A program made the translations under genes and the position numbers. From positions 119,568 to 183,567 of IMG/VR virus record IMGVR_UViG_3300021256_000057: a stretch of 64,000 nt of DNA; one strand, written 5' to 3'. How positions within the stretch are numbered: the stretch's first letter is position 1; each line of letters begins with the position of its first letter. Below, piece after piece: positions 1 to 64,000 of the stretch. The DNA comes from a virus (Duplodnaviria; Caudoviricetes). The notes under the pieces were generated by a model, which ran no database searches, was not told the origin of the DNA, and saw nothing but the letters and a program-made list of their open reading frames with translations.

Positions 1-792
1 TGCCGATATCACAAGAGATGAGCAGTCATAATCTGGACCCCATCGTGAGCCCTGGTCATATCCGTGAGAATCATCGTTTGCTATATTGATAGCCCACTGT
101 ACTGCATACTCTACTTTTGTTATCTGTGTAACAGGTGGATAGTAGGCTACACCAGATGTAGGATTGCTACCACCAGCAGTAGCACCATAGTCATAATCAA
201 GATCTACGTTCCCATGTATGCCTGGAATAGTCCCTCTCTCTGAATACTGCCACATGCAGTATGTTCCTTTTTTATAGTAGGAAGGAGAACTGCCTCCGAA
301 CTGTGCGACCCACACCTTGTATCCAGTCAATAGATCATTTGAAAAGAAATCGTTCAGTGCAGATGCGTTAGAATATAAGCCAAGGTTTCTAACACCAGAC
401 ATTTTCATCGTATTGAAAAACGCCCTTGTATTATTTGAGACTCTATCTGCACCAAGGCTAATTAGTTTGTGAGGGTTCGGATTTTTCCCTCCAACATCCT
501 CCACATCATAGAAGATAGGATACTCAAATGTTTTACCTCGAATCGCATTTAAGCAGGCGGATGCTTCTTTCACGCATCCTGCCTCATTTGATGCTTGACA
601 GAACCAATATATACCGCATGGTATATGATACTGTTTACAACTCGCGTATGAGGCTTCAAATTTAGGGTCAGTAGATGTACCATACCCAGCTTGTATGATC
701 ACAAATTGAACTTTTCCAGACGAAACGACCTGTTGCCAGTTGATAGGTCTATCATAATTGTGTTTAGAGATATCTATACCCATCAATGCCAT
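1..792 (-). CDS. GH25 muramidase + NlpC/P60 (Amidase_5-like) lysin, runs off window edge
   Basis: Manual translation from ATG at 792: MALMGIDISKHN..IIQAGYG..IFYDVED..GNVDLD, then ANDDSHGYDQGSRWGPDYDCSS. Absent from ORF track because open at the edge. Confidence 0.85.
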   Translation of the reverse strand, partial: MALMGIDISKHNYDRPINWQQVVSSGKVQFVIIQAGYGTSTDPKFEASYASCKQYHIPCGIYWFCQASNEAGCVKEASACLNAIRGKTFEYPIFYDVEDVGGKNPNPHKLISLGADRVSNNTRAFFNTMKMSGVRNLGLYSNASALNDFFSNDLLTGYKVWVAQFGGSSPSYYKKGTYCMWQYSERGTIPGIHGNVDLDYDYGATAGGSNPTSGVAYYPPVTQITKVEYAVQWAINIANDDSHGYDQGSRWGPDYDCSSLVISA

Positions 793-807
793 GATCGGAC
801 AGCTCCC

Positions 808-1323
808 TTACTTCTCCATTGTCTCAAAGATCTCTACAGCATCATTGTATCCTAGGTCTCGAAGTTCACGGCACATAAGAGTGATAGCTTCTGCGTATCG
901 ATACTTCTTTGGACAGAAGTCCTTTATCCGCTTCATCTCTTCAGTGAACTTTGTTGTATCTCTCGGAGCTGTACGAATATCTGTTGATGGCTCTGTCAGT
1001 ATAACGATCGAAGCAGCAGATGTGCCTGTTTCATATATGCCTCTATCTAGGATGATTATGCCGCCATCATTTGTTAGATGGTCCTCCAAACGTTCCTCTA
1101 TCAAGGACAAAGCAGTTTGAAATACATCCGTATCTGAAGGAGATGGTGTCTTGTTTAGAGGCCGAGCCTGCATGTACTTGACCATGATATCAAAAACAAA
1201 TCGTTCACATGCATCTTTAGCGGATCGGATGTCGTGGTCATTATCTACTGCATAGCAAAACGTCTCTTCTTTCTGATAGTTTGTAAACGCACCTTTAGGT
1301 GTGATCTTTATTGTGATCTTCAT
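808..1323 (-). CDS. hypothetical protein
   Basis: 171-aa ORF in operon context. Confidence 0.6.
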   Translation of the reverse strand: MKITIKITPKGAFTNYQKEETFCYAVDNDHDIRSAKDACERFVFDIMVKYMQARPLNKTPSPSDTDVFQTALSLIEERLEDHLTNDGGIIILDRGIYETGTSAASIVILTEPSTDIRTAPRDTTKFTEEMKRIKDFCPKKYRYAEAITLMCRELRDLGYNDAVEIFETMEK

Positions 1324-1327
1324 GTTA

Positions 1328-1726
1328 TCACTCCATTCGCAATTCGTTCTTGATGTACTTTGTAGGATCCTGCTTATAAAAGGTGCTAGACCCTATTCTT
1401 ACAGGAAAATGCTTGTCACCCACACTTTTTGATAAAAGTTCTACATGAACATATTTAGAAGCATGACCAATGCGATATCGCATTTGAAGTGCATCGTTCA
1501 GCTCCACGTTGATATCTTTCAGATGCATATAGCGGAACAGATGCTCACCATCGTACTGTATGGTCACACCGAATAAGCCATCACCATCTTTGAGAATAGA
1601 GACCACAACGCCATTGCACATCGTACAGACATCATCAGTCTTTACATCTACGCCTAGATGCTTTGATGACCATGGAGTTATGATCTCTATCGGTTCAAAT
1701 GACAGCATAGAATATGAGATTTTCAT
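1328..1726 (-). CDS. M23 peptidase-like protein
   Basis: HLGVD (HxxxD), YMHL and YVHVE motifs; likely start MKISYS at 1726. Confidence 0.6.
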   Translation of the reverse strand: MKISYSMLSFEPIEIITPWSSKHLGVDVKTDDVCTMCNGVVVSILKDGDGLFGVTIQYDGEHLFRYMHLKDINVELNDALQMRYRIGHASKYVHVELLSKSVGDKHFPVRIGSSTFYKQDPTKYIKNELRME

Positions 1727-1733
1727 TTTCTTC

Positions 1734-3194
1734 TTATCCCACCATGAAGTTTGTAGACAGATGCTCAAAGTTAGGATACATCGTACCAAAGTCTACTTTA
1801 TATGGAGTAATGATATTATTTGTTTTCTCGGAGCTGCCCACGAATGTCCGCCTACCAGATACATAAATCCCTTGTGTAGAAGCGACCGCATTTGCGTTAC
1901 TGATAACAAGTCTCTGTAGCTTCAAAGAGGTGATAAATGTATTTGATATCGTATGTGTTACGGACATGATGTTGTATACGCCCGTAACAGGAGATATGCT
2001 ATTCCCTGACATCACAAGGAGAGAAACAGGCTGTGCCAGCTCGAAATTCTTTACAGTACCAACTATCTGCACAGTAAAGTCACCGCTAAACTGTGTAGCA
2101 AGTGCATTGATGTCATTGATGATGTTGGATGCCTGATAGGTATCTGCTACGGAGCTGGACCAGGAGTTTACGACCTCCCAATCTCTTGTGATATCTTGAC
2201 CGCTGCCATCTACAGCAAATCCAACTTGTGTAAAGTTCATATCAGACAGATTATAAGCAACACCATCATAATTACCGCTCATAGTCAGGATATTTGTATT
2301 TGATGTACCATATTCTAGCAGCTCTAGTCCCTGCCCTGTCTGAAGCGCAGCAGATGATTTATAGTGGATGATACCAGGAGAAGTCATCGTCGGCTCTTCT
2401 ACCCAGTATGAGAATGAAGTACACTGAGGAGCTGTATCTGCATTACTGTGCCTCAAATACTCATTTACTGGTGTTACGGAATGATTATTCAGCACACTAT
2501 TCAAAGAATGGTATCCGTACCGTAGGCCAGCGGCATCTCTAGATGCACTATAAGACCGTGACAGTTTTATCAATCCAGGGAACTGATCATAGTCGTCCTT
2601 TGTAGAATAAGTGCCACGAATATAAGAATTGAAACTTGTCGTTAAGTTACCATGCGATATTAGTGTAGGTGCATCATTGTGATCTATATCTAGCTCATAA
2701 TAATAGTTGGCCTTTACCGCCTTTGCAAGAGCTTCAGCGACCGCAGATGGTTGTACAAACCCAGATAGTGCTGGTATACGCAAAACAGGCATACTGCTCT
2801 GTACAGACAAAGTAGCAAAGCCTTTTATCGTATACCTCATATACAGACCATCCGTTGATACCTTGAATGTAAGGGTAAACCCTTGATATGATCTATACTC
2901 TAATACATTACCAAAGTCATCTAACCAACCGAATGCAAAGGATACTGGGATACCGCTGGAATTAGGATATCTGCTTGCGTCTTGTGCTGCACTATATATC
3001 AATGCTTCAAACGATGATGCATTTACCCCTCTTGAAGCATCTCCACCTACGATGCAAGCTAGTGTGAATGAGGTCATGGAGGTTATCTCACTATTGGACA
3101 GCTCCAAGGATGTGAATGGAGAGGGTATCAATAGACCATAGTCAGTAAGAGATACCCCAGCCAATGTAAAATTACAAAATGCTGTTTTCTTCAC
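1734..3194 (-). CDS. putative baseplate hub / gpD-like tail protein
   Basis: 486 aa; C-terminal TGVYNIMSVTHTISNTFITSLKL typical of hub proteins; tail-module position. Confidence 0.55.
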   Translation of the reverse strand: MKKTAFCNFTLAGVSLTDYGLLIPSPFTSLELSNSEITSMTSFTLACIVGGDASRGVNASSFEALIYSAAQDASRYPNSSGIPVSFAFGWLDDFGNVLEYRSYQGFTLTFKVSTDGLYMRYTIKGFATLSVQSSMPVLRIPALSGFVQPSAVAEALAKAVKANYYYELDIDHNDAPTLISHGNLTTSFNSYIRGTYSTKDDYDQFPGLIKLSRSYSASRDAAGLRYGYHSLNSVLNNHSVTPVNEYLRHSNADTAPQCTSFSYWVEEPTMTSPGIIHYKSSAALQTGQGLELLEYGTSNTNILTMSGNYDGVAYNLSDMNFTQVGFAVDGSGQDITRDWEVVNSWSSSVADTYQASNIINDINALATQFSGDFTVQIVGTVKNFELAQPVSLLVMSGNSISPVTGVYNIMSVTHTISNTFITSLKLQRLVISNANAVASTQGIYVSGRRTFVGSSEKTNNIITPYKVDFGTMYPNFEHLSTNFMVG

Positions 3195-3228
3195 ATCGTC
3201 AGCTCCTTCTACCTTATTATAACGAGTT

Positions 3229-3272
3229 GAAAAAAAGAAATGGTGATAAGCACGTTATATGCCTATCACCAT
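3229..3272 (-). terminator. intrinsic terminator
   Basis: ATGGTGATAGGC/GCTTATCACCAT stem followed by U-tract on the minus strand. Confidence 0.65.
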
Positions 3273-3298
3273 TATATAAGGTTTAATACAAATCACGT

Positions 3299-3628
3299 TC
3301 AGATATAAATCAATGAGGTATTCACATGAGTGCTCGATCCTATTTTCAAATCTTGATGTGTGCCAATTCTGACACATTCAATTACGTTGTCAACTATTCT
3401 ATAAATCAGGACAAGGTCCCCCTTGATATGAATTGTATTACAAACCCCATAGGAATGCCCATTTCAAGAATACGAATAAGCATGTGCCTGATACCCGCCT
3501 GGTAGATCTCTAATATTAGGAGTTCTTCTTATAACATCGATTCTTTCTGATAGTTTAGTAAGATTCTCATGTGCTCCAAGTAATTGAAGTATGTCTTTCT
3601 AATACAATGAAGTGCATCGAATCTGCAT
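3299..3628 (-). pseudogene. YafQ/RelE-family toxin pseudogene
   Basis: One frame from ATG 3628 reads MQIRCTSLY*KD...YSYS*...HIKGDLVLIYRIVDNVIECVRIGTHQDL; in-frame TAG 3599-3601 and TGA 3464-3466. Confidence 0.7.
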
Positions 3629-3653
3629 GTACGAATCTGAATATTGCCTTTTC

Positions 3654-3881
3654 TTACTTGAGTAAATCTTCAATGGAATCACCATACATTTCATATCTCG
3701 TTTGGATAGCTTTCATCATATCAGCAGCACTGTTATATGGGCCAAATGTGAAGTCAGGATCTGCAAGTGCAGCTCTGTATTCTTCTACGGTCATTGGTAC
3801 AGGATTATTATAAGCCATCCCAAATATCTTTTTCATCTCTGCGATTTTATCTGCATCTGACATGCCAATGAACTTTTTCAT
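3654..3881 (-). CDS. putative RelB/DinJ-like antitoxin
   Basis: 75 aa directly upstream of the YafQ-like pseudogene; C-terminal GPYNSAADMM resembles DinJ-type tails. Confidence 0.4.
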   Translation of the reverse strand: MKKFIGMSDADKIAEMKKIFGMAYNNPVPMTVEEYRAALADPDFTFGPYNSAADMMKAIQTRYEMYGDSIEDLLK

Positions 3882-3899
3882 AAGACCACCCCCATAAAT

Positions 3900-4322
3900 C
3901 TACATGTATTTTAGAAGCTCTTTTACTGAAAACGGCATCTCATGTTTAGTATCTTCTGGAATCAACTGCGCTATCTCTTCTACTGAGTAACGACAGTTGT
4001 TCTTAATGGCCTCAAACATTGCATACTGTATGTCCTTAACTATTTCACTATGGGAGCTGCACCAATCGTGTACAGTGTGCTTCAGCGAATCAAGAGCAAC
4101 TATTTCATCATGAGGCCTCTTCTTCCAGGAAAAAGCTGCATATGCTTTTTGCGCTGTTTTATACCCAAATCCCTGTGCATCGTCAAACACTTCTCCAGTA
4201 TCGCTATCTATGATGATATATCGATACTCCGTATAGAAGTCTTGTGTCTTTTCAAGACGAATGACTTTTACATTCTCAGGTACAGGACGGTTGTATCCAG
4301 TATATGGCTTTTTCTTTCTCAT
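3900..4322 (-). CDS. hypothetical protein
   Basis: 140 aa; sigmaA-like TAGACA-17-TATAAT upstream (~4340-4368). Confidence 0.65.
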   Translation of the reverse strand: MRKKKPYTGYNRPVPENVKVIRLEKTQDFYTEYRYIIIDSDTGEVFDDAQGFGYKTAQKAYAAFSWKKRPHDEIVALDSLKHTVHDWCSSHSEIVKDIQYAMFEAIKNNCRYSVEEIAQLIPEDTKHEMPFSVKELLKYM

Positions 4323-4502
4323 AGTGCCTACCCTCTTAATTATAGCACGATTGATTCACCATGTCTATACACACAATGCACAAATACCACTCGGATAGTT
4401 GTGCATTGTGTAACAGTCTATTTTACTCGTAGATAGTTCCGCAGAGCGTAAGCTCGGATTTACCAAGCTCGGAGCTGAAGTTATTGTCTGCTGTATATGG
4501 CA

Positions 4503-5105
4503 TCAATAGCCGTATCTATCGCGGTCTTCAAGCTCGTTGATCGTTTGTTCAAGGGCGATTTCTGCTCCCTCATATGCCTCAGAGATGCTCTCATTCCACA
4601 TATCATCCATCATCTTATCAAATGCATCCTGATTGTAATTGAACAGCTCCTTTTCAATGTCGATCTCATGATACAGTTCATCAATAGTACCACAATCGCG
4701 TTCTACACGAAGCTGCTCAAGGTAATTGTAAATGCTATCATCGTAATCTGCAAACATCTCTACAATATCAGAAGATTCGATGTTATCAAGGTCGGAATAA
4801 TACTCTTGTCCTCTAGTAGAATAAATGACTATACTATCACTATCCTCCCAAGAGTTTCCGCCTGGATTCCAAAATACACTTGTAGTACCATCGGGATACA
4901 GATATAGATCCTGCTGAGGTCGTCCATTAGCATCCTTCATAAGCGCAATGATATCGTCCTTTAGAGAATCCCACTTATCATAAATCAGCTTGATCCAGAA
5001 CTGATTATCATGTGCCTCCTCTGATGCGCGGACATACTTACGGTATCTTGTATTCTTAGAAGCAGATACTCGATTTGACTTGTTATTTGAACGATAAATT
5101 CTCAT
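4503..5105 (-). CDS. acidic protein with basic N-terminal leader
   Basis: GGAGG SD; MRIYRSN..VSAS..VRAS leader; AACCTTATATA upstream. Confidence 0.7.
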   Translation of the reverse strand: MRIYRSNNKSNRVSASKNTRYRKYVRASEEAHDNQFWIKLIYDKWDSLKDDIIALMKDANGRPQQDLYLYPDGTTSVFWNPGGNSWEDSDSIVIYSTRGQEYYSDLDNIESSDIVEMFADYDDSIYNYLEQLRVERDCGTIDELYHEIDIEKELFNYNQDAFDKMMDDMWNESISEAYEGAEIALEQTINELEDRDRYGY

Positions 5106-5204
5106 ATTTAGCCCTCCTAATTGATATGGTACACTGTACCTACCGATATATAAGGTTGTATACTGTCAAGTATTCTTTAATTATTATAACGAGTGGAAAG
5201 ATGA

Positions 5205-5642
5205 TCATTCGCTTCCAAGCTGGAGCTGCATAGGTGGTATGGATGCAAGAAGTTCCCCCTTGTTGAACAGATCAGTAAAGTTCTTTAGTATGCGGATTCG
5301 CTGCCCCTCAAATACTGTGAAGCCATCTTCGATATTATTGAAATATGAGATGATCCAGCTATACTGTGCAGATCCATAGAATTTGTATGCGATAAGGTCC
5401 AATCTGTTCTCTTCCATGAGAGGTACTGTATACCAATCAAAGACTGCGTTTGAAACAAAGGCATTTGGTGTTTCCAGTGTCATAAATCTATCATCACTCA
5501 CAGGCCCATGAACGACTTGTCTAAGACCTCTGTATCTGCTGATATGATCAAAGTCACGGCACACAGTATATTCTATACCAGTATGATCTATTACTTTATA
5601 TGGTTTTAATGTGTCATAATAAATTGGTTTACTATATCTCAT
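5205..5642 (-). CDS. baseplate wedge protein (gp53/LysM-like)
   Basis: RLDLIAYKFYGSAQYSWIISYFNNI motif. Confidence 0.75.
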   Translation of the reverse strand: MRYSKPIYYDTLKPYKVIDHTGIEYTVCRDFDHISRYRGLRQVVHGPVSDDRFMTLETPNAFVSNAVFDWYTVPLMEENRLDLIAYKFYGSAQYSWIISYFNNIEDGFTVFEGQRIRILKNFTDLFNKGELLASIPPMQLQLGSE

Positions 5643-6673
5643 CCTATGATCCCTCGCTTTTGGATAGATGAGTAATTTACTGGCTCGTTTGCTATCTCTG
5701 TGATAGTAATTGATAGATTTACTTCGAGAGGCATGTCGTCAAGACCGATAGGACTTTCTTCATTGTACTCCCACTCCACATTTGTTAGTATGCCTGTGAT
5801 TAGAGCAGCTCCCTTGATGTATAGCGTAACTTTGGAGGTCAGAACCGCAGCTCCATTGAATTGTGGATAGCAGTTAGCCTCGCAGAAGCGTATCAGCTCG
5901 TTGCACTTACCATCTCGATGATCGCCTGTCCACATGTCTCTATGCATATGGAATGAGTAAGTATTCGTTCTGGGGCCGGAGGATCTGTATACATATGTGG
6001 GCTCATATTGATACAGCATATCAGGCATGGTATCATAAGTAGCAGCTACACCATCTTTTATACCAATAGGGAAAACAGGGAAGTCGATGGATGATCCACT
6101 CAACGATGAATATAGTGTTATCTCGCCCCATGGTAGCTTGAACCACTGCATGAATGAAGAAGATGATGTGCTATTTACGATCGCACCGCCAGCTCCACGC
6201 CCTGCAAATGAAGTAGAATCAAAAATAGTCTGCGGTATAGTGCCACTAGAATCCTTTGAGAAATACTTCATTGCATTAGAGTAAGTATCGCTCGATACAG
6301 GGATCCCATTCCCAAGCACATTTGTACTTGTTTTTATCTCCACGTCATCTGGTATCATAAGATAGCCTGGGATCGACCCGATCGTATGCATCACTTTCCA
6401 TCCATCTTCGGACTGTGTTGCAACAGCTTCAAATATATCGCTGTTATCTGTCATCCGGCCCAATATCTCACGTTTACGCTGATTCGGTACATTTCCTCCG
6501 CTAGATATATTATAATTATCTATCGCGTAGTTGCATACCTCTTTATACTCTTTCCCAACATTCTTTGTTCTTGGGAGCCAGTTTGTCGCCAATACCTCAT
6601 CAACATTCCTCGAACCTACCATATCGGACAGCTCCGACAATGTAGTTTTATCGTCTATTTTAAGGAGTTTCAA
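5639..6673 (-). CDS. tail-tube initiator / baseplate protein
   Basis: LysM-like N-terminus, tube-fold-like C-terminus (PLEVNLSITITE). Confidence 0.5.
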   Translation of the reverse strand: MKLLKIDDKTTLSELSDMVGSRNVDEVLATNWLPRTKNVGKEYKEVCNYAIDNYNISSGGNVPNQRKREILGRMTDNSDIFEAVATQSEDGWKVMHTIGSIPGYLMIPDDVEIKTSTNVLGNGIPVSSDTYSNAMKYFSKDSSGTIPQTIFDSTSFAGRGAGGAIVNSTSSSSFMQWFKLPWGEITLYSSLSGSSIDFPVFPIGIKDGVAATYDTMPDMLYQYEPTYVYRSSGPRTNTYSFHMHRDMWTGDHRDGKCNELIRFCEANCYPQFNGAAVLTSKVTLYIKGAALITGILTNVEWEYNEESPIGLDDMPLEVNLSITITEIANEPVNYSSIQKRGIIG

Positions 6674-7272
6674 TTGTTATTCACCGCCAATTCTGGAGCT
6701 GACCGTTTCAAACGTATACTCTTTACAACATGTGGTTCACCGAACATCGTAGGTGGACGGAGATCAATGACAGCTCCAGTAGATTCGATCGTAACTGTCT
6801 GTGCAAGCAGCTTTCTCCGTATCCACTCTTTGCTTTCTTTTAAGCAAGCCTTTGCTGATGCAGCATCGAACACATCATCTACATTATCTGTACCTAAAGG
6901 AAGTATCAGATCATGGATATCTTTTATATCCGATGTTGGTCCTATGACAGCTCCTAGCATATAGGAGTACACCCAATTGGGTATTACATAAGTCCCCTTG
7001 GTCTCGATATATTGATCAATATGATATTGGATAGCAGTAACAAGTTTCGCATGTGCGGTACTCAATTCTAGGTCAGCCTCATCTGGGTTACTATAATTCA
7101 CCCAAAAGAAGCCCTCAAAAGATGGACTAAACGTATCACCAGTCGCGTCCTGCGAGTATTCTAGTTTGCGAAACGCTTCAAACATTTCTTCATCCGATAT
7201 CAGATGATAAGGATAATTTGGCAGATATCCTTGATCGATATATCGTATCTTTATTACATCATGAATAAACAT
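6670..7272 (-). CDS. hypothetical virion protein
   Basis: 200 aa, coupled to neighbours in tail module. Confidence 0.55.
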   Translation of the reverse strand: MFIHDVIKIRYIDQGYLPNYPYHLISDEEMFEAFRKLEYSQDATGDTFSPSFEGFFWVNYSNPDEADLELSTAHAKLVTAIQYHIDQYIETKGTYVIPNWVYSYMLGAVIGPTSDIKDIHDLILPLGTDNVDDVFDAASAKACLKESKEWIRRKLLAQTVTIESTGAVIDLRPPTMFGEPHVVKSIRLKRSAPELAVNNN

Positions 7273-7285
7273 AGGACAGCTCCCA

Positions 7286-9937
7286 TCATACCATTAGTGT
7301 GGATCCTGAGAAGTAATGGAACGAGTTTGTTGACCAGGCATCAATGAACTTTGGATCTGTATCTTCAACGATACTTGCAGTAATGAAGAACGCGATCGAG
7401 CCAGGAGTTATCGTATTCTCATATGCATCATAGCTCGGTGTAAGCAAAGAGAACCTAGTGTCCTGCACCATATAGCTAGATGGGTTTGTTAGTACATAGG
7501 ATGCAATAAACTGGCCTGTCACCTTTATCTGGTTAGGCATCCTCCTCTTTGGGTAGTAGAGGCTAGGTCCTTGCGGCAATTCAAACGATGTTCTGATGAT
7601 AAAGTTACCAGTGCGGACATTTGATGTAGATGCGTTTCTCACAAGAACGGATGCGCCTACAACATCGCCGTTTGACTTGAATGTGATGCTCTTTAGAGCT
7701 ACCATGAAGTGATTATCATTAGGAGAAGATGTACTCCAGGATTCACTTGTAGTGACATTCAGCTCCTCATAAACAGATGTGCTTGCGCTGCATATTACTT
7801 CCATACCATCTACAACGAGATCCGGATCAGTCAGAGCAAACCGCTGATACCACAAGGTCATGTCTACGATATTCGTAAGATAGTTAATGATACTGCTATC
7901 ATAATAGAGACAAGAGCGATATAGATTGATATTAGGCGTACCAGATATCTTATTCTCAACACGGATACGAGAACAGTCAGAGATATTGATCGTAATATTA
8001 CTGCTTGCGTTCCCATATAGATGTAGATATACAGAGGTATTAAATCTGCTGTCTATATCGTAGATGTCGATCGTCTCTGCATCATCTGAATCAGTGACTG
8101 TCACATTGATATGGATCACATTTGGATTTTCTGCGTTCTGGATCTGATTTGCGTTAGGGAATGCTACACGCTGATTTACATACTCATTGAGGTACGCCTG
8201 TACTTCTTCATTTGAGGCACCAGAGGGTGTTGTAAAGTCCTCACCGAGCTGATATGCCAATACACCAGTACGGAGCAGAGCGTAGTCCATCAATCGCAGA
8301 TGACCATCTTCATCCAGATATACATAGCCATAGTCTGTTGCAGTATCTGGTACGTTCAGAAATCCGCCAACGATATCTTCTGAAGCTACTGGAATAGGAC
8401 CAGACAATACGATCGCATCAGAATACTCTTTTGCAGATGTGACAGTTACTGTGTAATAATACTTTTTAACTTCCCCATTCTCATCTGTATAAGTATATAG
8501 GAAGTAATCTATGTTCTTACGACCTCTATACTGAGTTAGATCACCCCAATACTCACTATATACCTCTGGATCATCTGTAGATGGCGGATCAGCTCCGTCT
8601 TCAAACGATGAGGATACAACGTTCAGCTCCAAGCCCTCACCGCCATCATAATCCTCTGAATACGCGATCTCTTGCACATACCCTGGTATGATGACATACA
8701 TGGTAGAAGGTTTCTTATCTATCACGGTAGACTCATAGATGACTGTGTTATCTTGATTTACAAGGATATAATCGCCAGGATTCCAATTATCATTGATCGA
8801 TGGAAGATCCTCTACAGCATCAAGGTAGTCGATGTAGAATATCTGCTTACCTCCTACGGACATCCGATAGGTATTAACATCTTCGCGCAGCTTCTTGATA
8901 ACATTTGTGTACTTGCTATCGACTGTACCACCTGTACCTAGGTTATAGTCTGCCTTTGGTATAGCCAATGATACTGGATCAAAATACAATGTTTGCCCAT
9001 GCTCATCAGTGACACTGTACCCAGCAGAGCCATCTATCTGCTTGTGTGGTAGGTATAGTCGTACTGATTCATTAGCGTCAAGACCAAATCTCGCAGATTC
9101 CAATTCAGGCTTTGTGGTGCTCTTATGAGGAAATGCATCCCATACGATAAGAGAATCATCTACAGCACACCATGTATCAGACTTCGTTTCAGTTCTACCC
9201 TTACCTGCATATACATAATGACTTCCGGGGTCAAGGCCTGTCTTTTTGATAAATTCATCAGACAGTAGATCATCTGCGCTTCCAGTTCTTATTGCATCAA
9301 AAATACGACACTTTGCTGGATAGTTGTTTGATACATTTGAGATACCAGAAGATGTGAACAAGAATGAGCCTAGTTTGATGTGCGCGGTCACTTCTGCCTC
9401 ATCGTTTGGCACATCACTAGGCAATTTGAACTCATCGCTTGGGAGAATTACTACTTGGATACCCTCGAATAGATACTCACCGGCACCTGTTGCATCTGTT
9501 ACTTCTGGCTTCAGCGACCCTGCCATAGTAGACTCTGTACTGTATATGGCAATAAGTCCTATTGAGATCTCGCCTTCGAGGATAGACTTGCCCTCAGCAC
9601 GGAGCTGTTCATTGATCTCGAACATATCAAGGGAGATAGGGACAAGAGATTCGATAAAGTGTCCATTTACAACAGCTCTGCCAGGTTGGATCTCAATGAT
9701 GCCGTTTGCAGGGATAGCAGCATCTTCTCCGAAATCCAGTGCATTCGAGCTAGCGAGAAGGTAAAAGTCCTTCTCACCATGTACGAATGACTGACCAATG
9801 TAGTAGTTTACGCTCTCTGATGTAGCAACACTATCAATGGAGCGCAGATTATACTCCGTGAGGAGCTGTCCTCCAGTCGATGTGTTCGTCATCGGGAAGA
9901 TGTTTGTGGTATTCACAGAAAAACATGTCAAATTCAT
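7286..9937 (-). CDS. large baseplate/tail structural protein
   Basis: 883 aa, acidic, IQPGRAVVNGHF motif; follows tape measure. Confidence 0.55.
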   Translation of the reverse strand: MNLTCFSVNTTNIFPMTNTSTGGQLLTEYNLRSIDSVATSESVNYYIGQSFVHGEKDFYLLASSNALDFGEDAAIPANGIIEIQPGRAVVNGHFIESLVPISLDMFEINEQLRAEGKSILEGEISIGLIAIYSTESTMAGSLKPEVTDATGAGEYLFEGIQVVILPSDEFKLPSDVPNDEAEVTAHIKLGSFLFTSSGISNVSNNYPAKCRIFDAIRTGSADDLLSDEFIKKTGLDPGSHYVYAGKGRTETKSDTWCAVDDSLIVWDAFPHKSTTKPELESARFGLDANESVRLYLPHKQIDGSAGYSVTDEHGQTLYFDPVSLAIPKADYNLGTGGTVDSKYTNVIKKLREDVNTYRMSVGGKQIFYIDYLDAVEDLPSINDNWNPGDYILVNQDNTVIYESTVIDKKPSTMYVIIPGYVQEIAYSEDYDGGEGLELNVVSSSFEDGADPPSTDDPEVYSEYWGDLTQYRGRKNIDYFLYTYTDENGEVKKYYYTVTVTSAKEYSDAIVLSGPIPVASEDIVGGFLNVPDTATDYGYVYLDEDGHLRLMDYALLRTGVLAYQLGEDFTTPSGASNEEVQAYLNEYVNQRVAFPNANQIQNAENPNVIHINVTVTDSDDAETIDIYDIDSRFNTSVYLHLYGNASSNITINISDCSRIRVENKISGTPNINLYRSCLYYDSSIINYLTNIVDMTLWYQRFALTDPDLVVDGMEVICSASTSVYEELNVTTSESWSTSSPNDNHFMVALKSITFKSNGDVVGASVLVRNASTSNVRTGNFIIRTSFELPQGPSLYYPKRRMPNQIKVTGQFIASYVLTNPSSYMVQDTRFSLLTPSYDAYENTITPGSIAFFITASIVEDTDPKFIDAWSTNSFHYFSGSTLMV

Positions 9938-9980
9938 ATCGGACAGCTCCTTATTTAGCTATTTACCCATATAAATGGTT

Positions 9981-12900
9981 TTACATTGAAGTTAAGCCAA
10001 GTGCCATTCCTGACAGAGAATCAGGTATGGTCGTGCCGTTTGGTGTGTTTGTAGCGTTCAAGATAGCGTTAGCTACCTTCAAGATCTGTGACAGCAATGC
10101 ATTTGTCTGTACTGTTGGATCAAGAAGATCAACTGTGTTCTTTGTAAGAGCATCAGCAAGCGCATATACAGCATCTTCAGATTCTGCCTTTTCTTCTCTC
10201 TGTATCTTACTTACCTCTTCATGGTCATACGCAGATGAATAAGCTGTATGATCCACATAGTAATCTACCCACGAGGCATAGAATTTCAAGAACTCATCGT
10301 AGATCTTGCTATTCATATCAAAGATGTTAGTCAGTATCTCATTTGTGATAGTCTTGAAATCGATCGTTTCGAGAAGATGTGCCTCTCCTGTTTGCCGGAT
10401 AAGGTCTGTAATATCTCTAATTGAAACTGATGTCTCATTGATAGCGACTATATTTTCCTTATTGATATTCCAGAAATCCTCTTCCCTTGCCTCTCTATCT
10501 GCACGAATCTGAGCGCCGATCTGCATCTTTAGACCATCAAAGTGTGTTCTCAATTTCTCATCAGTAATACCCGCATCCTCTATCGCAGCACTAAAGTCAG
10601 AGATACCATACTTCTTTGCAGTTGATACCCAATCCTCATAGGTTGCATCGTAGTCTTTATCATTGAGGACATAATTATTCATGTTATCTATCATGTCCTG
10701 AAGGTTTTGAACTGCTTTTGCCTGTGCAAGAGCAGTATTATTGACTTCTGATGCCTGCTCCTGTATATCGCTGAGTCCTGTCAAATGCGGTCCTACAGTA
10801 GATGCGTTCAAGGTAGATGCTGTACTTTTCCCAATAGTACCCCAATTGTACGAAGACTTAGCCTGCTTACCATTGATAACAGCGAGCTGACCAAGCTGAA
10901 TAATAGATTCCGTGGTCGTCAGATGGTTTCTATTTGCGATCGTTGACACAGGATTATCAAAAAAGCTAAAAACATTACCAATGCCATTTACGATTCTATA
11001 ATCCGATAGTCCTCCCATGAGGCTAACAAGATCCGTGGTTAGTTTAAGATTCTTGTTCCTCGTGGTCAACTGATGCTGTGATAGTTCTTGACCTGTTCCG
11101 ACTTTACCAAGCTCTAGCATCTGTCTTATATCATGATCCATGGCTTCTGGTTCTGCCGTAGAAACGATCAGCCTACCTAATTGACCGAAAAATCCGATGG
11201 GGTTCAAATATTTCGCGACGTTATCGACTGCACCCTCGATGCTCTCAAGCAATTGCAGCGATGATCCTGTGAGATCAACGGCATACTGAGATTCCATGAT
11301 CTGTCGTGCTATCTGCTCATCCCACATATGCTGTTGGATCATCTGAGCGGCCTCGTTGTCGATCACATAAGCGAGACCCTCATCGATCATGTATTTATTG
11401 ATCTGCTGAATCTTCAACTGCTCTGCGGTCGTGGTCGTCTGACCAGACATGAGCAGCTCCAAGTTTTCATCAATGGCATTGCTTGTCGTGGACATATTAG
11501 CGATCGACCTTGCAAGATACTCAAAGTCTACTCTTGCAAAAGTATCCATTGACAGACCAAATATACTAGATAGACCCTCTGCGACCTCCATGTAGGCCTC
11601 CTGGGACATGTTTTGCATCCTACCGAGGTTCTCAAACAGGTCTACAAATACCTTTTTAGGGTCATCCGTAAGCTGACGAAGGAACTCTGTGTTGCTTGCA
11701 TTGATACCAGCAAGAGATCGCAATGCTACAAGCTCGGAGCTGTTCCCACCTACTGCGGCTTTGTAAACAGCATCGGTCATGGCACTTGCAAGATCAGGAG
11801 CTATTGCGCCAACGATAGCAGATACAGATGTCATGACACCGCTGATAGCTACTGCATTGTCAGTTCGTCCTGCCTGTGCGATCTGGATCGAACGCTCCAT
11901 AATAGATTGAGCATCCTTTAGGCCAGTTGTAACGCCGCTTGTAAGTTCTCTGCTTGCATACAGTACGTTGCTTGCCATCTGCATCATCGTATCATTTGCG
12001 AGTTTGATAGCATCCGCCTGGGACTTGCCATCCTTTACTGCATTGGCTACTATAGATGCGTAACTACTTGCAGACTGGAAGAAATCTTGCGTAGGTACTG
12101 CGGCATTTAGTTTGGTAGCAATATAAGCGAACTCCTCTGCTACTTGTCCGCTTAGGCCATCCTTTAGGACATTCGCCAAATTAGCAGAGATATCAGATGC
12201 GCTTACATAGGATTCAAGGCCCTCTCTACGCAGTCTCTCAGCATAATTGCCCATGAGTGTCTGTAGATCTGCTTTGCTATATCCCTGAGTAGCACTAATG
12301 ACTTTTAGATTACTATTCCATGTTGAATACCATTCCTCAGCAGCAGTTTGCAAGATCTCAAAAGGTTTCTTGACCATTGTCTCGACATCTTTTTGAAGTC
12401 TCTCAGTAGCTAGGTCAACATCTTTAGTTCTGCTTTCTTTAGCGCGATTTGCAGTACGTTTCACTGTATCGGACAACTTTTTGAAGTTCTCACGAACTGG
12501 TTCAAGTATCTTGTCAAGTTTCTCAAATGCGATCACCGCAGCTACAACACCTAGCCCAACTGTTGGCAATGCGGCAGCGATTGGAGCCAATGCTGTGCCA
12601 GTAGCAGTCAATCCACTTATTATCTCTGGCCCTAACGTTGTAGTGGCCTGCTCTAGCATAGGTATTGCTGCATCTATTACACTTGTAAATCCAGCTACAG
12701 CAGCGCTACCCTCACCAGAAGACTGAGCGGCCACTGTGGTAATATCTGATATAGCTGAACTGCTATCGCCAAGAACACTTGTAACAGTATCTATGATATC
12801 AGTATAATTACCATTAGTTGCATCAGCTAACTTCTCTGCAATATTGCCAACCGAGTCACTAATGGAATCTCCTGTAATATCGGATAGATGATCCAATGCT

Positions 12901-13904
12901 GAAGATAGAATATCATCCGTACCGGACGTCATATCTGCATTACAGCAACAGCAATTCTTTAAGTTGATGACAGATTTATCTGATACAGCAGAAGACGGCG
13001 TTACACTGTTTAGATACCTAGCATTTCCGATTATGCTTGATATATCTCCAATGCTGCTGATAATATCAATAAAACTGGATGCTTGACTGTTCAGAGGATC
13101 TAAGTTCTGTCCTGTAGTAGTGTGTTGTGTGATAGCAGGTATAAGCAGCTTTGAAAGATCTTGTACACTTGATATTGCCTGTGCAAGACCTTGAACCTGT
13201 GTGGGTTGTTGATCAGATGCACCTTTATCTTGTTGTGGTATCTGAGGATGTATATTCTCACTAGATGGGAGCTGACCTGCGGCATCCCTACCTTGTATAT
13301 AAGCATTTTTGAGTTTCTCAATAGGCTCTGCAAGAGATGTACTACCTATAAATTTGTTATACAAATGGTCTCGCAGACCATGTGTGGCATCCCTAAGCGT
13401 GTTTTCAAGTGCAGTATCAATACCCGTGGTTCTTAAACTGTTTCGCAGTTTTAGACCAACAGCTTTTCCAAGAGCATTTGGGGCGTCTTTGAGAGATATA
13501 CCCAGCTCCTTTGTAATGTCGTCGTAAATGCCACCTATCTGTTTTCTAAATTGAGTTCCGATGTCTCTCTTGATCTTATCGGTAAATTCTGACTGAAATC
13601 CAGATACAAATGAATCTTGGACACTACTAAAGCCATTTCTCTTACGAGCGGTCGGAGCTGTACTACTCTTAGACTGTCCGTTTCTATCTCTGAACCTATC
13701 TTGAAATGTGGTCGCAGTAGACCTATCGTTCCTCTGTTTCCTGGCGTTTGATTTACCATCATCATTCATCTCAGCAAGGGTATCATTTATCTGTCTAATG
13801 TATTTGAGAATCTGGTCGCTCTGACTTTGTGTACCTCTGCCAAGCAATTTTGATAGGATGTCTGCCTGTTCATTTATATTGTTGTTATCCGGCATTGATA
13901 CCAC
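9981..13904 (-). CDS. tape measure protein
   Basis: 1307 aa, Ala/Gln-rich, central hydrophobic segment, downstream of chaperone pair. Confidence 0.75.
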   Translation of the reverse strand: MVSMPDNNNINEQADILSKLLGRGTQSQSDQILKYIRQINDTLAEMNDDGKSNARKQRNDRSTATTFQDRFRDRNGQSKSSTAPTARKRNGFSSVQDSFVSGFQSEFTDKIKRDIGTQFRKQIGGIYDDITKELGISLKDAPNALGKAVGLKLRNSLRTTGIDTALENTLRDATHGLRDHLYNKFIGSTSLAEPIEKLKNAYIQGRDAAGQLPSSENIHPQIPQQDKGASDQQPTQVQGLAQAISSVQDLSKLLIPAITQHTTTGQNLDPLNSQASSFIDIISSIGDISSIIGNARYLNSVTPSSAVSDKSVINLKNCCCCNADMTSGTDDILSSALDHLSDITGDSISDSVGNIAEKLADATNGNYTDIIDTVTSVLGDSSSAISDITTVAAQSSGEGSAAVAGFTSVIDAAIPMLEQATTTLGPEIISGLTATGTALAPIAAALPTVGLGVVAAVIAFEKLDKILEPVRENFKKLSDTVKRTANRAKESRTKDVDLATERLQKDVETMVKKPFEILQTAAEEWYSTWNSNLKVISATQGYSKADLQTLMGNYAERLRREGLESYVSASDISANLANVLKDGLSGQVAEEFAYIATKLNAAVPTQDFFQSASSYASIVANAVKDGKSQADAIKLANDTMMQMASNVLYASRELTSGVTTGLKDAQSIMERSIQIAQAGRTDNAVAISGVMTSVSAIVGAIAPDLASAMTDAVYKAAVGGNSSELVALRSLAGINASNTEFLRQLTDDPKKVFVDLFENLGRMQNMSQEAYMEVAEGLSSIFGLSMDTFARVDFEYLARSIANMSTTSNAIDENLELLMSGQTTTTAEQLKIQQINKYMIDEGLAYVIDNEAAQMIQQHMWDEQIARQIMESQYAVDLTGSSLQLLESIEGAVDNVAKYLNPIGFFGQLGRLIVSTAEPEAMDHDIRQMLELGKVGTGQELSQHQLTTRNKNLKLTTDLVSLMGGLSDYRIVNGIGNVFSFFDNPVSTIANRNHLTTTESIIQLGQLAVINGKQAKSSYNWGTIGKSTASTLNASTVGPHLTGLSDIQEQASEVNNTALAQAKAVQNLQDMIDNMNNYVLNDKDYDATYEDWVSTAKKYGISDFSAAIEDAGITDEKLRTHFDGLKMQIGAQIRADREAREEDFWNINKENIVAINETSVSIRDITDLIRQTGEAHLLETIDFKTITNEILTNIFDMNSKIYDEFLKFYASWVDYYVDHTAYSSAYDHEEVSKIQREEKAESEDAVYALADALTKNTVDLLDPTVQTNALLSQILKVANAILNATNTPNGTTIPDSLSGMALGLTSM

Positions 13905-13940
13905 TCCCTTATAATAACGAATAGGGATGCCGAAACATCC

Positions 13941-14225
13941 CTATCGTTTTGCCTTCCGTTGTGCATTAGATTCAAGACGTTTCTTTCTTTCATCTACCTC
14001 TCTGGTAAACGATTCAACGTACTTTTTTCGTATGAATATGGGTTGCTGATACAACCACTCTGCTGAGATAGCACCCTCGGAAGCTCTAGCGATGAACATT
14101 ACCTCATCGGTGATATTCTCATACAGTTTTTGCCTTACCTCGTGCAGGCTTTTCATTTCCCCCTGCACTTCTATCATGTTTCCAGGCTCTGAGATCTCCC
14201 ACGGTCGGACGAAAGAAACGATCAT
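13941..14225 (-). CDS. tail assembly chaperone C-terminal part (T-like)
   Basis: Overlaps 14119..14937 and precedes TMP; true start uncertain. Confidence 0.5.
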   Translation of the reverse strand: MIVSFVRPWEISEPGNMIEVQGEMKSLHEVRQKLYENITDEVMFIARASEGAISAEWLYQQPIFIRKKYVESFTREVDERKKRLESNAQRKAKR

Positions 14226-14937
14226 CTGTCAGAGCGATGAAACTTGCACGATTAGAATGGCATATAGGACACTGTGTAACACCAGCGAGCTTTAGACCAT
14301 AGTTAGTCTTGGAGCTGGCCGTATCTCTCAATGCGATGTAGTCAGCAGATGATAGATGATTCTGGATGTACATCTTCACTTCAAACGGTGTCATGCCGTT
14401 CTTTGTGCCAATAGATCGAATGCTATAGCACAATCTGGCCAGCTCCCTATTAACAGAACCATTCTCACGCTTGAACACATCATCATTATACGCAGCAAGC
14501 ACTTCCTTCATGGTAAGGAGCTGTAGTGTAATATCACCATCAAAGTCGATAAGATCATCTCTACTGATAACGATCTCATTCTTAAAGCCCTCTGGAAGTG
14601 GGACACACTCGATCGTATTCAGATTTACTTGATACTCACCATCTGATGATCTCTGACCACAATCCCGACAAAGAATAAGATTTGTCGTATAATATGGACC
14701 GTAGTTCAAGATACGCAGGCACCGGCAGAGCCAATAATAATCTATCTCCAGCAATTGGTTGCAGTCGATCTTCTCCTCAATAGCAGATGGTAGGATCTTT
14801 TCGATCATTGTCTTGTCGAAGTCCTCACTGCCTACATAGTCCAGCTCCGAGATAGTAGGCAAGCTATGAAGTGTGAGTTGATCTGGGATAGAAGTATACA
14901 GACCCTTACCAAGCAATTCGATCTTCTCTGAAATCAT
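14119..14937 (-). CDS. baseplate hub assembly / tail chaperone (T4 gp26-like)
   Basis: LLEIDYYWLCRCLRILNYG, two CxxC pairs, terminal FF; late motif upstream. Confidence 0.65.
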   Translation of the reverse strand: MISEKIELLGKGLYTSIPDQLTLHSLPTISELDYVGSEDFDKTMIEKILPSAIEEKIDCNQLLEIDYYWLCRCLRILNYGPYYTTNLILCRDCGQRSSDGEYQVNLNTIECVPLPEGFKNEIVISRDDLIDFDGDITLQLLTMKEVLAAYNDDVFKRENGSVNRELARLCYSIRSIGTKNGMTPFEVKMYIQNHLSSADYIALRDTASSKTNYGLKLAGVTQCPICHSNRASFIALTDDRFFRPTVGDLRAWKHDRSAGGNEKPARGKAKTV

Positions 14938-14971
14938 GATGACACTCTCCTTAAACGGTTTTTAGGGATAT

Positions 14972-15014
14972 TAAAAAAAATATCAGTGAGTATGTCTTTT
15001 TACTCACTGATATA
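14972..15014 (-). terminator. intrinsic terminator overlapping AACCTTATATA motif
   Basis: ATATCAGTGAGTA/TACTCACTGATAT stem plus T-run. Confidence 0.65.
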
Positions 15015-15041
15015 TAAGGTTATTGATGCGGATGCATTCTT

Positions 15042-16781
15042 TTACCCTACTTCGCGCTCCCCGACGATCAAACGCTGCTCGCGGTCATAGACTTCATCGA
15101 ACTCCTCCATGATCGGATCATACTGGATGTCGGATAAACGATCAGCCGTCTGCACTCCGACCCTTCCGTCATCATTGCGAAACAGAGAGATGAAACGGAT
15201 ATCCATTGGATGCTCATCAGCCTCATGATCCTGATAGACTGCCGCCATATTGAATGCCTGCTGCACAAAATAGCTATGTGTCGTCACAAACACCTGTACA
15301 CCGATCCTGGAGAGGTTGATCAATGCCTTGGCGACCGGGTAGATCATCTTGGGATTCATATTAGCCTCCAGCTCATCCCAAAACAGGATCGAGTTGTTCG
15401 CCAGTCCACCGGACATTACGAGATACATCAGTGTAGCCAGCTTACGGTATCCCTCAGAGACAAGGCTCATCTCAAAATTGCCCTCGCCATGGATCTTCAG
15501 GAAAAACTGATCGTTATCTTGTGAGATGTTTCCCTTGATGATGTCAGAAAATAGCGTAAGGACCGAGTTTTGCTCCTCGCTATCACGTCCCTTCTGTAAT
15601 GGCCATAATAGCAGCTTTGCAAGATCATAATACGTTTCATCGAATCCGATCTCGTACCGCTCATACAGCGAACAAAAAGCACCAGCAGTGGAAATGATCT
15701 CCTTGGGCGGGATATAGACCGGGGTAAACTCCGTTTCCACTCCGTGATCCAACTGGTAGTCTAGATGGTTGATCTGCTTATTCGAGAACGAAAGCCTCAC
15801 ATCGGCATCATTGTCAAATACAGTATGGATACTGGCTCTTGTTGCTCCTGTGCGCGTCACAAGTCGATGAAGGGCATGATTGCTAGGCTTAAAAACATTT
15901 ATCAGCTTTTTAACAAACGCACCTTCAACCGCCGCCTTGGTTTGATCAGCGTGCAGTTCACGTCCGAGTTTTGACAACACAGCAGCCTGCGTATACAGCA
16001 GCTTCATCAACGCTGTTTTACCTGTGCTATTCTCCCCAAATATGACGTTCACATCTTTAGAGAGATCAATATTCAATTCCTGAAACAGCATAAAGTTCTG
16101 GATATCCACATTCTTGATCTTCATCGATATGGGCATGTCATGTGTATGTGCAGGAGTCTGCTCAGTCTTGCCGTAGCCGTTCAGCCCCCTGCCCTTGATG
16201 ATGGCCGGGAAATCCTTATTGCAGATATCCAGATCCACATTGCCGTTGATGCCTGCAACCTTGCCATTCTTAGAATGGTGCCAAAGGCCGTAAGCACCGC
16301 TGTAATTTGTCTCATCGACCCAGTTCGCCAGCCAGATGGTGTAGCGGCTCTTGATGTCATCGGAGGTGTGTGTGGTCAGCGAAGAAGCCGAGCCGTGCAG
16401 ACCGACAAAATAGCCTTCCGCTTCCACCCTTTCAAGGAACGCCCGCATGATCGCCGACACCTTCTCCTTGCCGAGAGCAAACTGCTTTTGTTCCTCCACA
16501 GCATAGTACACAGGGAACTCGAACTGTTTTCCCTTGATGACAGACAGGAAAACATCCGCCTCCAATCGTGCCTCGTCCTCACTCATGGCGTAGGAATACC
16601 AGTATGCACCGACCAGAACGCCAGCCGCCTTTGCGCCGAAGTAGTTCTGCTCGAAACACTCGTCCTTCTGCGATGCAAGTCTGCCGTACCCTGCATGCAG
16701 GATGGCATAATCAATGCCGTCAGCCTTGACATTACCCCAGTCAATATCGCCGTTGTGTACGCTCACAACAATACCCTTCAT
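15042..16781 (-). CDS. fusion of degenerate GH25 lysozyme and ABC/AAA_21-type ATPase (ORF open to 17003 through an M15-peptidase remnant)
   Basis: GGAGG SD before ATG 16781; GH25 fold; from 16124 Walker A GENSTGKT, signature VSEGYRK, Walker B LFWDE, TTHS; higher GC than flanks. Confidence 0.75.
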   Translation of the reverse strand: MKGIVVSVHNGDIDWGNVKADGIDYAILHAGYGRLASQKDECFEQNYFGAKAAGVLVGAYWYSYAMSEDEARLEADVFLSVIKGKQFEFPVYYAVEEQKQFALGKEKVSAIMRAFLERVEAEGYFVGLHGSASSLTTHTSDDIKSRYTIWLANWVDETNYSGAYGLWHHSKNGKVAGINGNVDLDICNKDFPAIIKGRGLNGYGKTEQTPAHTHDMPISMKIKNVDIQNFMLFQELNIDLSKDVNVIFGENSTGKTALMKLLYTQAAVLSKLGRELHADQTKAAVEGAFVKKLINVFKPSNHALHRLVTRTGATRASIHTVFDNDADVRLSFSNKQINHLDYQLDHGVETEFTPVYIPPKEIISTAGAFCSLYERYEIGFDETYYDLAKLLLWPLQKGRDSEEQNSVLTLFSDIIKGNISQDNDQFFLKIHGEGNFEMSLVSEGYRKLATLMYLVMSGGLANNSILFWDELEANMNPKMIYPVAKALINLSRIGVQVFVTTHSYFVQQAFNMAAVYQDHEADEHPMDIRFISLFRNDDGRVGVQTADRLSDIQYDPIMEEFDEVYDREQRLIVGEREVG

Positions 16782-16931
16782 ATCCTCGCCTCCAAAATAC
16801 TTGTAAAAATCATCGGTCACGGTGTTGTTACCGTGGACTTCATCGCCATACCACTTGCCGTTCGGGCGCACATCGACATGAGTGTACTGATATGCCGCCG
16901 TGATGTTTGCGATACCCGTGAAGCCAATATC

Positions 16932-17003
16932 TTGTGCAACTTGCACAGTGCGGTTTTTATTTTCCCTAGGGGAAATACAATACAGCATGTGCAAGTTGCA
17001 CAA
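16932..17003. repeat. ~70-bp imperfect palindrome centred on CCCTAGGG (copy 1)
   Basis: Perfect 16-bp outer arms TTGTGCAACTTGCACA/TGTGCAAGTTGCACAA; core TATTTTCCCTAGGGGAAATA. Confidence 0.85.
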
Positions 17004-17006
17004 ATA

Positions 17007-17702
17007 TCACACAAATGGAAATGAGATTTGGGAGCTGTCCGCATCCCACCCATACATGATATCACCGCCGATGAAGTTCCGTCTTGTCTGTCTACATGCA
17101 TCGAACACTGAGTATCCACCGCTTGCTGGGTCGCAAACATAGTCTCCTTCATTGGTAACAGCAAGGATAAGTTGCTTTTGCAGCTCTATGGGCTTAGAAT
17201 GAGGATGTACTTTTATTACCTTTTCATCCCATACATCGGGGATGTTATGAAGAGTCCATGTAGACTTCGCCAAGATGGGCTTCTTCTGGATAACAATTAG
17301 ATATTCGCACTTGCGCCGTGTCCGATAGCCCATGCCAATCTTTTGCTTATTCCATGTAATGAGGTCAACACATTGCATATCGGGCAGCTTCTTGAACCAC
17401 TCTTGTACGCCCTCTACCAGATGGAACTTGTCCACCCAGAGGAACAGATATCCGCTCGGCGCAAGGATTCGATTGATACCATGAAGAAACTCGATGATCG
17501 TATCATTATCCATCTGCTCTAAGTCACAGCGAGCTTTACCCCTCTGTTCTCCCTCATTACCATAGGATAGTTTATCAAGAACACCGCGGTACTGAGGATC
17601 AAAGAATACTGCCTTGATGCAGGAATCCTCGATCTCTCCGAGCAGCTCTCGGCCATCACATTTATTCTGGTGGTTCACTTTGAATTTGTCAGATCTAAGC
17701 AT
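17007..17702 (-). CDS. DNA N6-A/N4-C methyltransferase (beta class)
   Basis: DPQY catalytic motif, HPHSKP, VCDPASGGYS SAM motif. Confidence 0.85.
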   Translation of the reverse strand: MLRSDKFKVNHQNKCDGRELLGEIEDSCIKAVFFDPQYRGVLDKLSYGNEGEQRGKARCDLEQMDNDTIIEFLHGINRILAPSGYLFLWVDKFHLVEGVQEWFKKLPDMQCVDLITWNKQKIGMGYRTRRKCEYLIVIQKKPILAKSTWTLHNIPDVWDEKVIKVHPHSKPIELQKQLILAVTNEGDYVCDPASGGYSVFDACRQTRRNFIGGDIMYGWDADSSQISFPFV

Positions 17703-17710
17703 AAATAAAA

Positions 17711-17780
17711 ACAGCTCCCTTACTCCAAAATACTATCACTTATTATAACGAGTGGTAGTATCATGAAATAAGGGAGCTGT
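17711..17780 (-). promoter_or_regulatory. hairpin over the MTase RBS with CGTTATAAT in its loop
   Basis: ACAGCTCCCTTA/TAAGGGAGCTGT outer stem, inner stem, loop CGTTATAATA. Confidence 0.6.
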
Positions 17781-17794
17781 CCGATGTGTATGTA

Positions 17795-18277
17795 TCACAT
17801 ATCTGTCTCGTAGTAAAACTGGTCAAGAGCAGGGTTTCCAGTCAGCTTCATGATCCCATAATGATGCAACGGCACAAAATCATATCTGTTTCCAGATAGA
17901 TTAAAGTATTTGATGCAGTTCTCACGGAACTTTGCATTTTGGCAAAGCGCTTCGCTACAAATGATCTCATAGCTCTGAGTGCGGATATTGTAGATAACAC
18001 GGCCACGCTCTATAGACTTGTATCCATTATTGATGATATTCTGCCGCTCAGAAGGAGATTCAATATACTTAGCTACGGCTGATCTCCATAGGTTAAGATG
18101 GTTCTTCTCATTGGAGTATTGTAGATAACCGTTGGATTCTACGGCATTATCAAGATCTGTTGAGTAGTCCCAGAACTCACCGTGATCTGTATACCACCAG
18201 ATAGATACAAGCCCCGTTTTGTATCCGCTTGTAATTGGGGTCTTTTTAACTCTTGTTCTGATAAGGATCTTAGCCAT
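17795..18277 (-). CDS. hypothetical protein
   Basis: 160 aa; TTGACT-17-TATAAT at 18346-18374. Confidence 0.7.
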   Translation of the reverse strand: MAKILIRTRVKKTPITSGYKTGLVSIWWYTDHGEFWDYSTDLDNAVESNGYLQYSNEKNHLNLWRSAVAKYIESPSERQNIINNGYKSIERGRVIYNIRTQSYEIICSEALCQNAKFRENCIKYFNLSGNRYDFVPLHHYGIMKLTGNPALDQFYYETDM

Positions 18278-18428
18278 GTTCTCATCTCCTATCGATTCAA
18301 TGCTTTGTTTTACAACATCAATTCGGAGCTGTACTCCCTACTATTATTATACCATATCTACGAGATGAAGTCAATAATTATTATAGATATAGCGGTCATA
18401 CTTTTGCATATGACCGCTATTTGATGTG

Positions 18429-18674
18429 TTATTCGTCGTTCCGCTCGTCCCACTTACGGAAGTCCCACATACGAAACAGATACGCAAGGGAGCTGGCCAA
18501 TTCAGATGTGCTTAGAGTTTCAACGATTTCATGATCGACATCCTCCTGCCCATATGTGTCACAGGCCAGCTCGTAGGATTCATCGACTTCATTATTCTCT
18601 ACTACCCATCCATAGCTCTCAGCGGCAGTAATACGGCGAGCTGGCTCCTTATATTTTGTACATGATCTGTGCAT
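18429..18674 (-). CDS. small acidic protein, possibly 5-prime truncated
   Basis: Start lies inside palindrome arm; RRITAA motif. Confidence 0.5.
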   Translation of the reverse strand: MHRSCTKYKEPARRITAAESYGWVVENNEVDESYELACDTYGQEDVDHEIVETLSTSELASSLAYLFRMWDFRKWDERNDE

Positions 18675-18741
18675 CTTATATAATCGTGTTTGTATTTACC
18701 CTAGGGAAAATATTATACGATTTGACGTTATGCACAGATCA
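18663..18741. repeat. ~70-bp imperfect palindrome centred on CCCTAGGG (copy 2)
   Basis: Arms TGATCTGTGCAT/ATGCACAGATCA; core TATTTACCCTAGGGAAAATA. Confidence 0.85.
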
Positions 18742-19839
18742 ATCATTGAAACCATCATCGTAGAGTTCATCGTTGCTGTTCCAAACGACATCACCATCGT
18801 CATCATAATAGTCCTCGATGTCTCCATAATAGTTTACTCTGTAATGTACAATCACTACTGTGATCTCATCATCAGCATACTGAGGGTTCGCAGCGTACTG
18901 CTTGGCAGTTTCGATAGCATCATCCAAATCCTCAATGGCATTTCCCTGATAGTCTCCATTGATGCAGATTTCATAATACATTTCAACTGTTTCACCATGA
19001 GCCCATCTATTGAGCCAGTCTACAAGTTCCTTATCAGGAATCTCCACCTTGAGGAGCACAGTAGAATGATAAGTATATGCAGTAACATCGAACTTACCAT
19101 CGAATGTGATAGTTACCCATCCACCACCGATATGGATAGTGTCCTCGATGCCGTCAATGTCATCGATGACTTCCTTTAGGCTCAGACCAATCATATCTTC
19201 GCCCTCTTCATAGGTATCAGGACGAACCTCATATACTTGGATATTTACAGGGATATCACCAAGTTCTGGATCTCCGCCATCATAGTAAGTACCGATGGAC
19301 TTGATATCGATAGTACCCTTGCACCATCCGTTCTCTGGTTCTAGGAAGTTATGAGCTCCATTGTATTCCTGATAGAAACCACCGTTGGGTACTTCTGTAA
19401 ACTGGATATCATTGAGCTTTAATGTAATAGCAGAACCTGGGCCTGCCATGATTGCCTTCTTAGTTGAACGCTTATTAGTATTAGCATTTACATATTTACC
19501 GGATGAACGCTTGCTTGAATTAACACCTACATACAGGCTTGCAGCCTTTTTCTTCAGCATATCAGCAATCTGCTTATTCGGACGGCGATCAAAAGAGCTA
19601 TTAACTCCAAGATACTGAATAACATTATCCGGGGTTATATCTGACTTATGCATTCCGAACGGAAGATCCAATATAATAAATCCACGGTTATTATAGCCAA
19701 GTCCATTATCGGATGAGTCCCACCATGTAGCTACTGCATTACCATAATCACCTTGCTCCATCTGAATATAATAGGTAACACCGTTACGCTTAAACGATGC
19801 ATCATACGTCCCATCTGCCCAATTTGAATAGATCTTCAT
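18739..19839 (-). CDS. acidic multidomain protein with MKIYSN leader
   Basis: 366 aa; internal basic linker with VNS/VNA/IMA motifs. Confidence 0.7.
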   Translation of the reverse strand: MKIYSNWADGTYDASFKRNGVTYYIQMEQGDYGNAVATWWDSSDNGLGYNNRGFIILDLPFGMHKSDITPDNVIQYLGVNSSFDRRPNKQIADMLKKKAASLYVGVNSSKRSSGKYVNANTNKRSTKKAIMAGPGSAITLKLNDIQFTEVPNGGFYQEYNGAHNFLEPENGWCKGTIDIKSIGTYYDGGDPELGDIPVNIQVYEVRPDTYEEGEDMIGLSLKEVIDDIDGIEDTIHIGGGWVTITFDGKFDVTAYTYHSTVLLKVEIPDKELVDWLNRWAHGETVEMYYEICINGDYQGNAIEDLDDAIETAKQYAANPQYADDEITVVIVHYRVNYYGDIEDYYDDDGDVVWNSNDELYDDGFND

Positions 19840-19860
19840 AATACATTCCTCATTTCTTCA

Positions 19861-20178
19861 TCAATAGCCAATAGTATCCATGATGTCATAATAGATCCAC
19901 TCTGCTCTTCTGATCAGCCACGAGCGGTTCTTTTTATCAAGATTATTAAAATCGTCCCCAAAAAACATAATATGGTCGGCATCAAGATAATCCCAGTGTA
20001 GATAAACATTGCCGTCATCATCCGGATCATCAAAGTAAATCTCACGCAGGTTAGGATTATCAAGCAGAAAATCAATGATCTTATCGACTGCGACTTCCTC
20101 ACTGTCATTTACGTTGAAATAGCCATTAGAGCCATATGCGCTTACTGCTACATAACGGTTATTAGAATATATCTTCAA
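19861..20178 (-). CDS. acidic protein with MKIYSN leader (TTG start)
   Basis: TTG AAG ATA TAT TCT AAT at 20178 after AGGGTG SD. Confidence 0.6.
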   Translation of the reverse strand: MKIYSNNRYVAVSAYGSNGYFNVNDSEEVAVDKIIDFLLDNPNLREIYFDDPDDDGNVYLHWDYLDADHIMFFGDDFNNLDKKNRSWLIRRAEWIYYDIMDTIGY

Positions 20179-20242
20179 AATCGTACACCCTTTTATTGAT
20201 TCTGTCTCCGAGCTTCTGTGATTGCTTCTTTCCACCATTATA

Positions 20243-20569
20243 TTATATAACGAACACACCGTATCCTTTTTCAAGATACTCCGCACTTTCATCCTTGTAC
20301 TCTTCACCGATAGCTCTGAATAGCCTTGCGGCATCTTCATTATCTGGTGCTACTACGATAGTATCGAATTTATCGGACAATAGTTTCATTGTAGCTGTGC
20401 CGTATCCGTAGTTTCTGTATTGAGGCATAATATCTATCCTCTCACAGAACGCTACATCATCTACAGCTATTGTACAATCACCTATTGTAATACCGTCTGT
20501 TTTTATAGAGTACAGGATGTAAATGTACGGAGTATCATAGGAGGTGTTTTCTTCTACCAGCTCAACCAT
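20243..20569 (-). CDS. GNAT acetyltransferase
   Basis: IDIMPQYRNYGYGT acetyl-CoA motif; NEDAARLF. Confidence 0.75.
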   Translation of the reverse strand: MVELVEENTSYDTPYIYILYSIKTDGITIGDCTIAVDDVAFCERIDIMPQYRNYGYGTATMKLLSDKFDTIVVAPDNEDAARLFRAIGEEYKDESAEYLEKGYGVFVI

Positions 20570-20570
20570 A

Positions 20571-21116
20571 TCAGCGGAAGTCAGATGGCTTCATGTAAAT
20601 GGCCTGGGAGATAATAAATGGTACTTGTACCTTTACTACATCTCCGCCTGTCTGATTCATGCTGCCGTTGTCAAGAGCCCCGATCCATGTACCGGGGCAG
20701 CGGATGACGTCTCTTACATTCCACTGGCCGTCATACTTGATAAAGTATACCTGCTTCATGTACTGAGACGGAAGTCCCATCTTCTGGGTCTCTGGGTCGT
20801 ATACGAGCTTTCTCCATGCCCGTAGGTTCTCTAGGACGTTAGGTTCGCAGTAGCAGTTGAGTGTCCACGTTACATCACCATACGATACCTTGGATGGGAA
20901 CTTGATAAGTCCGTTTCCATAGTGTACGGTAATACTATCCTGCTGTTCCTGAATTGAACCTACTTCATCGGTCGATAGTGTCAGGAGTTCGTTGAACTCG
21001 GTCGGGAGAGATCCGTCCATGTTGTAGACGCGAACTTCAAAGTTATTTGTGGTCAGAGGTACGAAATTATCGATGCCAAGCATATGATTCGTCCCCATCT
21101 GCAGTGGAGTAAACAT
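20571..21116 (-). CDS. tail tube protein (gp19-like)
   Basis: Size and motifs (WRKLVYDPETQKMGLPSQY, CPGTWIG); AACCTTATATA upstream. Confidence 0.75.
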   Translation of the reverse strand: MFTPLQMGTNHMLGIDNFVPLTTNNFEVRVYNMDGSLPTEFNELLTLSTDEVGSIQEQQDSITVHYGNGLIKFPSKVSYGDVTWTLNCYCEPNVLENLRAWRKLVYDPETQKMGLPSQYMKQVYFIKYDGQWNVRDVIRCPGTWIGALDNGSMNQTGGDVVKVQVPFIISQAIYMKPSDFR

Positions 21117-21231
21117 CCGATCATTTCCTTTCAATAAGATTTTTATTTTTGAGTGCATGAGGGAATGTTTATGGTTTTTCTCCCTCTACTTATATATAAG
21201 GTTTTTTGTTTTTCAATTTTTTTTGATGTAA

Positions 21232-21269
21232 TAAAAAAAACAGCTCCTACCGTTAGGGTAGAAGCTGCT
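21232..21269 (-). terminator. intrinsic terminator
   Basis: CAGCTTCTACC/GGTAGGAGCTG stem plus T9. Confidence 0.7.
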
Positions 21270-21278
21270 ATGCTATAT

Positions 21279-22940
21279 TTACTTTATCCAGACGTAAACT
21301 CCTTGACCACAATCATATACTGGTAGCCATCCATGGGAGAGCATCAGTTCTTCATTATCTACTCCTTTGCCATAGTCTGTATTAAACAGTTGATCAAATC
21401 CTCGTCTCAGCAAGAGGTTGTTTGTTATCTTTTCCGACCCATGAGACCAGACTTTTGTTGGTGCTGTGTCATGATGATGTGTGAAGCCTAGTTTTGTGTA
21501 CACATCTCCTGAGAATTTTGCTTTGTCACAGTATGAGATGATCGATATAGGGTCGTGGTCTTTGAGGAAGTGCTTGAATAGTCGTTCTGCTCCACCTACT
21601 ACATAGTATCCTGTCTTGGTACAAAGGCGCAATAGCTCCCATTGGTAGTTTTTGTTGTATCGTGGTAGACCGAAGGTCATGATCTGCATTAGCCCATCCT
21701 GGTAGTACAGGCCATAGCAAACTGTTTGACCGCGGCAGTAACCTTGTAGATGGTAGTTAGATTCAAACTCTTTGATAACTGAGGCGTCTGAGATCTCTTT
21801 TACGCTGCAAGCTCTTGCCTGTATCCTTTGCTTGTCTAATAGGAGATTTACAATGTCAAACTGATTGTCCCAGTCGAAGATGTGGATGCATCTGTAACCA
21901 GCATCGGTCGCTACATTTGTTTTGTCTAAATGGTACTTAGGTGAGATGCCTTTGTGATTCCAATGATTTCCGATAGTATTGTGTGTATAAGTTGGATCGA
22001 TCTCGATAACAACATTCTTGCTTGGGATGAGCACGTCATATCTCTTTGTGCCGATAACATGCTCGAACTCGCAATGGATTCCATATGCCTCAAGTATCCT
22101 TGCGAATTTCCTGTTTGCTGTAGAGACAACAAAATGTCCGTTGTTCATCAGGTATTCATCTGTCAGAACAAAGTACGGAACACCATATCGAGCTAGGGTA
22201 GTCTGCTTCATCTTCTCTGCGAACTCTGGTACATGAACAGCCCGTTTTACTCCGTATCTTCTGATCGTGGTATCCCGAGACTTCAAAGCAAACTTCTTCT
22301 TGTACTCAGTACCGTATCTAGCGACTTTAGTAGCAACTCCCTTCTCTGCAATCTCTCTAAGCTGCATCGGGTTTGGAACTCCGTACTTAGCAATATTTGT
22401 GGCGCGGATACGTTCAACTATCTCAGGCACTCTTGATGCATTATCCACACCGTACTTTTCTTGCATGGTTGCTTTAACTTTGTCTGCAAGAGCTGGAGAT
22501 TGCAATGTATAAGATGCACCATATCTATCTTCCATTGTCTTACGACCAGCAGAGTAAACATCTGGATTTCCAATAGCCCAGTCTGTTCCAAACTTCTGTT
22601 GATTAGTACGGATAGCTCTCTGCTTGATTGCATCAGACTGCAATGGGGATTCTACCCCATAGGTGCAAAGCATGGATTCTTTGAAGTGCTCCTTTACTGA
22701 TTCGTTTTGCATAGGATGTTCTACACCATACTTCTCAATGTTCTGCTTCTTCGTAAATGCTCTGCTGCACTCTCGTGAGCAGAAGACGTTACGATCACTA
22801 GGACGTTTGAATGGTATTGGTGTACCGCAATTCTTACAAGGTCGGTAGTGCTGTTTGTCGCAGATCTTTTGAGTTTTGCAGGAAGTTACAAATTGTTCAC
22901 CACATATCTTACAAACTCTCTTGTACTCAAAGTCCATCAC
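21279..22940 (-). CDS. Hef-like free-standing homing endonuclease
   Basis: N-terminal CxxC fingers, repeated KYGV/RYGV units, YDVLI..EID nuclease core, GNAT-like C-terminus; TTGCTT-17-TATAAT upstream. Confidence 0.65.
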   Translation of the reverse strand: MMDFEYKRVCKICGEQFVTSCKTQKICDKQHYRPCKNCGTPIPFKRPSDRNVFCSRECSRAFTKKQNIEKYGVEHPMQNESVKEHFKESMLCTYGVESPLQSDAIKQRAIRTNQQKFGTDWAIGNPDVYSAGRKTMEDRYGASYTLQSPALADKVKATMQEKYGVDNASRVPEIVERIRATNIAKYGVPNPMQLREIAEKGVATKVARYGTEYKKKFALKSRDTTIRRYGVKRAVHVPEFAEKMKQTTLARYGVPYFVLTDEYLMNNGHFVVSTANRKFARILEAYGIHCEFEHVIGTKRYDVLIPSKNVVIEIDPTYTHNTIGNHWNHKGISPKYHLDKTNVATDAGYRCIHIFDWDNQFDIVNLLLDKQRIQARACSVKEISDASVIKEFESNYHLQGYCRGQTVCYGLYYQDGLMQIMTFGLPRYNKNYQWELLRLCTKTGYYVVGGAERLFKHFLKDHDPISIISYCDKAKFSGDVYTKLGFTHHHDTAPTKVWSHGSEKITNNLLLRRGFDQLFNTDYGKGVDNEELMLSHGWLPVYDCGQGVYVWIK

Positions 22941-23077
22941 ATATCACCACCAGGAATAATCTGCAAATGTCCACCAGAATTTATTATTATACCACAAATG
23001 ATTGTAAAAAGCAAGCAGCTTCATCAAGCGTGTTATATGGCGGCACTGAAATACCAATAGACATTTACATCCATCGG

Positions 23078-23848
23078 CTAGAGCTCCATACCTATCAACT
23101 CTTTCACCTTAGCTTTATATGCGTCTATGGCATCAAAATCTGTATATCCATCACCGCATAAGCAATGCTTTAGCGGAAACTGTAACAAATCGTGTAGGTT
23201 CTTGATCTCTTCCTTGTATTCGCTTATTCTTTGTTCGCTTACATTAGCTTGTCTTTTGTGTTCGGCAGTAGCAAGAGCTTTCAATTTTGATGTACCACTT
23301 GCAGATGCAGAACCCTTACCAATTGTGGCATCTAGGCTACTATACTCGACAACATCCCACGGTAGAGGCCTTGTATAATACTTTTGGCACAAGGACTTAG
23401 CTTTGACCACATCGTAAACGAATGGAACTGTGTCATTTAAGAATCTTTGGACTCGTGAATCTTGTGATAACTCTGGAAGGTAGTACCTGCCAGTACCATC
23501 TGGCAAAGTAAATGTGGCAACTTGTAGTCCAGACAATAATTCTTTAATGAATGCATGGAATGATTCTGTCCGTGCCATTGCTGGCTTGGTACGCACACCA
23601 TCACCAATGTGAACGGTAATATTCGTTACTGCATAACAAGATACTACATTGCTTATGTCTGTAATCGAAACCCCGTCACGTCCATACTTGCCAGATTCTT
23701 CGATTCCACCCCAGATGCTATGTAGCATTTTACTTGATGGCATAGATCCATCCCATGGATATATTTTCAATGTGTCCCAATTGGAGTCATACTTCCACAA
23801 AAGTTTCTCCTTCGGGCACATGCCGTAATAAGATTTACTCATTTTCAT
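23078..23848 (-). CDS. hypothetical protein, paralog of N-terminus of 26534..27349
   Basis: YYGMCP..LLWK vs YYGSCP..LVWK. Confidence 0.65.
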   Translation of the reverse strand: MKMSKSYYGMCPKEKLLWKYDSNWDTLKIYPWDGSMPSSKMLHSIWGGIEESGKYGRDGVSITDISNVVSCYAVTNITVHIGDGVRTKPAMARTESFHAFIKELLSGLQVATFTLPDGTGRYYLPELSQDSRVQRFLNDTVPFVYDVVKAKSLCQKYYTRPLPWDVVEYSSLDATIGKGSASASGTSKLKALATAEHKRQANVSEQRISEYKEEIKNLHDLLQFPLKHCLCGDGYTDFDAIDAYKAKVKELIGMEL

Positions 23849-23862
23849 CGCTCCCGCAATTC

Positions 23863-24096
23863 TTAATCTCTAAGTATCTCTTCTCCGATTTCAAGATCAG
23901 ATTCAAATAGCGGTGTTCTGGCACCATTTGAAGATTGACAGATACTGGTATTTACAGGTACAAAAATGATGTTCTGTGTAAGATTTTGCCAATCCAAGGT
24001 CTGACTGTTTTTACGCAGTTGTTTCATCATTTCGCAATCTGATTTTGGCATAGAGACCGACATATTTAATGTAAATACCTTTTCAAATGTCTCCAT
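23863..24096 (-). CDS. hypothetical protein
   Basis: 77-aa ORF with SD. Confidence 0.5.
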   Translation of the reverse strand: METFEKVFTLNMSVSMPKSDCEMMKQLRKNSQTLDWQNLTQNIIFVPVNTSICQSSNGARTPLFESDLEIGEEILRD

Positions 24097-24134
24097 TTAA
24101 AATCACATTCTTTCTATAATAGGAGAAGCGAATT

Positions 24135-24512
24135 TTACGAGTTCAGAAGTTTTAGCAACAAGCCGAGCATAAACGGCGCCCAAGCCAAAGCGGCCAATAT
24201 CAATAGCTCATACCATTTGACATTGATCTTTTCCTTATATACGGACTCTGGCTCAGGAAATGGCTCCGGTTCTGTTTTTGGCATGTACTGTGCATCCTGG
24301 CAAATGCTCGTGTCTAATGGATTACAACCCGTAGCCTTGCAAATGTTCATGTCTAGTTTTTGTTGCGCCACAGCCCGGTCTATTGCAAGTTGTTGTTTTG
24401 CTGTTTCACGCGCAAAGTCCAAGTACGAATAGCTATCCGTGCATAACCTTTCGACAGTCATAAAGGGGACGCCGTCGGCATATAGGGTATGCTCTACATA
24501 TCTAGCAACCAT
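24135..24512 (-). CDS. membrane-anchored protein flanking IS607 right end
   Basis: C-terminal hydrophobic helix. Confidence 0.55.
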   Translation of the reverse strand: MVARYVEHTLYADGVPFMTVERLCTDSYSYLDFARETAKQQLAIDRAVAQQKLDMNICKATGCNPLDTSICQDAQYMPKTEPEPFPEPESVYKEKINVKWYELLILAALAWAPFMLGLLLKLLNS

Positions 24513-24684
24513 TGTCAACACCGATACTGAAAACTTACATAAAGCCTATAAATAGGACATTTAATGTTCCATTCCTGCTTCACCCTGTCTGATTTTGCCA
24601 AAAGGCTACTCTCATTTGGTGTGACAATCCACAGGCTTAAATTCCCGACTATCGAATCGGTACATAGCATAATATCGCTTGTTT
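24505..24684 (-). ncRNA. putative TnpB omegaRNA scaffold plus flank-derived guide
   Basis: GGGAATTTAAGCCTGTGGA and GAAGCAGGAA blocks between tnpB stop and right end. Confidence 0.6.
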
Positions 24685-25866
24685 TTAAACTACGATATTG
24701 CTTTTAGCGTAGTTTCTTAGATTTATGGCCGCTTGTAGATCTCTGTCTATGGTGTTGCCACATTCAGAGCATACATATATTCTATCAGATAGTTTCAAGT
24801 CTCTTTTGATGTTACCACAACATGAACATAATTTGCTTGATGGATAAAATCTGTCTGCTGTGATAAACTTGATGTTGCCCCACTCAGACTTGTACTTCAT
24901 CTGCCGATATAGCTCATAAAAACTCTGCTCTTGCACTGCTTTTGCTAGATGCCGATTCTTCATCATTCCTACTACATTCAAGTCTTCCATAACAATGAAC
25001 TTTGGTTTTCGGCTCACAATTTCGGTAGTTACTTGATGAAGATAGTTATGACGAATATTTGTCAGTTTTCTGGAAACGACAAGCAATGCCCTCTGTGCTT
25101 TTGTAATGTTGCTTGTTTTACAGTATCTTTCTCCTTTCTTGTTTTTAAGGTATTTCCTTGATACCCTACGCTGCAACCTGCGTTTCTTCTTAGTCAGTTT
25201 CTTGACCCTTTTCGACTTATTGATGTTCTTATAGGTACGACCATCAGAGCATATTGCGAGATCCTTGATACCAATATCTATGCCGATGCCATCGTTTTTA
25301 GGTAGCTCATTACATCCCTCGCACTCAACACCTACTGATATCCACCAATTAAGACCATCAAATGTTATTCTTGGATTTGAATAATGTGCATCCACTGGTA
25401 TCCTACCATGCTCTGCAAGTCTGATCCAATTCAACGATTGCCGATTTGCTTTTCTGCTATCAGTTATCTTCTCAAGTTTCACATGAGTATCTGTAAATTT
25501 GATTTTTACATTATCCATGTAGAAACTAGGTCGAGATTTACGCTTACTCTTGAACTTTGGAAACTTTGCTCTGCCGGAAAAGAAGTTTTTGTATGCGGTA
25601 CAAGCATCTTTAATAGCCTGTTTTGCTATATTGTTGCTGTACTCTTTTAGCCATTGATACTCTTCTGTCTGTTTCAACTGAGTGAAGATTCTCCTCAGAT
25701 CACAATCGGATAGGAACTTGCCACCAGATTCATAGTTTGATTTTTGATACCCCAAAGCCCAGTTATAGGCAAAGCGAGCTACACCAGCATTTTGAAACAG
25801 CCTAGTCCTCTGTTTGTTGTTTGGGCAAAGTTGGACTTTGAATGTCCGAATCATATGTATCATCAC
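24685..25866 (-). CDS. tnpB: TnpB RNA-guided nuclease
   Basis: RuvC triad GIDIG / MEDL / DRD intact; CSCCG..CSECG zinc finger. Confidence 0.92.
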   Translation of the reverse strand: MMIHMIRTFKVQLCPNNKQRTRLFQNAGVARFAYNWALGYQKSNYESGGKFLSDCDLRRIFTQLKQTEEYQWLKEYSNNIAKQAIKDACTAYKNFFSGRAKFPKFKSKRKSRPSFYMDNVKIKFTDTHVKLEKITDSRKANRQSLNWIRLAEHGRIPVDAHYSNPRITFDGLNWWISVGVECEGCNELPKNDGIGIDIGIKDLAICSDGRTYKNINKSKRVKKLTKKKRRLQRRVSRKYLKNKKGERYCKTSNITKAQRALLVVSRKLTNIRHNYLHQVTTEIVSRKPKFIVMEDLNVVGMMKNRHLAKAVQEQSFYELYRQMKYKSEWGNIKFITADRFYPSSKLCSCCGNIKRDLKLSDRIYVCSECGNTIDRDLQAAINLRNYAKSNIVV

Positions 25867-26464
25867 CTACCAACTCTTTGATCATCTTCTTGGCTCTACC
25901 GGCTCTCTTACCTTGAAGTCTGCAACTGAAAACAGTGATTATTTGAACAAGGTCTTCAACAAGCTCCTGCTGTTCTGATTTCTCTGTGTTATCAATTACT
26001 TCGATCTTACACCCATGAATCTCAGCAATGGATTCAATTAGCTCAAACCCAAATCGGACAAGCCTATCTTTATACAAGACAACAACTTTATCTACCTCGT
26101 AAGAGCATATTTTTTGGATCAGAGTATTCAATCCCGACTTAGTGTAATTTATCCCGCTTCCGATGTCTGTGATTATTTCAAATGGATGCCCCTGTGCCAT
26201 AAGATACATCTTCATGTTCTCAACTTGTCGTTCAAGATCATCCTTTTGTTTATAGCTAGATACACGACAATATCCGATCGTAGGCCGCAGTTTATCATTT
26301 CGTTCACCAACGATTTGATGTAGCTGCTCTTCTGAATAATACCGATACCCACTGTCAGACCTATGATGTGGGATAAGTTTTCCAGAGATCTCCCAGTTCC
26401 TCAATGTCTGAGAAGTTACACCGATTATTTTAGCGAACTTGTTTATAGGATAATACCTTTCCAT
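25802..26464 (-). CDS. tnpA: IS607 serine transposase
   Basis: MerR-type HTH plus YCRVSS catalytic motif. Confidence 0.92.
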   Translation of the reverse strand: MERYYPINKFAKIIGVTSQTLRNWEISGKLIPHHRSDSGYRYYSEEQLHQIVGERNDKLRPTIGYCRVSSYKQKDDLERQVENMKMYLMAQGHPFEIITDIGSGINYTKSGLNTLIQKICSYEVDKVVVLYKDRLVRFGFELIESIAEIHGCKIEVIDNTEKSEQQELVEDLVQIITVFSCRLQGKRAGRAKKMIKELVGDDTYDSDIQSPTLPKQQTED

Positions 26465-26533
26465 GATCATCACCTCAGCTATATATAAGGTTAGAAAATC
26501 ATGGGATATTATAAAGGATTTGTAATCTTTATA

Positions 26534-27349
26534 TTAACTGTTAATTACCTCCTCGCCCTTCTTATAGTTCTCGATAGCCCTATTGATATACAGTTTAGCC
26601 ATCTCGAGATCCTGAATGGGCTTACCATTGTTACGGTAGCGGCAGATATACTTGATAGCGTTGCCGATCGCATAAGCCTCGTCACCTGGCAGATCACAGA
26701 TTACGGCCTCTATAATATCAATGACCTCCATACCGCTGCGCGTCTTGTAGTGGGACTGATGGTTGACGAGATCGTTGTCACAGTTCTTAATAATCTGCAT
26801 GGTGTCGAAATAAAATGTTTCAACGTCGCCTTTCCTGATTTTTTCAAGCTGGCGTACAATCTTGGGCTCGTGGTTATCAGTCATACGCTTATCGAAAACC
26901 CGATCACTTTTGATCTTCTGTACCCGTCCCCAAATATAGGGAACAGCGTCATTCATAAATTTCTTGATTCGCTGCCCTCTCGATAGCTCTTCAGTAGAGA
27001 TCCGGCTAGTTCCATTGGAAAGGGTATACTCCGCGACCAATACGCCATCGTTAAGCATTTTGATAAACTGCCTAAAAGACACGGTCAAAATATTCCCAAA
27101 CCCCCCGTACATGACGAGAATGGTAACTTCGAGATCGATAGTGGCTTGAAGGATACGATCGCGCCACTCCCCTCCGTATCCGGCGCTATCCCAGATTATA
27201 GCCCAAATATCCTCGAGGCTCTTATTCGTCTGTAACGTGTCAAAGGGCCAGATCTCTATATCGCTACCATCGCAAGCACACTTCCACACGAGACCCTCCG
27301 CAGGACACGAGCCATAATACAATTCTGTCATATTCCTTTCTCCTTTCAA
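26534..27349 (-). CDS. paralog-domain protein with C-terminal DUF3310-like domain
   Basis: VNHQSHY..MEVIDII..GNAIKYICR..DLEMA. Confidence 0.7.
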   Translation of the reverse strand: MKGERNMTELYYGSCPAEGLVWKCACDGSDIEIWPFDTLQTNKSLEDIWAIIWDSAGYGGEWRDRILQATIDLEVTILVMYGGFGNILTVSFRQFIKMLNDGVLVAEYTLSNGTSRISTEELSRGQRIKKFMNDAVPYIWGRVQKIKSDRVFDKRMTDNHEPKIVRQLEKIRKGDVETFYFDTMQIIKNCDNDLVNHQSHYKTRSGMEVIDIIEAVICDLPGDEAYAIGNAIKYICRYRNNGKPIQDLEMAKLYINRAIENYKKGEEVINS

Positions 27350-27354
27350 ACATA

Positions 27355-27717
27355 TCAGTCTTCGAGTATTGCTTCTTCGACTTCAAGGTACATGGCAAGA
27401 TAACTGTGTTCTGAGATCATCTCGGCTCTTTCTTTTTCAGCGCCATCTTTAGTACGATGTATGCCGTAAATTCGCGAACCATCATAGTTGTCTTTGATCC
27501 ATAGAATGTAAACTGACCCACTGTCAGAATAGATCGGCCCTTTACCTTCTTTTGCATCTTCCGTCCAGTCAGTAAGCTGCCGGAGGATATTTCTGAAGTG
27601 TCTAAGAGCTAGTTCCTTGATCGATGCACCAGAGGTATAGAACCAAGCATCTTTCTTGAGCTGCTCACGCTCACGCTGCACAAGGTTCATTACATCTTTT
27701 AGTTTAATATATTTCAT
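27355..27717 (-). CDS. hypothetical protein
   Basis: 120-aa ORF with GGAG SD. Confidence 0.6.
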   Translation of the reverse strand: MKYIKLKDVMNLVQREREQLKKDAWFYTSGASIKELALRHFRNILRQLTDWTEDAKEGKGPIYSDSGSVYILWIKDNYDGSRIYGIHRTKDGAEKERAEMISEHSYLAMYLEVEEAILED

Positions 27718-27736
27718 GATCGCATCTCCTATTGTT

Positions 27737-28342
27737 TTAGTGATTCACATCAAAGTGGCGCGCTTGTTTACTTGCATGATTTGTTGTGAATGTAACAGCA
27801 TCTCCGACGTCAAAGCCATACCACATATCTGCATCTACCTCATACTTATCGCCGTCAACAACTATGTACAGATGCTCGTTGAGGTCATTTGAAATCTCAT
27901 TTGCATTGTCTCTTTCAGGCCAGTAAGGTACTTTATCCGTGCCAGATGCTTCAGCATTGCCGATGCTCCTGCTCCATGACATCTCGGAGATACTTCCAGA
28001 TACTTTGTACGGACAAAATAGGTAAACCAGTCCAACCAATGCAGCGCATAACAAAAGCCGCTTAATTGGCATGAAATCTACAGGCTTTTTTGTGGTATCC
28101 ATATCCACATCGATGTCAATGCTATACTGTACATGAGGATCTCTTCCGATGTTACACTTCATGCAGTACATGTCGGCAGACCAATTGAACTGACCACACC
28201 GAGTACATACCCAGGCACATGGATCAGACTGCTCTGGTGATTCATACATTGATGTATCTCTGTACTGGTCGCATCTCGGGCATTGAAGAACCTCGATCGG
28301 GATACCGCTTCTTCCGCATTTACAAGTCCAATGGAATGACAT
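27737..28342 (-). CDS. RanBP2-type zinc-finger membrane protein
   Basis: WTCKCG..CPRC and WVCTRCG..CMKC; one TM helix. Confidence 0.6.
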   Translation of the reverse strand: MSFHWTCKCGRSGIPIEVLQCPRCDQYRDTSMYESPEQSDPCAWVCTRCGQFNWSADMYCMKCNIGRDPHVQYSIDIDVDMDTTKKPVDFMPIKRLLLCAALVGLVYLFCPYKVSGSISEMSWSRSIGNAEASGTDKVPYWPERDNANEISNDLNEHLYIVVDGDKYEVDADMWYGFDVGDAVTFTTNHASKQARHFDVNH

Positions 28343-28914
28343 TACCGTTCACCAGCCTTCTTTACAGTTTTTCCGTAGATGAAGAAATACATTGTATTGT
28401 CTATCATGTTTCCTATGGTAGCTATCACTATCATAACATGGAAATCAAGGGATAGGTATATCGCTATCAATGATCCTATGATAGTAGCCGCCGCGGCAGC
28501 AGAATTATCTCTATTGTCAAAAGAATTCCTGCTATCTTCCGTAGTGTATCTCCGTGCCTTTAGTTTGATATATCCACAAATGATGTTACGAGTGATCAGA
28601 GCAAAGAACAGAGTGTCCAAAATATAGTAGGCTCTGACATCATCGGTTATCAGTATTACAGATGTAGCAATGATGGTCGTTAGAGATTCAACTATGCAAA
28701 TCACAGGGAAAAATCGAAACAGCGTGTCACCCACTCTATTCCATGCTGCACTGAATACGATGATGGAAACACAATTGACGATCTGCTGAGTAGCTATGTA
28801 GCTCTCTGGAATGATAGATATGATGTATTTATTGATATATGGCCATGTTGCAGAGTAGAACAGAGTGGTTAGGAACGTTGCAAGTATCATGCCATCAATT
28901 TTTACCTTCTTCAT
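28342..28914 (-). CDS. multi-pass membrane protein
   Basis: About six hydrophobic segments. Confidence 0.65.
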   Translation of the reverse strand: MKKVKIDGMILATFLTTLFYSATWPYINKYIISIIPESYIATQQIVNCVSIIVFSAAWNRVGDTLFRFFPVICIVESLTTIIATSVILITDDVRAYYILDTLFFALITRNIICGYIKLKARRYTTEDSRNSFDNRDNSAAAAATIIGSLIAIYLSLDFHVMIVIATIGNMIDNTMYFFIYGKTVKKAGER

Positions 28915-29119
28915 TGGATTCTCCTAACCACTTGATGTAGCACTCTGGGTGCATATTTGCTCCGTTTGTAAGATGCACATACTCCTCTGTGCTGATGTTC
29001 TTGTTACAGTAAGTACATGTTCGTTCTTCTGAGGATGCAACATAAAACATCAAGCAGACCAGTATTGTTAAAACAAATGCCATAATTGCACACTTGATGA
29101 TTTCACCATGCTTGTTCAC
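28895..29119 (-). CDS. small membrane protein with zinc finger
   Basis: TM helix + CTYC..HPEC. Confidence 0.5.
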   Translation of the reverse strand: MNKHGEIIKCAIMAFVLTILVCLMFYVASSEERTCTYCNKNISTEEYVHLTNGANMHPECYIKWLGESNEEGKN

Positions 29120-29146
29120 GTTCTCACCCCCAATTATAACGATTAC

Positions 29147-30013
29147 TCATCCATTGTTTACATCGATTCCGGTGATCTCTTTGAATATCTCTGCATCAAA
29201 ATTAGGTAGAGCTGTTACCATCTGCTTTTGCATATCTGTAAATTTATTCCACATATTACGAAATGCAGTCTTATAATCATAAGACTTTAGATATCCACCC
29301 ATTGCTACATACTCAGGATGCTCCTGTTTTTCTTTCCTTGTCATTCTGCTTTCAACAACCCATTCACTCAAATGAAAATTTCTTCGTAGTACCCTATACC
29401 CAGGCAATTTCTGAAACTCCGAGTGAGTCATGCTCGTTGGCTTATTGAATACAAACAAAGGTGCTTCTTCAGTGTTGAAGTATCCAGAAGAATAATCAGT
29501 GGAGTTGAAATCACCGCTGTTCCAATCACCGCTGTTGCAATCACCGCTATTGCGATAACCGCTGTTGTAAAAACCGCTGTTGTAATCACCACTGTTTTTA
29601 TTGCCGCTATTGGAAAGGCCACTGTTGAAATCGCCGCTGTTGAGATCACCACGGTTATAATTACCGCTGTTGGAAAAACCTCTGTTGCGATAACCCGTAC
29701 ATGCTTTACTTGTATTTACCAAATCCAGCACTTCATACCACGACATCTCTTTTAATATCGTGATAACATCAGTTGCACATATACCATCGGATTCTGCAAT
29801 AGTCCCAGAAGCCTCGATCACAGCGACTTTGTTTTCTGGATCAAACTTATCGTAGTCGAAGCAATCAGATAGTTTTTTACAAAAGTGAAACCCACGCACA
29901 CAAATCTGAAGATCGCCATCCAAAATATAGGTCTTACCTACTTCGTATTGAAATCCACTGCACGTCCAATCTGGATTGAATACTTTGTACCCGATTACGC
30001 CCATATAGTTCAC
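29147..30013 (-). CDS. pentapeptide (NSGxx) repeat protein
   Basis: GYKVFNPDWTC..GFHFC N-terminal domain; ~14 tandem 15-bp units at ~29505-29700. Confidence 0.8.
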   Translation of the reverse strand: MNYMGVIGYKVFNPDWTCSGFQYEVGKTYILDGDLQICVRGFHFCKKLSDCFDYDKFDPENKVAVIEASGTIAESDGICATDVITILKEMSWYEVLDLVNTSKACTGYRNRGFSNSGNYNRGDLNSGDFNSGLSNSGNKNSGDYNSGFYNSGYRNSGDCNSGDWNSGDFNSTDYSSGYFNTEEAPLFVFNKPTSMTHSEFQKLPGYRVLRRNFHLSEWVVESRMTRKEKQEHPEYVAMGGYLKSYDYKTAFRNMWNKFTDMQKQMVTALPNFDAEIFKEITGIDVNNG

Positions 30014-30024
30014 CCTTTCATTGA

Positions 30025-30459
30025 TTATGACTCTTCAACTGGTACTGCACTGTCAAGATCGATATGAAACTCACCACCATCGATATGCGCTTCAAAGGAC
30101 TTCCAGTTTTTAGTATCAGTAGCATACTTAACTACTACGGCTTGTGGAAATGTGAGTTCCACACGACCGGCAACAAAACCAATACCGTGGGCATGGTTTT
30201 CTACCTTAAAAGAGAACTTCTGGTTTTCATCGTATCTTTCACCATCAATGATGATATGAAAACCGTTTGAAATGCTCCTCCAAGAAACAACATCCCTATT
30301 ACCATACATGTCAAATACATTTGAATCCTTAGCATATTTGTAGCTGCCGTAGTGAATGCTGTACTCATCATCAGGGTCATTATTACTAATGACTAGACGA
30401 GTGTCATCGCAAAACCCCTCTTGGAGTTTGAGCATTTTGATCAGATCATTGAGTGTCAT
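30025..30459 (-). CDS. tandem paralog B
   Basis: MTLNDLIKMLKL. Confidence 0.65.
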   Translation of the reverse strand: MTLNDLIKMLKLQEGFCDDTRLVISNNDPDDEYSIHYGSYKYAKDSNVFDMYGNRDVVSWRSISNGFHIIIDGERYDENQKFSFKVENHAHGIGFVAGRVELTFPQAVVVKYATDTKNWKSFEAHIDGGEFHIDLDSAVPVEES

Positions 30460-30479
30460 ATTAAAACCATCCTATCAAT

Positions 30480-30932
30480 TCAATCTTCTACTGGTTCTGC
30501 GCTTTTGATGTCGATGCCAAAAACTGGGGTGTCATACGAATCATCCTCGTAATCTAGCCAATTCTCTGAATTTGTAGCATAATCTACCGCCAATGCCTGA
30601 TCCATTGTCAGTTTTACTCGACCCGCTGCATATCCCTCACAAGATCCGATTGATACCTTGAAGTAAAACTTCTGATCGGGCTTATAACGATCCCCCTCTA
30701 TGCCGATACGAACACCATCTGCAGTGTCCTCCCAAATCGATACATTCCGCGTCCCATACATAACAAAAAGGCTTGTTCTCCTAGCATCGGCATAGCTACC
30801 ATCGAAAATGTTGCCTTTTCCGTCAAAGTTCATCAGGTAAACAATCAGCGAAGTTTTAAAATCAAACCCCTTCATGAGCTTGAGCATTTCGATCAGATCA
30901 TTGAGTGTCATTTCCATTTTCCTCCTATCCAT
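30480..30932 (-). CDS. tandem paralog A
   Basis: MTLNDLIEMLKL. Confidence 0.65.
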   Translation of the reverse strand: MDRRKMEMTLNDLIEMLKLMKGFDFKTSLIVYLMNFDGKGNIFDGSYADARRTSLFVMYGTRNVSIWEDTADGVRIGIEGDRYKPDQKFYFKVSIGSCEGYAAGRVKLTMDQALAVDYATNSENWLDYEDDSYDTPVFGIDIKSAEPVED

Positions 30933-30972
30933 GTTTTGTTGTTATGTATAACGAGTTGTCACACATAAGATG

Positions 30973-31290
30973 TCAGATGGAGTACACAACTTTCCCCCAG
31001 CGCATGGACTCGGGGAAATACTCGCACCAGGACTTCTTCGGGTGCGACATACACCTACAAGTACCTGCATACCCATTAAGGCAGGTGTAATCGTTGTAGA
31101 ACACACGTCCACCGACGGCCACGAAGTCTGGTGTATCCCGGTTATCCTTGATATCATCAAACTTCTCCATAGACATCTCGACTGCTTCGTACTCAAACGG
31201 CCCCATACCGTTACAATACGCCTTGATCTTCATAGTCTTCTCCATTTCTCCCCGTCTTGCCGATAGGTCAGCGGCTATGCTTAATTTCAA
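30973..31290 (-). CDS. hypothetical protein
   Basis: 105-aa ORF, coupled to upstream gene. Confidence 0.5.
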   Translation of the reverse strand: MKLSIAADLSARRGEMEKTMKIKAYCNGMGPFEYEAVEMSMEKFDDIKDNRDTPDFVAVGGRVFYNDYTCLNGYAGTCRCMSHPKKSWCEYFPESMRWGKVVYSI

Positions 31291-31667
31291 TCTTCCCAGT
31301 ATTCTGGTGGCACTAACTCCTGCCCGTACAGGTTATACCATCTTCCGCATCGACGGCATTGACACGCTCCCATATACTCATCCGTAAGATACACGATTTC
31401 ACCGCAGGAACAAGTACCATGAGCTGGTTCGATGATCGTTCTTGTCCATCTCTTCACTACGTTGTATTCTGCATGGTAAAGCTCTGGATGCTCCATAGCA
31501 TACATGTAATTGAGCCTTGCCGCTTCACATGCAAATTTTGGAGTTCCGTTCTCATCGCAGTCAAAACAGAAGCCAGCGCCCTCCTCGTTTGTGAAGTCGA
31601 TGGACCTCTCCTCAATCTCAACAGGATGCCTTTGGATTATGTTTTTTAGCATGACATTCCACCTCAT
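31287..31667 (-). CDS. zinc-ribbon hypothetical protein
   Basis: CSCG..CRRCG. Confidence 0.6.
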   Translation of the reverse strand: MRWNVMLKNIIQRHPVEIEERSIDFTNEEGAGFCFDCDENGTPKFACEAARLNYMYAMEHPELYHAEYNVVKRWTRTIIEPAHGTCSCGEIVYLTDEYMGACQCRRCGRWYNLYGQELVPPEYWED

Positions 31668-31703
31668 TTTCTAGTAGCGCAGTGATCAGAGCTGATATTA
31701 CAT

Positions 31704-32027
31704 TTAGAAAGTCGTCCAATCAATAAGCCCAAGGTTATCCATTGTCGACTCATAGCACTCACGCGCAATCTTATAATCGTTAAATGCAGAGTGTACGTCA
31801 AGCTGTGCAGGTCTCTCTTCTTCACGAAAGGCATCAAGCATGGCATCAAGTTCCGCCTTGGAAGCCCCCTCGTTCTTTCGACGCTCATACAGGCTTTGGT
31901 GATGGTCGCACATCTTTGCATATACATCGGAGGCCTTCTGCCAAGCGTCATAATACTTCTTCCCTTCGGTCTTAATGAACTCAGTGGAAATATCTCCCCA
32001 GTTAATTGCATTATTCTTCTTCATAAC
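31704..32027 (-). CDS. early hypothetical protein
   Basis: TTGACA-17-TACAAT at 32075-32103 upstream. Confidence 0.6.
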   Translation of the reverse strand, partial: VMKKNNAINWGDISTEFIKTEGKKYYDAWQKASDVYAKMCDHHQSLYERRKNEGASKAELDAMLDAFREEERPAQLDVHSAFNDYKIARECYESTMDNLGLIDWTTF

Positions 32028-32252
32028 ATACGCCCCTTTCAATATGATACTTGGTTATTCATATCCTTTACTATATTGTACCACAAACAAAGTCATTTGT
32101 CAACGTCTCAAACTCATTTGATGTGCTTTTTGCAGAAGTTTGTATGATTACACAAATAGCATCATTTGATATTGTGAATTATGTCAATTGTATATCATTT
32201 GATTTGCATGGGTAGATAATTTCACACTATCCACCCATGCGAATACCAATGA

Positions 32253-33113
32253 TCATTCAGTGCTGAGTACCTTGAGTCCATACGCTCTGCTCATGGGGAC
32301 AACGTAATCGAACTCAGGTCCCTCGAATACGAAGAGGGTATCGCCAGTAGTCTTGTTGACACGCTGCTCACCAAAGTAGCAAGCTGCTGTACCATCATCC
32401 ATCTTGACGGTGATGCACTCATACTGGTTGCTAATGACATCACCGAAGACAGGATCATCATGATAGTGTTCCGGCATAAATACCGACTTATACGGTGCAA
32501 GTACCACACGGAGCTGGTCGATGATTTTATCCTCCTTGGTCATGAGACGCTTTCCGAGCTTCTCGTTGCTCAGGATCTTATCCACATAGGCAAGCGCATC
32601 GTTGTCAAGATCAGCGATCATCTTCCAGAACGGGCCTACATTCTTCTTGCGGATGCAGATGTCAAGGAAATCATACTCATCGCCGATGTAGGTCTGGAAC
32701 AGGTCTACCTCGCTATTGCCACCGCTGACGATGTTGCTGATCTCGTTCTCTACAGGCTCCTGGTCACGCTTGATCTTACGAACATCAGCGTATGCATTGG
32801 AGATGATACGGCGCATATACCTCTCATTGTATGCTTTCTTAGACGGCTTGTTTACAAACCTAGTAAATGTCTTGAACAGCTCGTTGATGCACATTGCAGC
32901 ATCCATCCAGAACGCACCGCTGTCCATGGTCTTTACGATCTCATTATACACAACATCGTAGAAATTGACAAAAAGAGCCGCCTGACGGAGGTCGATGGGG
33001 AGCTTGAGCCAGCTCTCATAGTCGAGCGGATAAGTAGCACCTGCCGCGGTAGTGGCAGCGTAGTAGCGCTTCTTAGTTTCATTAAACTGAGTGAGGTCTA
33101 GATACGGTTTCAT
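32253..33113 (-). CDS. putative phage sigma-factor-like protein
   Basis: YMRRIISNAYADVRKIKR resembles sigma70 region 2.3-2.4; consensus sigmaA promoter upstream. Confidence 0.45.
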   Translation of the reverse strand: MKPYLDLTQFNETKKRYYAATTAAGATYPLDYESWLKLPIDLRQAALFVNFYDVVYNEIVKTMDSGAFWMDAAMCINELFKTFTRFVNKPSKKAYNERYMRRIISNAYADVRKIKRDQEPVENEISNIVSGGNSEVDLFQTYIGDEYDFLDICIRKKNVGPFWKMIADLDNDALAYVDKILSNEKLGKRLMTKEDKIIDQLRVVLAPYKSVFMPEHYHDDPVFGDVISNQYECITVKMDDGTAACYFGEQRVNKTTGDTLFVFEGPEFDYVVPMSRAYGLKVLSTE

Positions 33114-33219
33114 TGTATTACTTCCTTTCTTTATATATGTGATTGGCGGATCTCAATTTATATAACGAGTGATGTGTTCAAATAATCTTTGTTCACTATA
33201 CTCGTTATAGTATGCAAGA

Positions 33220-33373
33220 TACACTCGTTGCAGTTAAATTACACGTCTTGCCGTGTATCTTGATTATATTATACACGGTTTGTCGTGTAATGTCAATCGT
33301 CAAAGCGCTAAAATATTTACACGGATTTTAGTGTAATATCTACATTGACAAACGTGTAATAATATGTTATACT
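33220..33373. promoter_or_regulatory. divergent sigmaA promoters overlapped by TACACG-N6-CGTGTA operators
   Basis: Minus TTGACA(33296)-17-TATAAT(33268); plus TTGACA(33345)-17-TATACT(33373); operators at 33240, 33272, 33318, 33341. Confidence 0.85.
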
Positions 33374-33402
33374 ATATATATCTTTATTTATGGAGGGATA
33401 CT

Positions 33403-33609
33403 ATGCCTATCAAGTACAAAAAGGACATTCTTGCAGAACTTAAAAAGGCCGGATATAATACGAATCGTATCAGAAAAGAGAAACTGTTATCAGAGAGCAC
33501 ACTTCAATATCTTAGAAGTGGTAAAATGATCTCTATTGATGCCGTTGGGAAGATATGTGGCCTGCTGCACTGCCAACCCGGAGATTTAATTGAATATTCA
33601 GAGGAATAA
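33403..33609 (+). CDS. XRE/Cro-CI HTH regulator
   Basis: GGAGG SD; KICGLLHCQPGDLIEY. Confidence 0.85.
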   Translation: MPIKYKKDILAELKKAGYNTNRIRKEKLLSESTLQYLRSGKMISIDAVGKICGLLHCQPGDLIEYSEE

Positions 33610-33616
33610 ACTAATT

Positions 33617-33820
33617 ATGTCTATTTCTTACGAAAAACTGTTCACTTTACTCAAGGAGCGTGGAAAAACTGAATACTATCTAAGAAAAAATGGTGTTAGT
33701 CCATCTATTCTTGCTAAGATCAAAAAGAAGACTGGTGGACTTGATTACCGAACGATCAATAAGATTTGTGAACTTCTCGACTGACAGCCCGGTGACATCA
33801 TGGAGTATATTAAAGATTGA
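33617..33820 (+). pseudogene. second XRE HTH regulator with in-frame TGA
   Basis: KICELLD*QPGDIMEYIKD; TGA 33782-33784 at conserved Cys position. Confidence 0.7.
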
Positions 33821-34041
33821 TAATTGAATTATTCATATTAAGCACAAAAATGACATTATTGCAGAGAAAAAGAGCATCCAGATTTACACGGATGCTCTTT
33901 ACTATTGCAAATTTGGATGTCAAATGATACAAAATTGATGAGGTTATTTTATCATGTTTGTCAATTGTTTATACTATAAGTTTGTGCTATAATAAAAAAG
34001 TGGTCGTTATGACCAATATCACACTGTATGGAGGTGTACCG

Positions 34042-35442
34042 ATGACCGTTGATAAACTAAATTCCTTACGACAACAGGATGTCAGCAAGATTCAATGGAA
34101 ACTGGCAGACAAAGTAAGGGGACGTGTAAAGCCGGATGATGTGGAGACTCTTCTGGTAGCTGCATACTTGGCTCTTAGAGCGGATAACAACAGTAGCATC
34201 AAATCTGACATCTTTGCTAAGTTCGATGAAGAGATGCGTGACCACATCGAAAAAGATTTATCTCTCTATGAAGAGATAGCAAAAGCAATGAATGAGGCAG
34301 TTTCAAAGGATGAGTTGCTTGCGTTCTTCATGTTCGGTGAGTACATGGATACTGACCGTAACATTGAACCGCAGGCATGTGTATGCAGATTGATTGCAAG
34401 ACTGCTGGATGTACAGGAAACAGACTCTGTTGTGGAGATAGGTAATACGCACGGAGCATTCATCGTAGAGGCGGAAGGATGCGGCATCCACACAGTATAC
34501 GGAAACTCGTTTGATACTGTTGCCAAGTTGCGTGCAGATATGCTTGGTGTGCAACTGCGTGAAGTCGAGCAGGACAAAGTGTATGACAAATCTGTGATAA
34601 TCCATCCAATCTACGACCACAAGCACGCAGATACTGTATATGATGAGATCATTCATGATGCGAAACTCTGCAAAACGAGCGCTGTTTTTGTGCTCAATGG
34701 ATTCACGTTCTCCACGAAGAGATCGGATGTAGAGCGCAGAAAACAGATATTCGATAGGATCAAAGCGGTCATCGAACTCCCTCCTGGCATGTGTAAAAGC
34801 TCTATGGTGTCAACATCAATCATAATTGTCGACAATGAACCCAGCAACATCCGACTCATTGATGCACAAATGATGTACACTGGAGAAGGAAGGCGTAGAT
34901 ATTTATCTATCGACGATATCGAGAGCATCAATAATATGATGCAAACAGATACAGAAAAAGCCCATACCTTGGACAAGTCAGCGATAGACAAGGAAAAGTG
35001 CATCATCATTCCATCTCACTACTATAATGTTACTGCTGGAAGACCTATGATGAATATCAGTGAGGCAGTAGTCAGCGTTTACGGAAGAAGAGAGTTGCTA
35101 AATCTTAATGAATATGATAATGGACTGGTTTTTTCAGGGAGAGACATCAAGGTTCTGACAGAAGATACAGACATCTCTAAAGCAAGATTGGTCGTTCTTC
35201 TGGATAGTTCAAAACTTCTTGCAGAGTATACTTCACTTTTCTTCAGCACCCAAGCTGGGCAAGACCTTATCAATTCTATCTCCTACACTGCTACAATGCC
35301 CATGTGGTCGAAAAACATGCTCGAACTGCTCTCTGTACCGGAAATGAGCATCGATGATCAGAAGAAAACGATAGCAGAGGCTAAATCGCTCAAGGAAACG
35401 ATCGATGATGCTACAAACAGGCTAAATTCTTTATTTGACTAA
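34042..35442 (+). CDS. degenerate Type I R-M HsdM-like protein with S-like C-terminus
   Basis: IKAVIELPPGMCKSSMVSTSIIIV, IRLIDA, IIPSHY; lacks NPPF and FxGxG motifs. Confidence 0.6.
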   Translation: MTVDKLNSLRQQDVSKIQWKLADKVRGRVKPDDVETLLVAAYLALRADNNSSIKSDIFAKFDEEMRDHIEKDLSLYEEIAKAMNEAVSKDELLAFFMFGEYMDTDRNIEPQACVCRLIARLLDVQETDSVVEIGNTHGAFIVEAEGCGIHTVYGNSFDTVAKLRADMLGVQLREVEQDKVYDKSVIIHPIYDHKHADTVYDEIIHDAKLCKTSAVFVLNGFTFSTKRSDVERRKQIFDRIKAVIELPPGMCKSSMVSTSIIIVDNEPSNIRLIDAQMMYTGEGRRRYLSIDDIESINNMMQTDTEKAHTLDKSAIDKEKCIIIPSHYYNVTAGRPMMNISEAVVSVYGRRELLNLNEYDNGLVFSGRDIKVLTEDTDISKARLVVLLDSSKLLAEYTSLFFSTQAGQDLINSISYTATMPMWSKNMLELLSVPEMSIDDQKKTIAEAKSLKETIDDATNRLNSLFD

Positions 35443-35445
35443 AAC

Positions 35446-35482
35446 AAATTGCCTGAGAGATCATGTGTCTCTCAGGCAATTA
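35446..35482. terminator. bidirectional terminator between convergent genes
   Basis: AATTGCCTGAGAGA/TCTCTCAGGCAATT. Confidence 0.75.
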
Positions 35483-35499
35483 TGCTACATGGATTTAAT

Positions 35500-36039
35500 T
35501 CAGTAAACTTCAAACAGCTCTCGCTCGATTCTAGTGACTTCTATGTAAATCGGTGCAAGCCGCTTCAACACCCCTTCATACGGCTCTGCATATGATCTTT
35601 GTATCTCGATGTCCTCTTCGATCTCGATGTCCTTCATCTCTTCAATATCGCGTTCGAGGTCAATGCCGTATGGAGGCCTATCTGCATCATAGTTGAACGT
35701 ACTACCGTTAAGCATGGATTCAACATACATTGGGTCTACTTTATCGGTATCGATCACAAATACCAATGCTTTGAAATTGATGTATACCCTCTCACCATCA
35801 TTGGGAATCAGTGCGATAGCTCTGCCATGGTCAGATGGTATCACGATACAAGGAGCATCTACACAATACTGCTCTGGTACTTCTGCATATCTGTCTACAG
35901 AGTAGAGATAATTGGTATTGATGTACCTTGTAAGGTCTATTCTCCTAAGAAGTCGAGTTCCAGTTGGTTTTGGACATGGTGTGACATCTATTCCGTGCTT
36001 TGTCATAAAGCACTTTTTTGATGCATCAGTTAAAGTCAT
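35500..36039 (-). CDS. HsdS half-subunit-like protein
   Basis: VDPMYVESMLNG..IEIQRSYAE resembles TRD plus helical spacer. Confidence 0.4.
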   Translation of the reverse strand: MTLTDASKKCFMTKHGIDVTPCPKPTGTRLLRRIDLTRYINTNYLYSVDRYAEVPEQYCVDAPCIVIPSDHGRAIALIPNDGERVYINFKALVFVIDTDKVDPMYVESMLNGSTFNYDADRPPYGIDLERDIEEMKDIEIEEDIEIQRSYAEPYEGVLKRLAPIYIEVTRIERELFEVY

Positions 36040-36221
36040 AATATCACTTCCATCTCTAGTATAATATGGTTAGGATGATCCTTATTTATATTATACAAGA
36101 AATGTCACAAAAAGTATATTGACACAACGTACAAAATTACCACGGATTATTTGGATGGATGGAAAAACAATTAGAGGGGTCAGATGATCCGACCCCTCTT
36201 GTGTTATTGTATTGTGTTCGA

Positions 36222-38159
36222 TCAAGCACCAAACTGTGATAGGTCAGTTCCAGGCGGCAGAGCGATGAGGTCGATGGTAATATCATTGATAACACCAGGG
36301 ATGACCAGATAGATCTTACCGATAACTGAATTTGCATTTACCTGAGCCAGACCATCGATATCTGCTGCCATTGTAATGTAGTAATCATTGATAGCGCCTA
36401 CATTCTTCATGGTATCAAGGAGTGGTGTCATGCCAGCGTAGAACTTATCATAAGCCGCATTGTTGTTGTACTGGAATGTGATCGAGATACCGCAGCGATA
36501 TGATCTATCCTCAACGGCATTTACAAGCCAACGTGTAGAGAGATTTGCAAGTGCCTGGTACGTTGCAAGCGGCTTGTTGAACAGAGTGGAGTTGCCCCAG
36601 ATGTTAGTACCGAGGTCAGGAATCTGAGTAAGAGCATTTACACCTACGCCGTAGTTGTTATTCTGCCATACATCCATGATCTTCTTCGGGACTTTATACT
36701 CAAGTTTTCCGATCTTCAAATTGTGTTTGCGGTTGGTAGGCAATGCCCACTCATATTGTACAGCCTGATTGAGGATCTGTGCTCTCTCAATAAGGAGAGC
36801 AATCAAGGATGGGGATGTAAGAACAGACTTGCCCATGCCTGCAAGTGTGTAATACGCCCACGGAGCGAACAACGCAGAGTTCGTTGTATAGAGCTTACCG
36901 TTGTTCTCTAGCAGAACAGTAGCAGGCGTGCTTGCAGCGAGCTTCTGTGCGTATCCGCCGTTTGTTTCATCACATACATACTTTCTTGCACAGGACTTTG
37001 GAATATCAAGATACGCTGTAGCGCAGCGGCTATAGTATGCTGTGAGCATCAGCTTATGATGGAGCGGAGATACTACAGCAAGAGGAGTAGCCATCTTCTC
37101 AGAAGAATCATTGATCCACTGGATATCCTGATCATCCCAGCCAGGGCAGATCACACGATTAGGAGCATAGTTGAGCTTGTCCTCAAGGCAGCTATATGCG
37201 AAATATGCATATGTGTATAGCCACTCTCTGTAATAGATCAGATTTGCACGAGCAGGTGAAACACTTGAAGAAGCTGATGAGCCAAGATTATTTATCGCAG
37301 TATAATACTGCATCGTTGTCCAACTATCTGCTGGGTAGCCTGCCCCAAGAGGGTCTGGAGATGTATATCTTATCTGTGCAAGAGCAAGGACTTTCTTCTT
37401 GATCGTGCTATCCGAATGCTCTTGGTCGTCCCAAACACCCTCAGATACTACCGTATAGTCAGACCCATTTATTAGCGACATAGGATCTTCCGTACCCGGT
37501 TTGAACATAAAAGTATCATCAAGATCGGATGGCTTTGTAAATACAACATAATTAGACTCGACCTCACCAATATATGGAATGGTGTCTGTGGAGTTTGTAG
37601 GATCCATGCAGAATACAAGATTCTCTACAGCAGATCGAGCGCCTGAAGAGTCTTTTACATACACAATTGCAGTGCAATATGTTGTATCAGCCTGCTTAAT
37701 AAACGTAACAAGGATATTATTACCAAATGAGCCTGGATACTTTGCGGCTACAGTAAGTTGACGAACAACTGGCTGTCCACCAGAAGTACCGGCTTTCTCA
37801 AAATTAAATCCTCTAGATGCCGTAGCGCCAGGAGACAATCTACATGCCAGAACATCGTATCCAGCGGTAAGCAATGTAATGGCCATCTGATATGAGTAGT
37901 CATTTGCTAGACGATACTCCGTAGATGGACCGCGATACGTTGCAACAAACTGTTCCAAGCCCTCTCGGGTTGCCGGGAAGTGAAGCCACTGTGTCTCTTC
38001 CAATGCATCAGCTACAGTATCAGTAGAGATGGTACCGCTGATATTGGTCAGCGCTGGACCCCATGAAGCTGTAATTGGAAGTGCTACAGTACAGTATTCA
38101 GATGCACCGATATTAAACGTGTAATTCTGGCTAAATTCATTGATCACTATCTGTGCCAT
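36222..38159 (-). CDS. tail sheath protein
   Basis: AKYPGSFGNNI, IWGNSTL, sheath C-terminal domain. Confidence 0.9.
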   Translation of the reverse strand: MAQIVINEFSQNYTFNIGASEYCTVALPITASWGPALTNISGTISTDTVADALEETQWLHFPATREGLEQFVATYRGPSTEYRLANDYSYQMAITLLTAGYDVLACRLSPGATASRGFNFEKAGTSGGQPVVRQLTVAAKYPGSFGNNILVTFIKQADTTYCTAIVYVKDSSGARSAVENLVFCMDPTNSTDTIPYIGEVESNYVVFTKPSDLDDTFMFKPGTEDPMSLINGSDYTVVSEGVWDDQEHSDSTIKKKVLALAQIRYTSPDPLGAGYPADSWTTMQYYTAINNLGSSASSSVSPARANLIYYREWLYTYAYFAYSCLEDKLNYAPNRVICPGWDDQDIQWINDSSEKMATPLAVVSPLHHKLMLTAYYSRCATAYLDIPKSCARKYVCDETNGGYAQKLAASTPATVLLENNGKLYTTNSALFAPWAYYTLAGMGKSVLTSPSLIALLIERAQILNQAVQYEWALPTNRKHNLKIGKLEYKVPKKIMDVWQNNNYGVGVNALTQIPDLGTNIWGNSTLFNKPLATYQALANLSTRWLVNAVEDRSYRCGISITFQYNNNAAYDKFYAGMTPLLDTMKNVGAINDYYITMAADIDGLAQVNANSVIGKIYLVIPGVINDITIDLIALPPGTDLSQFGA

Positions 38160-38397
38160 TTTCCATGCTCTCCTTTACATTAAGTGATTTTCTGGAACGA
38201 TGCTTTGTGACCTCAGACTTTTCTGACTCATCAGTCACAGGAACTTGTTCCGTCTTTGTATTATCTACAGGTGGATCATTTACACGGATAAGATCTCTAC
38301 TCCAGATAGGCTCTGGTAGTCCTCGAACCTCTCCGGCAGGAATGGTAATACCAAATGCGACCTTATCTATGCTTGTCCTATTATAATAGAAGTACAT
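38137..38397 (-). CDS. small hypothetical protein
   Basis: Follows late motif at 38429. Confidence 0.6.
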   Translation of the reverse strand: MYFYYNRTSIDKVAFGITIPAGEVRGLPEPIWSRDLIRVNDPPVDNTKTEQVPVTDESEKSEVTKHRSRKSLNVKESMENGTDSDQ

Positions 38398-38437
38398 TAT
38401 CTCACGCTCCTAATAATGGATTCAATAGTATATAAGG

Positions 38438-39040
38438 TTAGCTTTCGTGAATAGCAACTTCATGTGTCATTCGTTTTAGATGTGCGGGAGTATAATTAAC
38501 AAGAACTGCACCATCACACACCAAGTTAAGAATGCTTTGATATAATCTTCCTGTCTCAAGGTACTCACCAGAGGATGACTGTACTGCGCCACTACTATTT
38601 TCAAGCCTTACTCCAAACCGAACACGTCTATTACACTCATACGGGAGAGTGATAGTGTAAAAATACTCAGATGTATATTTGAATACTAATTCTCGTATGA
38701 TCTCATCCATATCCTCTTGATTTGTTGTAAGGATGGTCATAGCGTAGGTTAGCCGTATAGGTATGACTTTTTCATAATACAAATTATTAGTTTTTGGATC
38801 AATGACTGATACTACGCCAGCTTGCGCCCAGCTCGAATTTGGATGATCGGAATTGAGATCATATTCTCGTGACAAGGCAACTATCGGAAATTTGATGTTA
38901 TCATTCTGAATCTGAGCGGCTAGACCTACCATCTGCTCTGGGCTAATGACTCTTACAACAGGCTCATCCACTTCGCCAGGATTGAAGCTATTTATCAGAT
39001 CATCTACGATAGCTCTATCATATAAATACACCATGCACAC
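38438..39040 (-). CDS. tail terminator / sheath stabiliser (gp15-like)
   Basis: FPIVALSR..IPIRLTY..DMDEIIREL; position before sheath. Confidence 0.55.
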   Translation of the reverse strand: MCMVYLYDRAIVDDLINSFNPGEVDEPVVRVISPEQMVGLAAQIQNDNIKFPIVALSREYDLNSDHPNSSWAQAGVVSVIDPKTNNLYYEKVIPIRLTYAMTILTTNQEDMDEIIRELVFKYTSEYFYTITLPYECNRRVRFGVRLENSSGAVQSSSGEYLETGRLYQSILNLVCDGAVLVNYTPAHLKRMTHEVAIHES

Positions 39041-39041
39041 A

Positions 39042-39575
39042 TCACCGCTTGTAATTGTCCGTATCGTAGGTATCTCCTCGATAGTCGGTCTTTGGCTTTA
39101 AGAACGTATTAGACTTATTGAACTTCTTCTCGATCTCTTTTTCAGTTCTTCCAACAGTCTGCTTCTCATATGCTGGAACGACCTGGGCAATAATATGATC
39201 AGGTGCTTGCATATCTGTTGTAAGCTCTGTCACACGGAACACTCTATCTGGCATACCAGTATATTGACCTGAGATATGAAACAAGCAATCCTTCTGGAGA
39301 TTGTGGAGATGGAAGCTGCAGTGGATCAAGAATGGGAGGTCAGTATTCCCCTCAACGACCCATCCTAGACGCTTGTACGTTTTTATCTTTGGGTTTCCGT
39401 CAAAGAATATATGTATGTTCTCAAACTCAGAATAGCTGTCTATGACTGGCTCTCCTTGTGTAGAACTGGATGCCATATGAGGAAATTGATATTTTGCCGG
39501 GATTCCTTGGAGTTCAAGTGCTTCATCATAATAATACCGGAGTATCTCAATATCCTCGCCAATTAGATTAGCCAT
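39042..39575 (-). CDS. neck / head-closure protein
   Basis: YDEALELQGIPAKY; position. Confidence 0.5.
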   Translation of the reverse strand: MANLIGEDIEILRYYYDEALELQGIPAKYQFPHMASSSTQGEPVIDSYSEFENIHIFFDGNPKIKTYKRLGWVVEGNTDLPFLIHCSFHLHNLQKDCLFHISGQYTGMPDRVFRVTELTTDMQAPDHIIAQVVPAYEKQTVGRTEKEIEKKFNKSNTFLKPKTDYRGDTYDTDNYKR

Positions 39576-40197
39576 TTTCATTCTCCTCAAGAATATCATC
39601 AATATTAGCTACGAAATCGAGCCATCCCCAGTCCCATTTATTTGTAGTCTCCGTAGATGAGATGTTAATACAACTTCCCTCTCGCAAGGCTCGTACAAAT
39701 TCATGCTCGCTGCATATGTATGTATTATTGATCCATGCAGGGTTCTGCTTGATCTGGAATACAACAATGGAGCTTTTTACCTTATATGTGCCATTCTTAG
39801 ATCGGTATACAGGAAGAATGCGTAGTTTGTCAAATCCGAGCGATCTCAGTTCAGACAAATATTCCAACTGAGCAGAAGGAAGATGCTTATATTGAACATA
39901 AGTAACAAAAAATCCATATGTATACAAGGATTTCAATATCTGCTCCGTAGTCAAGTACATAGAAGAGGATTCATCATCAGTTATTACAGCACTACCAGAT
40001 GGATCGATGATACAAGTGAATACAGGACCATATGTTTCATGTGAAACATTTATTCTCAATCCAGTCAGTTCTGTGTTATTGATGATATCAGCGACCTTGA
40101 CGGATAGTTTTGCACTTGTGTTTGATTTGATTCCAGATAGCTGATGCCAGTCTGTAATTTCATATCTGAGTGGTTCACTCATCAGTATCACCGCCAA
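39568..40197 (-). CDS. hypothetical virion protein
   Basis: 209 aa in neck cluster. Confidence 0.55.
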   Translation of the reverse strand: MAVILMSEPLRYEITDWHQLSGIKSNTSAKLSVKVADIINNTELTGLRINVSHETYGPVFTCIIDPSGSAVITDDESSSMYLTTEQILKSLYTYGFFVTYVQYKHLPSAQLEYLSELRSLGFDKLRILPVYRSKNGTYKVKSSIVVFQIKQNPAWINNTYICSEHEFVRALREGSCINISSTETTNKWDWGWLDFVANIDDILEENENG

Positions 40198-40507
40198 TGT
40201 AGCATCTCAGCTCAGTCTGAAACGCTCTCAGGTCATCTTGATTGGTATTTGGGAAATTCGAGAAGAAGCGAGCGATCATATCTATCTTCAACTGGAACCA
40301 AAGCATATTCTTTTCTAATTCAGAATACTCTGGATGCTTCTCGCAGAAGATAAGATATCTCGTAGGTACGCTACTAAATGCTTTCAGGCTCTTTGGGTCA
40401 AGCTCTTCAAGATCAGCTCGTTCCAGCTCGTGGAAGTTTGTTCGATTGTATTGCTTCAACTCAGAAAAGAACTTCTGAGAGATCTCATGTATATCAGAGC
40501 GCACCAT
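40175..40507 (-). CDS. hypothetical protein
   Basis: 110 aa, coupled to portal. Confidence 0.55.
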   Translation of the reverse strand: MVRSDIHEISQKFFSELKQYNRTNFHELERADLEELDPKSLKAFSSVPTRYLIFCEKHPEYSELEKNMLWFQLKIDMIARFFSNFPNTNQDDLRAFQTELRCYIGGDTDE

Positions 40508-41990
40508 TATCGCCTCCTGTAATATCCATCTTTATGCCGGACATATCCGCGCCCATCTTTGGGAATACCTCAGCAAGTATCTCGACAAGTGCTTCTGCAT
40601 ATGCCTTTGGTTCACTAACGCCCATGTCTCTAAACAGAGTTACAAGCGTACTTGCCTGATTGAGTGCAGCATCTCGCTTATCAAAGTTGATAGTAGACTG
40701 TGTAGTAATGATCGGGTTCATATGCAGTTCAAATTTGTTCACAAAACTACTCATACCATGTGCCATGAAGTATTTATTGAATCCATCTGTCCAACCAGTC
40801 TTATATGCTGTCATCAAGCGATCAAGGATATTTGCATACAAAGCGGATCTCTGAGACATAACTGTTCCAGCAGCGCCTAGCCCCTCATTAGATGAATAGT
40901 TCATAGCCTCTTTAGGGATACCGAGGACGGATAGTTTCTTATTCTGGTAATAATCAAGCAGTTTGATGTCGCTCTCTGTATTCTCCGCCATATTCAGGTC
41001 TGTTATAGAGATAGGATCTTGACCATTGACCTTTGGAAGGTAGATCAAGTTATTTGGGCTTTGCGGATTCATAAAGCTCTGAGAATCACCTGTTGCTGTA
41101 TTGATAGACATTTGATTCTCAATGGCTTCTTTTACAGCAAGAAGATCAGCTCTGATCTTCTCCTCTTCATCCCCAGAGCAGTCCACATTGATAAATTTTA
41201 CAACACGCACAAATGATGCTAGAAGCATTGCATCTTCCAAATTGCCTAGTGCCTGTGTAGGTGCAAGTGCTGATAGCAAAAGAGGCTCTGCAAATTGCAC
41301 ATCATAATCAATTAGTCCACCATCGTCCGACTGCATTTGAATGTCATAGTCACCAAGCAGTCCGCCTAACGAAAAATGGATAATAGCAGATTCTGGAAGA
41401 TTGATCACATTGTTATCATCATCACTATATTGATGGAGAAATCCTTGTGGTTCGCCTTGATACCATAAATGAAGTGTGCGTTCTGGAGCTATCTTATACG
41501 CTGGAATGATACCAAAGTCATCATCTATAATAGTGTTATTGTCCAGTGCGACCCCTACACGCCTAGATTCATTTGATCGATAAAAATCGGTCGTAGGAAT
41601 ATACAAGTTACCAATTGTAGCAAGTTCAAGGATGTGATCACGAATATAATTATTGATACGCATCGATTTGAACAAAGAGTTGATCGCATCAGCAACTTCT
41701 TTGACTTCAGACGTTGCCCAGATTATCTGCCCACTAGAATTTGCCACGGTCGAATCTGTTGCATAATAGGACAATGCTGTACTTATCTGTGAATCCGTGG
41801 CAAGCGCACGCATAGTATTGATCTTACTCTCAATATCGTGCAGTACAGAAGATCTGTTTAGGTCTTGCGGCCTCGGAAACGTACCGCTTATAACATACCT
41901 AAGCCAGGATTTCTTCCCTACATATGGATGCCGATTATTGTTATTTACCCTTACAAGATCTGTAAGTTTTTTGACAAGTCTATTAGCCAT
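40494..41990 (-). CDS. portal protein (T4 gp20-like)
   Basis: LEDAMLL, IHFSL, DIKLLDYYQNKKLSVLGIPK. Confidence 0.8.
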   Translation of the reverse strand: MANRLVKKLTDLVRVNNNNRHPYVGKKSWLRYVISGTFPRPQDLNRSSVLHDIESKINTMRALATDSQISTALSYYATDSTVANSSGQIIWATSEVKEVADAINSLFKSMRINNYIRDHILELATIGNLYIPTTDFYRSNESRRVGVALDNNTIIDDDFGIIPAYKIAPERTLHLWYQGEPQGFLHQYSDDDNNVINLPESAIIHFSLGGLLGDYDIQMQSDDGGLIDYDVQFAEPLLLSALAPTQALGNLEDAMLLASFVRVVKFINVDCSGDEEEKIRADLLAVKEAIENQMSINTATGDSQSFMNPQSPNNLIYLPKVNGQDPISITDLNMAENTESDIKLLDYYQNKKLSVLGIPKEAMNYSSNEGLGAAGTVMSQRSALYANILDRLMTAYKTGWTDGFNKYFMAHGMSSFVNKFELHMNPIITTQSTINFDKRDAALNQASTLVTLFRDMGVSEPKAYAEALVEILAEVFPKMGADMSGIKMDITGGDNGAL

Positions 41991-43552
41991 TATACTTCAC
42001 CCGCTACGCTATTTCGGATATCATCATCGATCTCATATCTTGAGAAGAAATCGCCCTCATCAAAGATCGGGATACCGATACTTCTTGCGCCAAACACGAT
42101 CTTCCCGTTGATATTCTCTTTTGTATCACCTACCACAACACAGTCGATCACATTTGTAAATGTAGTAGTGACGTTAGCAGAGTAACTCTTTAGGATACCA
42201 ATGATAGTATCTGTATCCCCATGTACAAAGTCGCCTGTGATGCAGATAGTCTTGTCCCTAAAGATTGGTGCCCCCTTAAAGATAGTTCTTGTAGAAACAA
42301 TGTGTACCTGATTCGAGTTTAGCATCGTTAGAATATCAGATACATTGCACTGATCTGATAGATAATTAACAAGGGCAGCAGTATCTCTGTGGGATACTCC
42401 TAGCTCAGATTGGATCAATTCAGGGTTGTTTAGATAATACTCTACTGTTGTGAGATTATCGCCGCATGCCATACAAAATTGAGAGATCACTTCTTGTGAT
42501 GGTACTTTAGAGATAGATATCACAGACCGCAGCAAAGTATGAAGCGGAACATCAATAGACATATCTTTATATGGTTCTAGTAGCAGTATGTCTGGCATAC
42601 ATGTCAACTGCTTGCTATCGACCCAGTTCTTTATCTGGTCTCTGGATGGTGCATCTATATCATTGATACGACAAAACTGTTCAATTGCAAATGGGAGTTG
42701 TGTGACACAATGGTCGTTCTTGCACCTCATTGATCCAGATTCAGGAACATCACTCTTCTTACCACAATAAGGGCATGTATATGTAGTCGTATACGTCTTA
42801 TCGGTATTTGGCTTGCAATGTACGGTTGTAGCCGTACTATCGACAATGATAAGAGACCCAGCATGGATATTCCATCTAACGATATCTGGATAATCTACAG
42901 AACGCTTACTCTGATCATTGAAGTATAAGTAGGTCTTCACATACCCATTAGCATCTACATAATTCCTGACTTCCTTGACCATTTGCTGTGTATATGGGAT
43001 GTCTATAATGTCAGTGCTGTTGCCACGGAAAATACACAGAGACTTACAAATCGGCACAAACGGATAGTAATCACCATATATCCATGAGTCAAACATGTCC
43101 TCTGTGAAACCATTTGGGATAGCCCATCCATGGAGAGTCTTAAACTTGGCAAGTACAAGAAACTGCCTTACGACATGCTGACCTGTGATAGATAGGCATG
43201 TGCTCTCTACATTTACAGCGAAGAAATTGAACTGACTTGGATTCTTGCAATACAATGCAACTAGGGCATCAATAAGCTCTACATCGATTCTGCCGTCTTT
43301 TTCAAGAAGCTGGCCTGTATACAGTGTGCCATATACCCAGCTTGTTCCATGATTCAAATGTATCTTTGCAGGGACAGTATTGTGTTTCAAAAATAGATCA
43401 AGAAGTTTATCCGTCACCTCTACTCTGTCGGAGTCTAGGCCGAGATATAGTTTTTCAAGATTTCCAGAGCCATTATACTGGATCGTCATATTGATACCGT
43501 ATGGCATTGGAATTACGAAATCGGACAGTCTGAGAAGGTTTCTCAAATTCAT
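41990..43552 (-). CDS. degenerate NAD-dependent DNA ligase-like protein
   Basis: Adenylation-like start, OB, CPYCG..C..C zinc finger, HhH region, BRCT (ICITGDF..VVVG..GIPIFDE); KxDG absent. Confidence 0.7.
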   Translation of the reverse strand: MNLRNLLRLSDFVIPMPYGINMTIQYNGSGNLEKLYLGLDSDRVEVTDKLLDLFLKHNTVPAKIHLNHGTSWVYGTLYTGQLLEKDGRIDVELIDALVALYCKNPSQFNFFAVNVESTCLSITGQHVVRQFLVLAKFKTLHGWAIPNGFTEDMFDSWIYGDYYPFVPICKSLCIFRGNSTDIIDIPYTQQMVKEVRNYVDANGYVKTYLYFNDQSKRSVDYPDIVRWNIHAGSLIIVDSTATTVHCKPNTDKTYTTTYTCPYCGKKSDVPESGSMRCKNDHCVTQLPFAIEQFCRINDIDAPSRDQIKNWVDSKQLTCMPDILLLEPYKDMSIDVPLHTLLRSVISISKVPSQEVISQFCMACGDNLTTVEYYLNNPELIQSELGVSHRDTAALVNYLSDQCNVSDILTMLNSNQVHIVSTRTIFKGAPIFRDKTICITGDFVHGDTDTIIGILKSYSANVTTTFTNVIDCVVVGDTKENINGKIVFGARSIGIPIFDEGDFFSRYEIDDDIRNSVAGEV

Positions 43553-43574
43553 GATGATCTCTCCTTATAATAAT

Positions 43575-45890
43575 TTACTTTTTCTTTATGAACGGCATCA
43601 TGCTAGGTAGCGAATTATATGGTGATCTTTGACCATTTACTGCGCTAATAGCATTGATGACGGACTTTTTCGGTACAGGAACACTAGGATTCTTGCGTGA
43701 AGCGTTCCATAGGCATCCAGCAAAGGAATCGGCCACGTCTTTGCTATTGTGTACAAAGCACCCAGCGGCCAATGCAAAATTGTGATTATCTTCGACCTCT
43801 ATGTCGTAGACGGAACAACTGCGATTTACAATGGATATACTATGTACAGAAGTATCCGCTTGTATAGACTTCAAAAATGTACCACATAATAAGCTATGTG
43901 CTTCTACAAACGACCCGTCAAGAAGCATGAATCGATGATCTGGGGTACATCTTATAACCGCGCCATTATCGAGAGTTACTACAGCCAGTTGCTTTACATA
44001 CTTTGTTTTGAATACCTTTTTTATCGGCTTTGGTTCAATGCCCAGAGTAGATTCATTTACTGTATAGACCCAATTAGTTTTATACTCCTGCTCTACAAGT
44101 AGCTCTCTTATAGATAAGGTTCTGCCATCTACCAATTGAACTTCAGTATCGTCTGTAAAGCACCCACCAACCGGATGATCCACTCGCCCTGTTGTACCAT
44201 CTCTTTGCAGATGCACAAGCTCATCCTGTAGTAGTTGCATATCTAACATGTCAACACGTTGTTCTATTAACATAGACCTTAATGCAATGTAACCATCAGG
44301 TGTCCTATCCAAAGATATCAAAGATGTGCTGAATCCATTTCCCTCTAGCAACTCTGCAAGGTACTCTGATTGGAACTGGTCTCTTGATATCTCTGCAATA
44401 TGGAAGCCTTGTTTGCGAAGCCAACACAAGAATATCAGGATCTTATTGTATGCGATCTTATCTCCTCTTGGTGCTTCAATAGCTACTGAGAATACATGTG
44501 TAAGCATTGGAACAGATATCTTCCCTGTTGCGTTCTCGATATCTTTGCGCCCTGTGATACATGCTGCGGATATACCAGTCCTATCTGTATTCTTCGACAA
44601 GTCAAGATGGATGTACCATTCAGCTCTTCTAGCTATATCTGGTACATCATCCACATGGAAGAACTCTTCGATAGAGTAGTTATCCTTTACACCTATCGAG
44701 AGGACTTCTTGCCAGAACGGATTTCGTCTTGTAGATGTGATGCATTGATTGATCGCATCCTGTGTGATAAACGACAAGGAACCTACAACAGCGATACCGG
44801 CAAGATCTCGCAATGCAATCTCAAAATCAGCAAGGAACTCAGGCCGCATGTCCAGCGGTGGCGTAAGAAGCCTATAACCAAGTGTTCGCAGCTCTTCAAG
44901 AGCTTCTGGAAAACATTGATTCTCAGGTACAACAAATCCTTTTCTGTGCCTATCCCCTACAGCTATATAAAAGGTCTCTTTTGAGAACGTCTCCGGAGGC
45001 TTGACTTCCCACTGTGGTGCATCTGAAATATACATGTTATACCCAGCACCAGACTCTAGCTGCTTCTGCACATAGCTTTCAAGGAAGTCACTATCAGAGT
45101 TCTTTGATGATACAGCAAACAGTTTTCCGAACACCTCGCCACCGTGCTTAAATGTACCTCTTATACGGTCTGCAATTGTATTATAGGTGTCCTCCATTCT
45201 CTTCTTAGCTATTAAGACATCTTTGATGCCTGCATGACTAAAGTTCATCTCATCCATTATGGCGCAGAACACTTGTTTTCCAAGTGCTTGTGATCCAGAT
45301 GAACCAAAGTCTATGCTTATTTTACCGCCCTCTGGTATATAGATATAGTTCAGTTCACTTTTGGAAAACTCTCCGTGAGCATTAAACCACGGAGATTCTT
45401 TCAAAGTATCATTAAACTCTCGGAATGCTACACCCTTTGCTAGGTCTTTTGTAATGTTAAAGAATAGTATGGATATCTTTGATATATCCTTCAAACAAAA
45501 GTACACTTGTGGATTCCTGAGACACATCAATCGATACAACATATAGGATATTGCAGTTACAGCGGTAGTTGACTTACCGATACGAGTAGCACCTGTCAAT
45601 ATCCACTCTTGATACCTATTTCCTGCACCAAAGAACTCTTTCAATGAGCGTCTCCAAAATGGATATACTGCTGCACCGTTTCTATTTGTCTTACCAAGAT
45701 ATGTGTCAGATGTCAAAAAGGTATCGATGCTGACTGGAATCTCTTTATAGTCTGCAAGCCAGATGTCATGATACGTTTTAGAGTAACCATCTTGACTTAG
45801 CTCTACTAATATTTGTCGAAGTATCTGCTGCTCTTCAAGAGAAGATGATGCATATATATCTTTTATGCGGTCGATGATATCCTGCTCATT
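43575..45890 (-). CDS. terL: terminase large subunit with intein
   Basis: GATRIGKS, AIMDE, HLDLS, RVDHP..KDVADS. Confidence 0.9.
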   Translation of the reverse strand, partial: NEQDIIDRIKDIYASSSLEEQQILRQILVELSQDGYSKTYHDIWLADYKEIPVSIDTFLTSDTYLGKTNRNGAAVYPFWRRSLKEFFGAGNRYQEWILTGATRIGKSTTAVTAISYMLYRLMCLRNPQVYFCLKDISKISILFFNITKDLAKGVAFREFNDTLKESPWFNAHGEFSKSELNYIYIPEGGKISIDFGSSGSQALGKQVFCAIMDEMNFSHAGIKDVLIAKKRMEDTYNTIADRIRGTFKHGGEVFGKLFAVSSKNSDSDFLESYVQKQLESGAGYNMYISDAPQWEVKPPETFSKETFYIAVGDRHRKGFVVPENQCFPEALEELRTLGYRLLTPPLDMRPEFLADFEIALRDLAGIAVVGSLSFITQDAINQCITSTRRNPFWQEVLSIGVKDNYSIEEFFHVDDVPDIARRAEWYIHLDLSKNTDRTGISAACITGRKDIENATGKISVPMLTHVFSVAIEAPRGDKIAYNKILIFLCWLRKQGFHIAEISRDQFQSEYLAELLEGNGFSTSLISLDRTPDGYIALRSMLIEQRVDMLDMQLLQDELVHLQRDGTTGRVDHPVGGCFTDDTEVQLVDGRTLSIRELLVEQEYKTNWVYTVNESTLGIEPKPIKKVFKTKYVKQLAVVTLDNGAVIRCTPDHRFMLLDGSFVEAHSLLCGTFLKSIQADTSVHSISIVNRSCSVYDIEVEDNHNFALAAGCFVHNSKDVADSFAGCLWNASRKNPSVPVPKKSVINAISAVNGQRSPYNSLPSMMPFIKKK
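43746..44162 (-). mobile_element. mini-intein (139 aa) in TerL
   Basis: G|CFTDDT...TPDHRF...FVHN|S. Confidence 0.92.
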
Positions 45891-46407
45891 CATCTGCATC
45901 ACCACCTGACAAATCAAGCATCTCCAATACAGACTGTGCATTTGCACGAAGTTTATCACGCTTTTCAGAACTCATGATCTGCATAGAATCATCAGGTGCA
46001 GTATCGATGCTTGCAAGATCGACGACCTCAGAATAGCTCTGCATATCCAGATACGGCTGCAATAGTTTATCACTATCGATCATATTCTTCTGAAGTCTTG
46101 TCTGTATGTCTAGCAGGACTGCAAATGTCTCCGGGTCTGATGCACTAGCATTGTCTATCGCACAGTCAATGGATTCATATAGTTTGTTCTCCAATTTATC
46201 CATGAGGTCAAGATATTTAACAATTCTTGTGACCTGATGATAGATACGCATAGCAGTAATGGACTGCATCACATGTCTTGTGGAAGATGGGTCAGACGAA
46301 TCTGTAGCCATCAATGCAGTCCTCATCTTATCAACTGTTTCTTTTTGCCGTTTGTATAATGGATCAGTTATTACGATGGCAGTATCGACGGTTTCGATAT
46401 TATCCAT
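45886..46407 (-). CDS. possible terminase small subunit
   Basis: Helical 173 aa directly upstream of terL. Confidence 0.35.
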   Translation of the reverse strand: MDNIETVDTAIVITDPLYKRQKETVDKMRTALMATDSSDPSSTRHVMQSITAMRIYHQVTRIVKYLDLMDKLENKLYESIDCAIDNASASDPETFAVLLDIQTRLQKNMIDSDKLLQPYLDMQSYSEVVDLASIDTAPDDSMQIMSSEKRDKLRANAQSVLEMLDLSGGDADE

Positions 46408-46417
46408 TTAGGCCACC

Positions 46418-46669
46418 TCACTTGATATCAAACAAGATCACACTAAGATTAGTGATAGCCTCTTTTGCCTTTGTGTCACCAGTTACAGCAGTCTCACCGA
46501 GAGCCTGGATAGCACACTTGATGTGGTCTACTGCATCATCATAATTAGACTTCTCGATCTTCTTCGTCCCCATTACTTTCGGAATCTTCTTCACTGACTT
46601 CTGCGAGTCCATCATCTGTGGATTCTTCTTCGATGCTTGAACGCTCGAACTCTGCTTCTTTATCTTCAA
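46418..46669 (-). CDS. small protein with basic MKIKK..VQAS leader
   Basis: AAGGAGG SD before TTG 46669. Confidence 0.55.
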   Translation of the reverse strand: MKIKKQSSSVQASKKNPQMMDSQKSVKKIPKVMGTKKIEKSNYDDAVDHIKCAIQALGETAVTGDTKAKEAITNLSVILFDIK

Positions 46670-46979
46670 CTGTAACGACCTCCTTGAATGAATTAACAAA
46701 GTAATACATATCGTCGCTCTTAACAGAGCTGATCTTATCCTTGATAGCGGATATAGTATCTGCTATATCTGTATCTTCCTCCGATTTTAGTATAGCAGGG
46801 CCGATCTGCCGCTCTAATAGATCAAGTTTATCTTTTAGCTCTGATAGGTCTGGAAAAACTGTAAACATAATGACCTCGATCTCGGCCAATGTTGTGACAA
46901 CATCAAAATTCCAGATATACTTTCTTAGTGCGACATACATATCACAATATAATGACTGCAATTCATTTGAACTTATCAA
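46545..46979 (-). CDS. hypothetical protein with acidic tail
   Basis: Probable TTG start 46979. Confidence 0.5.
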   Translation of the reverse strand: MISSNELQSLYCDMYVALRKYIWNFDVVTTLAEIEVIMFTVFPDLSELKDKLDLLERQIGPAILKSEEDTDIADTISAIKDKISSVKSDDMYYFVNSFKEVVTVEDKEAEFERSSIEEESTDDGLAEVSEEDSESNGDEEDREV

Positions 46980-47175
46980 GTATATCACCCAATTCTTTAT
47001 ATGTTCTCTCAATAACAGCCGACATCTGGTCAACGTACAAATGGTTGTTTTGAGTAAATAGATCAAACTCTCTATTGATGTTTTGATCTTGGACTTTCTT
47101 TATGTAGTCCACATAGTATTCGTCAAACGATACAGAGGATAATGACCGTATCATGTGTTCCGCCTTATCAAGCAT
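46963..47175 (-). CDS. hypothetical protein
   Basis: 70 aa, coupled. Confidence 0.5.
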   Translation of the reverse strand: MLDKAEHMIRSLSSVSFDEYYVDYIKKVQDQNINREFDLFTQNNHLYVDQMSAVIERTYKELGDILDKFK

Positions 47176-47488
47176 CCTTCATCACACTCATGATCTTATT
47201 GACTAGAGGCATCCTATCAGACGGTATCTCATCTACAGTGATACGCTTTGCTATATAGCAGTCATAGTAGGATTGAAGTGCGTTTATACTACTAAGTAGC
47301 TCCGTAACAGTCGGTATACGGATAGTTTCACCGCCAGCATAATTACACAGCTCTACCAGAGAATCGAAATCAATGATAGAAAACAACTCAGGTAAACATG
47401 CAAACTCTGGTTGGGCACATAAGGCAGGCATGATGCTAAGGAGATAATGAAAATCAATATCCTCTGTAATCGGTAATTTACGCTTCAT
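47168..47488 (-). CDS. Mor-like transcription regulator
   Basis: LVELCNYAGGETIRIP. Confidence 0.5.
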   Translation of the reverse strand: MKRKLPITEDIDFHYLLSIMPALCAQPEFACLPELFSIIDFDSLVELCNYAGGETIRIPTVTELLSSINALQSYYDCYIAKRITVDEIPSDRMPLVNKIMSVMKDA

Positions 47489-48203
47489 TTGTATCGATCA
47501 TAAACACGATGGCATTATCTGTTCTCGCAAGTCGATTGAAGTTAAGGTAGTAGTAACCCATAGAGCTGAGAACACGGATCACCGGCTCCATTACTACGTT
47601 AAGATTGATGGAATCTGCATAGTATACCCAAACCTCTTCGTCCTTCTTGACAAGAACTCGAACAACCCCGGATGTATCATTTCTTGCGTTCAAAGATCCC
47701 TTGATCTCACCAGCAATGCCAGCAAATGCAACACTACTCTCCTTTGGAGTGATACTTGTATCCGCAGTAATAGATGTTCCTCCAACCTTTGTTGCAGCGG
47801 TAGCATCATCTGTATCTGTTTCTGATGGCTCGTCAGGAACTGTATCATCCATATTGTCTGGCGGAGGCATTGATTCATCGAGATCCTGCAAAGCATCGCC
47901 ATGTTTTACTGATAGCGGAGTAGGTCGAGGTGAATCACTAGGCTCTGTATTCTCCGGTACAGTATCTTCCATGCCCTGCTCATCCATTACCTCTGTATCT
48001 ACATCTTCTGCTGGGTCTGGAGCTTGTACAAGAAGATCCTCGTATTCCTCATCAACATACTCAGCTAACTGTGTTACAAGCTCTTTGTTTACTGGGTCAT
48101 TGATCGCTGCAATGATGCCAGCTTTATCTCGGCTTGACATAAATATCTTTGATGCCATAATGGCTCTAGTGTATGACTTTATCTTATTCGCCACTGCCCT
48201 CAC
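47478..48203 (-). CDS. acidic head-associated-like protein
   Basis: IMAS and ITAD motifs flanking acidic linker. Confidence 0.55.
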   Translation of the reverse strand: MRAVANKIKSYTRAIMASKIFMSSRDKAGIIAAINDPVNKELVTQLAEYVDEEYEDLLVQAPDPAEDVDTEVMDEQGMEDTVPENTEPSDSPRPTPLSVKHGDALQDLDESMPPPDNMDDTVPDEPSETDTDDATAATKVGGTSITADTSITPKESSVAFAGIAGEIKGSLNARNDTSGVVRVLVKKDEEVWVYYADSINLNVVMEPVIRVLSSMGYYYLNFNRLARTDNAIVFMIDTNEA

Positions 48204-48573
48204 TCCTTTTCATGTAGATGTATGATGATGTGTCAGGATCATCGTTCTGTATGATGTAACTGATGTACAATGAATCATCTATACCTAGGTCATTGTCGTG
48301 GAATACAAATCGGTATGCATGAAATCCTATGTCTTTTGAGAGTACAGATGAATCCAGATCTATCCACGGTAGATGCTCTGTTCGTTTCACCACATCTGTG
48401 AGATTCTCACCATCAATGATCTTATCCCCACTAAATTCTGATATCCTGATCAAATCGACATGCTTTGCAGCAACATCTGGTATCTTTACATGTACGCTAT
48501 CTGGAATCTGAGAATAACTGATAATTGGAGTATGTGGGATATACTCGTTATAACCATATAGTTCTAAAATCAT
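48184..48573 (-). CDS. hypothetical protein
   Basis: 129 aa. Confidence 0.55.
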   Translation of the reverse strand: MILELYGYNEYIPHTPIISYSQIPDSVHVKIPDVAAKHVDLIRISEFSGDKIIDGENLTDVVKRTEHLPWIDLDSSVLSKDIGFHAYRFVFHDNDLGIDDSLYISYIIQNDDPDTSSYIYMKRSEGSGE

Positions 48574-48836
48574 AGCGAGATCACATATTTGTTAGGGATA
48601 GGCTGCTTGTACATATCGATATCTTGAAACACCGTACACCCCTTATCCTTTAACTTTTGGATCGTAACATCCGATAGAGATCCAATATACTCGACCGCAG
48701 TTGCCCCCGTGTTCACAGCATGATTGATAAGGCTTGCAACACTGGCTTCCTCGAAGGCCTGGGCAGATTCCAGGGCAAATTCCTTGATATCTTCCGCTGG
48801 ATGAAGTGTCTGCATTGAATTTATGCCATACTGCAT
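48570..48836 (-). CDS. hypothetical protein
   Basis: First gene after late motif at 48859. Confidence 0.55.
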   Translation of the reverse strand: MQYGINSMQTLHPAEDIKEFALESAQAFEEASVASLINHAVNTGATAVEYIGSLSDVTIQKLKDKGCTVFQDIDMYKQPIPNKYVISL

Positions 48837-48906
48837 AAAACATCACCACCTTTGACAATATATAAGGTTAGCGGCTCGATGATAAGCCGCTAACCTATTA
48901 TTGATA

Positions 48907-50013
48907 TTAGATTTGGATACCATTGATGTCTATGTTTGCGCCAGCTTCGATCGTTATCTTGTAGGTATCATTCTCCTTGGTCACTGTAACAGGGACTGAC
49001 ATATCCTTGATAGTGATCGAAAAACCGTCTCCATCGATTTTTGTTGACGTGTGTGCGATGTTTGATAGGTGAAGACTAGCATCGCCACAATGATCCTGAT
49101 AAGAACTATCTAGAGCGGACAGTCTCTCTTTTGCTACATCACAATTAAGCAGGACATTTGCAGCAGATCGAGCGTCTATCACAGATAGGTCATTATCATT
49201 TTTGTAGGAGTCCATAATGGCACAGATGCTAGTATTGATATTAGACAAGGTATTATAATCGATGCTCTCTCCAAGGGTATCTTCCAAAACAGAGTTCCAT
49301 GCAATAAGTTCCTGCTCTGCTGACATCACAAAGGATGCTCCAAGACCATGCTCAATGAAATAGCTGTTTGGATCATTTGCATCTTTACAGTAATACATGA
49401 CAGAGTTGATGTCGCTTTCTCTGTTCGTAAATGCAGGGAACATGAAGCCCTCTGTCGGATCCTTACTGATATACAGTTTTCTATCGGCCTCACTGGAGAA
49501 CTCCTCGCTTGTGAAGCTGAACGCAAATCCAGTGTCAGAAGATGCGATAGGGCAGATTGCAGTCACGATAAACTCAAACGGATACTCGTTGAAGTCGTCC
49601 TCTTCATCCATCTTATTCTTTCGGAACACTGTGTAGGTAAAATGTGCAGCGATGATAGCATACTGCACATCAGCACCAAGATTATTTGTGATCTGCTCGA
49701 CGAATACATCCTTAGAATACAGCCTATCTCGAACACAGTTGTATAGGATACCCTGCGGAGATTCATCGTTATACTCAGTATTCGTAAATCGGTACTCTGT
49801 GAACTTCTTGTTGAGTTTCCCTGTCAGAATAGGACGAAGTGTCTGATAGTACAAACCAAGTTCCCTATCTGTAAGCTCTGTGAATGATCTGAGTGTCTCA
49901 TACTTTACCTGGCCATCTGCATCTACGATCGTGGTGAGAACTCTATTAAGAACGAGATGGTCATCATCTGCTACAAGGTGCTTCTTGATCTCGCTTACAT
50001 CTCTTTTATTCAT
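48907..50013 (-). CDS. DUF4317-family protein
   Basis: MNKRDVSEIKK..AICP..GFMFPAFTNRESDINSVMYY. Confidence 0.75.
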   Translation of the reverse strand: MNKRDVSEIKKHLVADDDHLVLNRVLTTIVDADGQVKYETLRSFTELTDRELGLYYQTLRPILTGKLNKKFTEYRFTNTEYNDESPQGILYNCVRDRLYSKDVFVEQITNNLGADVQYAIIAAHFTYTVFRKNKMDEEDDFNEYPFEFIVTAICPIASSDTGFAFSFTSEEFSSEADRKLYISKDPTEGFMFPAFTNRESDINSVMYYCKDANDPNSYFIEHGLGASFVMSAEQELIAWNSVLEDTLGESIDYNTLSNINTSICAIMDSYKNDNDLSVIDARSAANVLLNCDVAKERLSALDSSYQDHCGDASLHLSNIAHTSTKIDGDGFSITIKDMSVPVTVTKENDTYKITIEAGANIDINGIQI

Positions 50014-50023
50014 GTTGACCTCC

Positions 50024-50317
50024 TTAAAAAGCATTCATAATAACTATGGTAAATACTATACCAATAATGATCCCGATAAGAATATCTCTGATCCGTGTAT
50101 GCAGCGCTTCATCAAAATTGATAGATGATGGATCCGGTAGCTTATAAGTGAACTTGTTCACTATGTTCTTTGTACTACAAACAGGGCAAGTCCATTGCTT
50201 TGCACCGTTGAAGGATTTGTCATAATCAGAATCATCGAGGATCACTTTTGTATGACAGTTGATGCATCTAGCCTTATCCGTCTTACCGGCTATCGCGCCG
50301 TACTTTGAAACGATCAT
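50024..50317 (-). CDS. zinc-ribbon membrane protein
   Basis: CINC..CPVC and C-terminal TM. Confidence 0.55.
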   Translation of the reverse strand: MIVSKYGAIAGKTDKARCINCHTKVILDDSDYDKSFNGAKQWTCPVCSTKNIVNKFTYKLPDPSSINFDEALHTRIRDILIGIIIGIVFTIVIMNAF

Positions 50318-50318
50318 T

Positions 50319-51122
50319 TTATCCACCCCCGATCTCGTACTTGCAAACAAAACATAGTTTAGCTAGAGCTGCGTGTTGTGCGATGCGCCCTCTCTGTATA
50401 TCCTTAATGCAGTTATAACAGGCACAGAATAGTCTTGTATCAGTCGCTGTATTCATTACATACTGCAAGGCTAGTTCTATAGGAACTGGTTGACCATTCT
50501 TGAACTTCTGCAACTTCCATAGGATACCGGACACAGAAGTATGACTAAACAAGATGCTCTCTGTCTGCATTATCTGGTCGTACTCATCCTGACCAAGTTT
50601 CATCAAGTCATCGATATCAGATGTCGTCCTGACGCAGTTCCATAATGGCATATTGCTCATGAGGATATTATGCTTTGCCGGGTCTACACCATTGCTATAT
50701 TGGATAAGGTCATCGGAGCGCATCATTCTTACATTGACTACTGACACCCGGCTAATAATAGTATCTGGGATGTCCTCTATATTCCTGCAAGTGATGACGA
50801 TATAGATGTTCTCAGGTGGCTCTTCGATGAACTTCAAAAGAGTGTATGATGCTGATACATTGCCCCTATCAAGGTTTTCAATACAGATAACAAGGTCATT
50901 ATGTATCGAGATACACTCATCGATCGCGTTTCTCAGGTCGCCGACATTAGGCTCGATAACAACAAAATCATTGATGCCTTTCATTTTGGCGAACTCTTTT
51001 GCGAGATAAGTTTTTCCAACACCTCGAAACCCTGCTATCAAAATGCTGTGAAGACCATTATCTGCAAGAGCTCGGATATCCTCTAGTGCAGTGGTCTGAT
51101 TTGAATAGGTCATGGGAATCAC
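50319..51122 (-). CDS. clamp-loader delta-prime-like AAA+ subunit
   Basis: GFRGVGKT, LLKFIEEPP, TIISR. Confidence 0.75.
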   Translation of the reverse strand: MIPMTYSNQTTALEDIRALADNGLHSILIAGFRGVGKTYLAKEFAKMKGINDFVVIEPNVGDLRNAIDECISIHNDLVICIENLDRGNVSASYTLLKFIEEPPENIYIVITCRNIEDIPDTIISRVSVVNVRMMRSDDLIQYSNGVDPAKHNILMSNMPLWNCVRTTSDIDDLMKLGQDEYDQIMQTESILFSHTSVSGILWKLQKFKNGQPVPIELALQYVMNTATDTRLFCACYNCIKDIQRGRIAQHAALAKLCFVCKYEIGGG

Positions 51123-52033
51123 CTACTTATGGACGGTGCAGACATCAAGCTCAACACACAAACAAGACCATCATACACATTGTAATAGGAGGAATTTCTT
51201 GATGTTGCTAACTCAGCGTATGTAGCCATAAACATGTTGTAGATGTCAGATGGTGTCCAGCATTTCAAATACTTGCCATACATGCATTTGTTGTTCTGAG
51301 AAGATAAACCTCGTTCAAGTTCAATTAACACAGATAAGATAGAATAGAATAACTGATCCTGTTTACCACTGTACTTATCTAACACTGAAATGCAGTATCC
51401 GAAGTTCCTTGCTGCTACTCCTGTTTTGAACGCAGTATCATCCTCTTCATCGACCGCGGTAAAAATCGTAGAGAGTTCTTGCATGGAATATGAAGCTACA
51501 AGCGCTGGGTCTGCGTAGCTTAACTCAGAACACATTGCATATGCACCAGCGTAGTCTTTCTTGATAGCGACTGCATTTTTTATCAAGTCAGGAGATAAGT
51601 CAGGAAAATCATTCATAAGGTACTTCACCACGAAATGATCAGCAACTGGGTCAATTGAAACTGTGTGATCAGGAAGATACTTTGATAGTTTTGATGTATC
51701 TTTTTCAGATTCATAGATACAAACGATAGTGCCTACGATTTTTGTTTTGTCTATCAGTGCTTCAGTATCTTTTGTTAGAGAAGCTATGAACGTATCGTCA
51801 TACCGAACAACATAGAGAGTAGGCACAGGCTTAAACAACTGTTTCTTATTGAAGAACTTGATAAGATCAATCACAGTATCTCGCTGCTCAACACGACCAT
51901 AGTGATTCTCCAATATCCGTAGATATTTTTGTTTCACACCATACTCTGTACCGACAAAGACATAAAAATTGGACGGTGTTCCAGTTAAGATAGCCTTGCC
52001 AACATCTTGAATCGTAAGCAAATATATCACCAC
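51119..52033 (-). CDS. clamp-loader delta (HolA)-like subunit
   Basis: NFYVFVGTEY N-terminus and QLF motif; context. Confidence 0.55.
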   Translation of the reverse strand: MVIYLLTIQDVGKAILTGTPSNFYVFVGTEYGVKQKYLRILENHYGRVEQRDTVIDLIKFFNKKQLFKPVPTLYVVRYDDTFIASLTKDTEALIDKTKIVGTIVCIYESEKDTSKLSKYLPDHTVSIDPVADHFVVKYLMNDFPDLSPDLIKNAVAIKKDYAGAYAMCSELSYADPALVASYSMQELSTIFTAVDEEDDTAFKTGVAARNFGYCISVLDKYSGKQDQLFYSILSVLIELERGLSSQNNKCMYGKYLKCWTPSDIYNMFMATYAELATSRNSSYYNVYDGLVCVLSLMSAPSISR

Positions 52034-52041
52034 CTAATCTC

Positions 52042-52524
52042 TCAGTCAGTCTCCAACATCTCCTTGAATGTGACAAGGCGCATAATAACTAGCGTGTTAC
52101 CATCGATCGAGATGTTTCCGTACTCTTTATAACGAATGATGTCATACATATCTAAATGAGAAAATGTTATCCTAGTCTTTGAATCACGATAAGTAATAGA
52201 TACATGGCCTAGGTTATCTTTATCTACAAACTTCTCATCAACTACCGCCCATGTTCCTTGTTTTGACTGAGTACCATTGTCAACAAACAAAACAGGCTTC
52301 TTCAAGCATGACATCGCCTCATTAGAGATCTTACGCCAAACATCCTTATCGATCGTGATCTTATCTATGACTGTAGTATGTGTCTTACACTCACCTAGCC
52401 ATTCATCGGACTTTACGTCACCTGGATTAAACGGCCTCGCCCCACTTGCAGAGACCGTTTTCCATCCAAGAAGATCCTGTATCATTTTTTCATGCTTGTT
52501 ACTATAGACTTTCGTCGCTTCCTT
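52042..52524 (-). CDS. Holliday junction resolvase-like PD-(D/E)xK nuclease
   Basis: HEK..SGA..GDV..ECKT. Confidence 0.7.
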   Translation of the reverse strand, partial: KEATKVYSNKHEKMIQDLLGWKTVSASGARPFNPGDVKSDEWLGECKTHTTVIDKITIDKDVWRKISNEAMSCLKKPVLFVDNGTQSKQGTWAVVDEKFVDKDNLGHVSITYRDSKTRITFSHLDMYDIIRYKEYGNISIDGNTLVIMRLVTFKEMLETD

Positions 52525-53668
52525 CATCGACCGTTGACACCCCATTTATATCGTCCAAGATGAACTGCTTTAGTTTCTCGTAGTAATCTGGATGCTCCTT
52601 GAAGTAATCATATACTTTAGGCATACCATGTACCTTAACAGGCTTTTCACCATCCATAACTGGTTCCATAGTAGCTGGGTCGTTCATCATGAACCATGCA
52701 CCGCTCTTACGAACAATGCCGTACTTGTTTACAGCAAGTGTCCCATAGTCAAGTTCTGGTACGATGCCCCTATCGCACATGAGGAAGTATGTTGACTTCT
52801 TACGATCAAACGATGCGGTTTTTTGCTTTATAAGCTGTACTTCGATCTTATATCCTGCTGGGTTTTCTGCGTTCATCGGCAGATCATTACCAAGGAAATC
52901 TACTGGTGTACCTCTTCTAAAATAGCATCTTAGAGAACTATAGAACTCTATCGCCTTGCCGCCTGGTGTGCGTATCACATGGGGATTGAGAATGTTCTCA
53001 CGGATTTGGTTAATCAGCAGTAGTGTACAGTCATATCTTGTAAGAATTGAGACTACCTTCGTGCAGAATGTGGTCATAAGCCCTGCCAATGGGGCAACTG
53101 TAGCTTCTCCAAGTTTCTTATCAAGCATCTTTGCGGGAGTAAGCGCCGGAACAGAATCAATGACGACCATACCGACTTCCCCAGTCTCTATCAATTCAAG
53201 AACAGACTGCAATATCTCCTCACCAGGAACATTTGGAGGTTGCATTACCTCAATAGAGGTTCTATCAAGACCAAGGACTTTGGCCCACTTGATATCAAAA
53301 CCATGCTCAACGTCTATATACAGGACTTTCTTTGGACCCTGCTCGATAAGGTCGTCAAGGAAGCCGGATACAGACTTATCACCAGATGCCAATTTGTCTT
53401 GTAGCTCTGACTTCTTTGCCTCAAACTCTTCCTCAAAGACTGTCACAGCATTTTTGCAGGCATCAATAGCAGAAGTAGACTTTCCAGATCCAGGCTCACC
53501 AAAGAACTCGATCATACGCCCTCTTGGGAGTCCACCATACATTGACCAATTGACTAGAGGGCTAGACATCTGTATCCTTCCAATATCTCGATTGATCGCG
53601 CTTGACATCAATTCATCGCAGTTCCAAGCCTTCTGTCTTTTCTTGATTATGTCAGCAAAACTTGACAT
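52502..53668 (-). CDS. recA: RecA/UvsX recombinase
   Basis: GGLPRGRMIEFFGEPGSGKS, VVIDSV, INQIR, TPGGKA. Confidence 0.92.
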   Translation of the reverse strand: MSSFADIIKKRQKAWNCDELMSSAINRDIGRIQMSSPLVNWSMYGGLPRGRMIEFFGEPGSGKSTSAIDACKNAVTVFEEEFEAKKSELQDKLASGDKSVSGFLDDLIEQGPKKVLYIDVEHGFDIKWAKVLGLDRTSIEVMQPPNVPGEEILQSVLELIETGEVGMVVIDSVPALTPAKMLDKKLGEATVAPLAGLMTTFCTKVVSILTRYDCTLLLINQIRENILNPHVIRTPGGKAIEFYSSLRCYFRRGTPVDFLGNDLPMNAENPAGYKIEVQLIKQKTASFDRKKSTYFLMCDRGIVPELDYGTLAVNKYGIVRKSGAWFMMNDPATMEPVMDGEKPVKVHGMPKVYDYFKEHPDYYEKLKQFILDDINGVSTVDEGSDESL

Positions 53669-53684
53669 ACAGAGAACAGCTCCT

Positions 53685-54233
53685 TCATTTGATATAAGTT
53701 TTCAATTTGTAATCAGGTAGCTCATCATAATTACCGGGAGATACTGGATTTGATAGTTCTGTCTTTCGTCTGGCATCCCATATCTTCTTAGCACTCATGA
53801 TAAGCTCTTTTGCAAATGTGACTTCCTTCTCAGCTCGCTCGATCAAAGAAGAATAAACAGATGATAGCAGTTTGTACTCCATCGAGCTTGTCTCTGCCAT
53901 GTCCTTTGCAGCGGCTTTTGTCATACCATCAGAGATAGCATCATTTGTTCGTTCATCAAGTAGCTCTTTGTACTTCATCTTCACTACTTCGTTAGAGATA
54001 CGGAAATTATTGATCTCCTCCGACACATCGAACAGCAAGACAGGCAGTGACATTAAGATAAAAGACAGCTCTTCATCTGTGATCTGATGCTCTTTATCCT
54101 TTAGTCTATCAAACATATCTCGGCAGTCCTTGAAGTATGGATAAAACCGATTTGCATACAGTTCATCAGACCATTGCTTCACAGCATTTACATCTTCAAG
54201 AACATCATTACATGCTTTATTTAGATCAATCAT
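53685..54233 (-). CDS. helical protein, possible UvsY-like mediator
   Basis: Coiled coil adjacent to recA. Confidence 0.35.
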   Translation of the reverse strand: MIDLNKACNDVLEDVNAVKQWSDELYANRFYPYFKDCRDMFDRLKDKEHQITDEELSFILMSLPVLLFDVSEEINNFRISNEVVKMKYKELLDERTNDAISDGMTKAAAKDMAETSSMEYKLLSSVYSSLIERAEKEVTFAKELIMSAKKIWDARRKTELSNPVSPGNYDELPDYKLKTYIK

Positions 54234-56011
54234 GATGCTGACTCCTTCTTAGGTTTGGAACACAAGTATGTGATCGCGATCTCCTGCTGATATTGAGAAG
54301 ATTTCAACTCATGAATCATTGGAACAAGTCTAGTAGATAGGCCTTGGCAAATAGTTGCATGAGGTTGCCCATATGATGACATTTTACTCTCATAATTTGC
54401 AGGGATCATCGTTCTTGACATGTCCCTTAAATAGATATACTTTATGACGTTGATCACAAATGAATGGAACTCCTCGAACCATTTTGTGAAATTGACCCCT
54501 GAATTGTAAACAGTATCGATGATATCTGTGATCTTGACATTATCCTTTTTTGATATAGCCCCAAGCAGAGCAAAGTAATCATCATACTGACCAAGGCCGA
54601 TGGCATCTACAACAGATTCAGATGTGATATCCTTGCTATAAGCCAGAACTTTATCAAGCAGAGTTAGAGCATCTCGCATACCGCCGTTTGCCTTCTTTGC
54701 GATAAAGTTCAAAGCGGCATCTTCGTATTGGATGGTATCACCGTTCATGATCTCTGTATCCAAAATGTGCTTCATCCTAGAGAAGATGCCATCTACGCTG
54801 ATCTTAGATAATTGAAATATCTGTACTCTTGATAGGATCGTGTTAGGTATCTTCTCTGGATTTGTAGTGGCGAGCATAAACACTGTCTTTGCTGGTGATT
54901 CTTCCAAGCACTTTAGCAGAGCCTGAAATGCAGCGCTAGACAAAGCATGTACCTCATCAATGATGTAGACCTTATACTTCGTACCTACTGGGTACTTCTG
55001 AGCATCTTGCACGATCTCGCGGATACGATCTACACCACTGTAAGAAGCTGCATCTATCTCAATGAGACCACCCTTATTTTCGTTCAACGTATTTGCAACA
55101 CATCTACAAAGGGTCGTGTTGTGTGTGATCGTATAGTTATCTGTGAAATAAGTGTGACAGTCGCTCTCTACATATATGCACTGACAATCTTTGAGACCGA
55201 TATATTCAATATCTGTGATATATCTATCTACATCCCCTGTGTCGATCTTAACATGATATTCGCCGTCGTTGGTATCAAGTGTACACAGATATCCAAGGGA
55301 TCTTCCAGCAGACACCATGTATTCAGCAAGATTTTTGAACTTTGTTGTGTAGTTGTATTTCTGATGAGGCTTTATTGGCTTCTGCAAAATACCAGCAAGG
55401 ATGTGGTGACGTGTAGTGGATGCTGTATGTAAATACTTCAGCGGGATATTGGATGCTGACCAGTCAAGGTTTGTCATGACCTTACCAATAGAGCAGTTGC
55501 CTACAATATCGAACCATCTATCATCACACCAGCAGTCGATCTCATGCATAGGCACACATACTCTTACATGATCAGACTTTTCTTTGAATGTAGAGAGGAG
55601 CTGTACAGTATCAAGGATAGTATCACTCTTCCTTCCTGTAGTCATATCATGAATGATCACTGGGTTCAAGTGGTTGTCTGCTACTTCAAAAGATGTACCA
55701 TCACAAAGATAGATCCTGAATACTAGCCGCTTTCCTTGTGGAAATACTGCTTTTACCTTTGTGATCTTGCCCTCACCATCGACGACTTTATCTCCCTCGT
55801 GGATGTCACTCATCTTCCGATACCCTTTATCAGGGGTCAATACTAGACTTGTGAGAGGCTGTGCCTTACCGCATCCAGCAGGCCCCACAAATAGGAAGTT
55901 TCGGAAGTTTAGAGGCTCAGTCTTACACAGGTTTTCAAGGATATGCACGACCAACTTCTGCTCGGTCACATCATCAAACGTCTTCGGCCTATAGTCGTTA
56001 GCAAGAGACAT
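54230..56011 (-). CDS. dnaX: clamp-loader gamma/tau subunit with intein
   Basis: LANDYRPKTFDDV, GPAGCGK|TT, EIDAAS, IIDEVH, TILSR. Confidence 0.92.
   Translation of the reverse strand: MSLANDYRPKTFDDVTEQKLVVHILENLCKTEPLNFRNFLFVGPAGCGKAQPLTSLVLTPDKGYRKMSDIHEGDKVVDGEGKITKVKAVFPQGKRLVFRIYLCDGTSFEVADNHLNPVIIHDMTTGRKSDTILDTVQLLSTFKEKSDHVRVCVPMHEIDCWCDDRWFDIVGNCSIGKVMTNLDWSASNIPLKYLHTASTTRHHILAGILQKPIKPHQKYNYTTKFKNLAEYMVSAGRSLGYLCTLDTNDGEYHVKIDTGDVDRYITDIEYIGLKDCQCIYVESDCHTYFTDNYTITHNTTLCRCVANTLNENKGGLIEIDAASYSGVDRIREIVQDAQKYPVGTKYKVYIIDEVHALSSAAFQALLKCLEESPAKTVFMLATTNPEKIPNTILSRVQIFQLSKISVDGIFSRMKHILDTEIMNGDTIQYEDAALNFIAKKANGGMRDALTLLDKVLAYSKDITSESVVDAIGLGQYDDYFALLGAISKKDNVKITDIIDTVYNSGVNFTKWFEEFHSFVINVIKYIYLRDMSRTMIPANYESKMSSYGQPHATICQGLSTRLVPMIHELKSSQYQQEIAITYLCSKPKKESAS
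55118..55864 (-). mobile_element. Ala1 (class 3-like) intein, 249 aa, in DnaX Walker A
   Basis: K|AQPL...DNHLN...CQCIYV...ITHN|T. Confidence 0.9.
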
Positions 56012-56017
56012 GATTCT

Positions 56018-56785
56018 TCACCACTCTTTACATGCAGATTTGTACTCACAATTAGAGCACATGTAATCGTTGACAGGGAGACGTTCTGGAGCGATGTTTT
56101 TCGTCACGCAGTCCGTAACTTGTTCAAACGTAAATAGTATGCTATCGAAGTCGATTTGTGTGAATGTGACCTCAAAGCACTTCCATTCTCCATTTGTCCT
56201 GTCTTCATATATAACGAGTGCGCGTGGTATTTTAAGTAGTGTGCAGTAACACTTTACTTGATCCATATGGATGTCCTTTGGCTTGGACAGATTTGTAAAC
56301 GCTGAATGATCAGATGTTTTGATCTCAATTAGATAGATCTCGTTTCTGATTCTAGCTATGCCATCGCAGGCAAATCTGATAGGCGGATCTGCTATAGTGA
56401 TCTGTGTCTCAAACCCTGACACTACTGTCTTGTACTCATACCCTATCGGATGGGTTCTCAGATACTCATCTACATTGATCCAATCCTCACCCAAGGCTCT
56501 ACTGAGTACATACTGGATGTCAGCATGACGATGTGTTCCAATACATGCTCTATAATCAAGACCGATATCGACATCTCCACTAAGCTCTGGTGTCACGCCT
56601 CTAAGCCGAAACCACTGCTTGCGCTTGCAACGTAAGGAACTGGGTGAGAATGTTTTAGAATGAGGCCGTGTGGCGTTTGAAATAATATCCTTCTTTACAG
56701 CATTTTTGTAAATATCTATAATTTCAGCACTAGCAGCGCTGTTGAACGCTGCTAGTGTAGAAAAATCAAATGCACGGAACATCAA
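56018..56785 (-). CDS. Cas4-like PD-(D/E)xK exonuclease
   Basis: PSSLRC, GTHRH, DG..EIKT, QxxxY, CSNCEYKSAC. Confidence 0.8.
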   Translation of the reverse strand: MMFRAFDFSTLAAFNSAASAEIIDIYKNAVKKDIISNATRPHSKTFSPSSLRCKRKQWFRLRGVTPELSGDVDIGLDYRACIGTHRHADIQYVLSRALGEDWINVDEYLRTHPIGYEYKTVVSGFETQITIADPPIRFACDGIARIRNEIYLIEIKTSDHSAFTNLSKPKDIHMDQVKCYCTLLKIPRALVIYEDRTNGEWKCFEVTFTQIDFDSILFTFEQVTDCVTKNIAPERLPVNDYMCSNCEYKSACKEW

Positions 56786-57891
56786 CCATTTACCGAAGCA
56801 ACAACGATCGTCAGATTACCACTTGTGATAGTAATACCAGCAAGTTCATCATCAGAGTTGTATGTAGGACTGATGCCGATAGTTGTCTCCGATACGTTGC
56901 CAATGATAGTTTTAAGATCGGAGATAGGGAGGATAACCGTATACGGATCATTGGGGCCTCCAGCAGCGTCGATCTCGCACAGAGCACCATCCGCAGTAAA
57001 TGTAATGTGATCGGATGATACCTCACAACGAATCACACTGTCTCTGTTTGCGACAAGCGATACCTGAGAGAGCATGGTCTTGATCTCACTCACAGAAGCA
57101 GAAGAAACCGGGAGGCCAACAACAGACATGAGAGGGATGATGCTAGATGCATTGTAGTCCCATACATCAGACTCATACTGAGGTGTGAACTCTGATGTGA
57201 ACTCATATCCATCAGTCTTAACATGAATCACATACGAATCACCGTTGCTATAGATAGATGCTCCGTCCGGCATAGATGTAAGGAGATTGATGATGCTGTC
57301 AGACAGAAGGCAAGTATTATCAAAGGTAGATGTATTGTTGCTGTGAGTAAACAGAGATGTCTGCATATTACCTACGAGCACATCGCCATCCTTACCAGAA
57401 TACACATAAGTATACACAGGATACTTTGTATCCGTGGCCTTTGCAAACATCTGATGTGCCTTTACGAACGCCCATCCACTTTTCTCAAGAGTTACTGCCT
57501 GTGAGGACAGTTTACCCACATTTGTAGGCTTATTGATCGAGACTTCAGATGCATCCATGATAGTAGGCAACGTAAAGCGGCTCTTTCCTGCCATGATCTC
57601 CAAGAAGTCCTCATTGAAGATCATTGTGATCTGAGGTGCTGTGATAGTTGATACAAGTTTCTTGAACTGTGCAGAGTCTACGATGATAGTAGCAGGATCA
57701 CCTTCCAGAGACCCAGCAAGGCGGATTTCAGAAATGATCGCAACAGACTCAACATCAATAGACAGATAGTTTGCATCAACCGTAAGCTGTGCGACCATAG
57801 ACTTCTGATAATACTGAGTGATATTGGAATCTACAATGCCGATTCCGATGCTGTTCTTCAGCGGCTTTGTGCTAATAGTGAATTTAGTCAT
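56782..57891 (-). CDS. beta sliding clamp-like protein
   Basis: 369 aa, beta-rich, AGKSRFTLPT motif, next to DnaX and PolA. Confidence 0.7.
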   Translation of the reverse strand: MTKFTISTKPLKNSIGIGIVDSNITQYYQKSMVAQLTVDANYLSIDVESVAIISEIRLAGSLEGDPATIIVDSAQFKKLVSTITAPQITMIFNEDFLEIMAGKSRFTLPTIMDASEVSINKPTNVGKLSSQAVTLEKSGWAFVKAHQMFAKATDTKYPVYTYVYSGKDGDVLVGNMQTSLFTHSNNTSTFDNTCLLSDSIINLLTSMPDGASIYSNGDSYVIHVKTDGYEFTSEFTPQYESDVWDYNASSIIPLMSVVGLPVSSASVSEIKTMLSQVSLVANRDSVIRCEVSSDHITFTADGALCEIDAAGGPNDPYTVILPISDLKTIIGNVSETTIGISPTYNSDDELAGITITSGNLTIVVASVNG

Positions 57892-60800
57892 GCATACTTC
57901 TCCTTATCTGGGATTATTCCCGTGTACACATACTCATGGATATACTTCAAGAACTGTTCATCTGTTTCGAGATGATGTTTTGTCTTGTAGTCATCAATGG
58001 CATCTGCAAGTTCATCAGACCATCTTCCGTTTACGCCCTTCGCAGCTACGCCCTCCGGCTTGGATCCATCAGGGTTCTTATATACAGGAAGTTCATATCC
58101 GCTCTCGTAGATATGCCACTGCAACCACTTGACGCTTTCCTCGGATGGATCATTGAAATCCGTAGGAGCTTCATACTCGCAAGGGAATGGAAGTCCGTAC
58201 CAGTGCAATGTTATCTCAACATCGCACTTGATTGGGAACGGCAAAAACCCAGCCGCTTCACACATCCTCTGTGCGAGAAGCTCGGCGCATCTGTCTTTGT
58301 GTTCTATCGGACACTCCAGCAAGATCTCATCGTGGATAACGTTTACGATCCTACCACCTAGAGCTGCGATCTCCTCATCATTCTCAACATTAAGCAATGC
58401 CATCTTTGTAGTATCCGCGGCACTACCCTGAATGATGCTGTTTACGACCTGCCTTGATGCTTCTTGGATCTTATACTTGTTGTTTATGACCTTTATTCCC
58501 TGCTCATCGAGTTCTCGGATACGTTTTGCAACTTGTCCAAAATGCCTATAGGATGTTAGCTCCTTATACAAGGCATCCTTGATTCGCTGAGGAATGTCAT
58601 TATTATCCGCAGATAGTGTGTCGATATCTAGCGGATCAATATCTGGGTTTACATATCCAGACCTTGCAGAAAACTCATATAGAGGCAATTGCATATCTGG
58701 TATATGTCGTCTACGGCCTAGAATTGTCTCAGTATATCCGTACTTCCGTACAAATGCCTGAGAGTTCTCCATCAATCGCTTTAGTGCAGGGAACGCTTCA
58801 AGTACAGAATCATATACAAATTGAGCCTGCTTTATCTTCTTTTCTTGTGACCATGGTTCATGACTATAAAGCTGGTCTGCTATCGTTACTGTAGAACGAC
58901 CGTAGAGGATTCCGAGGACCACGGATTTCGCCTCTGTACGTCTTGCCTTACCCTCTGGATTATATACACCATCTGGTGTAAACTCTAGACACTCATCATA
59001 GGTCTTGTTAAATGCAATGGCCGCGATGAAACTATAGATGTCCTTGTTCTCTTGGAACGATTTGATCATGTTTTCATCTTGGCTGATGTAAGCTGTAAGT
59101 TTTGGTTCTTGTTGCTATTTCAGTTTAGTGTTCGCTACACACTTCCCGCATTACTGCGGGTGTCGGAGCATATCTTATCCATACAGTGCTGTTACCACAC
59201 AATATGGATCCCCACGTTTCCATTTAATAGACTTACAATAGACTAATATCATCTAAATGCTAACTCGCTTGAGCTGTACTATACTCACTTGAATATCTCA
59301 ATCTGCCTGCATTGAAGCATTTATGTATTTCTACAAGTGCAGATGTTTAGCTTTCTATGCCCTCTACACACGATATACCCATTTTATGCCTTTTACAAAT
59401 CTATCATCAACAAATGAGTGCTTGATAGTGTTACAAAGATTCTTTGCTTTCGATGATTGCATCCCATTCTGATGCCACCACTCAGCAGCAGCTATTACAC
59501 TATCGAACTCGGCAATCACTTCATTTTGTTCGTTCACACAATAAACGGATTTCATATGAGAACGCCTAAGAAGCTCCTTGTGTTCGTCAGACATATTGAA
59601 TCTCTGACTAAACTCACGAGCCACTTCTTTGCCACGTTCTGTTTGGTAAAACGCTTTTTTATTCTCAGACAAATGTTTTCTATGTTCATCAGTCGCGCCA
59701 CCACGAGCTACATATGACTCTTTCATTGATTCAGATATTTTACGACGGACTTTCTCATCCCTCATACGCTTATGATGTTTATCCGCAACAATTTCTGAAT
59801 ACATCACATTTATGCTACCGCCATATGCCATATTATAGCCGCTTCGTACAGAATCATACTTTTTTATGTAGTATTCCTCAAGAGCATTTAACTCACACTG
59901 AGTTTCAGCAGTGGCTATAACCTCAAATTTGAAATTATCCCATCCATATTTTCTCATTGCGCTATACAAATGAGTCTGCTTACCACTCACCATTGAGTTC
60001 TTGTGCGTCTTAATTCTATCTGCGAGTGTCTTGGTGGTCTGACCAATGTACACTTTTCCGTTAATTATGTTTGTAATCTTGTAAATCAGCATACAATCAC
60101 CTCGTATTAGTGTTATATCATAATATAAGGTTATACTATGACTTCACCCAACAAGATGATTATGAATATTCTTGCTCGGTATTGTCCAGCAATCTGGAGT
60201 TCACCGACTTAATGGGGTTTTACTACAGCCAACTTCCATAAACTGTAGTCGCTTGACATCAGAACATTACCTGGCATAGCCCTAAACATGTGCCTGATAT
60301 CTGCTTGCTTGGATGGTACATTCTGTAGGTTAGGATCTGCGCTACTCATCCGGCCCGTATCTGCGCCGATGACCTTGAACGTACAATGTAGCTTCTCATC
60401 TGAAGCAACAGTATCTGGCATCTTGTCTACGAACGTACCAATGAGCGTGACAAGGCTTCTGACATACAGAATCTGGTTTGTGACAGGAAGTCCAAATGTA
60501 CTTAGTATCTCCTTGCCAGTTGCATCCTTCTTACCACCATCTAAACCAAGAAGGTCATAGCATAGCCATTTTACATGTGGAGTAGAATTTGGGTTGAAGT
60601 CGTATGCACTTGAAAAAGGTCTTTTTGTTCTAGCGTGATATCTGGTATCATCTAGGCACTCTTGTACAAGATCGACCAGCTTTTGTTTTGCCTCATCCAA
60701 AAGTCTATGATACTTTCTGCGGAGCATGGTAGCAACTTCTTTTTCGATGTACATACCACGCCGATGCATCCTTTGTGCAACTGTGACCATTGGAAACTCT

Positions 60801-61600
60801 ACGTTCCAGACAAGGTCAGATATAGCTTCAAAATGCTTTTTCTTGCACTTAGGATCGTTCTTTGTAACATATGGACGTTGCCAGATAAACAGTTCATATG
60901 TGATCTTAGCGTCGTTTGCAGCGTATAGCTTTGCGACCTCTGGTTTACAGTATGGGAATAGGGTCGGTGAGAAGAAATCGCTGAACTTCTTTGGATCGCC
61001 TTTCCCCCGCAAAACATACTTGTTGTACAGCACCTTTAGAGCATTGTCCCTTTCATCCTCTTTGAGACATCTCCATGCAAGGATAACATCATAGAAGAAA
61101 CACGGCAGGAGATCGACATGGAAGTCTTTGAATATCATACCAAGGTCAAAATCAGCATTGGCAAATACAAGTTTTGTCTTTGCTTCAACTAACCTCTGCA
61201 GCTCTACCTGTGCTTGTTCATATGATACTTGATGGCTGTAGGGCTCTTCAAAAATCGGGATGATGTGGTTACAGGGGATGTACACTTCGACATCCCCTGG
61301 GTAATATAGAGAGAAGCCAACGATCGTATCACGCACACGGTCAAGACCTGTTGTCTCAGTATCGATAGCGCCTATCCCGGTAGCTATCATGTTCGTGATG
61401 TAATCGTGTAACTCCTCTTGTGTTGTTATTAGTCGAGCTTGTGAATCCTTGAAGTATTCAGTGACTTCATCAGATATTCTTTGCAACTCGGCTGTGATAC
61501 CTTTACCACGGACTTTTGGCTTTTTTACAGTTGTAGGTGCTTTACTTTTCTTGGCAATAGATAATATGTCATCCATTTGCCGCTGAGAAAAAAGACCCAA
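57888..61600 (-). CDS. polA: family A DNA polymerase; exons 61600..60242 and 59114..57888 (~861 aa)
   Basis: DTETTGL exo, TGRMSSADPNLQN, spliced motif A DYS|QQEP, RTEAK..YG, IQGSAAD, IHDE. Confidence 0.92.
59115..60241 (-). mobile_element. group I intron (1127 nt)
   Basis: P1 ACUACAGU/GCUGUAGU with U-G at 5-prime site, terminal G, P7 GGGCAUA/UAUGCUC, P9 CCCGCA-GUAA-UGCGGG. Confidence 0.92.
59364..60092 (-). CDS. intron-encoded GIY-YIG homing endonuclease
   Basis: LIYKITN..VYIGQT..GYN. Confidence 0.92.
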   Translation of the reverse strand: MLIYKITNIINGKVYIGQTTKTLADRIKTHKNSMVSGKQTHLYSAMRKYGWDNFKFEVIATAETQCELNALEEYYIKKYDSVRSGYNMAYGGSINVMYSEIVADKHHKRMRDEKVRRKISESMKESYVARGGATDEHRKHLSENKKAFYQTERGKEVAREFSQRFNMSDEHKELLRRSHMKSVYCVNEQNEVIAEFDSVIAAAEWWHQNGMQSSKAKNLCNTIKHSFVDDRFVKGIKWVYRV

Positions 61601-61612
61601 GTCCTACCCTCC

Positions 61613-62287
61613 TTAGAAATCAGGATCTCCATCGATATCTTCCGAGCTGCTAGGCATATCAGGGAGGTCATCAAGACCCATGTTATTTGCAGAAGCACCG
61701 CCTCTAGGAGTGATCTGATAGTCAGGGAGATCAGAGGAAGGCTCTGCGTGATTGCTAGAAGACAGCCAGTTGCTGAGAGTGTATGCATCTACGCTCTTGC
61801 AGATATTCTCAAAGAAATCGGGGAACTTGTAGTTGAACTTTCCAAGAATCTCATCGTAGGCAACGTGGTTCTTAGCAGTCGCACTGATGGAATATCTGGT
61901 ATTGATATCACCAGCGGCGCCATTACGTCTGATTGTAAATACGAACGAAACTGGCTCAGGATACGGTGCGAACAGATCATGATCAAGCTGCGGGATGAAC
62001 TTATGTGTGCGGTCCCAGAACACGATCGTATCCTTTTCTGGAAGATACATTGGAATAAATACCTTGGTCTGCTTGCGGATGCCCTTTGCACATGCAGGGC
62101 AGTTTCTGTCGAGACAGTGGACATAGCCGTTGTACGCAGAAGACTTGATGTAGTGAGCATCTGTCACCATGACATCGTGTCTGTCTCTGTACAGGAAGAT
62201 CGCAAGCTCGCTGTCTCCATCGTTCTGGAGCACAAACTTACCGCTATACTTTGCCTCATTGTAATCATCGATACTCTTAAATCCCAT
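61613..62287 (-). CDS. single-stranded DNA-binding protein
   Basis: Zn-type CPAC core, acidic tail DIDGDPDF. Confidence 0.65.
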   Translation of the reverse strand: MGFKSIDDYNEAKYSGKFVLQNDGDSELAIFLYRDRHDVMVTDAHYIKSSAYNGYVHCLDRNCPACAKGIRKQTKVFIPMYLPEKDTIVFWDRTHKFIPQLDHDLFAPYPEPVSFVFTIRRNGAAGDINTRYSISATAKNHVAYDEILGKFNYKFPDFFENICKSVDAYTLSNWLSSSNHAEPSSDLPDYQITPRGGASANNMGLDDLPDMPSSSEDIDGDPDF

Positions 62288-62375
62288 TTGTTTTTCCTCC
62301 TAAAATAGTTTTGATATGGATGTATACTATTGCAGATCATTTATGCCTGCATTATGTATAACGAGTTAGATGTTT

Positions 62376-63368
62376 TCAGTTTTTGTTTCGATACAGTTCA
62401 TCGAACTCTTCTTTTGTAAGGTCGTTCACATCTTTACCATCTGGCATGGTTATCCTCCATACGATAGTGGATGTCTTCAATGCCTTATATAGCTTGTTTG
62501 TTCCGTTTCTTCCAGCATCATCACCATCTAAGCACAATACGATCTCACTAACTCCAAGCTGTCTTAGCTGTCGTATCTGTAGTGAATCTCCTGTTCCTAA
62601 AAGTGCGACTGCATTGTAACCCCAGCTAACTGCTGTCAGCGCATTTATCGCAGATTCACAAACTAGCACAGATGCACAGCATTTAGGTAGCTCATAGATG
62701 CCATACAATGGTTTTGATACACCCTTTGGATAAGCATATATCTTACCCTTGATGCTTCGTCTACAAAGAAACAAGCAGCGACCATGTGCATCTCGTACAG
62801 GGAATGTAATACACGGCACTTTGTTCTTGCGCCCCGGTGGTATCCAGTTCTGATCGAATCCAACATCATATCTCTCAATGATCTCATCTGTAAGTTTGCG
62901 CTCATACATGTATGGCACAGTAAACCGATATGATGCCAGTTCCTCTTCTGATACATACTGTGGAGCTTCTCTCTTCATAGACATGTACTTAACAAGATAC
63001 TTATCATTGACAGCACCAAATGTCTCTGGTGGTATAAGGCTATCTGGATCAAATGCCTCACTATAAAACCCAGGCACATTCTCTTGTATCCAATCAAGAC
63101 CAGATCGCGATATACTATGATTTTGTAGGATATCCGATATAGCATCAGGTAGTGATTTCACATAATGGCAGGTGAAGCAGTGAAATGTACCAGCTCTATA
63201 GGTCTTTCCCGCTCGTACCTCATCATGCAACAGAACACCACAAGACGGATTATGCTCTTTACCATCTGAATGGAATGGACAGTATATCTGCATGTACGAA
63301 CCTATCTTACGGCTTTTTCTGAGCAGACCAGAGCTTTCGAGTTTGTCAAGAACTACTTCTACATCCAT
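62376..63368 (-). CDS. DNA primase
   Basis: CPFH..CFTC zinc finger; TOPRIM CES, LDGDDAG, KDVND. Confidence 0.9.
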   Translation of the reverse strand: MDVEVVLDKLESSGLLRKSRKIGSYMQIYCPFHSDGKEHNPSCGVLLHDEVRAGKTYRAGTFHCFTCHYVKSLPDAISDILQNHSISRSGLDWIQENVPGFYSEAFDPDSLIPPETFGAVNDKYLVKYMSMKREAPQYVSEEELASYRFTVPYMYERKLTDEIIERYDVGFDQNWIPPGRKNKVPCITFPVRDAHGRCLFLCRRSIKGKIYAYPKGVSKPLYGIYELPKCCASVLVCESAINALTAVSWGYNAVALLGTGDSLQIRQLRQLGVSEIVLCLDGDDAGRNGTNKLYKALKTSTIVWRITMPDGKDVNDLTKEEFDELYRNKN

Positions 63369-63371
63369 TGT

Positions 63372-63914
63372 TTAATACCAAACGTCATAATCGACTTCGG
63401 ATCGATCGGCGTATACATACATCTTGCCGTGTACATCAGTTGATCGTTCAATAGCAGTAACAAGCGTTTTAGCTGCAACATGAATGTCATGACACGCCTC
63501 AAAGATGCTAGGATATACATGTCCTGTATCTACGCACTTTACGGGTGTTCCGCATTTCCTACTTACTGCTTTACCGAGGACACGCCTTGTCGATGCATAT
63601 TCGAGATTTGAGACGTGATCATTGGAAGCATCACCATCTTTATGAATCACAAAACGATATCCATTTGGATTATCGATAAATGCCTTTGCAACGATAGCAC
63701 TTACGGACAAATTAGAGATTTTTCTATCTTTGATATGTCTCAATCCAATGATACGTTTACCAGATGCCATCACTCTTGGTGTAAGGATCTTATCCTGCCT
63801 AACTCTTCTACCCTCTCTAGCAAGCAGCTTGATACGGCCATAGCTTGATACTTGATACTCACCCTCAAACCCGCTGATGTCTTTCCATACTTCATTCTCC
63901 AACTCAATCACCAT
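63372..63914 (-). CDS. NUMOD4-HNH homing endonuclease
   Basis: EVWKDISGFEGEYQVSSYGR; HKDGDASNDHVSNLEY. Confidence 0.85.
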   Translation of the reverse strand: MVIELENEVWKDISGFEGEYQVSSYGRIKLLAREGRRVRQDKILTPRVMASGKRIIGLRHIKDRKISNLSVSAIVAKAFIDNPNGYRFVIHKDGDASNDHVSNLEYASTRRVLGKAVSRKCGTPVKCVDTGHVYPSIFEACHDIHVAAKTLVTAIERSTDVHGKMYVYADRSEVDYDVWY

Positions 63915-63999
63915 CCTTCCCTGCGTTTGCCAAGCACATTGCAAATGCTCCTACACCACCACCGATGATCGAACCTACAAACAAACCGATCCAGAACAT
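63904..63999 (-). CDS. small membrane peptide (DUF3789-like)
   Basis: MFWIGLFVGSIIGGGVGAFAMCLANAGKDGD; may start beyond the edge. Confidence 0.5.
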   Translation of the reverse strand: MFWIGLFVGSIIGGGVGAFAMCLANAGKDGD

Positions 64000-64000
64000 A

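Follow-up and report, generated by a model that had tools for sequence, protein, structure and literature searches.

The heptamer GGAGCTG forms a DNA-level, non-palindromic signal that is limited to one domain of a 183,567-bp rumen phage genome and is under strong selection. The window analyzed here, the final 64 kb of this record, contains 44 exact copies of GGAGCTG or its complement CAGCTCC, compared with an average of 6.39, and never more than 13, in 100 shuffles that preserved dinucleotides. An exact search returned the same 41 words between 800 and 21247 (19 plus, 22 minus) and three elsewhere (32510, 53677, and 55597) that an earlier note on this DNA had counted by eye; the chance rate given there, 1 per 20 kb, is closer to 1 per 10 kb. 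We consider a Chi-like word for a host recombination enzyme to be the leading explanation, with a probability of roughly 40%.

Extent of the field and selection on the word

GGAGCTG is the commonest 7-mer genome-wide, with 146 copies split 62:84 between the strands, without strand bias. These copies are restricted to one domain of the replicon: 138 of them lie between genome positions 30,134 and 138,062, a block of ~108 kb that corresponds to the structural part and covers 59% of the genome (1.28 words/kb; mean spacing of ~800 bases, on both strands), whereas the remaining 75.6 kb holds 8 words (0.11/kb) and shows no excess. Counted by computer, the words are thus far from evenly spread. The field had first been taken to run from 794 to 21247, but it extends 89 kb upstream of the window, and its sharp right edge falls at window position 18,495 by maximum likelihood. 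Density declines away from this edge, from 14 to 25 sites in each 10 kb across the initial 50 kb to 6 to 10 thereafter. The part of the field inside the window (800 to 18495) carries 40 words, ~1 per 440 bp, and continues upstream to genome position 30,134. The word-poor domain (18496 to 64000) carries 4 words in 45.5 kb and encodes a homing-type HNH gene, an IS607-like element, methyltransferases, the portal, an intein-bearing putative terminase, a RecA-like protein, a clamp, a clamp loader, a split PolA, and a primase. One of its words (21241 to 21247, minus strand) is an outlier located shortly downstream of an HNH/DUF7487 gene, where it supplies the 3′ arm of a terminator-like hairpin with a T-run behind it.

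The excess survives shuffling of the coding sequence, a check that the earlier note had proposed. Synonymous-codon shuffles of the domain yielded 47.4 ± 4.0 words (an excess of more than 20 standard deviations) and codon shuffles yielded 40.1 ± 3.9, both means including ~25 intergenic sites left unshuffled, compared with 139 observed. The word is enriched 12-fold, while its one-mismatch variants are neither enriched nor depleted. Among core genes of equal age, the density is 1.27 sites/kb within the domain and 0.12/kb outside it. Although 118 of the 146 words (81%) are intragenic, 60 are in sense and 58 in antisense orientation, and words occupy all tolerated reading frames as well as intergenic DNA. 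They are also found in ribosome-binding (Shine-Dalgarno) sites and as both arms of terminator hairpins; this placement bears out the original description of words in coding sequences of both orientations, ribosome-binding regions, and terminator stems. A C is preferred three bases downstream of GGAGCTG, and the extended footprint in this phage is GGAGCTGNNC. The palindrome CAGCTG is absent from the entire genome, and GCAGCTG has zero copies.

Individual sites in the window illustrate this overlap with other signals. All four perfect copies of GGAGCTGTCCGAT reported previously are real and lie directly upstream of an ATG, with the GGAG part doubling as the Shine-Dalgarno sequence; three are on the minus strand (794 to 806, 6623 to 6635, and 9938 to 9950) and one is on the plus strand (17773 to 17785). 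A 70-bp inverted repeat (17711 to 17780) has a word at the end of each arm and a promoter-like ACTCGTTATAAT at its center, and a gene for a 231-aa N6/N4 DNA methyltransferase (17007 to 17702, minus strand) lies inside the field. A strain-variable cassette with a peptidase and an ATPase gene (15051 to 16934), replaced by 672 other letters in another run, contains zero words, in agreement with the word-free insert described before at 15042 to 16930. Two unique long palindromes share a CCCTAGGG core: one at 16932 to 17003 (DNA fold z = −8.9) and one at 18663 to 18741 (z = −5.7), 170 bp past the last word of the field. The second is a possible candidate for a boundary element.

Site retention and dialects in related phages

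To fetch relatives, we used as a marker the gene for an 883-aa tail-region protein (7286 to 9937, minus strand), which contains 5 words. A relative at 64% identity repeats the two-domain layout, with 26 sites in 16 kb of a tail contig versus 2 in 15.6 kb of a portal contig. Sites are retained at three to four times the rate of random 7-mers (10/18 versus 0.20 expected, p = 9e-4; in a second comparison, 7/18 versus 0.094 expected, p = 8e-4), yet they also turn over, and new sites elsewhere keep up the density. Within the 883-aa tail gene, only the word at gene position 70 is common to all four relatives in the clade.

Other close relatives carry dialect words, GAAGCTG, GAGCAGG, GGAGCTGG, and GGAGCAGG, which share the core RAGCWG with GGAGCTG. 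The dialect follows tail-protein identity: GGAGCTG at 62 to 96%, GAAGCTG at 52%, GAGCAGG at 51%, GGAGCTGG at 48 to 49%, GGAGCAGG at 46%, and none at 45% or below. A comparable word was absent in the 55 more distant relatives examined. As in the GGAGCTG phage, dialect footprints exceed the heptamer (GGAGGAGCTGG in relative L119, CGGAGCAGGC in L017). The GGAGCTGG dialect, present in L180 and L119, is split 18:2 between strands (p = 4e-4). The interpretation in the earlier note, an orientation-independent, non-palindromic code written at the DNA level over one domain, thus holds with respect to frames, strands, conservation, and confinement to a domain, but orientation independence does not extend to this dialect.

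The nearest cultured relatives by portal protein are large Firmicute myoviruses (Listeria LIS04, Streptococcus GXN1, and Bacillus SP-15). The best TnpB relatives, ~70% identical, are found in Lachnospira and Ruminococcus metagenome-assembled genomes. These relatives and the habitat of origin are pointers to rumen Clostridia, hosts of the AddAB type. GGAGCTG occurs at 1 per 8 to 20 kb in five Lachnospiraceae/Ruminococcus genomes; among 301 Clostridia, the denser genomes are explained by in-frame GAG-CTG codons, and no bacterial genome in this survey could be shown to treat the word as a signal. In a Lachnospiraceae scaffold, dialect words favor the leading strand, as do many other purine-rich heptamers. 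The known Firmicute Chi words AGCGG, GAAGCGG, TCAGCGG, and GCGCGTG are not enriched in the phage.

A candidate Chi-like signal and its alternatives

By our comparison with known systems, the field most resembles the Chi-site accumulations of P1 and LLS. In phages P1, LLS, and MD8, the host Chi word has built up to become the commonest k-mer (bioRxiv 10.1101/2021.07.08.451572; PMC12315714), the commonest octamer in the case of P1 and LLS (PMC12315714), and these phages offer a known parallel for a pattern that the earlier note had thought unexplained by any recognized feature. P1 has 50 copies of Chi, GCTGGTGG, in 94.8 kb, 31 on one strand and 19 on the other, and they crowd where approximately four sequential headfuls from pac have their permuted ends (Subramaniam and Smith, bioRxiv 10.1101/2021.07.08.451572); in LLS and MD8, Chi is clustered at one end (PMC12315714). 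GGAGCTG is likewise a commonest k-mer on both strands, non-randomly placed with a dense zone, and is a short non-palindromic word over-represented beyond codon usage, as expected of a Chi-type signal. It shares with cos-ended Chi-accumulating phages a word that is selected rather than due to codon usage, clustering in one region, probable variation with the host, and the existence of related phages without the word. Host-specific Chi dialects are known in phages of E. coli versus Pseudomonas (PMC12315714), and AddAB enzymes read GAAGCGG in Staphylococcus aureus and AGCGG in Bacillus subtilis (bioRxiv 10.1101/2021.07.08.451572). The differences are also clear. The P1 word is the proven Chi of E. 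coli, and P1 needs RecBCD and RecA, whereas GGAGCTG is a candidate Chi, is 2.4 to 3.6 times denser, and spans 59% of a 183.6-kb genome with a RecA-like gene of its own. Nearly all sites of the cos-ended phages are co-oriented (20/23 and 32/32), unlike the 62:84 split here, although the GGAGCTGG relatives show 18:2, and those phages are without the recombination genes that the GGAGCTG phage has.

We therefore propose, tentatively, that GGAGCTG, with its preferred C, may be recognized, as a short word in single strands, by a helicase-nuclease that processes DNA ends, most likely a host enzyme of the AddAB/RecBCD type. At the word, degradation of linear phage DNA would stop and RecA-mediated recombination would start. 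The phage would have built up copies of the word, facing either way, in the region that probably holds the virion DNA ends. Processive headful packaging may start near the sharp right edge (genome ~138 to 141 kb, window ~18.5 to 21.3 kb) and proceed toward lower coordinates. From whichever end an enzyme enters, it would then encounter a word in the right orientation before long, still within the terminal redundancy, and the genome could circularize or prime replication. Related phages on other hosts would carry the dialect of the respective host.

Several observations favor this proposal: the rank of the word among 7-mers with flat one-mismatch neighbors; its placement in all frames, on both strands, in Shine-Dalgarno sites, and in terminator arms, in excess of shuffles; a single sharp edge with declining density, as in P1, LLS, and MD8; the core-gene contrast and its recurrence in the 64%-identity relative; retention of sites above random 7-mers, with upkeep by new ones; dialects whose core is like AddAB words in form; and the Firmicute kinship of the portal together with the pointers to rumen Clostridia. 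The strand lock of the GGAGCTGG dialect is as expected for a polar signal, while the 62:84 split fits permuted ends and equally fits an absence of polarity. Other observations count against it, including the bacterial genomes, none of which was shown to use the word; the leading-strand skew common to other purine-rich heptamers; the unenriched Firmicute Chi words; and the 55 distant relatives without such a word. A field over 59% of the genome would require a long series of headfuls, ~25 kb separate the putative terminase gene from the sharp edge, and the field density of 1.3 to 1.9/kb exceeds the ~0.53/kb of P1 and LLS. The phage also carries its own RecA-like, SMC_N/SbcC-like, and Cas4/RecB-like genes. 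Chi-rich lambdoid phages typically are without a Rec module (PMC12315714), and the GGAGCTG phage departs from this association of Chi with the lack of a recombination module or nuclease inhibitor, which is a lambdoid correlate rather than a strict requirement.

Somewhat less likely, in our view, the word would serve as an address label for a phage protein, specific to the lineage, that binds or processes DNA at a ~10-bp site and acts on the structural half only; joint evolution of protein and word would have produced at least five dialects in a single family of uncultivated rumen phages. About as likely is the main rival to the Chi-like reading, a phage-private DNA-binding protein that reads the word as a monomer, with a ~10-bp footprint, and coats or organizes the structural half alone, for example to silence it, compact it, or mark it for packaging or ejection; drift in specificity along the lineage would have given the dialects. 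Such a protein would fit footprints longer than the heptamer, the match between dialects and tail-protein identity, the conserved domain limit in the relative, the negative host survey, and the equal use of strands in the GGAGCTG phage. However, a candidate reader was not found: among annotated genes of the syntenic tail region, none occurs exclusively in phages that bear the word, and a Pfam search of the boundary genes was blank. Strand bias in the GGAGCTGG dialect is unexpected for a simple binding site, and each promoter-like class is present in the word-rich as well as the word-poor domain, which means that the field marks no temporal class. The same promoter distribution and the lack of a cognate binding protein among the genes searched weaken the possible matS/Noc-like organizer or late-region silencer suggested earlier. 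We also know of no precedent for such a field inside the coding DNA of a lytic phage. Three known systems offer partial likenesses. MatP-bound matS, Noc-bound NBS, and SlmA-bound SBS sites are either limited to a single replication-related domain of the replicon or kept out of it, but they are palindromic, dimer-bound, and present at tens per megabase, whereas GGAGCTG, like its extensions, lacks symmetry and is packed 100 times more densely. Cluster A mycobacteriophages (with their stoperators) and P1 (with its C1 operators) have asymmetric words scattered across the genome, which a monomeric phage repressor reads and co-evolves with; stoperators are 13 bp long, mostly intergenic, and oriented with transcription, unlike the largely intragenic GGAGCTG sites, whose orientation is unrelated to transcription, and no repressor or lysogeny module was seen in this phage. 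The DUS of Neisseria and USS of Pasteurellaceae, at ~1 per kb on both strands and within genes in several frames, with inverted pairs forming terminators, scarcity in recently acquired DNA, and lineage dialects 1 to 2 bases apart, match the field in all these respects. They are chromosomal signals for natural transformation read by pilin, however, whereas nothing ties a lytic phage to transformation and the sampled Clostridia genomes show no such field.

It is unlikely that the word is the target of a DNA-marking phage enzyme, such as a T5-like nickase, a methyltransferase, or another modifying enzyme, whose marks would serve replication, late transcription, or packaging. An asymmetric 7-bp word is what type IIS/IIG/III-like enzymes typically recognize, the phage has genes for at least five DNA methyltransferases (one a 494-aa N6_Mtase large enough to include a target-recognition domain) as well as HNH, GIY-YIG, and NUMOD4 nucleases, and the HNH/DUF7487 gene adjoins the field edge. 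Targets of such enzymes are normally neutral or avoided rather than enriched, T5-type nicks fall on one strand only whereas GGAGCTG is split 62:84, and the restriction to one domain would be left unexplained. We find it highly improbable that the words are primase start signals or another replication signal. Although the phage encodes its own Toprim primase and DnaB-type helicase, and per-strand spacing in sub-domains is slightly more regular than random (coefficient of variation [CV], 0.69 to 0.91), spacing is essentially Poisson (CV, 1.06 overall and 0.9 to 1.0 per strand over the whole field) rather than even along each strand of the whole genome, and replication spans the 75.6 kb that shows no excess. 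Least credible is a by-product without function, arising from codon or amino acid usage, biased repair, or escape from the avoided CAGCTG. The missing CAGCTG and GCAGCTG and the GAG-CTG codon pairs behind high counts in some bacterial genomes would be in keeping with it, but it is largely refuted by the shuffles, the antisense and intergenic sites, the flat neighbors, conservation above background, and the domain limit, since such a process would act genome-wide and not on 108 kb alone.

Meaning for phage chromosome organization

If GGAGCTG is a Chi-like word, then uncultivated rumen Clostridia would gain their first Chi candidates, taken directly from their phages (GGAGCTG, GAAGCTG, GAGCAGG, GGAGCTGG, and GGAGCAGG), and these words would provide a sequence-only handle for matching phages to hosts. 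The logic of P1, with Chi at permuted ends, would also extend to a 183-kb Firmicute-type phage with its own recombinase. Were a phage-private binding protein the reader, the field would represent a new kind of viral chromosome-domain code; as an address label, the word would reveal an undescribed way for a large lytic phage to split its chromosome into two functional domains. Whether the reader belongs to the host or to the phage, the sharp division into two domains is a strong marker, and one easily tested, of a physical asymmetry of this genome, which may lie in its ends, its packaging series, or its mode of replication.

Extent and specificity of the GGAGCTG field

Counted by computer, the window holds 44 exact copies of the heptamer GGAGCTG/CAGCTCC, 41 of them within positions 800-21247 (19 plus, 22 minus) and 3 elsewhere, so that the counts made earlier by eye proved exact; dinucleotide-preserving shuffles of the window gave 6.4 words on average and never more than 13. 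Each of the four perfect 13-mers (GGAGCTGTCCGAT) reported in the earlier note also exists, with an ATG directly downstream. Across the whole 183,567-bp IMG/VR record, rated complete by CheckV and including the window as bases 119,568-183,567, the word has 146 copies (62 plus, 84 minus), more than any other 7-mer. A two-rate maximum-likelihood fit places the field at genome positions 30,134-138,062 (138 sites in 107.9 kb, 1.28/kb), with its right edge at window position 18,495; the remaining 75.6 kb hold 8 sites (0.11/kb), equal to the chance level. The field described from the window is therefore present, but only the last fifth of its 108 kb had been seen. Site density is 14 to 25 per 10 kb across the 50 kb adjoining the right edge and 6 to 10 per 10 kb farther away.

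The word is strict: within the domain, all 21 one-mismatch heptamers lack enrichment, and the sole additional preference is for a C three bases downstream (97 of 146 sites). By simple ORF calls, genes contain 118 of the sites, which occupy the three sense frames 27, 2, and 31 times and the antisense frames 19, 19, and 20 times; in the rare sense frame, the word would impose a Cys, Trp, or stop codon. The other 28 sites are intergenic, although intergenic DNA makes up only 6% of the domain, and many of these serve also as Shine-Dalgarno sequences or as both arms of terminator hairpins, 18 to 28 bp apart. The excess persists under the codon-preserving shuffles that had been proposed as a check, with 139 domain sites observed against 47.4 ± 4.0 left by synonymous-codon shuffles and 40.1 ± 3.9 left by whole-codon shuffles; the 7 sites observed outside the domain are in line with shuffles (8.4 ± 2.5). 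Spacing is near random (coefficient of variation [CV], 1.06 overall and 0.9 to 1.0 per strand). Taken together, specificity, placement in all frames and between genes, shuffles, and spacing show that the word is a DNA-level signal under strong selection and not a coding by-product.

Two genome domains and their other sequence features

Head, tail, and many unannotated genes occupy the word-rich part of the genome. The word-poor remainder encodes the replication and recombination functions (DnaB, primase, PolA, clamp, clamp loader, and RecA-like, SbcC-like, and Cas4-like proteins), several methyltransferases, a T4-type portal, an IS607-like element, a homing-type HNH gene, and, outside the window, a 14-tRNA array (genome 9129-12348). 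It also includes a putative large terminase with an intein (window 43575-45959) and a family A DNA polymerase (PolA) in two ORFs with a GIY-YIG homing endonuclease gene between them (window 57888-61600). With a NUMOD4 gene and an HNH/DUF7487 gene also there, this domain is heavily loaded with selfish elements. Genes with a homolog in G001, a distant 148.7-kb relative, carry 1.27 sites/kb inside the word-rich domain and 0.12/kb outside it; because these shared genes differ by domain, the contrast in site density is positional and is not explained by gene age. Accessory genes inside the domain carry 0.86 sites/kb.

As had been claimed for a cassette within the field, the strain-variable stretch at window 15,051-16,934 contains no sites. 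This and three other stretches (window 19492-20241, 21089-21094, and 24124-26548) are replaced or missing in contigs from other runs, and the variable cassettes include a peptidase/ATPase gene and an IS607-like MerR-resolvase/TnpB element. The zone directly past the field's edge is a hot spot for gene turnover. The genome has just two long palindromes built on a CCCTAGGG core, at window 16932-17003 (DNA fold z = −8.9) and 18663-18741 (z = −5.7). They flank a methyltransferase block, the second lying 170 bp past the field's last word, and may act as a boundary, as a site of recombination, or in packaging. The 8-mer AAAGCATG has 12 copies in the 72 kb of word-poor DNA and none in the 112 kb of word-rich DNA, a difference that is borderline after multiple testing.

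Because each domain contains the promoter-like words ACTCGTTATA and AACCTTATATA, invariably in the direction of the genes, the field is not simply the mark of one temporal class. The extended form ACTCGTTATA(A/T)TA has 29 copies genome-wide (e.g., window 17746-17757 and genome 6514, 34142, 122787, and 150516), nearly always intergenic and in the orientation of the downstream gene, and probably serves as a promoter specific to the phage, with an extended −10; its analog in G001 is ACTCGTCAA (11 copies). Intergenic (T)AACCTTATATA stands in front of many structural genes and of some on the replication side (window 21210-21225, 26480-26495, 38398-38410, 48850-48865, and 60100-60115, with many more upstream of the window); it recalls TATAAATA of phage T4 and is a candidate late-promoter class. 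Neither the palindrome CAGCTG, a PvuII-type site, nor GCAGCTG occurs anywhere in the 183.6 kb; together with the five or more methyltransferase genes of the phage, this suggests restriction-site avoidance. Escape from CAGCTG as the origin of the word is rejected because of the numbers and the domain restriction.

Several other apparent motifs were set aside. GTCTGTCC of G001 is a tandem coding repeat, GCTGGAGC of the relative L173 is a Gly/Ala coding repeat, and TCTGCAAG of the portal contigs lacks domain specificity in the present genome; the k-mers that distinguish the word-poor domain come mostly from the T-loops of the 14-tRNA array.

The word and its dialects in other phages

We fetched relatives as homologs of the 883-amino-acid tail protein (window 7286-9937, minus strand). 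GGAGCTG is the top 7-mer in all four of those at 96, 87, 64, and 62% identity, at 1 per 500 to 660 bp. The sample that yielded the 64% relative shows the contrast again, with 26 sites over 16 kb of tail contig and 2 over 15.6 kb of portal/terminase contig, so the layout in two domains is conserved. In aligned DNA, 10 of 18 sites are retained at 77% nucleotide identity (0.20 expected from random 7-mers; p = 9 × 10−4) and 7 of 18 at 68% (0.094 expected; p = 8 × 10−4). Despite this above-random retention, many sites are specific to one lineage, and density is therefore kept up by turnover. Among cultured phages, there was no match to window 1-21500 (megablast) or to the 883-amino-acid protein (tblastn); a portal protein search returned only relatives at ~22% identity, and an IMG/VR scan with a capsid-region protein gave no match.

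In relatives a little farther removed, this tail region carries words that differ from GGAGCTG but resemble it. These are GAAGCTG in L179 (52% identity to the tail protein; 31 in 12 kb, 16 plus and 15 minus), GAGCAGG in L178 (51%; 15 in 17.8 kb, 9/6), GGAGGAGCTGG in L119 (49%; 11 in 13.2 kb, 9/2), GGAGCTGG in L180 (48%; 9 in 13.9 kb, 9/0), and GGAGCAGG in L017 (46%; 9 in 14.65 kb, 6/3). The dialects have the core RAGCWG in common, and that of GGAGCTGG is orientation-locked (18:2 in L180 and L119 together; p = 4 × 10−4). No comparable dispersed word was found in 55 IMG/VR relatives at ≤45% identity, the complete G001 included. Another branch of the family (L140, L153, and L137 of IMG/VR; ~41% tail-protein identity) has a different, palindromic word field, with 16 copies of TGGATCCA in 22.6 kb where 1.0 would be expected.

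Outside the family, the hairpin-type word pairs in IMG/VR were mostly GC-rich chance matches among the matches listed, and the words of G310 (63.6% GC) are a codon effect. One unrelated viral fragment, G307 (IMGVR_UViG_3300032074_000011, L321 to L323; 42.5 kb, 41.6% GC), has 43 copies of GGAGCTG on both strands, only 2.3 times the Markov-3 expectation. Other GC-rich words are over-represented there as well (AGCCTGG, 48; CTGCAGC, 59; CCGGCACC, 18), and all are sparse in the central 13 kb, a pattern suggestive of either several word fields in one or a mosaic of base composition.

Candidate readers of the word

A word this short and strict, for which selection acts on the number of copies and not on their positions, which occurs wherever the sequence can accommodate it, and which has diverged into lineage dialects, must have a specific protein reader. 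The best-documented parallel, and the closest known kind, is the accumulation of Chi sites in phages. In P1, the Escherichia coli Chi sequence is the commonest octamer (50 copies, both strands), dense at the ends of sequential headfuls and sparse elsewhere, and is thought to allow circularization of injected DNA by RecBCD and RecA (bioRxiv 10.1101/2021.07.08.451572). Phages LLS and MD8 have likewise accumulated words specific to their hosts, in clusters at one end (PMC12315714). The dialects of this phage family recall, in length and form, the Firmicute AddAB words GAAGCGG and AGCGG (quoted in bioRxiv 10.1101/2021.07.08.451572). A P1-type model fits the sharpness of the right edge, the thinning of sites with distance from it, and the fact that both orientations are needed; it also fits the lack of the word in the rest of the genome, the existence of dialects, and the orientation lock seen in one dialect.

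We therefore rank a Chi-like function first among the readings but hold it to a probability of only about 0.4, because the phage genome shows no enrichment of the known Firmicute Chi words, because the phage carries RecA-like, SbcC-like, and Cas4-like recombination genes of its own, and because of the field's very large size and very high density. A further point against it is that no genome among 5 and then 301 Clostridia stood out as using the word, the counts being confounded by GAG-CTG codons; the purine skew of a 400-kb Lachnospiraceae stretch is not specific to the word. Literature searches returned only primer lists for the word itself and no Clostridial Chi word.

A phage-private DNA-binding protein would account equally well for longer footprints and for dialects that match phage lineage. 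It would not predict the 18:2 orientation bias, however, and no such reader turned up; the syntenic tail region has no annotated gene restricted to word-bearing phages, and Pfam is blank for genes near the field's edge, leaving this reading a rather doubtful second. That the word is a nicking or modification target is quite improbable, as both its enrichment and its domain limit would be left unexplained. Primase start sites fail on the near-random spacing and the domain restriction, and a by-product of codon usage, repair bias, or CAGCTG escape fails on the frames, one-mismatch words, shuffles, positional contrast, and site retention.

The field is real, strongly selected, domain-limited, and far larger than first noticed. 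A phage-private reading system, if true, would be new; if the word is Chi-like, the field would be a new form of Chi accumulation in phages, on both strands, over 59% of a 183-kb genome, in five dialects, and in an uncultivated rumen host.

Follow-up and report, generated by a model that had tools for sequence, protein, structure and literature searches.

One question raised by this locus is how a phage comes to encode, in a single open frame, the remains of a cell wall-degrading enzyme and the ATPase of a host defence system, and whether the joined protein is a new device or an accident that has befallen two neighbouring genes. The locus lies in the window, i.e. the whole 64,000-nucleotide stretch of DNA analysed, which is part of a phage record of 183,567 bp. 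An initial annotation had described a higher-GC insert running from 15042 to 16931, in which the tail of an M15 peptidase, a full GH25 lysozyme domain and an ABC ATPase were joined, and had proposed a new chimera, acting either as a peptidoglycan-binding ATPase or as a decoy of ATPase-nuclease defence systems.

The fused frame and the slot it occupies

The chimeric ORF (15042..17003, minus strand, 653 aa, start TTG) encodes, in order, the C-terminal ~50 residues of an M15_3 peptidase, a GH25 domain that is complete but carries D79V and D168A, and a full ABC ATPase, and so the joining of these parts in one frame stands as first described; position 16931 falls just inside the M15-like tail. Pfam places Glyco_hydro_25 at aa 80-252 (profile positions 3-180 of 180, E 3e-22) and AAA_15/AAA_21/SMC_N at aa 294-592. 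The higher GC content is borne out as well, the ORF having 0.49 (0.53 within GH25), the window 0.42 and the flanks 0.42-0.43, and together with the absence of the GGAGCTG site (0 in 14849-17030 versus 41 in 800-21247) this points to a foreign origin of the insert. Two neighbouring accessory genes have indeed been fused in frame, and recently, to give the chimeric ORF; they occupy a variable slot that has the tail-tube gene of this ~184-kb animal-gut phage on one side and its probable tail-chaperone gene on the other. The features of the region are:

20571-21158: tail tube gene (PHROG).
18346..18374, minus strand: promoter-like site (TTGACT, 17 nt, TG-TATAAT; 11/12), from a consensus scan only.
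17007..17702, minus strand: orphan N6/N4 DNA methyltransferase, 231 aa (Pfam N6_N4_Mtase 1e-14; PADLOC MTase_II 1e-96).
16935..17006, minus strand: spacer from the methylase stop to the endolysin remnant, by sequence reading.
16782..16934, minus strand: C-terminal ~50 residues of Peptidase_M15_3 (aa 24-74), by alignment to full-length M15_3-GH25 endolysins.
16789..16793, minus strand: GGAGG, 7 nt before ATG 16781 (M75), read from the sequence.
16149..16781, minus strand: complete GH25 domain, predicted to be catalytically disabled (aa 75-285; V79 codon 16767-16769, A168 codon 16500-16502, E170 kept).
16125..16166, minus strand: remains of the endolysin Pro/Thr linker and deletion scar, by junction alignment.
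15045..16124, minus strand: orphan HEC-02A ABC ATPase (aa 294-653; PADLOC HEC-02A 7.7e-104), with its stop codon at 15042-15044.
14980..15013, minus strand: intrinsic-terminator-like hairpin (13-bp stem, T run) that closes the cassette, conserved in L001, L014 and L015.
14119..14937, minus strand: first backbone gene past the insert, 272 aa, probable tail assembly chaperone by position only.

The promoter-like site is a possible start of the accessory cassette, which would then comprise orf160, the methylase and the chimera. The same synteny, with the methyltransferase directly upstream, is seen in every sister phage (L014, L016, L019, L020 and L021). The spacer that follows the methylase holds two weak possible starts without a Shine-Dalgarno sequence, TTG 17003 and ATG 16988, the second of which is missing in L020, and two 13-bp palindromes (16934-16946 and 16989-17001), which were considered as a conserved operator and rejected, being degenerate in L016 and L020. 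At the other end of the cassette, the 272-aa gene overlaps a 94-aa ORF and precedes a 1307-aa gene.

In its foreign GC, its promoter-like site upstream and its terminator-like hairpin downstream the cassette resembles phage morons, as it does in its position, a slot bounded by the tail-tube and tail-chaperone genes and variable among relatives; what sets it apart is its content, an orphan methylase alongside a captured subunit of a defence system. No match to GenBank phages was obtained by megablast of 14000-18500, and a scan of IMG/VR with the ATPase gave no relative. The chaperone gene as query recovered one distant relative, L009, which has unrelated genes in its tail-tube/chaperone slot.

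Donors of the two halves

The N-terminal half is, on alignment, a doubly truncated copy of an M15_3-GH25 endolysin of Ruminococcus/Oscillospiraceae prophages. Hundreds of M15_3+GH25 proteins of 391-408 aa are 80-85% identical to it over aa 22-285, and these adjoin holins in prophage lysis cassettes. The phage remnant shares with them (e.g. P0003, P0007 and P0085) the domain order and the start of the Pro/Thr linker; it differs in lying outside any lysis cassette, in lacking the first ~105 residues, i.e. most of M15, and the last ~35-40, and in its substitutions at invariant positions. With the N-terminal ~105 residues of the M15_3 part gone, there is no complete Peptidase_M15_3 domain, and PF08291 has no match in the phage record.

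GH25 membership itself is secure, the match to PF01183 being full-length and above the curated cut-off. In GH25 enzymes, the Asp of the GIDVS motif and the Asp of the DxE motif are the catalytic acids. In the window these positions hold V79 (GIVVS) and A168 (AVEE), which align with the corresponding acids of the solved enzymes 4kru and 1jfx and are Asp in 119 of 119 close M15_3-GH25 homologues. The loss of both acids in an open frame is thus as the initial annotation had it; so too is the retention of both by the GH25 at 1..792 (GIDIS, DVE). The phage encodes two GH25 proteins besides the remnant.

D79V and D168A are two of 13 substitutions at invariant positions, spread over the whole domain, and the substrate-groove-type residues R103, Y203, Q242 and Y262 are also altered. 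Phage GH25 alleles carry 8-14 such changes, whereas the 119 endolysins average 1.2 and have at most 5. Scattered substitutions had been named at the outset as the mark of neutral decay, and the domain-wide spread is indeed decay-like; however, the catalytic DVEE motif is altered in three lineages (D168A in the window, E170V in L016 and E171A in L020), which goes beyond what simple decay predicts.

The GH25 frame is open in five alleles, and closely related alleles differ mainly at synonymous sites (omega 0.15-0.22), which may reflect a residual non-catalytic role. Most differences between GH25 alleles nevertheless lie in recombination tracts common to functional endolysins, those between L016 and L020 being clustered in two tracts, and this offers an explanation of the low omega, so that in the dN/dS of the remnant residual selection and gene conversion are not separable. 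Taken together, the GH25 piece gives the impression of a passenger undergoing decay, albeit one whose catalytic motif has changed in three lineages.

The C-terminal half matches the PADLOC HEC-02A profile (PDLC04213) over positions 1-333 of 337. HEC-02 consists of an ABC ATPase, HEC-02A, and a NERD-like PD-(D/E)xK nuclease, HEC-02B (Payne et al., bioRxiv 10.1101/2024.01.29.577857). The phage ATPase has ~97% DNA and 96% protein identity to P0241, from an 'uncultured Ruminococcus sp.'; the P0241 gene has an overlap with a gene for a DUF6661 protein, whose match to HEC-02B is at 8e-43. In this host operon (L017) the nuclease gene overlaps the ATPase stop, and among cellular contigs with ATPase homologues of ~50% identity the DUF6661 partner is always present. 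The phage copy retains ~75 nt of host DNA upstream and is cut at its 3′ end ~20 nt into the nuclease gene, and thus the capture breakpoints lie within tens of nucleotides of the ends of the ATPase gene, the sole operon gene retained. From these relationships the ATPase is a HEC-02A copied out of a Ruminococcus-like genome without its partner nuclease, the NERD-like HEC-02B (DUF6661). No literature on DUF6661 was found. Two GenBank 'Bacteriophage sp.' entries were considered as further orphan cases and rejected: H1 has the DUF6661 partner and lies beside an integrase, and H2 looks bacterial.

That no partner nuclease follows the ATPase, as first noted, holds on the searches made. Downstream there is the hairpin and then a structural gene, with no PADLOC or Pfam hit in the ORFs there, and PF20366 (HEC-02B) has no match in the 183,567-bp record, a weak negative given that the control search was matchless too. 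HEC-02 defence requires both genes, HEC-02A alone giving none (bioRxiv 10.1101/2024.01.29.577857), and the phage locus is therefore not a HEC-02 system. It resembles HEC-02 in that its ATPase half is an end-to-end match to HEC-02A and near-identical to one in a complete Ruminococcus operon, and differs in being phage-borne, without HEC-02B and, in this lineage, fused to an endolysin remnant.

The initial annotation had called the ATPase OLD-like. The GajA, Old and AriA profiles give partial matches to the ABC core only (E 1e-11 to 1e-22, the latter with AriA), and no TOPRIM nuclease domain was hit in the chimeric ORF or its neighbours; judged by these profiles, the ATPase is not part of an ATPase-TOPRIM nuclease of the OLD, Gabija or PARIS type. 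With PARIS (the ABC ATPase AriA plus the TOPRIM nuclease AriB; PMC11464382) it shares the general architecture of a sensor ABC ATPase and a separate nuclease effector; unlike PARIS, its similarity is limited to the ABC core and its family's effector is NERD-like, not TOPRIM, and it is not a member.

The motifs expected of the ATPase are present, with Walker A (GENSTGKT) at 16014-16037 and the Walker B Asp-Glu in the FWDELE region at 15366-15383. The description of the ATPase as intact thus holds for its length and its Walker motifs, but the window allele alone has Leu for the family-invariant Pro after Walker B (WDEPE to WDELE, P252L).

The junction and its deletion series

The junction was aligned across the window, L014, L021, L016, L020, L001, L019 and the host L017. 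In L021 the window's dead GH25 allele is a separate 293-aa ORF, followed by the host-derived spacer with a Shine-Dalgarno sequence. The window allele is of the L021 type minus 73 nt, missing between 16127 and 16126, which in L021 hold the stop codon, the host-derived spacer and the ATPase Shine-Dalgarno sequence. The junction of L014 is 12 nt shorter than that of the window; this allele is fused too and retains the Pro after Walker B. The fusion is confined to the window/L014 sub-lineage, since L021, L016, L020 and L001 have two ORFs, the separate ORFs of L016 and L020 carrying other GH25 alleles. Only 17 nt of host spacer are left in L016, L020 and L001, and in L019 the ATPase is kept with the GH25 piece gone.

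Support for the junction, on which the first reading hinged, comes from spanning contigs of two samples in several assemblies. In the source run a 50,567-nt contig reads across it without a difference, and the 12-nt-shorter fused allele occurs in a second sample. From M6 onwards the window ORF is matched identically by a 648-aa protein of a separate 183,489-bp ENA contig, and in a bovine-gut run of another study the junction varies, 172 other letters standing in place of 194 nt. Fused forms were absent from the direct hits of the protein search; two of them, P0247 and P0248, are members of the 90% cluster of P0002. It is a matter of observation which donors supplied the halves, where the breakpoints lie, what series of deletions the alleles show and that the junction is real. 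The label of a new chimera survives in part: foreign DNA has been genuinely fused in frame, but by a 73-nt deletion between adjacent genes and not by design. The fusion is an ordinary evolutionary accident, each step of which can be seen in sister phages. The locus also shows clearly how nested deletions and gene conversion can wear away a gene remnant next to a gene that is kept.

With the remnant's stop codon and the ATPase's own ribosome-binding site both taken by the deletion, the ATPase would probably be translated only as the C-terminal part of a GH25-ATPase protein, with M75 as the most likely start. The GGAGG before this codon is the most plausible ribosome-binding site for such a 579-aa product; it doubles as coding sequence (GGED) in all endolysin homologues, so this role is putative.

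Selection on the ATPase and its possible role

The ATPase ORF is intact in seven of seven phage alleles. Its pairwise dN/dS is 0.14-0.24; phage and host alleles are equidistant from one another, and part of this low value may have been inherited through gene conversion from host alleles. Changes private to single alleles (41 nonsynonymous, 26 synonymous) give an omega of ~0.43 (p = 0.001 for omega < 1), compared to 0.15 and 0.04 for the chaperone gene and the methylase, respectively. The phage ATPase is under relaxed purifying selection, with a constraint clearly weaker than on its neighbours. Most phage alleles have one to three private changes at family-invariant positions, including the P-to-L of the window, which fit early decay as well as a binding-only role; Walker A, the Walker B Asp-Glu and the H-loop are unchanged in every allele.

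The explanation we favour, and which we hold to be about evenly balanced as a whole, is that an endolysin remnant and a captured HEC-02A were fused by the 73-nt deletion and that the ATPase would interfere with host HEC-02. One gene is the prophage M15_3-GH25 endolysin shorn of both ends and of its catalytic aspartates, and the other is HEC-02A captured from a Ruminococcus-like genome without its nuclease. Selection would keep the ATPase, the GH25 piece being a passenger that now serves as a translational leader. By analogy, the most likely role of the ATPase would be that of a decoy, which may titrate the host nuclease or ATPase, or form faulty assemblies with either, in a dominant-negative or antitoxin-like manner. 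The analogy is with viral orphan cas genes, which act as anti-CRISPRs (Katz et al., bioRxiv 10.1101/2023.06.24.545427). In both cases a virus encodes a single subunit of an immune complex of its host, in nearly native form and with the rest absent, here at ~97% nucleotide identity to host HEC-02A and in phage synteny in seven alleles; the immune system differs, being an ABC ATPase with a nuclease, and inhibition would be carried over from the CRISPR case. The decoy proposed in the initial annotation thus becomes concrete in its target, the donor being a Ruminococcus HEC-02 operon, while inhibition itself is still a prediction; HEC-02A may act on HEC-02B as a brake or as an activator, and an extra ATPase might not inhibit the system. 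A stronger version, in which the lone HEC-02A, alone or fused to the dead lysozyme, sequesters or poisons the host HEC-02 nuclease complex and the losses in the GH25 motif were then selected, is possible but less likely than not.

The most serious rival, possible although we consider it less likely, is that both halves are non-functional hitch-hikers, brought by illegitimate recombination into a hypervariable slot and heading for deletion, with the open frame and the fusion as accidents of recency. The nested deletions of GH25 and its total loss in L019, the excess of invariant-position changes over the endolysins, the relaxed private changes and altered invariant residues of the ATPase, such as P252L, and the unrelated genes in the slot of L009 are all consistent with this. 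On the other side, the ATPase is intact in all alleles while its neighbour has been whittled down, its omega is significantly below 1, its core motifs have not changed, and it is the one gene of its operon to have been retained, cut close to its ends. Both deletions that removed the Shine-Dalgarno sequence also left the frame intact, which argues against mere hitch-hiking, although two such events would preserve it by chance with a probability of ~1/9.

It is improbable that the locus is a defence or exclusion module in which the ATPase still acts as a sensor, with host HEC-02B or an unrecognised phage nuclease as effector, and so excludes competitors. ABC-ATPase systems like PARIS are often found on phages and satellites, according to PMC11464382; the ATPase motifs are intact, and the phage has a second AAA_21 protein and a homing endonuclease elsewhere. 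Against this stand the published failure of HEC-02A to defend alone, the hairpin and structural genes directly after the ATPase and, more weakly, the missing DUF6661 match. Less probable still is a purpose-built chimera, in which the dead GH25 would persist as a module that binds peptidoglycan or a ligand and so provides the ATPase with a new location or a new input. The open GH25 frames and their low omega would suit it, and the DVEE changes in three lineages could reflect selection for an inactive binder, but the low omega is explained by tracts shared with functional endolysins, and the changes at R103, Y203, Q242 and Y262 argue against retained sugar binding. As the fusion is specific to one sub-lineage and sister phages keep the genes apart or drop GH25 while retaining the ATPase, the idea of a peptidoglycan-binding ATPase finds no support.

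Returning to the favoured explanation, the fusion is a local accident, and the captured sensor may be a counter-defence. If the latter is true, no 'stolen subunit' inhibitor of an ABC-ATPase/nuclease defence system would precede it, and inhibition of HEC-02 by the phage HEC-02A would extend the 'viral orphan immune subunit' strategy from CRISPR to such systems. What is now defined is the operon that served as donor, the two breakpoints of the capture and seven natural alleles of a phage-borne copy of a validated defence sensor without its nuclease. In that event these alleles (split, fused and P252L), used alongside the matching host operon, would be natural reagents for studying the control of the nuclease by HEC-02A. 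The alleles also differ at the 3′ end of the ATPase, where a 7-nt gap was dropped as a lesion, the tail past 'EQRLI' varying among nearly all of them; the tail 'GEREVG' is common to the window, L014 and L021.

The fused reading frame and its surroundings

The chimera is a reading frame of 653 aa from TTG (15042..17003, minus strand), with no interruption along its whole length. Pfam places a complete GH25 domain at residues 80-252 (E 3e-22, covering profile positions 3-180 of 180) and, at residues 294-592, an ATPase of ABC type (AAA_15/AAA_21/SMC_N). All that the initial annotation observed is borne out, including the in-frame GH25-ATPase fusion and the higher-GC insert (0.49 for the ORF and 0.53 for its GH25 part, versus 0.42 for the window), with a single qualification on the ATPase given below. 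The window forms the final 64 kb of a 183,567-bp IMG/VR virus record rated complete by CheckV. The window has 44 copies of the word GGAGCTG/CAGCTCC, versus about 6 expected, with 41 of them within 800-21247; the sole 2.2-kb stretch of that interval without it is 14849-17030, and its absence from the chimeric ORF (0 copies) would fit a foreign origin. The ORF lies in an accessory slot whose other border is formed by probable chaperone and tape-measure genes, and which is occupied by unrelated genes in the distant relative phage L009. The features that delimit the slot and the cassette are as follows.

Tail-tube gene (PHROG 4542, E 2e-10), one border of the accessory slot
18374-18346 (-), near-consensus promoter-like site, one end of the orf160, methylase and chimera cassette
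15013-14980 (-), terminator-like hairpin, other end of the same cassette

Directly upstream of the tail-tube gene is a 553-aa homing/HNH endonuclease (21279-22940, minus strand; PHROG 3339, E 6e-88), which may promote local recombination near the slot. Just upstream of the 1307-aa gene, ORFs of 272 aa and 94 aa overlap (13941-14937, minus strand); their layout resembles a tail-chaperone pair with programmed frameshift, and neither has a Pfam or PHROG match. The interval separating the methylase stop from the endolysin remnant holds two perfect 13-bp copies of the palindrome GTGCAA[C/G]TTGCAC (16934-16946 and 16989-17001), 55 nt apart and mutual reverse complements; the 5' breakpoint of the endolysin homology falls at the second copy, and conservation of the palindromes in sister phages L016 and L020 is partial. 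A second AAA_21-type ATPase (G000:C1:6625-6867) is encoded within a 604-aa ORF far from this locus.

Donors of the two halves

Among 5.8 billion proteins searched, hundreds of 391-408 aa combine Peptidase_M15_3 with a GH25 domain after it and are 80-85% identical to residues 22-285 of the chimera. The genes of two such endolysins, P0007 and P0003, adjoin a holin at the ends of prophage-like regions, and some of the matches carry the names Ruminococcus or Oscillospiraceae. By alignment, the window copy is without the first ~105 and last ~35-40 endolysin residues. The claim that its catalytic acids are changed was confirmed, as the positions of V79 and A168 are Asp in 119 of 119 homologues and align with the GIDVS and DxE acids of GH25 enzymes with solved structures. 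Complete GH25 domains occur in two more ORFs of the phage, one of 383 aa and one of 763 aa, making the remnant a third, surplus copy; these domains are located as follows.

G000:C1:68477-69001, complete GH25 domain
G000:C1:119784-120344 (window 217-777), complete GH25 domain

The C-terminal half, residues 294-653, is a full-length match to HEC-02A in PADLOC (E 7.7e-104). P0241, a protein named 'uncultured Ruminococcus sp.' and a member of the best match's 90% cluster, is 96% identical to the phage ATPase; on the bacterial contigs L017 and L018 its gene overlaps one for a DUF6661 protein of 200 aa, itself a match to HEC-02B (8e-43), and ATPase homologues of ~50% identity on cellular contigs have a DUF6661 partner in every case. 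HEC-02 consists of an ABC ATPase and a NERD-like PD-(D/E)xK nuclease, and defence needs both genes (Payne et al., bioRxiv 10.1101/2024.01.29.577857). The lack of a partner nuclease noted initially holds: a profile search of the 183,567-bp record, a weak negative, found no DUF6661, and the phage terminator-like hairpin comes after the end of host homology. Both donors are identified, a prophage M15_3-GH25 endolysin and a Ruminococcus HEC-02A, while the 3' breakpoint is tentatively placed, on a short match, about 20 nt inside the nuclease ORF. Upstream of the ATPase, host homology extends ~75 nt in L021, ~62 nt in L019 and 17 nt in L016, L020 and L001, and is nearly gone in the window.

The ATPase tail past EQRLI (the last 5-25 residues; window 15042-15070) varies in length and sequence through small indels in nearly all alleles, at the same place in L001, L016, L019, L020 and L017; in the host, this is the site of overlap with the nuclease gene. 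On the Ruminococcus contigs (L017:347-720 and L018:1308-1680) the first ~40 nt of HEC-02A and the upstream spacer are present twice, 337 nt apart, an arrangement resembling a small insertion, with duplication, at the defence gene's 5' end.

Sister alleles and the junction

In seven phage alleles the genes run methylase, GH25 remnant where present, ATPase, 272-aa gene and 1304-1307-aa gene. L021 carries the window's dead GH25 allele (V79 and A168, together with 11 further changes) as a separate 293-aa ORF, with its stop 31 nt before the ATPase start and a host-derived spacer holding GAAAGGA. The window equals L021 minus 73 nt, lost between CCCATAT and CGATG, and in L014 85 nt are gone, 12 more than in the window; both deletions took out the stop codon together with the Shine-Dalgarno sequence but left the reading frame unbroken. 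Another GH25 allele, ending in LNGT with a stop 22 nt before the ATPase, is found in L016, L015, L020 and L001, and L019 has only about 24 nt of M15-like sequence left between methylase and ATPase. Given these split, fused and GH25-less states, the chimera is one state in a nested-deletion series, which leaves the suggested peptidoglycan-binding ATPase poorly supported.

Support for the junction comes from assembled contigs rather than raw reads, and contigs from two samples of one study span the fused join: a 50,567-nt contig from the probable source run has 0 differences across 14900-16358, and a 22,747-nt contig from the second sample carries a fused allele 12 nt shorter. A 648-aa protein from a separate 183,489-bp ENA contig is identical to the window ORF from M6, and P0248, a 644-aa variant, comes from 90-105-kb contigs. 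In a different study, a bovine-gut run yielded a 2,506-nt contig that contains the ATPase and the GH25 piece, with 172 other letters replacing 194 junction nt. The origin and anatomy of the chimera can be considered settled.

Retention, decay and possible function

We favour the view that the ATPase is retained cargo that would act against host HEC-02, since it is nearly identical to the host gene, the nuclease is cleanly left out, the ATPase persists while the neighbouring GH25 erodes, the deletions keep frame and an orphan methylase keeps it company; viral orphan cas genes offer a precedent (Katz et al., bioRxiv 10.1101/2023.06.24.545427). A neutral scar is a serious rival, and the condition of both halves bears on the choice. 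The ATPase, initially called intact, is so in frame (7/7 phage alleles) and in its Walker A, Walker B Asp-Glu and H-loop motifs, but in the window Leu replaces the family-invariant Pro after Walker B. Most phage alleles have 1-3 private hits at family-invariant residues (P252L, P139Q, T231I, G179E and others), versus 0 in three of four host alleles. Recombination blurs all dN/dS figures and allele counts are small; with that proviso, pairwise ATPase values are 0.14-0.24, and single-allele private changes (41 nonsynonymous, 26 synonymous) give an omega of about 0.43 (p = 0.001 for omega <1), versus 0.04 for the methylase and 0.15 for the 272-aa gene; constraint in the phage is real but relaxed. 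Since phage and host ATPase alleles are about equidistant, host copies have probably converted phage ones.

At 186 columns with >=95% conservation among 119 endolysins, the remnant deviates 13-14 times in the window group, 10 in L016 and 8 in L020, versus an endolysin mean of 1.2 (maximum 5). In a three-taxon estimate, omega is about 0.12 for the branches of window and L016, versus 0.04-0.11 for endolysin branches, which would fit a long functional past and a short relaxed period. Window and L016 differ by dS 0.67 in the GH25 part versus 0.10 in the flanking ATPase, on a backbone of 95-97% identity, and the L016-L020 GH25 differences gather in two tracts; recombination with other endolysin genes has thus patched the remnant again and again, which also accounts for close alleles differing mostly at synonymous sites. 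Whether the substitutions are scattered as in neutral decay has a divided answer: the window changes span residues 79 to 272, across the whole domain, as decay predicts, but the invariant DVEE motif is changed in three lineages (D168A in the window group, E170V in L016, E171A in L020), which does not fit plain decay. Outside the two tracts L016 and L020 differ at only 3 positions, E170V and E171A among them, and by a rough, post hoc estimate the chance of two isolated changes falling on these three acids is ~1e-4; the truncated enzyme may therefore have been selected for inactivity. At those places of the motif that the contig comparison lists, the bovine-gut allele resembles the type with DVEE intact.
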